Of a stretch of DNA of 24,717 nucleotides, positions 1 to 24,717 are shown in pieces. A program made the translations under genes and the position numbers. The stretch covers positions 1 through 24,717 of the IMG/VR virus record IMGVR_UViG_3300033405_000945, one strand, 5' to 3'. Numbering within the stretch: position 1 is the first letter of the stretch; each line of letters opens with the position of its first letter. The notes beneath the pieces are model-generated. The model saw only the letters and a list, made by a program, of their open reading frames with translations. It was not told the origin of the DNA and made no database searches. The DNA is from a virus (taxonomy: Duplodnaviria; Caudoviricetes).

Positions 1-1239
1 CTATGGGATGAGCCGTGCGCGGTAGTAGCGCGCCGACCCATTCGTCGCCGCACCCACATCCAGATAGTTGGTTACAGCGCCCAATGTCGGATTATTCGTC
101 ACCACGAAGATATCGGCAAAACTATTCGGATTGTAACTGCCGTCAGCCGCGCCGGTCGAGACTTGGAGTGTATTCGAAATTCCCGGCCCCATCATCCACG
201 TCACCAGCATGTCGTTGCTCTGGCGCGTAATGGATGTAATCCGGAACAAATTCGTCTCGAAAACCAAATTCCCGACAAGCACCGTGCCGCCGGTGTGAAT
301 GAACTGCGCACAGGGATTCGTAATCACCAGCGTATCCACTTGAAGCATACCGCCCTTGACGATCAGCTCGCCCTGCCGCACTTCCAACACTTCCAGCCCC
401 CCGTACCCACGGCTCGCTACCGTGATCGTCCCACTGTCCAACTCCAGGAGATTGTTGCACGCAAACGAGGAAAGCCCAACGGTCAGGTTCGTCGCGACCA
501 CTGATCCGCCATTGCTGACCAGCAATCGGTTCCCACCGCCGAATTCACCGACGACCACTGCGCCTTCGTTGCTCCACACCGAGCCCGAGCCCGTGACTAC
601 CACGGTGTTGCTACTGCTTGGAGCGGCCACGCCAATCTCGCACGACGCGTCAACCACTTGGGCTCCATTACTAATTACCAGGCTATTGTAAACTGTTGCC
701 TGGCCCAGGAGCAGTGAACCCGCGCATTTCCAGGCCGAACCACTATCACTGACCACCACGGCGTTGTTGCTGCTGCCGTTGGCGTTTACGCCCACTTCAC
801 CATCACCAGAGACAACCAGCCCGCCGTTGCTGATCACGAGACTGTTGCCGGGCCCGGCGACTCCGACCCACATGCCGCCGACAGCGTCCCATACCGACCC
901 CGGCCCCCGGATCACCGCGACATTATTGCTGCTCCACATGTCGAGGCCGTTGCCCACGGCGCCAACGCTGCTCGTCAACGCGCCCCCGTTTTCCACCAGC
1001 AACACATCCGCATAATTCGTATAGCCGACATAGTAATCCCCGGAATAATTGCTGATCACCCCGCTGATAATATTCGTTTGGAAGTTGGCCGTGTACTGCG
1101 CGTGGGAAACTTCGGAGAAAAGAAAGGTTGAGAACAGCAACGCCACTGTCAGATAACTGGACCGCGTTCGGCGCACATCATAACCGACATTTCCCATATG
1201 ACCTGTGGGCCGCGACCATCGTGTGACATTCAGTCGCAT
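1..1239 (-). CDS. Secreted beta-helical repeat protein (T5SS/PEP-CTERM-associated repeat type) with Verrucomicrobia-style C-terminal domain
   Basis: 412-aa ORF ending in TAG at 1-3. Signal peptide (RRTRSSYLTVALLFSTFLFSEVSHA-Q). Recurrent units such as NSLVISNGGLV / SSNNAVVVSDSGSAW / SSSNTVVVTGSGSVW. C-terminal TNYLDVGAATNGSARYYR motif. The true start may be ATG 1197 or GTG 1176. Confidence 0.8.
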   Translation of the reverse strand: MRLNVTRWSRPTGHMGNVGYDVRRTRSSYLTVALLFSTFLFSEVSHAQYTANFQTNIISGVISNYSGDYYVGYTNYADVLLVENGGALTSSVGAVGNGLDMWSSNNVAVIRGPGSVWDAVGGMWVGVAGPGNSLVISNGGLVVSGDGEVGVNANGSSNNAVVVSDSGSAWKCAGSLLLGQATVYNSLVISNGAQVVDASCEIGVAAPSSSNTVVVTGSGSVWSNEGAVVVGEFGGGNRLLVSNGGSVVATNLTVGLSSFACNNLLELDSGTITVASRGYGGLEVLEVRQGELIVKGGMLQVDTLVITNPCAQFIHTGGTVLVGNLVFETNLFRITSITRQSNDMLVTWMMGPGISNTLQVSTGAADGSYNPNSFADIFVVTNNPTLGAVTNYLDVGAATNGSARYYRARLIP

Positions 1240-1329
1240 TGCGCATGCATTTTATCCGCTCGGACACGACTATCAAGCTTTTTTGCGTTTCCCAGATCGG
1301 TTTCCCGACTCCGGCGCCGCATCCGCCCC

Positions 1330-1506
1330 CTACCCCTTCCGCTTCGTTCCCCGTCTCGCTCGCGGCGTGTTCAATGCCATCAACTTCACCACGACGCGAA
1401 ACCGGTACTTCCGCGTATGCGGATGCGTCTTCTCCCGCTGCCGGATGAACTCCGCCAGCTTGCCTTTGGCTCGGGCCTCTTTCAGATGCACCAACGCCAG
1501 TTTCAC
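1330..1506 (-). CDS. Small basic hypothetical protein (58 aa), absent from the ORF track
   Basis: GTG at 1506 to TAG at 1330, translated by hand: MKLALVHLKEARAKGKLAEFIRQREKTHPHTRKYRFRVVVKLMALNTPRARRGTKRKG. Plausible codons; weak GGA upstream. Confidence 0.5.
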   Translation of the reverse strand: MKLALVHLKEARAKGKLAEFIRQREKTHPHTRKYRFRVVVKLMALNTPRARRGTKRKG

Positions 1507-1631
1507 CGATTAGTCCATCATCGTAAAGCCAAATTGCCGTATGCCGATGGGATAATTGCGACTACCAATCGTGGTTTTGCGTAACTATTTGCGTTTATTT
1601 CAGGCCAGTCTTTGCCGTTTCCGAAGAAAAG

Positions 1632-1692
1632 CTTCCAAAGCTCACAAACCTTCCAAAGTGCGCTCACGGGTTTTTTCGTTCGGACGTAATCT
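1632..1692 (+). promoter_or_regulatory. Putative promoter of the structural operon
   Basis: In the AT-richer intergenic region: three tandem 9-mers CTTCCAAAG-CTCACAAAC-CTTCCAAAG (1632-1658), then a -10-like TAATCT (1687-1692). No canonical -35. SD GGGAG at 1712-1716. Confidence 0.35.
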
Positions 1693-1724
1693 CCCGCCCG
1701 TTGTGAAACATGGGAGATAAAACA

Positions 1725-2651
1725 ATGAACTGGATGACGAAACTGGCGATTTTGTTCGGACGAAAACAGTTTGAAGACTTTGCCCAGGCCAATCCCCAAC
1801 TGCCCGATGACGCGCTCGCGGTTGCGAACACGCTCGATACGTACCCCACACGTGGCGCCGCCGCGCTGATCGCCGGCTCGCTGGCCCACGCGGTCGATAA
1901 CGTCCTGCGCGGGACCGAGACCGTCGGGCAACTCGCCACGCATCTGCTCTTGGTGCTGACGGCGCTGTGCATCATCTGGGTCCGCCACGCCATCAGCAAA
2001 CATGATGTGCGGGTGAACGCGGCGGTGCAGTCGGCTCGTCAGGTGTCCGGCATTTCCAGCACCGTGACAACGCTGATGATCCTCTTCGCGCCCTTCGTGT
2101 TCTTCGTGGTGAGTCCACTGAATTGTGGGGCAGGCGGCCCGCCTGCCGATTCCCCAACGACGGCAACCGGGCCGGTTGCCCTACAAACCGGCACGACGAA
2201 CGGCTCGGCCGCTCCAACGACCGCAACCGGGACGGTCGCGCTACCAAACAACGTCACCAACGCCACGGCGCTGTTCACCGAGCTCGTCTCCGATTTTGGC
2301 AGTGTCACCAAATTCAGCAGCGGCGTCGGCGTCAATCTCCACGGCAAGATCGCGCCGCTGCTGTCCCAGGAACTTTCGCTCTTCGGGCACTCAACCACCA
2401 ACTCCTCGTGGTCGACCGGGCCGTCCCACGCGACGTTTTTCCTGCCGGCCGCCAACGAGGAACAGGTCGGCTGGTCGTTCAGCGGCAGTTGGAACTCTCC
2501 GCCCAGAATCCTCCGCTTCGCCCTGTTCAATGCGAGCGACATCGATTGGACGGTCAACTGGGGTCTGCCCGTCGAGGATTACTACCGGGTGTTTCGCCAT
2601 ATCGATTGGCGCGAGAACCGTCTCGGCGTGTCCATCACCCGGAAATTCTAG
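1725..2651 (+). CDS. Membrane protein at the lysis-gene position: two hydrophobic segments, Thr/Ala/Pro linker, beta-rich C-terminus
   Basis: ATG 1725 with SD GGGAG. Hydrophobic LLLVLTALCIIWV and LMILFAPFVFFVV. Ends RLGVSITRKF. Confidence 0.7.
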   Translation: MNWMTKLAILFGRKQFEDFAQANPQLPDDALAVANTLDTYPTRGAAALIAGSLAHAVDNVLRGTETVGQLATHLLLVLTALCIIWVRHAISKHDVRVNAAVQSARQVSGISSTVTTLMILFAPFVFFVVSPLNCGAGGPPADSPTTATGPVALQTGTTNGSAAPTTATGTVALPNNVTNATALFTELVSDFGSVTKFSSGVGVNLHGKIAPLLSQELSLFGHSTTNSSWSTGPSHATFFLPAANEEQVGWSFSGSWNSPPRILRFALFNASDIDWTVNWGLPVEDYYRVFRHIDWRENRLGVSITRKF

Positions 2652-2663
2652 GGAGGCAATTCC

Positions 2664-2804
2664 ATGACACTTGCAACAAGAACTTCTGAACCCACCCCTG
2701 GCCCCTCCCAAGAGGGGAACAAACAATCCGGTCTCCCCTCCTCTGGAGGGGCTGGGGGTGGGTCTGGCTTAACGATGAAGGGTGGGCTTTGGGACAACCT
2801 ATGA
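2664..2804 (+). CDS. REP-derived coupling mini-ORF (46 aa)
   Basis: SD GGAGG 2652-2656 and ATG 2664. Reads through the REP pair; its TGA overlaps the next ATG (ATGA 2801-2804). Confidence 0.45.
   Translation: MTLATRTSEPTPGPSQEGNKQSGLPSSGGAGGGSGLTMKGGLWDNL
2689..2763. repeat. Inverted pair of REP-like family A elements (ACCCACCCC-n-CCCCTCC-nn-GGAGGGG)
   Basis: AACCCACCCCTGGCCCCTCCCAAGAGGGGAA ... TCCCCTCCTCTGGAGGGGCTGGGGGTGGGT. Confidence 0.9.
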
Positions 2805-3163
2805 ACGATCATGGAATCAACTGGACCGGCGTGCTGGCGATCATCGCGCTGCTGGAATTCTTCCGCAGCCTGGTGATCTATGTCTTTATCAGTCCCCTGC
2901 GCGGCGCGGGCAAGAAAATCGACCATCTCGAATGCCAGATCAACGGACTGAATTTCGCCCACCTGCAAAAGAGCGTCGAGGACCACGAGTGCCGCGTGCG
3001 CGAACTCGAACGCGATGCGATGCCGGTCGATGATTTTCGCCGTTACACCGACACGTCCGAACGCGACCGCCGCCTGGTGAACAAGAAACTCGACATCCTG
3101 CTGCAGCGCACCGCGCAACTGCGCGACCCGGCCGATGAAAGGGAACTGAGTGATGAAAACTGA
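2801..3163 (+). CDS. Mu gp25-like (DUF2730-type) single-TM coiled-coil protein
   Basis: N-terminal TM (WTGVLAIIALLEFFRSLVIYVFI), then coiled coil HECRVRELE...VNKKLDILL. Lies just before the gp26- and gp27-like genes. Confidence 0.6.
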   Translation: MNDHGINWTGVLAIIALLEFFRSLVIYVFISPLRGAGKKIDHLECQINGLNFAHLQKSVEDHECRVRELERDAMPVDDFRRYTDTSERDRRLVNKKLDILLQRTAQLRDPADERELSDEN

Positions 3164-3164
3164 A

Positions 3165-3241
3165 ACCCCTCTCTTTATTTCTCTCCCGGCGGGAGAGATC
3201 AAAACCGGATTTCCCCTCCACCGGAGGGGCCGGGGGTGGGT
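3165..3241. repeat. Family A REP-like pair
   Basis: Hairpin TCTCTCCCGGCGGGAGAGA followed by TTCCCCTCCACCGGAGGGGCCGGGGGTGGGT. Confidence 0.85.
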
Positions 3242-3247
3242 GACCCG

Positions 3248-3523
3248 ATGAACCCTGAACAACTCCGCGACCTGCGGGTCGTGATCCTGCAATACCTCTA
3301 CCGCGCCAAACCCCTGGGCCGTCGCGCCACCGTGATCCATCAGATCGTCCGCCAGGAGGTCGATTGCGAACTGTCCGATGTCGCCGCCCAACTCGCGTTC
3401 CTCCAGGGCAACAACTTCATCTGCGCGGTCAAAGCCGACAGCCTGTCCCCCGGCCTCCCGCCGTTCTGGTTTATTACGACGGCCGGCATGGTCGAATGCG
3501 AGGAGAAACATCTTGTCCCGTAA
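3248..3523 (+). CDS. Mu gp26-like winged-helix protein
   Basis: LRVVILQYL...VAAQLAFLQGNNFI...WFITTAG pattern, ~91 aa, immediately upstream of the gp27-like gene. Confidence 0.7.
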   Translation: MNPEQLRDLRVVILQYLYRAKPLGRRATVIHQIVRQEVDCELSDVAAQLAFLQGNNFICAVKADSLSPGLPPFWFITTAGMVECEEKHLVP

Positions 3524-3532
3524 TTTCCAAAC

Positions 3533-3629
3533 TGTAGCCGCGCCGCTCCGCCGGCGCGATTCCCCACACTGTAGCCGCCCCGCTCTGTCGGGGCGCTTCG
3601 CGGCACGGCGACAGAGCGCCGTGGCTACA
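3533..3629. repeat. Cluster of three GTAG-type REP elements
   Basis: TGTAGCCGCGCCGCTCCGCCGGCGCG (3533), TGTAGCCGCCCCGCTCTGTCGGGGCG (3570), and inverted CACGGCGACAGAGCGCCGTGGCTACA (ends 3629). The last two recur at 5733-5793. Confidence 0.9.
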
Positions 3630-3921
3630 ACGACGGTTCCACAAATTCCGACGGCCGGCTCGCTCTCCCCTTGCGCAACCCGCATCCTCCCGCCCCGTTC
3701 ACCGGCCCGAACCGCCGGGCCGCTCACCCTGATGCGCGCCCTGCTCGCCCCGTTGCGCCTACTCGCTGTCCGCCCGCGCCTCCTTGGATCAGTGGCGGAC
3801 GTCGCGAGCTGCCGTCGGGTTCCTTCTTCGCTGATCCGAATCTCAGCCTTCGAGTCCTCCGCTGTCGCTCGCCTTTCCTCCGGACTTCGATTTTCCGGAC
3901 TCCATTCCCCCGAGGCCGCCC

Positions 3922-4554
3922 ATGCTGCGTAGACCCAAAGGCAAGATCTCCATGCTCCCGGAGAACGTGCGAGATCAGATCAATGACAAGATCCGCAACG
4001 GCTGGCAGTACCGCACCATTCGCGACTGGTTGTTTGCCCAACGCGCCGAGCAGGACATCCCGGATCTGCAACTGAAGGCGGGTGACCTCTATGCCCTGGT
4101 CTGGTCACGCGATGCAAAGACGAAGCGGTCGATGCAATGCACCTGCCTCAACGCCCTCAGCGATTGGTATCGAACCCATTACCGCAGCTGGCTCAAGGAC
4201 CAGCTCTCCTTTGACCGCGCCCTCCGCCTCGTCGAGGAAAACGAACAGCTCAGTAGCCTCGCCAGCGACAAGGCCCAACCAGACTCCAATCTCGGCGGCA
4301 CCCTCATCGTCCGCTCCTTATTGATGGACGCCATCCGCGCCCTCTGCGAAGACGAAGAGGCCGCTAATCCCGCCCAACTGGCGCGCCTCGCCAATGCCTG
4401 GGCCCGCATGAGCGACACCGGCCTGCGCGGCCAGCAATCCCTCGACGCCGGCCTCCAGTCCCTGCGCGACGAAATCAAATCCAACCCCAACGCCCTCGAG
4501 CACTTCAACAAACTCTACGCCACGCTGAAACACCCCAGCCAAAAGAAGTCATGA
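3922..4554 (+). CDS. Mu gp27-like (DUF3486) putative small terminase
   Basis: N-terminal KGKISMLPENVRDQINDKIRNGWQYRTIRDWL pattern. ATGA overlap with the large terminase. Confidence 0.75.
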   Translation: MLRRPKGKISMLPENVRDQINDKIRNGWQYRTIRDWLFAQRAEQDIPDLQLKAGDLYALVWSRDAKTKRSMQCTCLNALSDWYRTHYRSWLKDQLSFDRALRLVEENEQLSSLASDKAQPDSNLGGTLIVRSLLMDAIRALCEDEEAANPAQLARLANAWARMSDTGLRGQQSLDAGLQSLRDEIKSNPNALEHFNKLYATLKHPSQKKS

Positions 4555-7082
4555 CCCGCGTCGCTGAAGAACTCAAACAAGGCCTCGACGGCAGCCTCTC
4601 CTGCAAAGTCGCGACGCCATCGGTCCGCTCGTTCCGCGAGTTTTTGGAGAAGCATGCCCGCGTGAAGACGCCGGATGGAAGCTATGCGGCGTACACGTTT
4701 GCGGGACGGGAGGCGCTGGAATTTGTGGTGGGGATTATTGACCGGGTGTTGGCGAATGGCGACGGCCACGAACCCACCCCTGTATCCCCTCCGAGGAGGG
4801 GACCCAACCCGAACGTGTTCTCCATGCATTCATCCCCTCCGAGGAGGGGAACGGATCCGCACTCGAATTCCATGCATTCATCCCCTCCGAGGAGGGGAAC
4901 GGATCCGCACTCGAATTCCATGCATTTATCCCCTCCACCGGAGGGGATCAAAGGGGTGGGTCATCCGATCTCCGACGCACGCCTCACCGCGACGGGGAGT
5001 GCGCAATGGGGCAAGCCGAGTGCGGCACTAGCCGCACGAGACGGCGCGATGTCGTCTTCGCGCCAAACCATCCATGATTGCCCCATCAGCGATGCCCGGC
5101 TCACCGCCACCGGCTCGGCGCAGTGGGGCAAAACCATCCTCGAACTCAATCTGCTCGCGTATCTGACCGGCCTGCAATTTCGTTCGGTCGGTTTGTTCCT
5201 GCCCGATGAAGACCTCGTCGAAGGCGTGGTCGATTCCAAGTTTCGGCCCGACGTGCTCGACCAGCTTCCCTGGCTCAACTCGCTGATCACGCTCGGCAAA
5301 GCCGAGAACGCCTCGGGCAAGACGGTCAACCGCAAAGGCCTGTTCACCTGCACCGATGGCCGGAAACGGTCACACGGGATGATTCACGGGATGCAGAAGA
5401 TCCCGACGACGTTCAGCTTCGACGTGGTGATCGAGGACGAGAAGGACGACATCCCGCCGAGCATGTCGCGGTATCTGACGGCGCGCATGACCGCCAGCGA
5501 TCTGCGGTTCCGCTTGAGCATCGGCACACAACGCTACGCCGGCGCGGGGCAGAACAAGGAGTTCGAGGCCGGCACGATGCATACGGGAGTGTTTGAGTGC
5601 CCAAATCCCAAGTGCCTATACAAACAGAATCCGGAAGAGAACTGGCCGGGGATCTGCCGACTGGCCGTGGATGGCGCGCCGCGAACGGATGATCCGCAGC
5701 TTACCTTGGAAGGGAACTTCCGCTGCGCCGGCTGTAGCCGCCCCGCTCTGTCGGGGCGCATCCCCGACACGGCGACAGAGCGCCGTGGCTACAGCGAAAC
5801 GGGCGTCTTCGACTTCTCTCCCGATGCCCATTTCTACCTCGCCTGTGTCCGGTGCGGCGCGGAACTGAATCGGCACGTGCCGGAGTTCATCCCGCAACAT
5901 CCGGAGCGGGAGAAACTGCATCACTGGTCGGTCCGCATCTCGCAGCTGCTGGTCGCGGCGATCTCGTTGAAGCAAATCGTCTCCGACTGGTGCCACAACG
6001 CGGTGAAAGACCCCGACGCGATGAAGACGTTTTACGTCGACCGCCTCGGCCTGCCGCGGAGCGCGACGCAACAGATTGACCAGAAGATACTGGACCGCGC
6101 GAGAAGTGTGGAAACGTTCGATCTGTCGCTGACGCCGCGCCCCGGCACGGTGCGGTATGCCGGGCTGGACACGGGAGACAGATGCTGGCTCACCGTCCGC
6201 GAATGTGATGGTGTAGTAGCGGCCGTCTCGGCCGCCTCCGCGCCGAGCGGCACAGGCGTCTCGCCTGTAGCCTCCGGTCGTTCTAAACGCATCGTGTGGC
6301 TGGAGCAGCTCAGTGCCGAGCGCGTCCGGTCGCGCGTGCCGCAGATTTTCGAGACGATGGGCATCGCGACGTTGTTTGTGGATGCGGGCCCGCTGCGCGA
6401 TCTCGCGCGCGATTTGTGTTTTCTGCTGAATGGGCTTAACGGCGCGGACGCGCGGCAGCGCGTCTCTCCAAACGACGCGGAGAAAGCGGTCATCCATTTT
6501 CCCGGCGGTCTCGTTTGGGACGGGAGAAGCCAGCAATGGCGCGGATTGCGTTGCGCCGCGGTCGAGTTCTCGCTGAAAACCGGCAAAGGCATCCAGCACA
6601 AGCTCGGCATCACGCAGGACGGACTGTTTTACCCGATCATCGCCTGTAATCGGGACGAGACCATCGAGCGCGTCGTCAATGAATTACTGACGGCCAGCGA
6701 GGGTGTGATTGAGGTGGTTGAAACCGCAGGGCATAACCCACCCCTGTATCCCCTCCGAGGAGGGGAACGAAGGTTGCGGACGGAACCGGCGATTCGACTG
6801 CCCGCGCGCACGGCGGGTTCACCGAAGATTATCGAGACGTTCGACGCGCATGTGATTGCCGGGAGCCGCCGCGACCGCGACGCGGACGGCAACGCCGAGC
6901 ATTTCGTCGACGGTTGCGAAAATCATTTTCTGCTGAGCAACGCCTACAGCGCGCTGGCGGAATCGGTCGGCGAACACGTCGTTCCGCCGGTGTCGGGCGC
7001 GATGGACCCCGATACCGCGGTGACATCGAGCCACACCATGAACCGATTCGGGCGACACACTTTGGCCAGGAGACCCTGGTGA
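4551..7082 (+). CDS. terL: Terminase large subunit (lambda GpA-like) with six in-frame repeat insertions
   Basis: Walker A GSAQWGKT, Walker B VVIEDEKDD, Cys pairs CPNPKC and CVRC, nuclease YAGLDTG, LFVDAGP, ENHFLLS. Confidence 0.9.
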   Translation: MTRVAEELKQGLDGSLSCKVATPSVRSFREFLEKHARVKTPDGSYAAYTFAGREALEFVVGIIDRVLANGDGHEPTPVSPPRRGPNPNVFSMHSSPPRRGTDPHSNSMHSSPPRRGTDPHSNSMHLSPPPEGIKGVGHPISDARLTATGSAQWGKPSAALAARDGAMSSSRQTIHDCPISDARLTATGSAQWGKTILELNLLAYLTGLQFRSVGLFLPDEDLVEGVVDSKFRPDVLDQLPWLNSLITLGKAENASGKTVNRKGLFTCTDGRKRSHGMIHGMQKIPTTFSFDVVIEDEKDDIPPSMSRYLTARMTASDLRFRLSIGTQRYAGAGQNKEFEAGTMHTGVFECPNPKCLYKQNPEENWPGICRLAVDGAPRTDDPQLTLEGNFRCAGCSRPALSGRIPDTATERRGYSETGVFDFSPDAHFYLACVRCGAELNRHVPEFIPQHPEREKLHHWSVRISQLLVAAISLKQIVSDWCHNAVKDPDAMKTFYVDRLGLPRSATQQIDQKILDRARSVETFDLSLTPRPGTVRYAGLDTGDRCWLTVRECDGVVAAVSAASAPSGTGVSPVASGRSKRIVWLEQLSAERVRSRVPQIFETMGIATLFVDAGPLRDLARDLCFLLNGLNGADARQRVSPNDAEKAVIHFPGGLVWDGRSQQWRGLRCAAVEFSLKTGKGIQHKLGITQDGLFYPIIACNRDETIERVVNELLTASEGVIEVVETAGHNPPLYPLRGGERRLRTEPAIRLPARTAGSPKIIETFDAHVIAGSRRDRDADGNAEHFVDGCENHFLLSNAYSALAESVGEHVVPPVSGAMDPDTAVTSSHTMNRFGRHTLARRPW
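4771..4961. repeat. In-frame array of four family A hairpins with 48-bp period, inside terL
   Basis: ATCCCCTCC at 4784, 4832, 4880 and 4928, bounded by AACCCACCCC and GGGGTGGGT. Encodes repeats of SPPRRGTDPHSNSMHS. Confidence 0.95.
4965..5132 (+). repeat. Duplicated 17-codon Walker A segment separated by a structured AGCCGAG element
   Basis: PISDARLTATGSAQWGK encoded at 4965-5015 and 5082-5132. Two-hairpin element at about 5014-5066. Confidence 0.95.
5731..5795. repeat. In-frame GTAG-type REP doublet in terL
   Basis: GCTGTAGCC...GGCTACAGC inverted ends; near-identical to intergenic 3570-3629. Encodes CSRPALSGRIPDTATERRGYS. Confidence 0.95.
6213..6268. repeat. Two in-frame REP-like hairpins in terL
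   Basis: GTAGTAGCGGCCGTCTCGGCCGC and GGCACAGGCGTCTCGCCTGT share a GTCTC loop region. Confidence 0.7.
6446..6469. repeat. In-frame REP-like hairpin in terL
   Basis: GGACGCGCGGCAGCGCGTCTCTCC, same architecture as intergenic 7597-7622. Confidence 0.65.
6735..6767. repeat. In-frame family A element in terL
   Basis: 32 nt identical to 4771-4802 but read in a different frame (NPPLYPLRGG). Confidence 0.95.
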
Positions 7083-7117
7083 ACACAACCAACCCTACAG
7101 AAAACCGGAGGAATGAA

Positions 7118-7582
7118 ATGAAGAAGTTACTATCGACAACACTGATCGCAGCAATCGTAGCGTTCGCGGCCTACGTACCGAGCGCGCGGGCGCAGGCGAT
7201 CTTCGTGCCGGGCTACGACGTGCCTTCGACCATCGCCACGAACGCCTTCGTCGTTAATGGCACCAACGGCATGCTCGTCACGCCCCTGGTCATTACCAGC
7301 AGCACCAACGGCGCGACGGTGACGGTTGTCACCAACACCGCGAACTCGAACCGCGTTTTCCTGGACGTCATCCAACAGGGCACCAACGCCTGCGACGTGA
7401 TTTACGATCAGGCCGCGACGACCAACAGCATCGGCGATTACCTCGGCGGCGCGGTCGGCGCGACGTGGACCACCAAACGCCCCGCGCTCTACAAGGGACC
7501 CGTCACGCTCATCCTGCATTCCCACGCTCCGAACCAGGCCACGACCGTCTGGACCATCGAAGGCAGCACGGGCGGCCTCTAA
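7118..7582 (+). CDS. Signal-peptide-bearing small beta-sandwich protein (154 aa)
   Basis: SD GGAGG, ATG 7118. MKKLLSTTLIAAIVAFAAYVPSARA-Q signal peptide; Thr/Asn-rich mature part. Confidence 0.8.
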   Translation: MKKLLSTTLIAAIVAFAAYVPSARAQAIFVPGYDVPSTIATNAFVVNGTNGMLVTPLVITSSTNGATVTVVTNTANSNRVFLDVIQQGTNACDVIYDQAATTNSIGDYLGGAVGATWTTKRPALYKGPVTLILHSHAPNQATTVWTIEGSTGGL

Positions 7583-7596
7583 TGGCGAATTGAATC

Positions 7597-7622
7597 GGAC
7601 GGCTCGGCGAGCCGTCCCTACC
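7597..7622 (-). repeat. GTAG-type REP element
   Basis: Reverse strand reads GGTAGGGACGGCTCGCCGAGCCGTCC. Confidence 0.85.
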
Positions 7623-7635
7623 AACGACAATAAAA

Positions 7636-9408
7636 ATGGCCACATTGCTTCAACGCGGATGGAACCGGCTGCGCGGCGCGGCCAGCGACATCACGTCGTA
7701 TTTGAAGTCCCCGGCGGATTCGACGCGCGGCCTGATCTTCTTCGGCGAGAGTAATCTGGTGGATCCAGATGCGGCTCGCCGGGAGGCTCGCCCTCCAAAG
7801 CCCGGCACGTTGATCAAAGCGCAGGTGGCCGAGCGCTGGATCAACCAGGTCACGCGCGGGCTGACGCCCGAAGCGATTGACGACTATCTCATGTCGGCCA
7901 TCAGCGGCGACACACTCAACCAGTTTGCGATGTTTGAGGAGATGGAAGAGAAATGGCCGGAGCTCCGGCTCGCGCTCTACAAACACAAACTCAAGGCCGC
8001 GCGCCGCAACCCGCGCATCGTCCCGCCCGATCATCCGCAACATCCCGCGCTCGCCCGCGAGAAAGCCGAGTTCGCGAACCACGTGTTTGCCGGCATCCGC
8101 CACTGGCACCGCACCGCGTTCAACCTTCTGGATGCGGTCGGCAAAGGCATCAGCGCCGCCGAGATCGACTGGCAAATCACGGATATGCCGGCACCCACCC
8201 CCGGCCCCTCCCGTGGAGGGGAGCGCCGGTTGCGACAGGCCGTCGTCATTGCCGAAATGCCCTGGGTGAATTACCGGCACTGGAGTTATTGGTGGGACAA
8301 ACCCGAGTTGCAGGTGTTCCCCGATCTGCGCAACCGCGGCCTGCACTTCGAGATCCCCGACCGCAAGTTCGTCGTGTTCCAGCATCTGTCGAAAAGCGGC
8401 CACCCGGCGCGGGCGGCGATGCTGCGTCCGCTCGCGTGGTATTTCCTCATCTATCTGTTTGCGATGAAGGACTGGGGCACGCTCGCCGAGACGTTCGGGG
8501 TCGATATCGCCCACGCGTTTTGCAGCAAGGACGCCACGCAGGAGCAGCGCAACACGATCCTGCTCCATCTCTCGCGGCTGGCCGCGCGGGCGGGCGTGTT
8601 CGACGAAGGCACGGCGATCAATCTCCAGCGTGCCGCCAGCGCCAGTTCGTTCCCGCAGGAAACCATCGTCAAATATTGCTCCGAGAAAGCGCTCGAATGT
8701 CTCCTCGGCGCGACGCTCGCCACCCAGGCCGGCGAACACGGCGCCCGCTCGCTCGGCCTCGTCCAGCAGGATGAGACGGAGGAATTGGTCGATTGGACCT
8801 GCCTGCTGTTTGCCGGGACGATGACCGGCACCGCGTTGCGCTGGTTGATGGAGTTCAACTTCGCCGAGCCCGGCGACAATCCCGTGATGGAATTGCCCGG
8901 CGCCAACCGCCGCGATCTGGCCGCGCTGGCCAACGTCCTCAACCTGCTCGTCAACCTCGGCGTCCGCGTGCCGGAGGCCTGGGTCCACGCCCAATTCGAT
9001 ATTCCGCATCCGCAGCCGCTCGATCTGGTGGACGGCGCGACCCCCGGTGAGCCGAAACTCGAACGCATCCTCACCCCGAACCAGAACGGCCCGGCCGACC
9101 TCATGCGCACAGACACATTCGGCAATCCGCTTACCGCCGCCCAAGCCCAGCGCGCCCTCGACGCCATCCGTCTCCGCGCCATGGCCGAGGGCTACGACCT
9201 GCGCGCGTTTGATCAGCTTGCCACGCCGATTGAAACGCTCATCGCAGGTAAAAGATCCCCGGCCGATGCGCTCCACGAACTCAAAACAGCAGCCGACGCT
9301 CTTGCGCCCGCCCAACTCGACGGCCTCGCGCCGCAACTTCTTATCCTCGGCGACCTGCTCGCTCGCAACGAATTCACTTCGCCCAATTCCGGAGACCACC
9401 ATGACTGA
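7636..9408 (+). CDS. Portal protein, Mu gp29 / DUF935 family
   Basis: FEEMEEKW, LLDAVGKGISAAEIDW, MLRPLAWYFL...KDWGTLAETFG, LLGATLAT, ARSLGLVQ motifs, plus synteny. Confidence 0.9.
   Translation: MATLLQRGWNRLRGAASDITSYLKSPADSTRGLIFFGESNLVDPDAARREARPPKPGTLIKAQVAERWINQVTRGLTPEAIDDYLMSAISGDTLNQFAMFEEMEEKWPELRLALYKHKLKAARRNPRIVPPDHPQHPALAREKAEFANHVFAGIRHWHRTAFNLLDAVGKGISAAEIDWQITDMPAPTPGPSRGGERRLRQAVVIAEMPWVNYRHWSYWWDKPELQVFPDLRNRGLHFEIPDRKFVVFQHLSKSGHPARAAMLRPLAWYFLIYLFAMKDWGTLAETFGVDIAHAFCSKDATQEQRNTILLHLSRLAARAGVFDEGTAINLQRAASASSFPQETIVKYCSEKALECLLGATLATQAGEHGARSLGLVQQDETEELVDWTCLLFAGTMTGTALRWLMEFNFAEPGDNPVMELPGANRRDLAALANVLNLLVNLGVRVPEAWVHAQFDIPHPQPLDLVDGATPGEPKLERILTPNQNGPADLMRTDTFGNPLTAAQAQRALDAIRLRAMAEGYDLRAFDQLATPIETLIAGKRSPADALHELKTAADALAPAQLDGLAPQLLILGDLLARNEFTSPNSGDHHD
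8193..8222. repeat. In-frame family A element in the portal gene
   Basis: ACCCACCCCCGGCCCCTCCCGTGGAGGGGA, just after the EIDW motif. Confidence 0.9.
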
Positions 9409-10783
9409 ACACAAGAAATGCGACCACATGAATCCCGACGGCACGTTCAAGGAAGTTGATGGCTCACGTTTTAACGGCTGCGTCCTCCACATGATGGAGT
9501 GCGAAGGCCACGACAAAGAGTCGGCCCAGAAAATCTGCGGCAAGATCGCCCAAGAGAAACTCGCTGGGACGGCCGACAAGAAACCCGTCGCCCTCACTGG
9601 CTTGGCGACGGAGTTGACGGCGAATGCGCTGGGGACAGCGCACGCTACAGGAGCGGATTTGTGGATCGTCTATCTCCCGAAAGGCGATCACACCGTCGAG
9701 CAAACTGCGGGGGACGGTTCCGCGTCCACATTGCGCGTGAATCCCTCGCCGCTGTCCGCGAAACGCATGGAAGCCGCCCTTCGTCTGACTCAGGGTAAAC
9801 CCGCCGGCAACCGCGCCTACACGGATTACAATCATGACGATAAGGAAGCCAGTGGCCGGCCGCTAAAATTCGCCTGGCACGACGATCTTGGCGTGATCGG
9901 GCTCACGCGGCGCACGCCCGCTGCGTTGAAAGCGACGACGGGCGACCCGCCGGAGTTCCAGGCGTTCTCGCCGCACGTCCCGATCGACCCTGAGAGCGGC
10001 GAAGCGGTCGGCATCTATATGAACTGCGGCGGCTTCGTCAACCGCCCGCTGTTCGGCGACGCCACATCGCTTTCCGCCGCGGCGCATTTGCCGCAGGAAC
10101 TCGTCGCCGCCGACCCGAACGCGGTCGAGTTGATCAGCGCCGTTCCCGAAGATGATCGTGCCGAAGCCGCAACCCCCGTGGCAGATCAACCGAAACTCAC
10201 CCGGTCCTTCACCGGTCTGATTGCCCGGCTCTGCGCGCGTTACCGGCTCGATCTGGCGACCGTCGCGGAAGGGGCATTGATTGCCGCGTTCGAGCGCGAT
10301 CTCGCCGACACCGTTTCCCTCACCGCCCGCGCGCGTCTGGCCGATCACGCCATCGTCGCCCTCGGTTTCGAACAAACCGCGACGCCCACGCCCGAAGAGC
10401 TGACCGCGAAAGCCGCCACGCTTCGCCAACCGTCCGACGACGTTATCGGAAAGGAGCTGGCTGGCTTCGCGGTCGGCGCGGGCATTCTCGCGCCCGCCGA
10501 ACGCGCCGAGTGGGAGCGCCGCCTCGCCAAAGACCGGCGGGGCTGGAGCAAGGAACTGGCCGCCAAAGCCCCGAGCGTGTTGCTCGCGCGCGTCATCAAG
10601 GACCCGCCCGTCATCGGTGCCGCGGGCGGCGTTCGTCACAAGGCGCGGTGGGAGCACCGCGTGGACGAACTCTGCGCGAGCGATCCGTTTATTGCCCCCG
10701 TCGCGTTGAAAGATCCCGCGCGCGCCCGGTCCATCGCCCTCGAACGCATCGCGAAAGAAGAACCCGCGTTGCTGAAACAATAA
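9401..10783 (+). CDS. Mu-like prohead protease/scaffold (gpI/gp32 type)
   Basis: SD GGAG 9391, ATG 9401. DYNH, FSP and GFVNRP motifs; helical Ala-rich C-terminal scaffold region. Confidence 0.8.
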   Translation: MTEHKKCDHMNPDGTFKEVDGSRFNGCVLHMMECEGHDKESAQKICGKIAQEKLAGTADKKPVALTGLATELTANALGTAHATGADLWIVYLPKGDHTVEQTAGDGSASTLRVNPSPLSAKRMEAALRLTQGKPAGNRAYTDYNHDDKEASGRPLKFAWHDDLGVIGLTRRTPAALKATTGDPPEFQAFSPHVPIDPESGEAVGIYMNCGGFVNRPLFGDATSLSAAAHLPQELVAADPNAVELISAVPEDDRAEAATPVADQPKLTRSFTGLIARLCARYRLDLATVAEGALIAAFERDLADTVSLTARARLADHAIVALGFEQTATPTPEELTAKAATLRQPSDDVIGKELAGFAVGAGILAPAERAEWERRLAKDRRGWSKELAAKAPSVLLARVIKDPPVIGAAGGVRHKARWEHRVDELCASDPFIAPVALKDPARARSIALERIAKEEPALLKQ

Positions 10784-10820
10784 CCCGATACCGAAACCAA
10801 CAAATAAGGAGAACCAAACC

Positions 10821-11186
10821 ATGTGGAGTAGAACAGTTCAAACGCCCGTGCTGCTCGGGCAGGCCGTCATCCGCAGCGGCGTCGATGGCTACGTCGTTCC
10901 CGCCGTCGATGGCACCCAACCGACCTTCCCGGTGTTCAGTGAACGCCCCGATGTGGGCACAACCATCGCCGTCGGATATACAGTCGCCATCTGCACCGAT
11001 ACCGAGGACCGCGAGATCTACATTCCGTGCGGCAACACCGTCACGGAATTCAATTACCTGATGTCGGACGCCAACGGCAATTGGATCCCCGCGACCTCGG
11101 GCAATTTCGTCGGCGCCCAGGCGCTGCAAAGCGGCGTGGCCGGCGATGTCATCAAGGCCCGCCCCGCGCAATTCAAACTGCCGTAA
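10821..11186 (+). CDS. Capsid cement/decoration protein (DUF2190-like)
   Basis: SD AAGGAG. 121 aa between protease and capsid, ending LMSDANG...VGAQALQSGVAGDVI. Confidence 0.65.
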   Translation: MWSRTVQTPVLLGQAVIRSGVDGYVVPAVDGTQPTFPVFSERPDVGTTIAVGYTVAICTDTEDREIYIPCGNTVTEFNYLMSDANGNWIPATSGNFVGAQALQSGVAGDVIKARPAQFKLP

Positions 11187-11209
11187 CCCTGAACCTTGAA
11201 CTCTGAACC
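11185..11209. repeat. Heptamer tandem repeat
   Basis: AACCCTG-AACCTTG-AACTCTG-AACC. Confidence 0.7.
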
Positions 11210-11225
11210 ATAAGGAACCAATCCC

Positions 11226-12245
11226 ATGGCATCCGAACCCCAACTTCTCAGCCTGAACGCCCAACTGACCACGTTCGTCGCGGGCGTGCAACCGCCCGAC
11301 CTGCTCGGGCGCATCATCGCGCCGCCGTCCCCGGCGCAGTTGATCAGCGACGTGAAATTCAATTGGTGGAAGTTCGATCCCGCCGAGTACCTCCGCAAGC
11401 TGGACACGAAGGTCAACCGCCGCGGGTCGATCCCGGTGACGGATTTCAGTTTCACCACCGACACCGACGTGCTCGCCGATCAGGGACAGCAGATCATCAA
11501 CCCCAACGATATCAGCATGATCAGCGAAGACCAGCCGCCGCAGATTCTGCAGGTGCCGGTGAACGTCCGCATGGCCAAACTCAAGGCGCTCACCGAGACG
11601 TTCTGGTTCTCGCATGAGTTCGAGGTCCACGACCTGATCTTCACCGCGTCGAATTACCAGGCCACCAACAATCGCACTGCGGCCCCGACCGATATGCTCG
11701 ATAACGCCGACAACGATGTCATCAAAATCATCCAGAGCATCCTCGACACGCCCCTCATCCCGCCGAATGCGCTGGTCATGGGCCTCGCCGTGTGGCGTCC
11801 GCTGCAGCGCCATCCGCAACTTATCAGCGCGATCAAGGCCGTCCTCGGCAGCCGCGCCGCCATCAGCGGCCAGGTCAATCAGGAGGAGGTCGCTGCGCTC
11901 TTCGGCCTCAAGCAGGTCCTCGTCGGCAAGCAGCGCACCAACCTCGCCAATCCCGGCCAGACCGCCAGCTACTCGCGCATTTGGGGCAAGAACCTCGCCG
12001 CCATCCGCATCGAGGACGCGCCCACGTCCACTGTCTCACCGTACCCCGGCACGGCGCTGACCGCCTACGGCAACATCATGAATGCCGGCCCGGTCTTCGT
12101 CGCCTCGCGCACCATCCAGCCGGGCGACGAAAACGGCGGTTTGTATGGCGCCATTGCCGATATCATCGGCCACACGCGTAAGGTTCTGATGGTGAATCCG
12201 GATTCGTGCTACCTCCTGAGCAACTGCGTGGCCAACGACGTGTAA
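11226..12245 (+). CDS. Major capsid protein (gpE-like HK97 fold)
   Basis: 339 aa. PNALVMGLAVWRPLQRHPQL, VAALFGLKQVLVG and SRIWGK motifs; position after cement. Confidence 0.85.
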   Translation: MASEPQLLSLNAQLTTFVAGVQPPDLLGRIIAPPSPAQLISDVKFNWWKFDPAEYLRKLDTKVNRRGSIPVTDFSFTTDTDVLADQGQQIINPNDISMISEDQPPQILQVPVNVRMAKLKALTETFWFSHEFEVHDLIFTASNYQATNNRTAAPTDMLDNADNDVIKIIQSILDTPLIPPNALVMGLAVWRPLQRHPQLISAIKAVLGSRAAISGQVNQEEVAALFGLKQVLVGKQRTNLANPGQTASYSRIWGKNLAAIRIEDAPTSTVSPYPGTALTAYGNIMNAGPVFVASRTIQPGDENGGLYGAIADIIGHTRKVLMVNPDSCYLLSNCVANDV

Positions 12246-12266
12246 CCAACCCGCCTCAACTCTGAT

Positions 12267-12303
12267 CCCCTCTCCCCTTGAGGGAGAGGGTCAGGGTGAG
12301 GGG
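12267..12303. repeat. REP-like element (CCCCTCTCCC...GGGAGAGGG type)
   Basis: CCCCTCTCCCCTTGAGGGAGAGGGTCAGGGTGAGGGG after the capsid stop; could also act as an mRNA-stabilising hairpin. Confidence 0.9.
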
Positions 12304-12315
12304 TAATGATCAACA

Positions 12316-12798
12316 ATGAGCACAACCATCATCTCCGCCTTCCTCGCCGCCACCGACGTGACCAACGCCTTCAGCCCCAACCTCCTCATCCAGTGGCTCG
12401 ACGATCCGGTTAATCCCACGGGCACGCTTAACACCACCCTCCGCGACACGATCATCGCCCGCGTCAATGGCGAAGCCAGCAGCCTCACGTCGGACAAATT
12501 GCAGTTCCCAATGACGGTGAACGACGCGGACGCCACCAATATTCAGGCGACGCTTGTCGGGTTCGCGCTCGACATGTTCGAGTACTACGCGCTCAAGGAT
12601 AAACCGCACATCCTCGAAGCCTACAAGGGCGTTCAGGAAGGCTACAACCGCGCCATCGCTTGGCTCGAAGACGTTCGCGACGGCAAAGCCACCATCGGCA
12701 CCAGCAAGGTCGTCCCCGGCGCCGAAGTCCGCAACGCCGCCGTCGAAACCACCAGCCACAAAGGAACCTTCGACCGCCGCCGCCTGAGAGGATGGTAA
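12316..12798 (+). CDS. Mu gp36-like (DUF1320) head-tail adaptor
   Basis: YNRAIAWLEDVRDGK and terminal FDRRRLRGW motifs. Confidence 0.85.
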   Translation: MSTTIISAFLAATDVTNAFSPNLLIQWLDDPVNPTGTLNTTLRDTIIARVNGEASSLTSDKLQFPMTVNDADATNIQATLVGFALDMFEYYALKDKPHILEAYKGVQEGYNRAIAWLEDVRDGKATIGTSKVVPGAEVRNAAVETTSHKGTFDRRRLRGW

Positions 12799-12809
12799 CA
12801 CACATGACC

Positions 12810-12902
12810 TGTCACCCTGAGCGGACCGAAGCGAAATCGAGTGCTCTCTCTCAAAGAGAACCCTGTCACCCTGAGCGGAGCGAAGCGGAGTCGAAGGGTC
12901 TC
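12810..12902. repeat. Two tandem GTCA-type REP-like elements (54-bp period)
   Basis: TGTCACCCTGAGCGGACCGAAGCGAAATCGA at 12810 and TGTCACCCTGAGCGGAGCGAAGCGGAGTCGAAGGGTCT at 12864. Confidence 0.9.
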
Positions 12903-12978
12903 TCACCCGTCCGACCAAGCATTCTGCTCCCAAACACTCCGCACCACATAAACAGGAGCCCAATCGGCGCGAGCGAAT

Positions 12979-13563
12979 ATGCCCTTCTCCATTGAACAAC
13001 GTGGATTCGACGACCAGGGCCTCCGCCTTCGCCGTATCGCCGATGCCCTCGACCATCCCGATCCCCTCCTCGGCCAACTCGCCTCCGACCTCGCCCAAAT
13101 GTGGCAGGACGACATCGACGCGGGCCCGAACGACCGTTGGGAAGCGGGTCCCTCCTATCGGGCACAAGCCCTTGGCGGTGCCACTCTCGTCGATAGCGGA
13201 CGCATGAAAGCCTCCATCATCGGACGGCAAAGCGGGCCGTTGGAAATCACCATCGGCAGCGATCTCACCGTCGGCGCTGGTTGGAACCTGCTCGCCATTC
13301 ACGAATTCGGCGCGGATGTGCATGCGACCTCCGCTCCCTGGCTGACATTCTCCTATCCGCTCGGCGCATTCACTCCGGACAGCCCTTCCGCCACCGCGTC
13401 CAATCGCCCCACCTCCGATCCGGGTTGGGCGCGGAAAAAACAGGTCCGCATCCCCCGTCGCCCCACTGCCCCATTCGATTGGGACAGCGGCGAATTGATT
13501 CCCGCCGCCGATGCTCTCGTCCAATCCCGTATCAGCGACTACCTCACGGAGATCTCGCGATGA
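12979..13563 (+). CDS. Mu gpG-like virion morphogenesis / tail completion protein
   Basis: TLVDSGRMKASI, AIHEFG and KQVRIPRRP motifs. Confidence 0.85.
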   Translation: MPFSIEQRGFDDQGLRLRRIADALDHPDPLLGQLASDLAQMWQDDIDAGPNDRWEAGPSYRAQALGGATLVDSGRMKASIIGRQSGPLEITIGSDLTVGAGWNLLAIHEFGADVHATSAPWLTFSYPLGAFTPDSPSATASNRPTSDPGWARKKQVRIPRRPTAPFDWDSGELIPAADALVQSRISDYLTEISR

Positions 13564-13655
13564 ACGCCCGCAATCTGTCATGCCGAGCTTGTCGAGGCAT
13601 CTCTGTCGTTCTTCGTTGTAGGCCGCGTGCCCTCACGCGGCGAGAGGAATCATGA
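13560..13655 (+). CDS. REP-derived coupling mini-ORF (31 aa)
   Basis: ATGA overlaps at both ends. Spans REPs at 13576-13603 (GTCA type) and 13617-13641 (GTAG type). Confidence 0.45.
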   Translation: MNARNLSCRACRGISVVLRCRPRALTRREES

Positions 13656-14185
13656 GCAACTATCTCATCGACATAGAAGATGCGATGATTGCGAAAATCA
13701 GCTCCGCGACTCGCCCCGATGACAACACCCGCCCGTTCTTCAATCGTGTCGACGTCTTCCGTGGCGAAAAGGCCGAACTGTTCCTCGCCGTCGCCCGCGA
13801 AACCGCGCCGTCCGCCTGGCTGCGCCTCGACCGCATGCTGAACAAACCCGAGGAGTTTCGCGGCGCGCGCGCGCTCGGCCAGCCGGTCACGCAAGGCACT
13901 CTGCGCAACGAGTTGAACTGCGTCTGGTCGCTCTTTCTCTGCGCCCGGTCGCTGCGCGCCACGAAAGAACTTTCCCAGGGCGGCCCCGGCGTCATCGGCG
14001 CCTACGATATGATCAATCTCATCGTCGGCCCGACGGCCTCACCTCCCGCCACCGCCGGCCAGTTGCGCGGATGGTCCCCCAGCGCGCAAGCCGAACCATT
14101 CATCTTCGTCGGTCTGGAATTGCTCGGCCAGACCACCACCGAGGCCGTCTACGAAGTCCAAATGAGAACCCGAGTACAACTCTAG
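13652..14185 (+). CDS. Mu gp37-like (DUF1834) tail terminator
   Basis: IDIEDAMIAKI N-terminus, GPGVIGAYDMI, AVYEVQM; synteny. Confidence 0.75.
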   Translation: MSNYLIDIEDAMIAKISSATRPDDNTRPFFNRVDVFRGEKAELFLAVARETAPSAWLRLDRMLNKPEEFRGARALGQPVTQGTLRNELNCVWSLFLCARSLRATKELSQGGPGVIGAYDMINLIVGPTASPPATAGQLRGWSPSAQAEPFIFVGLELLGQTTTEAVYEVQMRTRVQL

Positions 14186-14196
14186 GAGAATCACCC

Positions 14197-14982
14197 ATGG
14201 CCAATCTTGCAATCCGCAATCGTCTCACGGTCGGCGACGTCTGGCAGGGCGGCGCGGTCGCGCTGTTCAATCCCAATTACACCGGCGTGCTGGTCGATCT
14301 CGGTAACGTCACTGATTCCGCATTCGATCAGGAATTGGAGGCGACCGATTTCCGCACCGCCCGCGCCACCGGTACCCTGATCACCGAGGCGCGCCCGATC
14401 AAACGCCTCGAACTGCCCATCACCATCAAGGTCAATTCGCCGGACCCGGCCGCGCTCGACCTCGCCCTGTTCGGCACGGGCCAAACCACCTTCACCCAGG
14501 CTTCGGCCACCGGCTCGACCCAAAACATCACCGTCGCCGCGCTCAATATGTGGCATAAAATCGCCGGGTTCGAAATCGCCAACGTCGTCGTAAAAAAGGC
14601 CAGCACCACCGCCACCTTCGGCACCGATTACGATCTCGATACCGAACTGGGCGCGGTCAAGCCTCTCACCGGCGGCATGTTCTCGGTTTCCGACGTGATG
14701 GCGTTGACGTTCGACCTCACGTCGATCTCCACCGTCGAAAGCAAACTCGAAACGTACGTCGCCTTCACCTACGGCGAGTTCTACCTCTACATGGTGCTTC
14801 CGCCCAACGAAGGCCGCGCAACCGAACAGGTCTGGCTCCGCCACATGGCCAAATCCAGGTTGGAGCCCGCCGGCAAACCGGGCTTCTCTCCCGACAAACC
14901 GATGGAATGGGACTACAAAATCACTCCTATCCCCAGCGGCGATCCCACCTACCCGTTCGGCTACCTGCGCCAAATCAAATGA
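14197..14982 (+). CDS. Major tail tube protein (non-contractile tail)
   Basis: SD AGGAG, ATG 14197. DLGNV motif, LDLALFG, GTDYDLDTELG. No sheath gene present. Confidence 0.75.
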   Translation: MANLAIRNRLTVGDVWQGGAVALFNPNYTGVLVDLGNVTDSAFDQELEATDFRTARATGTLITEARPIKRLELPITIKVNSPDPAALDLALFGTGQTTFTQASATGSTQNITVAALNMWHKIAGFEIANVVVKKASTTATFGTDYDLDTELGAVKPLTGGMFSVSDVMALTFDLTSISTVESKLETYVAFTYGEFYLYMVLPPNEGRATEQVWLRHMAKSRLEPAGKPGFSPDKPMEWDYKITPIPSGDPTYPFGYLRQIK

Positions 14983-14991
14983 CGAGGGTCC

Positions 14992-15396
14992 ATGACTGAT
15001 ACCCAAACCACCGCCAAGCCGCGTTTGCGCGACCCGCTCGAGGTCGTTTATGAAGACGGCCGTCGCGAATCCATCATCGTCAAGCGGCTGTCGAACACCG
15101 ACATGATGAAATGGGTCGACCTCGGCTTCGACAAGCAATTCCTCGTCTTTCGCTCCGTCGAGCGCGCCACTGCGTCTTCCGTCCCCTCCACCGGAGGGGA
15201 TCAAGGGCTGGGTCAACCCTGGTTCGATTCCCTCACCCAGGACTCCGCCTTCGTGGTGGTCGAGCGCGCCCTCGCCCTCAACCATTCCCCCATCGAAAAA
15301 AAAGTCATGGCCGCGGTCCTGGAGAACCTCCAATCGTGGTTGTCGCTGATGCCACCGAATTCCTCCGTGCCCGCGGCCACCGTGTCGACGAGCTGA
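14992..15396 (+). CDS. Tail assembly chaperone (gpG-like)
   Basis: Between tube and tape measure; SD GAGG. Contains an in-frame family A element at 15182-15213. Confidence 0.65.
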   Translation: MTDTQTTAKPRLRDPLEVVYEDGRRESIIVKRLSNTDMMKWVDLGFDKQFLVFRSVERATASSVPSTGGDQGLGQPWFDSLTQDSAFVVVERALALNHSPIEKKVMAAVLENLQSWLSLMPPNSSVPAATVSTS

Positions 15397-15620
15397 CCGA
15401 TTATGAACTCCAGGACGCTTTCGACGCCGCATTCAAAAATTGGCAGCACGGCCTGGTCGAAGCCGCCTTTTACACCGGCCTGCCATGGGTAACCAAACCG
15501 CGCGACTGGAAAAAATACTGCGATGAACTTCATAACGCCATCGAAGGCCGCACGACCGCAAATACTGCCGAACGCCTCCTCGGCAGCTTTCTCCGGCAAG
15601 GCGTGCCCCTCTCACATTGA
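15297..15620 (+). CDS. Tail assembly chaperone gpT-like segment (-1 frameshift product, or GTG start at 15336)
   Basis: The -1 frame is open to 15620 (EFLRARGHRVDELTDYEL...). A8 run at 15296-15303. Confidence 0.55.
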   Translation, partial: KKSHGRGPGEPPIVVVADATEFLRARGHRVDELTDYELQDAFDAAFKNWQHGLVEAAFYTGLPWVTKPRDWKKYCDELHNAIEGRTTANTAERLLGSFLRQGVPLSH

Positions 15621-15649
15621 GCCACGGCGCGCCCAACCTCTGAACCACC

Positions 15650-16669
15650 ATGCCCGGCAATAACATCGCCGAAATCGTTCTCCGCGTCACCACCGAGGGC
15701 ACGCAAAACGCCCAGATGATGGCGAGCCAACTGAATCAGGTCGATCAGGCCGCGCGTCAACTCACCACGTCCACGCTCTCCGCCACGACCGCGCAACGGG
15801 CCTGCACCACGGAAGTGGGGCGCACGCATTCGCAACTGGCAAAGCTCCTTCAGGATTGGGGCGACCTCGAACGGCAGGTGGACCATTTCTCGGCCACGAC
15901 GCTGCGAAATTTCTCCACGACCTCGGCCCGTGCGCTGACGGAATGGATCGAAGGGTCGGGCAAAGCCCGTGATGCCTTCCGCGGGTTCGTTACCCAGGTC
16001 ATCGAGGGCCTGATCCAGATGGTCATCCAACAGGGCATCGCCCACGCCATCGGCCTGGCGCAAACCCGCGAAGCCGGGGCAACACAGGCAGCCACGAACG
16101 CGCAAATTACGGCCAGCGCCGCGCCCGCTGCCGCCACCCAGGCCGCTGCCACGTTCGGCGCCAACGCCGCGGGCGTCCTCGCCGTCGTCGCCGTCATCGC
16201 CGCCGCGGTCGGCATTCTGGCGGCCACACGCCACGCCGCCGGCGGCGTGATCCGGGGACCGGGCAGCGAGACGAGCGACTCGATCCCCGCCTGGCTCTCG
16301 CACAACGAATACGTCCACACCGCCGCAGCCCACCGCTATTACGGCACCGACGCAATGGACGCAATCAACACCCGCAGTATCCCACGCGAGGCGATCCATG
16401 CGGCGATGAGCCACCAAACGTTTGCGGTGGGAGGCGCAATCACACTGCCCTCATTCGCTGCCGGCGGATTCGTCCGCAGTGGCAGCAACGGACCCGTCAA
16501 CGTCGATGTCGGTTCGCCCAACGTCCTTCTCGGCATCGGCGACGCCGAGATTGGGCGCATGACATCCACGAGTGCTTTCCAAAAGTCCTTTTTCGACAGC
16601 CTGGCCAAAAACGCCGTCCGCACCACCCGTATCGTCACCCGCAACGGAGGCCACCGCGCCGAGTCATGA
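15650..16669 (+). CDS. Short tape measure protein (339 aa)
   Basis: IAEIVLRVTTEG N-terminus, Ala-rich helical body, AAGGVIRGPGSETSDSIPAWLSHNEYV C-terminal TMP motif. Confidence 0.85.
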   Translation: MPGNNIAEIVLRVTTEGTQNAQMMASQLNQVDQAARQLTTSTLSATTAQRACTTEVGRTHSQLAKLLQDWGDLERQVDHFSATTLRNFSTTSARALTEWIEGSGKARDAFRGFVTQVIEGLIQMVIQQGIAHAIGLAQTREAGATQAATNAQITASAAPAAATQAAATFGANAAGVLAVVAVIAAAVGILAATRHAAGGVIRGPGSETSDSIPAWLSHNEYVHTAAAHRYYGTDAMDAINTRSIPREAIHAAMSHQTFAVGGAITLPSFAAGGFVRSGSNGPVNVDVGSPNVLLGIGDAEIGRMTSTSAFQKSFFDSLAKNAVRTTRIVTRNGGHRAES

Positions 16670-17952
16670 TTGCCGGACTTACAATTCTGCCGTTTCGGGC
16701 GAACTGGAAGGACGGAGTCCAGTTGCGGTCCTCGTTTGCGACGAACATTTTCCAGTCGACGGCCGGATCACAGACGCGATTCTCGCAGCGGGATTACGGC
16801 CGGCGACAGATCCGGTTTCGGTTGTTGCCCTACCATGATTTTCGGCGGCAATGGGATGCGTTCCGCGAAGTGAATCCGCCGGGGACGCTGCTCGGTGTTC
16901 CGCTGTGGAGCGAGCAAGGGATCGTGTTGACGGCAGCCGCGGCGAGCGGGGCGACGACGCTGACGGTGAACAATGCGGCGGACATCGACTGGCGCGGGTT
17001 GGGGGTTTTGATATCGGCGACGCCAACAACGGCAAGCGGGACGCTCGCCCTACAAGTTGAAGGGTTCAACATCCAGAGCATTTCGGGCAACACGATCACG
17101 CTGGCGGCTGGATTGACCAACGCGTTCAATGCCGGTGATGAAGTGTTGCCGCTGATGTTGGGGCATCAGCTCGCGGATTACGCCGACGACTTTATCACGC
17201 CCGAGATCAGCGACGTGGAACTGACGTTCGATGAGAACCTGAACGACCTCGGTAGCGTGAGCTTCGCAACGCCACCGACATATCCGACGTACCTCGGGCT
17301 GCCCGTGCTGCCGCTGATCGCCGAATGGAGCACGACGCCGAAAGGCAAGATCACACAGAACGCGCACTATCTCGTGCAAGGGCTCAACGCCGAATCGATC
17401 GGGATTGTCCAGGCATACGTGCGGCAGGGGATCGCGCAGCGCGTGGGCATGGCGTGCCGGGCGGACCGGGCATTGCTCTGGCAATTCTTTCACGATCGGG
17501 AGGGACGCTGGGATCGGTTCTGGTTGCCGGCGCTGAAGGATGAACTGAAACTGGCGGCGAACGTTTCTGCCAGCGACACGACGCTGGAACTGGAAAACTA
17601 CGCGCTGTTTGCCGAGCGGTACGGGCTCGGCGCGGACCTGCGGATGGCCATCTTCCTCACGGACGGCTTCAACTGGTGGACGCGCCAGGTCATCAATCTC
17701 TCCGGCGGCACGAACCGGGTGACGATCGACGCGGCGCTCGGCACGGCGCTCAATATGAATGCCTGCCAGATCGGGATGCTGACGTTCGTGCAGTTCGCCG
17801 CGGATGATTTGGTGGTGGACCTGCAGGCGCCCGTGGTCGGCACGGCCACGCTGGCCTTCACGGAACTCGAAAAGGAATACGCCGAAGTGATCGCGGCCGG
17901 CAGTGGCGACGCCAGCGGCACGCGCGTTGGACAGGAATTGGTGGCGGGATGA
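16666..17952 (+). CDS. Distal tail / tail-tip protein
   Basis: PFRANW N-terminus and LWQFFHDREGRWDRFWLP motif; ATGA-coupled to the TMP. Confidence 0.7.
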   Translation: MIAGLTILPFRANWKDGVQLRSSFATNIFQSTAGSQTRFSQRDYGRRQIRFRLLPYHDFRRQWDAFREVNPPGTLLGVPLWSEQGIVLTAAAASGATTLTVNNAADIDWRGLGVLISATPTTASGTLALQVEGFNIQSISGNTITLAAGLTNAFNAGDEVLPLMLGHQLADYADDFITPEISDVELTFDENLNDLGSVSFATPPTYPTYLGLPVLPLIAEWSTTPKGKITQNAHYLVQGLNAESIGIVQAYVRQGIAQRVGMACRADRALLWQFFHDREGRWDRFWLPALKDELKLAANVSASDTTLELENYALFAERYGLGADLRMAIFLTDGFNWWTRQVINLSGGTNRVTIDAALGTALNMNACQIGMLTFVQFAADDLVVDLQAPVVGTATLAFTELEKEYAEVIAAGSGDASGTRVGQELVAG

Positions 17953-18035
17953 AAATGATGGACGCCCGACCCACCCCTTCCGCCTTGCTCCTTCCCCTCC
18001 TTGGAGGGGACGAAAGGGGTGGGTTGCCCACATGA
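17949..18035 (+). CDS. REP-derived coupling mini-ORF (28 aa)
   Basis: MKMMDARPTPSALLLPLLGGDERGGLPT. ATGA overlaps at both ends; spans family A element 17969-18024. Confidence 0.45.
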   Translation: MKMMDARPTPSALLLPLLGGDERGGLPT

Positions 18036-19780
18036 GAACGGTTCCCCTGGCCTGGACGGCACTGGAGACGGCGCGGCAGCAGAAGGTGGCGCTGCTGTTC
18101 CATATCTGGATCTGCCGCGATGCGTACTCGGGCGGGTTGACGGCGGGCAAGGTGACGCCGCCGGTCGGCTGGGGTTCGTGGACGTACTCGACCGGCTTCC
18201 AAGGCAACGTGACTTTCACCGACGTGGCCAACTACGCCCAGGACTGGCAGTCGGCGAATTCCGGCAACCCGATCACGCGGACGTACGCGCCCGCGGCCAT
18301 CGAGTGCGACGCGAGCCAGGTCTTTCGCAAGGAGGACACCACGCTGGACCCGCACGACATCACGCTGCAGGTCGATCCGTCGCTGGAGCCGTTCGCCGAT
18401 TACGTCAACCGGAGCTGGCCGCTGCGATTCGGGATCACGATCTACAAGGTCCACCGCAATGGCAATGCGGTCGCCACGGTCGATAACGGCAGCGGCACGC
18501 AGGTGCCCGTCGTGGACGTGCTGTTCGTCGGCTACCTGAATGCCGATGACACGCTGGAACTGAACTCGGCGGGGTTGGAATTGACGATCGATCCGTCGAC
18601 GGGTACGGGCGGGGCCAAGGCGAAGCTCACGACGCAATGGGACCACGTGTTCAAGAAACTGGACCGGCTCGTGCCGCGCCCGGTGTTTTCCATCCAGTGC
18701 CCGAAGATGGTGTACTCGACCGGGTTCGGCGCGGCGGTGGATTGCAATGCCGATATGCCGAGCAACCAGGTCACGGGCACGGTGGTCCAGATGAACGGCA
18801 TGGTCATCTCGGCGATCGAATGGGGCGCGCTGCCGAACGCGTTTTTCGCCCAGGGCATGATCGTCTACACCGCCATTGATCCCGTGAGCGGGCTGGAGTT
18901 TACGTTCACGTTCGACGTGGTGGCCAGCGCCCAACGCGGGTCGAGTCCGACGTACGGTGACCTGCAGATCATGGGCGTGATCGGGACGCCGCCGCTGGTG
19001 ACGATCGGGACGATTGTCCAGGCATACAAGGGCTGCAACCGGAACCGCAACGACGGCACGACGAACAGTTGCATGATCGGGTTTATCCCGGCGGGGTCGC
19101 AAACGGCGTCGGAAGCGTGGAGTTCCGCGGCGGCGTATGTGCCCGGGAACATCGTAAACTACGGCGGCTCCGTTTATCTCTGCCTGGTCGCGAACACGAA
19201 CGTCGCGCCAACAACGCTGGCGCCGGACTGGGAACTCACGTTCACGCCCGGGACGTTGCGCGTGTCGCTGCAGTTGTTCCAAACGCCGAGCGGCGGCAGC
19301 AACGAACAGAACCCCACGGGCTGTTACGTCTACATCACCGCGACCGAACTGTGGATTGTCTACTATCGCGACAATCCGAACCAGATCGGCAACATCACCA
19401 TCGGGGTGGCCAATGGCGGGTCGGGCACGCCGTTCGATTCCACGAGCACGCCGGCGCTGGCGTGGACGGTGAACGGCGGCACCATCGTGTCCAATCAGTT
19501 CCCGCTGGCCAACGCGTCGGCGTCGGGTCCGCCGGCCCAGGCCGGCTACAAGATCACGCTCAGCAACAGCGGCGCGACGGCGGATATCCACCAGCAACCG
19601 ACCGCATGCAATGGCTACGTGGCGATCATCCATTGCAGCGGCGGCTCGCCTGCCAATTTCGATTTCACGGTGGGCTGGGTCGATAGCGGCGGCACACCGG
19701 TGACGATCGGCAACCTGGAGAATTTCGGGGGCGCGGACATCCCGATCGAGCACCCGAGTTTGGAGACGGCAAATCAATGA
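18032..19780 (+). CDS. Baseplate hub-like protein (DUF2163/BR0599 type) with an inserted carbohydrate-binding module
   Basis: Four Cys (QCPKMVY...DC; YKGCN...SC) and terminal NLENFGG..IP. ATG 18032 taken as the start because the upstream in-frame stretch is REP-derived. Confidence 0.7.
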   Translation: MRTVPLAWTALETARQQKVALLFHIWICRDAYSGGLTAGKVTPPVGWGSWTYSTGFQGNVTFTDVANYAQDWQSANSGNPITRTYAPAAIECDASQVFRKEDTTLDPHDITLQVDPSLEPFADYVNRSWPLRFGITIYKVHRNGNAVATVDNGSGTQVPVVDVLFVGYLNADDTLELNSAGLELTIDPSTGTGGAKAKLTTQWDHVFKKLDRLVPRPVFSIQCPKMVYSTGFGAAVDCNADMPSNQVTGTVVQMNGMVISAIEWGALPNAFFAQGMIVYTAIDPVSGLEFTFTFDVVASAQRGSSPTYGDLQIMGVIGTPPLVTIGTIVQAYKGCNRNRNDGTTNSCMIGFIPAGSQTASEAWSSAAAYVPGNIVNYGGSVYLCLVANTNVAPTTLAPDWELTFTPGTLRVSLQLFQTPSGGSNEQNPTGCYVYITATELWIVYYRDNPNQIGNITIGVANGGSGTPFDSTSTPALAWTVNGGTIVSNQFPLANASASGPPAQAGYKITLSNSGATADIHQQPTACNGYVAIIHCSGGSPANFDFTVGWVDSGGTPVTIGNLENFGGADIPIEHPSLETANQ

Positions 19781-20424
19781 GGCCAGAACTTCACATTGAT
19801 ACCCACCCCTCATTCCCCTCCAGGGAGGGGACGCAAGGGGTGGGTAATCGCCTTCCATACTTCCACACGTCCGAGCGGGTGGCGGCACTCAAGGACCAGC
19901 TCGCGAAATGGCAGACGACCCGGTGGCGGCATTCGGGCACGCACCCGAACGAGATGCGGTGCGGGATCTCGGGGGATTGCCTGTTCTGGGTGGTCGCGTT
20001 CAAGGCGATCGGGGCGCTGCCGTCGCACCTGGTGATTCCCGATTACCGCAAGATGGAAGCGGCGGGGGACAAGATGGCGTTGTTGCGGCTGCGGATCATG
20101 GAGACGGGCCGGGCGGAGTTGGTCATGGAAGAACCCGCCCCTGTTTCCCCTCCTGGGAGGGGACCGAAGGGGTGGGTGCCGATGGCCGGCGACGTCCTCC
20201 TGTTCCGCAACGGGATGTCGGGCGTGCACTGCGGCCTGGTGGTCCGGCCCGCGCCGATGCATTTCTTTCACCTGAGCCAGAACGGCGCACTCGAAGAACC
20301 GTTCAATCAGTCGCACTGGCTGGCGAGCCTGGCGTTCGTGTACCGGCTGATGGACGAGGAACCCACCCCTTCCGCTTCGCTCCTTCCCCTCCAGGGAGGG
20401 GATAGAGAGGTGGGTGTCGCATGA
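19777..20424 (+). CDS. NlpC/P60-family tail peptidase with three in-frame family A elements
   Basis: WRH...GDC and HCG...FFH catalytic pattern. Repeats at 19801-19845, 20133-20177 and 20361-20415. ATGA overlaps at both ends. Confidence 0.8.
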   Translation: MRPELHIDTHPSFPSREGTQGVGNRLPYFHTSERVAALKDQLAKWQTTRWRHSGTHPNEMRCGISGDCLFWVVAFKAIGALPSHLVIPDYRKMEAAGDKMALLRLRIMETGRAELVMEEPAPVSPPGRGPKGWVPMAGDVLLFRNGMSGVHCGLVVRPAPMHFFHLSQNGALEEPFNQSHWLASLAFVYRLMDEEPTPSASLLPLQGGDREVGVA

Positions 20425-23400
20425 GCCTTTTAGCCGCACCCTCCACACCGGCCAATGCATCGCGGCGGATGGCGAACTCGTCGCGGATCGCGTCGAACAT
20501 CCTCGGCACGCCGGTCCCGGTGCTATGGGGGACGCGGGACCTCTCGGGCACGCTGGTGGCGTGGACGAACCTGTCGTACAACTCAGGCGGATCATCAGGC
20601 AAAGGCGGTGGCGTGGTGTCGGCGGGCGACCGCTACTACCGGACATTCGCGCTGTGTTTCTGCCTCGGGCCGTGCGACACGATCAACTCGATCTGGTACG
20701 ACAACCAGATGATCTGGCAGGGGCCGGTGTCGATCGCATCGGCGCTGGCGACGGCCAACGCCATCCAGGGCGCGGGCTCGGTGATGCTCACGGACAATCC
20801 GCCGACGACGTCGACGCCGGGCATCAGCCCGATCCCGGTCAACAACAATCGCGGCACGATCTGTTTCTATTTCGGCACGGACACGCAAACGCAGGACCCG
20901 TTCCTCGCGCAATTCATTCCCAACGCCCCGTTCTTTCGCGGGATGGTCTATGCGGTGTTCCACGGTCCGCGAACCGTCTCCAGCGGCAAGTACTCGCAAC
21001 AAGGCTTCCGCATCGGCAGCGCCGATACGCTCGCCCAGATCGCGATCAATGTGACCCGGATTCCGCCGGAGCCGACAGGCTCGGTGTTCTCCGTCGCCAC
21101 CACGCCGGCCCCCGCGCAAATCGTCACCTGCGCGGCGCGGATCTCCGGCGTTTGGGACCGCGGCCCCGCTGCGACTCTTACCGTAACGGCCGGCGCTGAC
21201 GATGGCCACCTCTCTGTAACGGCGTCCTCGGCCAGTGGCGATACGGCGGTCTCGCAGGCGGCCAACGGCGTGGAATTTCAGGCGCTGCCTTACTTCTACG
21301 TCACGCTGACATGGCCATCGAGCTCGCAGCCGGTGCTCCCTTCCGGGGTGACGATCGGGTTCAACCTGGCGATCAACGGGACGACCATCACCAAGATTGT
21401 GTCGAGCCCGACACTCGCGCTCGATGTGAGCATTGCCGGATGGAGCGGAAGACAGAACGTGCTGTACCAGATCACGGTCACGCCGGGCATCGATGACACC
21501 GCGGTGAACGTCGAAACGGCCGTAATCGCCGGCGTCGACACGGTCGGGGGATCGTACCCATTGAACGGCGTGGCCTTCGCGGTCGGGACGCTCGGGTTGA
21601 TGGTCACGCTCTCGTGGCAGACCGGCACGATCCCGCTCGCCGCAGGGCAATCGGCCAGTTTCGAGATCGTTGTGAGCGCCAACGCCGCCGCCGGCAACCT
21701 CGGCGCCAATCCGGGCGCGATGGTCTATGAGTTGTTGACGTCCACCGTCGCCGGGTTCGCGCTGAACCCGGCCATCATCGATGAGACGCAGTTTGGCGCG
21801 TTCGCCGGGCAGGCCAACTATGCCGGGCTGAATTACATGACGACCGAGAAAGCCGATGCGCGCGGCTTGATCCAGGACATCTTGAAGAACGTCCAGGCGG
21901 CGTTGACGATATCGAACGGGCTCATCGCGCCGCGGATGATGGGCTATCTGCCGGGGACCTTGACGACGATCGCGCAGACCCTGGACGCCGACGACGTGAT
22001 CGGTTACAAGATCCGTCCGGGCGCGTGGTACGAACTCCCGCAACACCTGTCGGTCAAGTACCGCGATTCGGGCCGGCTGTTTCGCGACACGGTCTGTTCG
22101 CTGCCCGGCGCCGGCAGCGTGGGCAACGATGAGAAGGCCATCGAGATCGATCTGCCGATGGTGACGGACCTGCTCACGGCTCGCGTGATCGGGTTGCGGA
22201 TGATGGCGCTGGAGCAGTTGCCGAAGAAGCCAGATACGCTCATTTGCGGACGCGGGGCGTTCCCGATCCAGTTCGGCGACATCATCGCCCTCAACAATCC
22301 GCGGATCGGCACGTTGCCGGCCTCATTTAATTATCAGCCCGGCAGTCCGCTCGTGGTGCTGGCCGTGCGCGAACACGGTCCCGGTGACGAAACGATCGAG
22401 CTGGATGTCGCGCCCGACGTGTTCGGGTATCTGCCGGTGAATTCCACGGCCACCGGCGGCGGAGGCGGCGGTATCCCGGCCGGGCCGGCGGAGCCGTATT
22501 ACGCGATCTCGGTCCAGGGCGCATTCGAGTTCCCGTACGACTGGGACCCGTCCGTCAGCCGGTTGTTCTGCCTGTTCGCGGCCAGAACCGATCCCGATGC
22601 GCAAGGGTTCACGCTCTGGGCCTCGGATGAAAATCCGCCCGTGGATTACTCCGAACGCGATACCGACGCGCTGTTCTGCGCGGGTGGCACGATCCAGGGG
22701 TTCAATGCGCCGCGGTTCACGATGGACCGCACCGCGACGATTCAATTCACCGCGGCGAGCCAGGACATCGATGCCTGGCAGAGCGTGTCCGACACCGGCT
22801 GGTTCGGTTATCAATTTCTCGTGCTGCTGGGCGGCAGTGGGCTGGCGCTGCTCTACGCCGCAAAGAACCTCAATTACCTCGGTGACAACCAGTGGGAGAT
22901 CGAGGGACTGTGGGGACCGCTCAGCGACACGATCGGCGGGACGGTGGGAACCGACGTCTGGGTGTTCGCCCTGCAGCCGCCCTACGACGTGCCGGCGCAG
23001 CCCAGCGAGGTCATCGGCGTCACGATCAGTTTCAAGGGCATACCGTTTGGCAGCCGATTGAGCCCGACGCTGTCCGCGGCGACGGCGGCGCCGGTGACCG
23101 TCGCCGGCCGCTCGGCTTGTCCGCGCGCACCGGTCAATCCCAACGCGAACGGCCGCGGCGCGAACATGTTCCCCTCCTACGGAGGGGCAGGGGTGGGTAA
23201 TGACATCGCACTCGCGTGGGACCTGTGCAATCGCGGGTTCGGTTTTGGACAGGAGACGAACCCGTGCGAGTTCGATCCGGGCATCCAGAGTGAGGTTGCG
23301 CAATGCCAGGTGGACGTCGTGGTCGGGGGCACGGTGGTCAAGACGTACACCGTCAGCACGCGCGAGTTTGGCGGCACGGGCATCACATCAGGCACCATCA

Positions 23401-23732
23401 CGGCGCAGACGTTTCCCATATCGAGCACCGCGACCCTGCAGCCCGGCGACCGCATCAGTGTCGTGCGCGCCGCCGATCCCGCCGGCACGGAGTGGTTCGG
23501 ACGCGTCGCCACGATCAGCGGCAACCAGGTCACGCTCGTCAGCCCGTTGTGCGTCATCCCGAGCGCCGGCGATACCTTCAACCGCTACGAGTCCTGCGGG
23601 TTCGTTTACACCGCCGCGCAGAACCTGGCTGACAACGGCTCGCTCCCGTCCGCGATCACGTTCAACATCTACGGCTACCTGAACGGCCTGCGTTCCCTGC
23701 AGCCGGCAACCATTACGGTGACAAAAACATGA
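20421..23732 (+). CDS. Large tail-tip / host-specificity protein (J-like, GTA megatron-like)
   Basis: GTPVPVLWGT, PFFRGMVYAVF, ANPGAMVYELLT, ELPQHLSVKYRD motifs. In-frame family A element at 23169-23198. Confidence 0.8.
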   Translation: MSLLAAPSTPANASRRMANSSRIASNILGTPVPVLWGTRDLSGTLVAWTNLSYNSGGSSGKGGGVVSAGDRYYRTFALCFCLGPCDTINSIWYDNQMIWQGPVSIASALATANAIQGAGSVMLTDNPPTTSTPGISPIPVNNNRGTICFYFGTDTQTQDPFLAQFIPNAPFFRGMVYAVFHGPRTVSSGKYSQQGFRIGSADTLAQIAINVTRIPPEPTGSVFSVATTPAPAQIVTCAARISGVWDRGPAATLTVTAGADDGHLSVTASSASGDTAVSQAANGVEFQALPYFYVTLTWPSSSQPVLPSGVTIGFNLAINGTTITKIVSSPTLALDVSIAGWSGRQNVLYQITVTPGIDDTAVNVETAVIAGVDTVGGSYPLNGVAFAVGTLGLMVTLSWQTGTIPLAAGQSASFEIVVSANAAAGNLGANPGAMVYELLTSTVAGFALNPAIIDETQFGAFAGQANYAGLNYMTTEKADARGLIQDILKNVQAALTISNGLIAPRMMGYLPGTLTTIAQTLDADDVIGYKIRPGAWYELPQHLSVKYRDSGRLFRDTVCSLPGAGSVGNDEKAIEIDLPMVTDLLTARVIGLRMMALEQLPKKPDTLICGRGAFPIQFGDIIALNNPRIGTLPASFNYQPGSPLVVLAVREHGPGDETIELDVAPDVFGYLPVNSTATGGGGGGIPAGPAEPYYAISVQGAFEFPYDWDPSVSRLFCLFAARTDPDAQGFTLWASDENPPVDYSERDTDALFCAGGTIQGFNAPRFTMDRTATIQFTAASQDIDAWQSVSDTGWFGYQFLVLLGGSGLALLYAAKNLNYLGDNQWEIEGLWGPLSDTIGGTVGTDVWVFALQPPYDVPAQPSEVIGVTISFKGIPFGSRLSPTLSAATAAPVTVAGRSACPRAPVNPNANGRGANMFPSYGGAGVGNDIALAWDLCNRGFGFGQETNPCEFDPGIQSEVAQCQVDVVVGGTVVKTYTVSTREFGGTGITSGTITAQTFPISSTATLQPGDRISVVRAADPAGTEWFGRVATISGNQVTLVSPLCVIPSAGDTFNRYESCGFVYTAAQNLADNGSLPSAITFNIYGYLNGLRSLQPATITVTKT

Positions 23733-23748
23733 ACACGAATTTCCACGC

Positions 23749-23806
23749 TGTAGCCGCGGGCTTTAGCCCGCGTTCGACGGCGCGCACCTTAAAAGGTGCG
23801 GCTACA
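23749..23806. repeat. GTAG-type REP doublet
   Basis: TGTAGCCGCGGGCTTTAGCCCGCG ... CGCACCTTAAAAGGTGCGGCTACA. Confidence 0.9.
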
Positions 23807-23826
23807 AACCGCATGAGGAGCCCGGC

Positions 23827-24048
23827 ATGAGCACACTCATCAATGGCACCGAAGCCGAGCGCCGCAACGGCGCGAGACGCGGCCACGTCGTATCCCCGGC
23901 CGCAAACGCAGTCCGAGGTGATCAATGAGCACTCTTGTAAATGGCACCGAAGCCGAGCGCCGCAACGGCGCAAGACGCGGCCACGTCGTATCCCCGGCCG
24001 CAAACGCAGTCCGAGGTGATCAATGAGTACTCTTGTAAATGGCACCGA
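23827..24048 (+). repeat. 98-bp tandem duplication: gene start plus AGCCGAG structured element plus SD
   Basis: Units begin at 23827, 23925 and 24023. The third copy continues as the intact gene. Confidence 0.95.
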
Positions 24049-24466
24049 GGACCTGGTCGGGCAAAACCTGACGCCGGCCGCGGCGTATGCGGTGGTGAAC
24101 ACCGCGCTGCAGAAGATCGCCCAGATGCAGGTGTATCCGCAGGACTGCCGATTCCCCGGCTCGGCCCACGCGAATGATATTCGCGACCCGCACGCGATCC
24201 CGTTCCAGCGCCAGCTCGTGCAGGCGGAGATCATCGTCAATGGCGATGCGCCGAGCGGCGGCTCGCTGGTGGTGCAGCTGTTGTTCGGCGGCGTGGCGCA
24301 GACACCCACGCTAAGCCTGAACGCGGGCCAAACCTACGTGTTGATCAATCTATCGAGCGACAATCTGGTCGTCGCCGCCAGCCAGGCGTGCGCGGTGGAA
24401 ATCGTCACCCCGAGCGGGGCGAGCGATGTGGTAGTGAAACTCCTCTTCCAATTGGTGATCCCATGA
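24023..24466 (+). CDS. Hypothetical tail-associated beta-rich protein (147 aa)
   Basis: SD GAGGTGATC upstream; ATGA-coupled to the next gene. Confidence 0.7.
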   Translation: MSTLVNGTEDLVGQNLTPAAAYAVVNTALQKIAQMQVYPQDCRFPGSAHANDIRDPHAIPFQRQLVQAEIIVNGDAPSGGSLVVQLLFGGVAQTPTLSLNAGQTYVLINLSSDNLVVAASQACAVEIVTPSGASDVVVKLLFQLVIP

Positions 24467-24717
24467 AACGCATCCTGATTCTCTGTTTGCTGTTTGTCAT
24501 CCCGAGCTTGTCGAGGGATCTCTTCGCCGCGAATGATTACAACTGGCGGATCATCGTCGCGCCGCAGACAGGCGACGTCGAGCAGGTTGTGCTCGATCCG
24601 TCGCAATGGTCGCTGACGCTGACGAATTTCCCGACCGGCGTGCGCCGGGCCACGCTGGAATTCACCGGCTCGGGCGGCAGCTACACGCAAACGGTGGTAC
24701 AGGCGGCGGGATCGGGC
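24463..24717 (+). CDS. Signal-peptide-bearing protein at the tail fibre position (partial, runs off window)
   Basis: MKRILILCLLFVIPSLSRDLFA-ANDYNW..., open for 85 codons to the window end. GTCA-type REP at 24495-24522 lies inside the signal peptide. Confidence 0.7.
   Translation, partial: MKRILILCLLFVIPSLSRDLFAANDYNWRIIVAPQTGDVEQVVLDPSQWSLTLTNFPTGVRRATLEFTGSGGSYTQTVVQAAGSG

Follow-up and report, generated by a model that had tools for sequence, protein, structure and literature searches.

A head-tail operon beside a host gene

The window, the whole 24,717-nt stretch of DNA analysed, makes up an entire 'virus record' and carries 23 open reading frames on the plus strand from position 1725 to its end, with intergenic gaps of -16 to 398 nt. 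Left of the cluster, on the minus strand, lies a host gene with T5SS/PEP-CTERM-associated repeats (1..1239; TIGR04393, E = 1e-14). This flank varies among relatives and includes a 58-aa ORF (1330..1506, minus strand) that in relatives adjoins an IS1595 zinc-ribbon remnant, the Zn_ribbon_IS1595 profile matching the ORF next to its counterpart. A first-pass annotation had described an apparently complete, uninterrupted head-tail operon next to a host-type gene. The arrangement was borne out and the head, neck, tail and packaging genes are complete; the operon as a whole is not, because the record ends within the first fibre-region gene (24463..24717; 851 aa in genome G001). Relatives carry 2-3 additional genes past this point, and the cluster spans about 23-30 kb across them. 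All features described below are on the plus strand unless stated otherwise.

The left cluster boundary is marked by a conserved promoter-like element (1627..1692) composed of three 9-bp direct repeats (1632-1657), TCACGG (1664), a T tract, a 17-nt spacer and TAATCT (1687). The 9-bp-repeat arrangement was found in 0 of 100 shuffles. Of 12 upstream regions aligned, 11 keep the element and the twelfth has a variant; it was also present in 12/12 close metagenome loci, and sequence similarity among relatives ends just upstream of it. It could be an activator-dependent promoter or a TerS-binding site. Mu late promoters likewise have a good -10 and a poor -35, according to the accessible part of PMC2582627, but the Mu C site is a dyad whereas the site upstream of the cluster is a direct repeat. 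No activator gene for the cluster was identified, Mor being found in 0/18 genomes of the genus. The same 9-bp-repeat element also stands before dispersed solo terS genes.

Three small genes follow. The product of g1 (1725..2651; 308 aa) has two predicted transmembrane helices, a holin-like position and weak C-terminal beta-barrel features; its N-terminus shows 37% identity with the gene that opens the late region of prophage G046, and Atlas scores of at most 0.85 are taken as a lead only. A transmembrane segment and a coiled coil characterize g2 (2801..3163; phrog_3999, 2e-4), and g3 (3248..3523; 91 aa) encodes a possible DNA-binding protein (phrog_436, 2e-3; weak Fur-like match, 0.017). The small terminase gene (3922..4554) encodes a 210-aa Mu gp27-like protein (phrog_426, 8e-6; Phage_Mu_Gp27, 3.5e-3) with an HTH-like N-terminal domain. 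In the structure model this helical domain is confident (residues 1-100 at pLDDT 82-98, with helices at 14-25 and 30-39) and matches phrog_426 over residues 2-42; fold searches with TerS gave no significant match. The gene is a hypervariable allele, and a contig of run X1 has 738 other letters in its place. The large terminase (4551..7082) is gpA-like. Assignment to the Mu gp28 type was rejected, as the profile match is to phrog_675 (2e-22), with weak GpA Pfam matches. Its Walker A/B, coupling and nuclease motifs are all intact. Repeats have inserted in frame in its loops, and a Walker-A stretch is duplicated. Across 9 genomes, five TerL loops hold 25 distinct inserts of at least 6 aa, 25/25 of them in frame, and the catalytic motifs are invariant.

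The head genes are of Mu type. After g6 (7118..7582; 154 aa; not found in G002 and G005), which has a signal-peptide-like N-terminus, come a Mu gp29-type portal (7636..9408; Portal_Mu PF06074, 9e-54), a Mu I-type protease/scaffold (9401..10783; Mu-like_Pro PF10123, 5e-4), a small head protein (10821..11186; phrog_673, 2e-7) and the major capsid protein (MCP; 11226..12245; phrog_1005, 7e-41; PDB 3bjq, 8e-7), whose structure model reached a pLDDT of only 47. There is no gpF-like gene after the portal, and a search with a gpF-like sequence from G007 recovered nothing but that sequence. The neck module (12316..14185) comprises a gp36 adaptor (12316-12798; Mu gp36, 2e-10), a neck protein (12979-13563; phrog_26) and a tail terminator recognised by profile (13652-14185). 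It is followed by the tail tube protein (14197..14982; phrog_807, 7e-10; NF052337, 5e-14) and a pair of tail assembly chaperones in overlapping frames (14992..15620) that contain a slippery A8 run (15296-15303). This run is A8 in 13/15 assemblies and A7 in 2/15, A7 replacing A8 in G038, G041 and L213, and both frames are conserved, so the pair may be made by programmed frameshifting. The tape measure (15650..16669; profile match) is short as originally noted, with 339 aa here and 336-411 aa in 13/13 cases measured. Profile matches to phrog_1082, phrog_778, phrog_1101 and PF13550 were obtained in the tail tip (16666..23732), which consists of a distal-tail-like protein (16666-17952), a hub-like protein (18032-19780), a peptidase-like protein (19777-20424) with Cys and His kept in 10/10 sequences, which we take to be NlpC/P60 although no profile matched, and a Phage-tail_3 protein (20421-23732). 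A 98-bp tandem duplication (23827..24048) repeats the start of the next gene, the conserved distal gene g147 (24023..24466; 147 aa), and the truncated fibre-region gene again begins with a signal-peptide-like N-terminus; these calls, as for g6, rest on a hydrophobicity heuristic. The operon thus encodes a head of Mu type, a terminase that is intact and a tail that is short and non-contractile.

Profile scans of 24 ORFs in the window gave zero matches to a repressor, a transposase (MuA/MuB), replication genes or an endolysin, in agreement with the first-pass annotation. The absence of an endolysin has no diagnostic value, since an intact relative also has none recognised at that place. Using four repeat patterns derived from the window's own sequence, we located host-type palindromic repeats (2169..24512, unstranded) at 21 merged loci, 13 of them in frame within ORFs and none breaking a frame; repeats of the CCCCTCC-GGAGGGG type number 12, compared to a shuffle mean of 0.4. 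In G001, 4 of 12 exact A-type repeat sites fall in the cluster, so they are enriched there. The proposal that this load marks long chromosomal residence did not hold: the repeats are recent and lineage-specific, and therefore are evidence of tolerated in-frame insertion, not of age.

A fixed locus and its transposable relatives

The host is a Verrucomicrobia genus from peat and soil, in the class Verrucomicrobiia, in line with the host phylum suggested. A single-copy MCP was present in 13/45 genomes of the family, 11 of these among the 18 genomes (MAGs) of the genus, and a second copy of the cluster was found in 0/13 carriers. Gene order is identical among carriers. The contig L223, 100% identical to the window over 17,079 nt, continues into host genes for 7 kb upstream, and in G002-G005 and G035 the cluster has host genes to its left and right. 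One clade has glmS/IS1595 and desA-DUF692 at its flanks; an upstream MORN/HTH_3/SRPBCC block is common to G003, G004, G035 and G044, and nrdJ-glnS lies downstream in G004, G035 and G044, so that the flanks chain to one ancestral site. Neither MuA, MuB or CI nor an integrase was present in the flank ORFs examined from these incomplete MAGs.

The nearest intact relative, G046, is a transposable prophage in which MuA (phrog_310, 5e-54), MuB (phrog_296) and CI (phrog_4) sit left of the same late genes, its MCP and portal being 57% and 53% identical to those of the cluster. Together with the Mu-type late genes, this supports the proposed descent of the cluster from a transposable Mu-type prophage. 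The window is catalogued as viral, and G046 has the layout expected if early genes lay just outside it. An ordinary active Mu-like prophage is nevertheless extremely improbable and largely refuted by the host genes at the flanks and by a single fixed copy at one site that follows the host tree. A cognate transposase was not found either: the G046 MuA query matched 0/47 genomes of the order, and the phrog_310 profile matched the G046 control, the six strongest loci of the genus reading as IS/Tn types. No close transposase-bearing relative appeared in the order or the viral contigs scanned.

A further relative, G047, has lost its transposase, and the cluster itself carries deletions or is lost in 5/16 informative genomes of the genus. 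G033, G034 and G040 have internal deletions, G041 has a g2::terS fusion that removed g3, and G045 has an empty site. Each of the four deletions is an in-frame fusion; the three that lack head and tail keep the promoter and the fibre-region genes. Frameshifts in G002, G003, G043 and G044 were tentatively attributed to assembly indels, since G002 also has a split glmS. Intact prophage, transposase-less relative, fixed cluster, deletion scars and empty site form an unusually complete series, along which phage domestication can be followed directly, step by step.

Inheritance and selection

The tree of core genes and the host tree (gyrB+secA) have 6 of 8 splits in common, a number reached in 3 of 100,000 label shuffles, and core dS has a median of 0.79 of host dS (55 pairs). 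The expected host-congruent phylogeny was thus recovered in its main splits but not as identity, since the AU test, with only 2,000 replicates, rejected each tree for the other (p = 2.5e-4 and 6.5e-5). The conflicts concern a single clade of four species and the tail tip, which has 2/5 splits in common with the host tree and is of a different kind in G003. The tail tip and terS, the two specificity modules, diverge faster than neighbouring genes. For G001-G043, core dS was 0.20 compared to 0.08 in host genes. These exchanges would suit a partly selfish, helper-dependent element, silent unless activated by a related Mu-like phage, that packages its own locus and downstream chromosome from a pac site, much as in lateral transduction, and swaps modules with phages in circulation; the absence of an identified activator gene, the full-length TerS with its HTH-like domain and the terS replacement in the X1 contig also fit. 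We consider this quite unlikely, given that the deep tree tracks the host, the flanks chain to one site, carriers have no second copy, no close transposase-bearing relative was seen in the sets scanned, and the downstream neighbours in G001-G043 show no excess divergence (dS 0.08).

Selection on the cluster is purifying, as predicted. Module dN/dS was 0.05-0.29 in six pairs, the lone exception (0.38 [0.11-0.98]) resting on few changes; the MCP is the most conserved gene (0.02-0.12), and in one of the closest pairs, the window and G001, values were 0.10 [0.07-0.14] for the head and 0.17 for the tip. Cluster values are usually 2-3 times those of gyrB/secA (0.05-0.10), which, with the repeat enrichment, indicates weaker constraint than on housekeeping genes. 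The losses, slippery-site changes and heavy repeat load could reflect a cryptic prophage remnant in slow decay that no longer makes particles, its low dN/dS recording past function. This is very unlikely, since ratios stay well below 1 in the closest pairs, every TerL insert is in frame and the cluster is still retained at host dS near 1.

Constraint on the head and terminase genes is as strong as on the tail genes, a result that also bears on domesticated particles whose benefit is not gene transfer (killing, a phage decoy, or a surface or biofilm appendage), with DNA filling only for head maturation. All evidence for domestication fits such particles equally well, the signal-peptide-like N-termini of g6 and fibre-region genes (a heuristic call) would agree with them, and the three deletions that keep promoter and fibre genes look as if the distal genes had a use of their own. 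We regard this explanation as unlikely: a tail-only weapon would not need constrained head and packaging genes, which tailocins lack, profile searches recognised neither a sheath nor a toxin cargo gene in the operon, and the intact prophage G046 also shows signal-peptide-like starts.

Proposed gene transfer and packaging

Intact head, tail and packaging genes under purifying selection, with no adjoining transposase or repressor, suggest host-controlled, DNA-filled particles, and a domesticated cluster for particles like those of gene transfer agents (GTAs) is probably the best reading. On this view, a transposable Mu-type prophage would have inserted once in an ancestor and lost all sequence to the left of its late promoter, with selection keeping the late operon intact. 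A putative activator would bind the 9-bp repeats and switch on one transcript, TerS and TerL would fill heads from chromosomal DNA, and g1 and g2 may help lysis. Chromosomal filling is proposed since the element can neither excise nor replicate and an unsystematic look recognised no ends. The short-tailed particles would likely deliver host DNA to related cells, with the variable tail tip and fibre-region proteins setting recipient range.

In its accessible portion, PMC9662315 defines GTA viriforms by Caudoviricete-derived proteins, full endogenization, mostly vertical inheritance or host co-diversification, packaging of mostly random host DNA with the own locus too big for the particle, and delivery to cells. 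Portal, MCP, terminase, neck, tube and tip profiles are Caudoviricete-derived on gene content, the locus appears endogenized by its host flanks and single copy, and it is inherited largely with the host. On sequence, the cluster would agree with every testable part of this definition except head size, as a locus of 23-30 kb could fit a Mu-sized head. It is therefore a candidate for a new, Mu-phage-derived kind of GTA, in an uncultured peat and soil lineage.

The RcGTA type (Rhodogtaviriformidae; Rhodobacter, Caulobacter) is also a chromosomal head-tail cluster without replication genes, with a short tape measure and a tail tip of four genes, the last for a Phage-tail_3 protein, and is mostly vertically inherited according to what is accessible of PMC10883770 and PMC9662315. 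The Phage-tail_3 protein of the cluster has a weak N-terminal GTA_megatron match (1e-9), far below cut-off. Membership of Rhodogtaviriformidae was rejected on the Mu-type portal and phrog_675 TerL, no profile reaching the cut-off for an RcGTA equivalog. The cluster, known from sequence alone, further differs in its Mu-type protease, adaptor and TerS with HTH-like domain, its span, its phylum and its dispersed terS paralogues. Mu-like prophages (Mu; the Pseudomonas siphoviruses JBD26, MP29 and JD024; G046) have Portal_Mu, I protease, gp36, gp27-like TerS and late gene order in common with it (portal 27% identical to those of JBD26/MP29); unlike them, the cluster sits at a fixed site with a non-gp28 terminase, and MuA, MuB, repressor, Mor/C and gpF were not found. 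To our knowledge, described GTAs outside Alphaproteobacteria are few. According to the accessible parts of PMC11841831 and PMC12946183, GTAs have evolved on several occasions, each time from another phage, and homology alone cannot find them. BaGTA, VSH-1, Dd1, VTA, PBSX and Faecalibacterium FpGTA are precedents for independent origins, none described as Mu-derived or from Verrucomicrobiota in the source portions consulted, and we found no description of a GTA from the Mu-type phage class.

GTA TerS proteins lack an HTH-like or DNA-binding domain (PMC6854486, PMC11841831), as do putative TerS proteins of other GTAs and GTA-like elements (PMC11841831), in what is accessible of these papers. The cluster TerS has a predicted one, which raises doubt about random packaging and suggests that packaging may start at preferred sites. 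The kept TerS, the exchange of its alleles and the scattered, putatively co-regulated solo terS genes and 9-bp-repeat copies would point to a Mu-derived transfer system with programmable, headful packaging from many defined start sites, a rather unlikely but specific proposal. In lateral transduction, an unexcised resident pac-type prophage is packaged in situ via a sequence-specific TerS, giving directional transfer. In situ packaging by the cluster would give the same outcome; prophages of that kind, however, are complete and inducible to lytic growth, whereas the cluster cannot excise or replicate. Programmable packaging, if true, would be lateral transduction in domesticated form, intermediate between random GTAs and phages of the pac type. 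The kept TerS domain and the dispersed promoter/terS cassettes make it possible to test how specificity of packaging comes to be lost or redirected.

Gene content and genomic setting of the cluster

ORF reading delimited 23 open genes on the + strand, separated by short gaps, from position 1725 to the window end. Profile searches of this cluster matched a gp27-like small terminase (TerS), a phrog_675 large terminase (TerL), the Mu portal, I protease, capsid, gp36, neck, terminator and tube, along with a tail tip of four genes and a tape measure of 339 aa, which at 0.15 nm per residue would correspond to a tail of roughly 50 nm. None of the 24 window ORFs scanned gave a profile match to a repressor, transposase, replication gene or endolysin, bearing out the first-pass annotation, which had described a head-tail operon with no recognisable repressor, MuA/MuB, replication gene or endolysin. 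The gene at 1..1239 matched a T5SS/PEP-CTERM-repeat host gene by profile and differs among relatives, which rules it out as a moron. No gpF remnants were found in the portal-protease interval, the Atlas matches of genes g1 and g6 all lay below 0.9, and the capsid structure model was left out of the analysis given its pLDDT of 47.

Signal-peptide-like starts, unusual among virion proteins, were seen in g6 (7118-7582) and in fibre-region proteins (24463-24717; L050, L055, L057, L047), and likewise in a related prophage, G046. The start of g147, a conserved distal gene, is triplicated in 98-bp units (23827-24048). The clade of genome G003 (L062 and L045 of G003, L207, L208) differs in its tail-tip module and has a tape measure of 411 aa. 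Of 15 assemblies, 13 have A8 at the chaperone slippery run (15296-15303); an A7 run, seen in three lineages (G038, G041 and L213), could represent decay, assembly error or a phase switch.

The window, being the entire 24,717-nt virus record, has no flanks of its own, and flanks were therefore read in relatives, with 61 chosen flank and distal ORFs scanned with Pfam and the remainder judged by eye. Contig L223, which matches the window without a difference for 17,079 nt, carries host genes and an IS1595 remnant in its upstream 7 kb. In G002-G005 and G035, the 10-35 kb of flank contain housekeeping genes and secreted repeat proteins together with IS fragments. Thus, where transposase and early genes had been proposed as the thing to look for, host genes were found instead. 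In one clade, glmS/IS1595 lies upstream and desA-DUF2063-DUF692-DoxX downstream; in G004, G035 and G044 the downstream side has nrdJ or nrdJ-glnS. G003 bridges the two groups, combining the downstream flank of the first with the upstream flank of the second (MORN, HTH_3, SRPBCC). On the strength of this chain of flanks we rejected two independent integrations and infer a single ancestral insertion that would have been rearranged later. The right flank also holds a DUF692 (MbnB/TglH/ChrH) RiPP-type operon (L050:6141-9078 and orthologues), which includes a Cys-rich precursor alongside DUF2063 and DoxX; DUF692 was matched in 14 of 18 genus genomes.

Distribution, inheritance and selection

MAGs titled Verrucomicrobiia contain capsid relatives at 88-100% identity, the longest of the contigs reaching 809 kb. 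The capsid profile gave one match each in 13 of 45 family genomes, the portal was matched in 11 of 18 genus genomes, and the terminase in 10 of 47 order genomes, every one of them in the genus; completeness values are not stated for any of the MAGs, which are incomplete. G045 has an empty site, internal deletions occur in G033, G034 and G040, and G041 has the cluster with a g2::terS fusion. G037 and G042 gave no cluster matches, the landmark gene being likewise absent, and in G039 both cluster ends sit at contig ends. The cluster is dispensable, with deletion or loss in 5 of 16 informative genomes. All four independent deletions (L238 of G033, L069 of G034, L066 of G040, L236 of G041) left in-frame fusions, and three of these loci retain the promoter and fibre-region genes. 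Contigs from four DNA sequencing runs were examined; identical pieces in run X2 have depths of 9.6-12.9 across host gene and cluster, a contig depth that gives no copy number. No RNA run carrying the cluster was among the sequencing runs listed.

We compared a tree of eight core genes with one of gyrB and secA in 11 genomes. Six of eight splits were common, a level reached by 3 of 100,000 label shuffles, while AU tests (2,000 replicates) rejected each tree for the other; the expected host-congruent phylogeny thus held for most splits and failed as identity of the trees. The conflict is confined to one four-species clade. Single-module trees shared from 6/8 down to 2/5 splits with the host (lowest for the tail tip), and a host control of three neighbouring genes shared 4/7. 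Core dS was a median 0.79 of host dS. With our own NG86 code on tblastn-aligned codons, inserts excluded, dN/dS per module in six pairs, two of which involve G001, was 0.05-0.29 except for a single 0.38 [0.11-0.98], in agreement with the low ratio anticipated; gyrB/secA gave 0.05-0.10. Frameshifts in G002, G003, G043 and G044 are probably assembly indels, because glmS is also split in G002.

TerL has no PDB sequence match, and its matches in nine cultured phages are at 21-26%. It carries 25 distinct in-frame inserts in five loops across nine genomes, in all of which the Walker A, Walker B, coupling and nuclease motifs, named as is established for terminases, are kept. The Walker-A stretch is duplicated in frame at 4966-5130, and in G002 too.

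A scan with four repeat patterns taken from the window itself located 21 repeat loci there, 13 of them within genes, the commonest type having 12 loci against 0.4 in shuffles. These repeats are host-type, occurring elsewhere in G001 and G043, and are enriched in the cluster (4 of 12 exact sites of G001). The first-pass annotation had read them as a sign of long residence. Near-identical strains differ in repeat content, which leads us to reject them as a clock; what stands is that inserts are tolerated in frame. The repeats show recent insertion filtered for frame and give no measure of age.

Mu-like relatives and probable function

Late genes related to the cluster (MCP 57%, portal 53%) were found in G046, a genome outside the order and not among its 47 genomes searched; CI lies ahead of them there, with MuA and MuB farther to the left. 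The same element in G047 keeps the repressor and has host genes in place of MuA/MuB, which it appears to have lost separately. These loci (L234/L230/L039 of G046, L235 of G047), together with L233, are Mu-like prophages of an undescribed Verrucomicrobia type, in which leftward early genes accompany a phrog_675 terminase. The G046 MuA had no match among the 47 order genomes. The phrog_310 profile, positive in G046, also had hits in 13 of 18 genus genomes, of which the six strongest that were read are IS or Tn7-like, and Mu-transpos_C matched in 3 of 18, always distant from the cluster; Pfam MuB_C and DDE_2 gave 0 of 5 genomes and also 0 in controls, and are thus uninformative. PHROGs detected no endolysin among the first late genes of G046, so its absence from the cluster is not diagnostic and cannot serve, as had been suggested, as a sign of domestication. 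G019 has the gene order of the cluster with a Terminase_6N-type TerL. In G007 the tape measure is 999 aa long and the portal is followed by an additional gene of 402 aa, read as gpF-like by position, with no profile match.

Taken together, these sequence comparisons show a head-tail-packaging operon of Mu descent that is immobile, inherited vertically and under selection, distinct from an active Mu prophage and not a member of the RcGTA family. Against the viriform definition (PMC9662315) and the small-terminase criterion (PMC6854486), it looks GTA-like on every sequence test but head size and TerS type, its TerS not being of the GTA type. An activator would drive expression, and particles would package chromosome DNA and deliver it to kin. 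That the cluster is domesticated and functional is highly probable when summed over a GTA-like particle, a particle with another benefit, and a helper-dependent, partly selfish element; GTA-like transfer itself is a reasonably likely role. A search of mainly open-access papers gave no report of a Mu-derived GTA, or of this cluster in Verrucomicrobiota; tables of predicted GTAs or prophages in supplements could include the lineage.

The left-edge element and the small terminase

The left edge of the cluster is a conserved element (1627..1692) in which three direct repeats of 9 bp are followed by a poor -35, then a T tract, and lastly a -10 that fits well. Mu late promoters are described as having a -10 without a typical -35 (PMC2582627), and the element resembles them in this respect. 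A sigma-70 scan did not call its + strand promoter, and no Mor/C gene was found in the 18 genus genomes. We also considered the 9-bp repeats as replication-origin iterons, by comparison with G019, where some 11 repeats of 9 bp in inverted orientation stand opposite 3-4 in direct orientation, with an AT-rich core between them (L041, upstream of 2439), in an iteron-origin-like arrangement; that cluster has no early genes within 2.4 kb. The reversed-pattern control was void, with counts equal to those of the motif, the tandem repeat being nearly its own reverse. Viral contigs gave two motif matches, both coding and unrelated.

Element matches numbered 42 in G003, 6 in G035, 1-4 in six other genomes and 0 in G042 and G045. 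Among 36 non-redundant loci read, 6 lay before g1, 6 before solo terS-like genes, 3 before another ORF family and 1 at a contig end, the rest being without a recognised gene. Such scattering of the element may simply result from the spread of repeats, because the late-promoter region of G046 is likewise repeated at more than 10 places in its genome.

For terS-like sequences there were 54 match rows, spread over 16 of 18 genomes and 10 of them in clusters, and the motif lay within 700 nt upstream in 6 of 20 solo loci fetched regardless of motif. In five pairs the cluster copies of terS show differences at 0.47-0.62 of their fourfold sites, against about 0.1-0.3 for adjacent genes; the G004-G035 pair is not elevated. 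A run X1 contig has terS swapped in an otherwise close strain, and the window terS resembles no solo copy more closely than it does those in clusters. The TerS model has a confident N-terminal helix pair. Fold searches of PDB and BFVD gave nothing at E<=0.001, the top BFVD row being a DUF3486 protein (E 0.63), and the other matches were generic helical bundles at Z<8 only. Another dispersed packaging module was seen at L232:4112-4903, where a terS-like gene comes after a related TerL and no portal follows.

The second ORF family behind the element (L123:1825-2694, with N-terminus ANRRNALKSTGPRT in L123; L140; L148) had no NCBIfam or PHROG match. In the G003 expansion (for example L116, L124, L126, L128-L133, L138, L139 and L141), many copies of the element precede a conserved stretch of some 230 nt in which no ORF was recognised and which may be a mobile repeat or a small RNA.

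What the first reader, a model, noticed from the sequence alone, without database searches (positions are those of the whole stretch)
2664..24026. Intergenic REP insertions sit in mini-ORFs that relay translational coupling
Seen by hand translation: stop-free mini-ORFs span the repeats and overlap neighbouring genes. ATGA at both ends: 13560-13655, 17949-18035, and the chain 23729-23830, 23827-23928, 23925-24026. ATGA at the 3' end: 2664-2804 (own GGAGG) and 3153-3251. Short overlaps at both ends: 3513-3932 (TTG with GAGGAG) and 12792-12995. The four independent ATGA-to-ATGA distances (92, 83, 98, 98) are all 2 mod 3, the phase needed for coupling (roughly 1 in 81 by chance, ignoring ascertainment). 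Exceptions: 7583-7635 and 12246-12315. Inference: insertions survive when ribosomes can run through the hairpin and reinitiate, so junk peptides act as coupling linkers and perhaps as raw material for new genes.
Basis: partly seen in the sequence, partly recalled or inferred. Interest (0 to 1): 0.8.

Follow-up and report, generated by a model that had tools for sequence, protein, structure and literature searches.

The report
Relay mini-ORFs across inserted hairpin repeats
In a phage-derived gene cluster of Verrucomicrobia, hairpin repeats that sit between normally overlapping genes are nearly always spanned by tiny reading frames running from one gene's stop to the next gene's start, which likely hand ribosomes across the insert, much as described for mycobacterial MIRU repeats.

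Summary
The nine mini-ORFs are real at the stated coordinates. The window is a Mu-like virion operon, intact in about 20 Verrucomicrobiia loci and probably domesticated. Most relay junctions are direct overlaps in repeat-free relatives. Independent repeat-bearing alleles outside this window are bridged in 20 of 22 cases (8-10 expected, p≤6e-7), and the ATGA coupling phase holds in 11 of 15 (p=0.002). Four never-overlapping junctions take the same repeats without relays. The 3513-3932 frame is open in 9 of 9 loci without third-position bias. Limits: 800 kb of host chromosome shows no phase bias, the pre-set test in nuo operons was not significant (27 of 78 vs 21.9, p=0.08), and no translation data exist. 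Best reading: selection keeps ribosome continuity (termination-reinitiation plus hairpin unfolding). The principle is known from MIRUs and integron attC short ORFs; the variant here is several unrelated repeat families with per-site evidence of selection. The scan reported the same pattern before on another genome of this clade (e1-9886804).

The parts
1725..24717 (+). Mu-like virion operon (small and large terminase, portal, protease I, major capsid, gp36, neck, tail terminator, tube, chaperone, tape measure, tail genes); likely a domesticated chromosomal element; runs off the window end
   Evidence: PHROGs/Pfam hits; orthologues in about 20 non-redundant loci; shared flanking genes
2664..2804 (+). 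46-aa mini-ORF with its own GGAGG across a CCCCTCC-type hairpin dimer; ends in ATGA on gene B (2801)
   Evidence: hairpin z=-3.6; 4 of 4 long repeat-bearing A/B alleles keep an ATG at +12/13 and end at +4,+4,-2,+4
3153..3251 (+). 32-aa mini-ORF from the ancestral 11-nt overlap start of gene C to an ATGA on gene C (3248)
   Evidence: direct -11 overlap in 7 of 12 loci
3513..3932 (+). 139-aa open frame (TTG start) across GTAG-type repeats and a conserved hairpin core; overlaps gene C stop and small-terminase start
   Evidence: open end to end in 9 of 9 long-gap loci, 79-181 aa; no PHROGs/Pfam hit
3645..3821 (+). conserved long-hairpin core inside the 3513-3932 frame; conserved as DNA/RNA, not as protein
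   Evidence: per-codon-position difference 0.26/0.23/0.24 vs 0.13-0.19/0.08-0.13/0.30-0.42 in genes C, K, M; 34 consensus pairs, 6 with double changes, covariation term -0.03; no Rfam match
7583..7635 (+). GTAG-type hairpin in a never-overlapping junction (F/portal); no relay
   Evidence: gap 24-27 nt in 11 of 14 loci
12246..12315 (+). CCCTCTCCC-type hairpin after the major capsid gene; never-overlapping junction; no relay
   Evidence: z=-4.1; gap 55-137 nt in 19 of 19 loci
12792..12995 (+). mini-ORF across two TGTC(CGTC)-type repeats at 12810 and 12864; probable start ATG 12804; ends 17 nt inside the neck gene
   Evidence: gap of 7 nt or less in 9 of 19 loci
13560..13655 (+). 31-aa ATGA-to-ATGA mini-ORF across a TGTC-type and a GTAG-type repeat
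   Evidence: direct ATGA overlap in 11 of 19 loci
17949..18035 (+). 28-aa ATGA-to-ATGA mini-ORF across a CCCCTCC-type hairpin
   Evidence: direct overlap in 10 of 15 loci
23729..23830 (+). 33-aa ATGA-to-ATGA mini-ORF across a GTAG-type dimer (first link of the chain)
   Evidence: the 7 other inserted alleles are all phase 2, direct overlap in 1 of 9 loci
23827..24026 (+). two 98-nt tandem copies (5' end of gene V plus a hairpin), each an ATGA-to-ATGA mini-ORF
   Evidence: (D4, D15); absent from the 99%-identical sister locus; not checked with reads
4772..4961 (+). four CCCCTCC-type repeats in frame inside the large terminase gene (further ones at 5734, 6216, 6750)
19801..20416 (+). three CCCCTCC-type repeats in frame in gene T (N-terminus, middle, C-terminus); both ATGA overlaps kept: the fusion solution to the same constraint
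24495..24523 (+). TGTC-type repeat in frame in the signal-peptide-like N-terminus of the last gene
   Evidence: (D13)

Best explanation
Hairpin repeats that landed at stop/start overlaps of this Mu-like operon are spanned by short open frames, which are likely translated from the old start codon and likely kept by selection because they would carry ribosomes through the hairpin to the next gene's start. Shown: the frames; the direct overlap in repeat-free relatives; the retained upstream start; the excess of bridged alleles and of coupling phase; lack of peptide conservation where testable. Inferred: an insertion at an overlap must leave the upstream stop on its left and a start on its right, so the old ATG survives and keeps receiving terminating ribosomes. 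If its frame stops early or runs out of phase, the next start sits about 15 nt behind a hairpin of about -30 kcal/mol, beyond reinitiation distance, and virion subunit supply falls, so the allele is purged. Alleles survive as a relay (stop on or near the next start), as an in-frame fusion, or more rarely with a self-sufficient start. The peptides are by-products. Long residence in the chromosome lets host repeat families accumulate here.
For: Repeat-free state is a direct overlap: L/M 11 of 19, R/S 10 of 15, B/C 7 of 12, K/L 9 of 19 loci. 41 of 43 inserted alleles bridged; 25 of 27 after pruning to independent events (11.6 expected, p=4e-9) and 20 of 22 without window alleles (9.5 expected, p=6e-7). 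Holds with real repeats swapped in (8.2 expected), with tighter windows (16 of 22 vs 4.0; 11 of 22 vs 2.6) and with a stop-free core where only phase is random (11 vs 4.8, p=0.001). Phase 2:0:1 = 11:2:2 outside the window, p=0.002. Length differences between related alleles are multiples of 3 in 6 of 10 coupled vs 6 of 37 uncoupled pairs, p=0.01. Downstream starts are more paired in relay alleles (unpaired 0.43, n=25, vs 0.64, n=40, p=1e-5). 3513-3932 is open in 9 of 9 loci with no codon-position bias. nuo junctions that overlap in at least half the genomes: 12 of 28 bridged vs 6.5, phases 12:2:2 (post hoc). Reinitiation is nearly lost beyond about 20 nt (PMC10666635, passages).
Against: No transcript, ribosome or protein data. 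Pre-set nuo test not significant: 27 of 78 vs 21.9 (p=0.08), tight 9 vs 5.8 (p=0.11). Host 800 kb: phase 2:1:0 = 12:23:24; 3 of 11 repeat-bearing host gaps with a nearby start are bridged. New element alleles: 2 of 3 bridged. Predicted Shine-Dalgarno strength does not differ (p=0.56), and several window starts have a good one, so they may not need a relay. The -8..+20 window was set after seeing data; independence was judged by eye. U/V has a direct overlap in only 1 of 9 loci. Adding E/F and M/N to the control raises it from 3 of 18 to 23 of 42.
Confidence: 0.68

Rival explanations
1. MIRU-like element design or insertion mechanics: the repeats insert at NTGA with a short duplication and bring their own open frame and length, so the relay is built in or accidental and not selected site by site.
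For: ATGA at both ends looks like a 4-nt target duplication; longer junction duplications are visible at B/C; host copies flank GIY-YIG, DUF559 and IS200-like transposase genes, so the inserts could be remnants of cassettes. Earlier scan notes reached this reading for other organisms (unchecked).
Against: Inserts differ in family and length (22-290 nt) and share no terminal motif. Extended duplication is rare: 3 of 42 alleles. The same families sit in uncoupled junctions without relays. Swapping in real repeats predicts 8.2, not 20, of 22. Later indels keep frame.
Confidence: 0.13
2. Ribosome coverage, not reinitiation: the frames are selected because untranslated hairpin RNA triggers Rho polarity, RNA cleavage or stalling at the upstream stop, while downstream genes initiate on their own.
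For: Good predicted Shine-Dalgarno sites at several downstream starts. Hairpins start a median 15.5 nt after the upstream stop, near the 15-nt range in which REPs stall ribosomes (Liang 2015 as cited in PMC12306157, passages). Some frames end several nt before or inside the next gene.
Against: Coverage does not need the exact ATGA phase, yet phase 2 exceeds phase 1 by 11 to 2. Uncoupled junctions carry equally strong untranslated hairpins (median -33.6 vs -30.1 kcal/mol).
Confidence: 0.13
3. The mini-ORFs, especially 3513-3932, are real small genes whose products have a function and into which repeats inserted in frame.
For: 3513-3932 is open in 9 of 9 loci and its core is read mostly in one frame with recurring residues. 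One real small gene was inserted at S/T in L047.
Against: No third-position bias in the core; two lineages read its 5' part in another frame; peptides at one junction are unrelated between lineages; the frames are absent where the genes overlap directly; no family hit for the 8 mini-ORFs scanned.
Confidence: 0.04
4. Chance: GC-rich, stop-poor repeats and ascertainment by the reader.
For: 63% GC; per-allele null rates are high (0.1-1.0); the five window alleles alone give p=0.18 under the loosest phase-only null.
Confidence: 0.02

Closest known systems
MIRUs, mycobacterial interspersed repetitive units (Supply et al. 1997; original not held, seen through PMC12548453 and PMC3184786 passages)
   Same: Repeats in operon junctions whose small ORF overlaps the neighbours with -4 spacing, proposed to insert with little effect on expression; 4-nt direct repeats at filled sites.
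   Different: MIRUs are a homologous 40-100 bp repeat class carrying the ORF. Here several unrelated hairpin families with variable flanks give the same outcome, in a phage-derived operon of Verrucomicrobiia, and orthologues give statistical evidence of selection per site.
Short ORFs in integron attC sites and attI1 ORF-11 (review PMC8876359, passages)
   Same: A short ORF inside a palindromic site lets ribosomes pass the stem-loop and reinitiate downstream; peptide sequence matters little for ORF-11.
   Different: No integron, integrase or cassette here; the hairpins are dispersed repeats at ancestral gene overlaps.
GTAG- and CGTC-type REPs (Di Nocera et al. 2013, PMC3733652, passages)
   Same: Tagged 20-40 bp palindromes, singly or as dimers, intergenic and in frame inside genes (many in Opitutus terrae, also Verrucomicrobia); link to IS200-like transposases.
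   Different: That paper set aside ORFs under 120 aa as plausibly spurious; the passages read do not describe relay ORFs. The commonest window repeat (CCCCTCC hairpin) has neither tag.
Mu-like transposable prophages and gene-transfer-agent-like domesticated loci
   Same: Mu-type portal, protease I, gp27, gp36 and gene order.
   Different: No transposase or replication gene among 63 flanking proteins scanned from three genomes; flanking genes shared between species.

Membership tests
MIRU | small ORF spanning the unit and overlapping both adjacent genes in the same direction | tested here: met
   41 of 43 inserted alleles
MIRU | 4-nt direct repeat at filled versus empty sites (transposition into the overlap) | tested here: inconclusive
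   empty sites are NTGA overlaps and filled ones mostly have NTGA at both ends, but intact genes require this anyway
MIRU | one homologous repeat class of 40-100 bp that itself carries the ORF | tested here: not met
   several unrelated families, 22-290 nt, no shared termini
MIRU | mycobacterial host and sequence likeness to MIRU units | tested here: not met
   closest loci are in Verrucomicrobiia assemblies; sequence comparison with MIRUs not run
MIRU | transcribed within a polycistronic mRNA | not testable with these tools
   no expression data obtained
GTAG/CGTC REP | short palindrome with terminal GTAG or CGTC/TGTC tag | tested here: met
   GTAG-tagged at 3534, 3571, 5734, 6216, 23750; TGTC-tagged at 12810, 12864, 13576, 24495; the 15 CCCCTCC hairpins lack the tag; not assigned to numbered families
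GTAG/CGTC REP | dispersed copies in the host chromosome | tested here: met
   63 sites in about 772 kb of G002:C10 outside the element vs 19 in 28 kb inside
GTAG/CGTC REP | association of GTAG repeats with an IS200-like (RAYT) transposase gene | tested here: inconclusive
   one Y1_Tnp gene flanked by GTAG repeats; RAYT subfamily not determined
integron attC short ORF | attC site in a cassette array with an integrase | tested here: not met
   neighbours are virion genes with direct overlaps in relatives; no integrase among window or flank proteins scanned
Mu-like transposable prophage | Mu-type head and neck genes | tested here: met
   Portal_Mu, Mu-like_Pro, Phage_Mu_Gp36, Gp27 (the Gp27 and Mu-like_Pro hits are below their cut-offs)
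Mu-like transposable prophage | transposase/early module adjacent, variable insertion site | tested here: not met
   none in 63 flank proteins of three genomes; same downstream flank families in 7 genomes; whole genomes not searched for MuA/MuB

The most novel reading that the evidence does not exclude
Translational coupling acts as a general filter on junk DNA: any hairpin repeat, of any family, persists at a coupled junction only inside a disposable relay frame; such frames then take up further repeats and structured elements (up to 181 codons at the C/D junction) under selection for openness alone, forming a translated, sequence-free reservoir. The clade is a natural experiment with dozens of independent replicates.
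Probability: 0.35. Interest if true: 0.72.

Novelty: new variant of a known kind. Interest (0 to 1): 0.5.

Why it matters
It gives replicated evolutionary evidence that a stop/start overlap is worth preserving even at the cost of translating a junk peptide, which bears on the open question of how much coupling matters in native operons and whether it works by reinitiation or by unfolding. It supplies ready natural allele series (empty, relay, fused, broken) for reporter tests, warns that such 25-140 aa ORFs are likely linkers and not small proteins, and indicates that this Mu-derived locus is still expressed under selection. The principle itself is already described for MIRUs and attC ORFs.

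Tried and rejected
Genome-wide test on the window's own genome: impossible, the held record is the window only. My first idea, that long junction duplications explain both ends, failed: 3 of 42 alleles reach 15 of 30 identical flank letters, means 4.7/5.3 vs 4.3/3.9. Host-wide phase bias: none (simple self-written gene caller, starts imprecise, but phase does not depend on the start). Pre-set replication in 41 nuo regions: not significant (rows with the start more than 30 nt from the homologous position were dropped; the print was cut, totals come). Weaker Shine-Dalgarno sites behind relays: no difference. Hidden upstream starts in 12 unbridged nuo alleles: none. 3513-3932 as a protein gene or known RNA: rejected. 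No read or expression evidence was obtained. Literature: searches (2 unrelated papers; 0; 2 unrelated listed; 1 unrelated; 0) found no description of this locus or of REP relay ORFs; led to the MIRU passage. Supply 1997 is not held. Supplements were not read; those of PMC3733652 list REP-bearing ORFs and might bear on novelty.
Full report
What the window is. The + strand from 1725 to the end is a Mu-like virion operon: portal, gp36, protease I, terminases, major capsid, neck, tube, tape measure and tail genes. Gene letters A-W follow gene order. The held record is the window alone. Relatives with 87-100% capsid identity were found in viral, metagenome and genome collections; the genome hits are titled Verrucomicrobiia/Verrucomicrobiae. 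After removing duplicates 20 loci were used, the window included; one fetched locus is identical to the window and was dropped, as were four low-quality 1.5-2.4 kb fragments and the 56-57% group. Genes are intact in most loci; a few assemblies show frameshifts. The tail gene R was found in 14 of 45 genomes of the family. Seven genomes share downstream flanking families and Pfam found no transposase or replication gene in 63 flank proteins from three genomes. A domesticated element is therefore likely, not proven.

The observation. All nine mini-ORFs and both exceptions are as stated. The 1-in-81 figure does not stand: the phase follows from the definition of the ORF, two links are a tandem duplication, and the cases were picked by eye. 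The repeats belong to several families: CCCCTCC hairpins (15 sites), GTAG-tagged and TGTC-tagged palindromes and others. Many lie in frame inside genes. The same families occur in a host contig at 0.08 per kb against 0.67 per kb in the element, where some flank a GIY-YIG, a DUF559 and an IS200-like transposase gene. Nine distant phage loci had 0 or 1 hit each.

Empty and filled sites. In repeat-free relatives the junctions are direct: L/M ATGA in 11 of 19 loci, R/S in 10 of 15, B/C an 11-nt overlap in 7 of 12, K/L 7 nt or less in 9 of 19; U/V only 1 of 9. Filled alleles keep a start codon at the old position. By a fixed rule (start within -11..+6 of the upstream stop; frame ends within -8..+20 of the next start, or fuses in frame) 41 of 43 filled alleles at eight such junctions are bridged. 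The misses are B/C in L049, an assembly with frameshifts elsewhere, and an inserted small gene at S/T. The -8..+20 window was chosen after I had seen K/L. Pruned by eye to independent events with the tree and similarity table: 25 of 27 bridged (11.6 expected by shuffling, p=3.6e-9); without the five window alleles 20 of 22 (9.5, p=5.9e-7); exact ATGA/TAATG ends 11 of 22 (3.1). Phase, which needs no model of stop frequency, is 11:2:2 (2:0:1) outside the window (p=0.0018 against one third; p=0.011 against phase 1). Swapping in real repeats from uncoupled junctions, narrowing the window, or assuming a stop-free core leaves p between 4e-3 and 2e-10. Related alleles differ by multiples of three in 6 of 10 coupled pairs against 6 of 37 uncoupled pairs (p=0.01); the four exceptions are all K/L pairs. 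Two tandem duplications, the window's 98-nt unit and a 113-nt unit at R/S in L047, both have period 2 mod 3.

Controls. At F/G, H/I, I/J, J/K, N/O and A/B, 3 of 18 alleles with a start near the stop are bridged, 7.8 expected (not de-duplicated). I left E/F and M/N out of that tally; they keep a GTGA/ATGA start and 10 of 12 alleles at each are bridged or fused, mostly with high null rates; with them the control is 23 of 42. At A/B the four long alleles keep a start with its own site at +12/13 and end on the next start.

The 3513-3932 frame. It is open from the C stop to a D start in 9 of 9 long-gap loci, 79-181 aa, ending 8-11 nt inside D; the start (mostly TTG) and, in four loci, the D start were chosen after the fact. 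Its shared core folds as a long hairpin, has no Rfam match, varies equally at all codon positions unlike real genes, and is partly read in another frame in two lineages. Openness is conserved, the peptide is not.

Replication, set before looking (note). New element alleles: U/V in G040 (+4) and Q/R in G024 (+7) bridged, one downstream junction in G004 not; G040 is the same lineage as L036. Downstream genes mostly carry the repeats in frame in their N-termini. In 41 nuo regions the pre-set test gave 27 of 78 bridged against 21.9 (p=0.08) and 9 tight against 5.8 (p=0.11): not significant. Subsets chosen afterwards were: upstream gene ending ATGA/GTGA, 22 of 35 against 15.1 (p=0.006); junctions overlapping in at least half the genomes, 12 of 28 against 6.5 (p=0.009), phases 12:2:2. 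Clear unbridged insertions exist in nuo. Across 800 kb of one host contig there is no phase bias (12:23:24) and 3 of 11 repeat gaps with a nearby start are bridged; a fourth frame ends 14 nt before a GIY-YIG start. The rule is strong in this operon, weaker in nuo, and not genome-wide.

Mechanism. An insertion at an overlap that spares both genes leaves the stop on the left and a start on the right; the old ATG remains. Extended duplication is rare and the inserts share no ends, so a fixed element design is unlikely. Hairpins lie a median 15.5 nt from the upstream stop and 15 nt from the next start. Starts behind relays are predicted more paired than starts behind hairpins at uncoupled junctions (0.43 vs 0.64, p=1e-5), with no difference in predicted Shine-Dalgarno strength (anti-SD motif recalled, not read from this host). 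Reinitiation is nearly abolished at about 20 nt in E. coli and Haloferax (PMC10666635, abstract and passages). I infer that relays restore delivery of ribosomes and melt the hairpin. Polarity shielding remains a rival. Nothing here shows translation.

What is known. MIRUs insert at start codons so that their ORF is coupled with -4 spacing, with little effect on expression (PMC12548453, passages); they are 40-100 bp, have 4-nt direct repeats and ORFs overlapping adjacent genes (PMC3184786, passages). The 1997 original was not available. Short ORFs within attC stem-loops act by termination-reinitiation (PMC8876359, passages). Intragenic GTAG repeats are common in Opitutus terrae (PMC3733652, passages). 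Repeats fused to ORFs as a source of new protein sequence is an old proposal. So this works like a MIRU but is not one. I took the MIRU lead from earlier scan notes, one of which reports the same pattern on another genome of this clade; two others judged similar patterns in other organisms to be by-products. Searches found no paper on this locus or on REP relay ORFs; subscription papers and supplements were not covered.

Verdict. Observation confirmed, interpretation partly supported, new variant of a known kind, interest 0.5.

Noticed in passing
window 12246-12315 and orthologues: The gap after the major capsid gene is 55-137 nt in 19 of 19 loci and is filled by at least three different repeat types; a hairpin may be selected here, for example to step expression down after the capsid gene.
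   Followed up: partly
window 15293-15303: A run of eight A in the tail chaperone gene with a downstream overlapping frame to 15620 looks like a G/GT programmed frameshift site (recalled pattern); the downstream frame looks similar in relatives.
   Followed up: no
window 1725-24717; G001-G010, G040, G044: The operon keeps shared chromosomal flanks and no adjacent transposase was found: candidate domesticated, gene-transfer-agent-like locus.
   Followed up: partly
window 24463-24717 and L133-L141: The last genes of the operon begin with signal-peptide-like N-termini, each holding a different repeat in frame; unusual for tail-end genes.
   Followed up: partly
window 3645-3821: Conserved 180-230 nt long hairpin upstream of the small terminase, in nine loci, no Rfam match; could be a packaging-related or regulatory element or an old MITE.
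   Followed up: partly
portal/protease junction in L056, L049, L030, L052, L036 and others: An 8-nt overlap in the window is replaced by 300-1700 nt inserts in many relatives; content not examined.
   Followed up: no
L086:6562-8229 (G002:C10): nuoL-nuoM junction holds an Mrr-like and a GIY-YIG gene between TGTC-type repeats; many relatives have other cargo at this junction.
   Followed up: partly
window 4966-5112 and 2154-2269: Short in-frame duplications of coding sequence next to repeats inside the terminase and gene A (D14 and D5).
   Followed up: no
genes A-D across loci: Identity pattern differs from the core genes (gene D is 44% to the otherwise 99% sister locus), suggesting recombination at the left end.
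   Followed up: no

Follow-up and report, generated by a model that had tools for sequence, protein, structure and literature searches.

The gene for the large terminase subunit (TerL) of a Mu-like gene cluster carries its P-loop motif twice, once split by a hairpin repeat and once intact. We consider it probable that the intact copy was added by recombination with the allele of another strain, and that the resulting cassette was then spread by recombination. The gene lies in a window of 24,717 nt, the whole stretch of DNA analyzed here (IMG/VR record IMGVR_UViG_3300033405_000945).

Genes for portal, protease, major capsid and tail mark the window as a Mu-like head and tail cluster, and in-frame palindromic repeats are frequent in its genes. 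The TerL frame is open throughout, both motif copies and the insert included (Table 1); a Pfam search of this ORF gave no match. Close TerL homologues are found in Verrucomicrobiia MAGs from peat and soil. One TerL match each was present in 10 of the 47 genomes of one Verrucomicrobiia order, and the window's own 843-aa protein is also recorded on a 471-kb contig, which places the cluster in a bacterial chromosome. No match to a Mu transposase was found among the ORFs scanned (36 of 47) in the 10 kb upstream of terL in five genomes.

Table 1. Features of the terminase gene and of the second site in the window
Feature	Position	Strand	Basis or remark
Large terminase subunit (TerL) ORF, 843 aa, open frame	4551..7082	+	phrog_675, E 2e-22; closest fold that of the HK97 large terminase, E 1.4e-7
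Hypervariable loop preceding the first ATPase strand, occupied by further in-frame palindromic repeats	4764..4964	+	pLDDT under 50
Copy 1 of the motif, PISDARLTATGSAQWGK; P-loop without its Thr (GK then P)	4965..5015	+	
117-nt cassette, missing from a close single-copy allele	4983..5099	+	ends can slide 8 nt within CTCACCGC
Two-hairpin repeat element, 51 nt (CCGAG-hairpin-CGAGACG-hairpin-CAA), in frame after AAG	5016..5066	+	
Resumption of the interrupted frame, 7 nt ACCATCC (Thr-Ile-start of Leu)	5067..5073	+	sequence
New junction with a short linker leading to the second allele	5074..5081	+	sequence
Copy 2, intact, Walker A GSAQWGKT at 5112-5135	5082..5135	+	
Second site: broken start (MSTLINGTE) of the ORF at 24023, from another allele	23827..23854	+	
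Second 51-nt element, same family	23855..23905	+	
Repeated ribosome-binding region and broken start (MSTLVNGTE)	23906..23952	+	
Third 51-nt element	23953..24003	+	
Intact 147-aa ORF with its ribosome-binding region; first 30 nt apparently foreign	24004..24466	+	

The repeat of PISDARLTATGSAQWGK in copy 2 (5082-5132) encodes the same 17 residues as copy 1, with 11 of the 17 codons different, 14 nt changed (10 at third positions), 0 amino-acid changes and both Ser codons switched between boxes. A recount thus bore out a preliminary description made from the sequence alone, which had also correctly placed the insertion between GK and T that breaks the P-loop of copy 1, the return of the gene at 5067 and the intact second copy. 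None of 200,000 sets of 14 randomly drawn substitutions left the peptide intact (mean 8.6 changes), which excludes drift from an initially identical duplicate; slippage, which that description had already discounted, is likewise excluded by this comparison as the origin of copy 2. A diversity-generating retroelement, whose differences fall only at adenines of the template repeat, was considered and rejected, as 9 of the 14 differences have no adenine in either copy. Both copies are spanned with 0 differences by two Logan contigs, X1 record 2 (4897-5309) and X2 record 14 (4897-5262), which are assembled contigs, X2 from another study and X1 possibly from the window's own source. A further locus from a metagenome scan (L090) is identical over 3043 nt and was not counted as independent. 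The check for a chimera that had been proposed earlier came out clean: these contigs from two studies and the presence of the cassette in other lineages rule out an artifact of assembly.

By its sequence the insert, which splits GK|T of copy 1 in frame, belongs to a dispersed two-hairpin repeat family of the same Verrucomicrobiia order. Members have a common layout: AG, CCGAG, a short spacer or hairpin, CGAGACG, a variable hairpin and CAA. Elements of the same 51-nt length also occur at the tail-region gene discussed below and at loci L087, L092 and L084, and this recurrence, with the family survey, fixes the ends of the TerL element, so that the ACCATCC behind it is the gene resuming. ACCATCC and a TGAT motif had been candidate parts of the element and were dropped after the survey; GGTGATCA at the second site is the tail-region gene's own ribosome-binding region. 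A pattern search for the short form gave 165 exact matches in 31 of the 47 genomes (0 for the reversed control), and 90 of the 165 places were fetched for inspection. The two hairpins covary: in an alignment of 15 hairpin-type copies, pairing is kept in 92.8% of cells, and both partners vary in 9 of the 14 pairs, figures obtained with a structure drawn from the window's copy and for sequences whose relatedness can by itself exceed shuffles. Ordinary copies have no target duplicate and often lie inside other repeats, and most are intergenic with unrelated flanks. At L130 an empty copy of the site is present and reveals a clean insertion after AG, while other sites suggest, by eye, that 2-3 target bases were replaced; AG was itself part of the search patterns, so its count is circular.

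Rfam gave no match on the element and only 4 weak matches in the window (E up to 5). A phylum-wide pattern scan returned 1 of 401 genomes, a chance-like hit, so that none of the genomes searched outside the order yielded the family; a scan of viral contigs returned 9 loci, 8 of them chance-like and one the contig of L001, a filled allele described below. RNA data contained no holder of the element among the matches listed. The repeat family is without a match in Rfam or in the portions of the REP literature examined, and the literature surveyed, which included few subscription papers, held no account of the family or of the rescue of an insertion by a short allelic duplicate.

The codon differences between the copies are those of ordinary alleles. 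Among eight single-copy alleles (28 pairs), 3-12 of codons 2-17 differ (mean 8.4), Ser box switches included, and the window's copies differ at 10 of these codons. This argues that the two copies are the alleles of two strains rather than designed recoding, and they were likely joined by DNA exchange, in agreement with the diverged-allele origin first proposed. The cassette of 117 nt comprises the 51-nt element and 66 nt of duplicated gene. One single-copy contig (X4 record 24, depth 4.3) has the sequence of copy 1 as far as 4982 and that of copy 2 from 5100 onward, and a near-identical single-copy protein, P0186, is known; the record and P0186 would fit a precise loss of the cassette as well as a gain. 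When the outer halves are joined (copy 1 codons 1-8 and copy 2 codons 9-17), the product is 2 codons from a natural allele, L037, compared with 6 for copy 1 alone and 4 for copy 2 alone.

Comparison with other filled alleles points to a mobile history of the cassette. Against L001, the successive segments of the inner part match at 25/27, 48/51, 14/15 and 17/18 nt (104 of the inner 111 nt) and the adjoining flanks at 17/24, 23/33 and 77/99 nt. Identity is up again further downstream (134/150 and 139/150 nt), so the excess similarity of the cassette holds relative to its immediate flanks only. The stretch 5067-5081, resumption and linker together, has 14-15 of 15 nt common to the three filled alleles; the 7-nt resumption is the same in L001 and L032, and an analogous one of 6 nt is seen in L087. 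In L032 the inner half of copy 1 is no closer to the other filled alleles (20/27, 21/27), which requires a different crossover point, close to the element. The runs that contain the window's allele (X1, X2) also contain a filled one of the L001 type. On this kind of evidence terL is mosaic throughout; synonymous differences between the window and L030, counted per 17 codons, run 7, 4, 3, 1 and then 0 six times. The same 117-nt cassette is present in three unrelated terminase lineages, and we regard it as likely that it was spread among them by recombination.

A true duplicate was present in 3 of 120 listed homologues (the window's protein, P0008 and P0012), all with the element; P0008 and P0012, at 77% and 75% identity to the window's protein, have the same 39-residue unit. 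Homologues without the element have a single copy of the motif, and a tandem motif without the element was found in 0 of the 120, which speaks against the ancient duplication that had been named as a possible refutation. P0120, a candidate fourth duplicate, proved to be a false double. The same three proteins were the only insert-bearing ones among 404 candidates of 486-1547 aa. None of the 40 homologues with this motif has a broken copy only, and all keep an intact last copy. A terminase allele with the element alone was not found among the homologues compared, so the order of insertion and joining is one that we infer. The peptide of copy 1 shows 0-1 amino-acid changes across the three lineages, and the element's own peptide differs at several positions. 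In a tree of 20 rows, based on the protein from GKT onward and with P0015 replaced by the full-length cluster member P0186, each of the three filled proteins is sister to a single-copy one and 3 changes are forced; one-change trees made up 0% of 200 bootstrap trees (AU p 4e-62). Recombination weakens any single tree of such genes. The scattered filled alleles would reflect either three gains or one gain with several losses, and the similarity of the cassettes favors gains.

In the protein, the segment from the preceding helix to the last motif copy measures 1-60 aa in 35 single-copy homologues and 67-107 aa in the three filled ones. AlphaFold left residues 72-173, with copy 1 and the element, unordered (pLDDT under 50), and built copy 2 into a strand (182-188), P-loop and helix (194-208) with pLDDT about 95, the placement of copy 2 in the core being partly set by the alignment given. 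G188, G193 and K194 are invariant in 97 sequences. Copy 2 has the Walker A pattern GxxxxGKT/S with a beta strand before and a helix after it, and copy 1, which reads GKP, does not. In this model copy 2 forms the P-loop, the 39 additional residues become part of a loop whose length is highly variable, and TerL activity is predicted to reside with copy 2. Given the open frame, the tolerant loop and the P-loop of copy 2, no splicing is needed, and the removal of 117 nt from RNA that had been suggested earlier is unnecessary.

As judged from the loci compared, the scar recurs in four unrelated genes, namely TerL, the start of a tail-region gene and two host genes. At the second site in the window (23827-24022), the intact start at 24023 comes after two broken ones, each with a 51-nt element behind it, and the stop of each broken frame overlaps the next ATG. 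GGTGA(T/C)CA precedes the start of the tail gene in the relatives L072 and L073. The first 30 nt after the intact start have 6/30 mismatches to the nearest relative, G001, and 2/30 to G002, and of the next 9 blocks 8 have 0-1 mismatches to G001 and one has 3. Of the 12 loci from the metagenome scan, 3 are copies of the window's sites, 1 is a chance-like hit and 8 represent 7 other distinct sites. Two of these 7 sites have diverged coding duplicates, L087 at the end of an M20 peptidase gene (35 codons with 15 synonymous and 8 non-synonymous differences, and a second partial unit) and L092 at the end of a PALP gene (20 synonymous and 4 non-synonymous in 31 codons). A protein search in other genomes revealed further displaced PALP ends: that of L304 contains an element, that of L324 a degenerate one, and those of L301, L316 and L315/L313 none; a displaced M20 end in L275 is also without the element. 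Wherever an intact partner exists, the element is in the displaced copy. Its distance to the junction is 7 nt in TerL, <=2 in the tail gene, 6 in L087, about 12 in L092 and about 55 in L304, where some 700 nt of other DNA separate the copies. The expectation that other copies of the element would have recoded duplicates thus held at the tail gene, L087, L092 and L304, and failed for most copies, which have none.

Anchored duplicates accompany 10 of 124 element copies and 77 of 2000 control sites, and the former figure falls to 5 of 119, no higher than in the controls, when the five TerL and tail seed copies are left out; scored by best local match, duplicates were present at 14 of 124 element copies and 16 of 291 controls. 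Most copies lack a duplicate, and duplicates also occur without the element; both observations speak for repair kept by selection and against an element that carries its target. Most simply, additive gene exchange would be common in the order, and only rescued alleles would remain where a needed sequence was hit. Movement together with flanking target, offered as an option in the preliminary description, would not be the rule. No consistently linked enzyme was found among the 124 and 99 proteins of ORFs near elements or at Y1 and IS110 loci. The ORFs gave no Y1 match; of 30 Y1 loci fetched (37 matches, 5 genomes), a single one contained a partial element, about 1.5 kb from the match and at the edge of the locus; and the element tag was in 0 of 30 IS110 loci fetched (32 matches, 5 genomes). 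At L127, one element lies about 700 nt from an IS110 gene, at the locus edge.

The course of events that we favor has four steps. A non-autonomous REP-like element would have inserted after AAG and broken GKT, as the family survey suggests, moved by an enzyme that probably acts on single-stranded hairpins. This insertion need not have been lethal, as was first proposed, in a gene that forms part of a phage-type particle locus within a bacterial chromosome. The broken allele and the intact allele of another strain, either of which may have been the recipient, would then have been joined additively and left in tandem, by a join that was homologous on one side and illegitimate on the other, 7 nt behind the hairpin. 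With the frame open and the spare 39 residues in a tolerant loop, copy 2, predicted to form the P-loop, would supply the motif, and selection would have kept the tandem form. Finally, the cassette, which has motif sequence on both sides, may recombine into single-copy alleles; recipients would give their own codons to the outer halves, which could explain why the protein of copy 1 stays identical though it is not needed.

Two other orders of events were considered. It is possible, if rather unlikely, that the 51-nt hairpin travels with 50-120 nt of its target gene as a self-rescuing element without genes of its own: its enzyme would cut a few bases behind it and 50-120 nt before it, and the unit, possibly a single-stranded circle, would recombine into the intact allele of another strain, so that the recipient is never broken. 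Such an element would invade catalytic motifs and start codons without breaking them. The junction near the element at TerL, the tail gene, L087 and L092 (<= about 12 nt), the tandem units at two sites and the form of the window's cassette, an in-register, circularly permuted copy of the target, agree with this, and TnpA-REP cleaves at a distance on both sides of REP, with a circle-excision model proposed (PMC3333891, consulted in excerpt). It is countered by the low count of anchored duplicates outside the seeds, the internal position of the element and the long spacer in L304, the element-free displaced gene ends (L275 and the PALP ends listed above) and the lack of a transposase near elements in the ORFs and Y1 loci scanned. 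An exchange may instead have left a redundant allelic copy first, the element landing later and harmlessly in the spare. Displaced allelic gene ends without the element do exist, and the element accumulates in neutral, repeat-rich DNA; we nonetheless think this order quite unlikely, as four sites have the element close to the junction and not anywhere in a copy of 47-120 nt, no listed protein has a tandem motif without it, and the peptide of copy 1 is conserved in three lineages where that of the element varies. Exact copies of the short form are moreover rare (165 in 47 genomes), yet 2 of the 5 PALP remnants from the protein search have one (L304, and L324 in degenerate form).

It is very unlikely that the element is the guide scaffold of an RNA-guided drive, in which its flank would target single-copy alleles and the recoded copy would escape cutting. 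The conserved structure of the element, its spread across lineages and the high synonymous variation of the motif are what such a drive would lead one to expect, but the element has no Rfam match, most of its copies sit between genes and have unrelated flanks, the codon distance between the motif copies is not unusual, and no nuclease gene lies near the elements scanned. TnpB or IscB scaffolds are, in addition, far longer than 51 nt. Inteins have a splicing domain, a Cys or Ser at the start and His-Asn at the end. Removal of the 117 nt from RNA or protein in the manner of an intron or intein has in its favor that the insert lies between the invariant Lys and Thr of the P-loop, the classic site of TerL inteins (PMC5050341, in the part available). 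Unlike those inteins, the insert is 17 codons from Pro to Gln with no splicing domain, the frame is open and an intact second copy rescues the motif; this and the chimera dealt with above are extremely improbable.

The element resembles REPs (GTAG, CGTC) and Rickettsia palindromic elements in being a short dispersed hairpin, some copies of which lie in frame in genes, and it shares with CGTC REPs the lack of a linked transposase (PMC3733652, as excerpted). It lacks a GTAG foot (15 aligned copies), and it differs in its two modules, fixed unpaired tag and variable second hairpin ending in CAA. No target duplicate from another allele is described for them in the portion of PMC3733652 consulted. 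In GTAG REP/RAYT systems the repeats flank a Y1 transposase gene, an arrangement that neither the Y1 loci fetched nor the ORFs near elements showed. CGTC REPs are defined by CGTC followed by an 8-9 bp stem with a 4-5 nt loop (PMC3733652, same portion), whereas CGTC here is on the minus strand and the commonest form has no hairpin after it. The repeats of class-3 HUH-Y1 have a CnGA foot (PMC6006769, in part), similar to the CCGAG and hairpin with which the window's element starts, but the short form of the family lacks a hairpin after CCGAG, and the class-3 hairpin consensus as given in the same part of that paper matched in 0 of the 47 genomes. The hairpin near the end recalls IS200/IS605 and TnpA-REP (PMC3333891, in excerpt), as may the apparent absence of target-site duplication at ordinary sites and the apparent insertion behind a short motif. 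Unlike IS200/IS605, the family has no cognate transposase among the Y1 loci fetched and no TnpB scaffold, and flanking target bases often seem changed (by eye). The IS110 loci without the tag set it apart from an IS110-derived MITE.

For the duplicate, homology-facilitated illegitimate recombination is a route to tandem alleles. In phage 21 and e14, a diverged fragment restores icd, the gene in which they integrate (integration: PMC12540744, in part). The TerL scar likewise combines a mobile insert with a diverged duplicate that leaves the gene intact, but lacks an integrase, measures only 117 nt, affects several unrelated targets and varies in its junctions. Merodiploids made by transformation, about 100-900 kb, bounded by IS repeats and unstable (PMC3784515, as excerpted), also arise by exchange that leaves an inactivated and an intact copy in tandem. 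As in these, two alleles of different origin stand in tandem here with one novel junction, although the duplicate is 47-120 nt, lies inside a gene, comes from alleles diverged at most synonymous sites and is retained. In these terms the scar would amount to a merodiploid of very small size, formed where a REP-like element had inserted. Recombinases tolerant of divergence exist in temperate phages (PMC3945230, in part).

Insertions of REP-like repeats and additive gene exchange were already known; the scars are a rare base-level record of both at a catalytic motif. They indicate that alleles differing at ~half of their codons often exchange short tracts in this uncultured order, a point of relevance to the question whether the Mu-like particle locus is a gene transfer agent. 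Sites at which filled and empty alleles are both known offer a means of testing how REP-like repeats spread.

The family of the 51-nt two-hairpin element looks modular, since the second hairpin module is found both in chains behind a single tag (L128, L174, L184, L188 and L065) and by itself within another repeat (L127, near 1580). Insertions of the element into other repeats (L110, L141-L144, L107, L120 and L182) seem to overwrite 2-3 target bases. The apparent changes at these insertions are GG to AG on the left and G to C on the right, and the base after the element's final CAA is G in only 2 of 124 copies.

From each of the two broken starts that precede the intact ORF at 24023 of the window, 33 codons are read before a TGA stop that overlaps the following ATG, an arrangement that could maintain translational coupling to the intact gene. 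In G002, whose allele resembles the window's patch, the sequence preceding the ORF start (L073) holds a related variant of the repeat immediately 5' of the ribosome-binding region. At the starts of small genes, the element directly follows ATG AAG in two loci (L084, 1504; L099, 1501), and a new start codon, possibly a minimal rescue, lies 10 nt past it; the gene entered there resembles a small antitoxin gene. At L083 (1501), which is the same site as L089, a DUF433 gene is followed by a small gene whose opening codons the element seems to have replaced; these two genes likely form a toxin-antitoxin pair.

The phage-type genes of the window contain numerous further in-frame palindromic repeats of several types. 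Among these, a 48-nt repeat in the large terminase loop varies in copy number between close alleles. No transposase was found in the whole 24,717-nt window.

Further features of the window
Position (nt)	Feature
1-1239	Host-type gene immediately adjoining the left side of the cluster
4772-4961	In-frame palindromic repeats
5727-5763	In-frame palindromic repeats
6736-6780	In-frame palindromic repeats
12808-12904	In-frame palindromic repeats
15650-16669	Tape-measure-like ORF, only 339 aa
17956-18024	In-frame palindromic repeats
19801-20416	In-frame palindromic repeats
23827-24022	Broken starts with TGA/ATG overlaps

Displaced, diverged 3' gene ends also adjoin M20 peptidase and PALP genes where the element is absent (L275, L301, L315, L313 and L316), and some of these ends are accompanied by small cargo, for instance a gene pair resembling a toxin-antitoxin system. 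These element-free ends suggest that additive gene exchange is frequent in this Verrucomicrobiia order.
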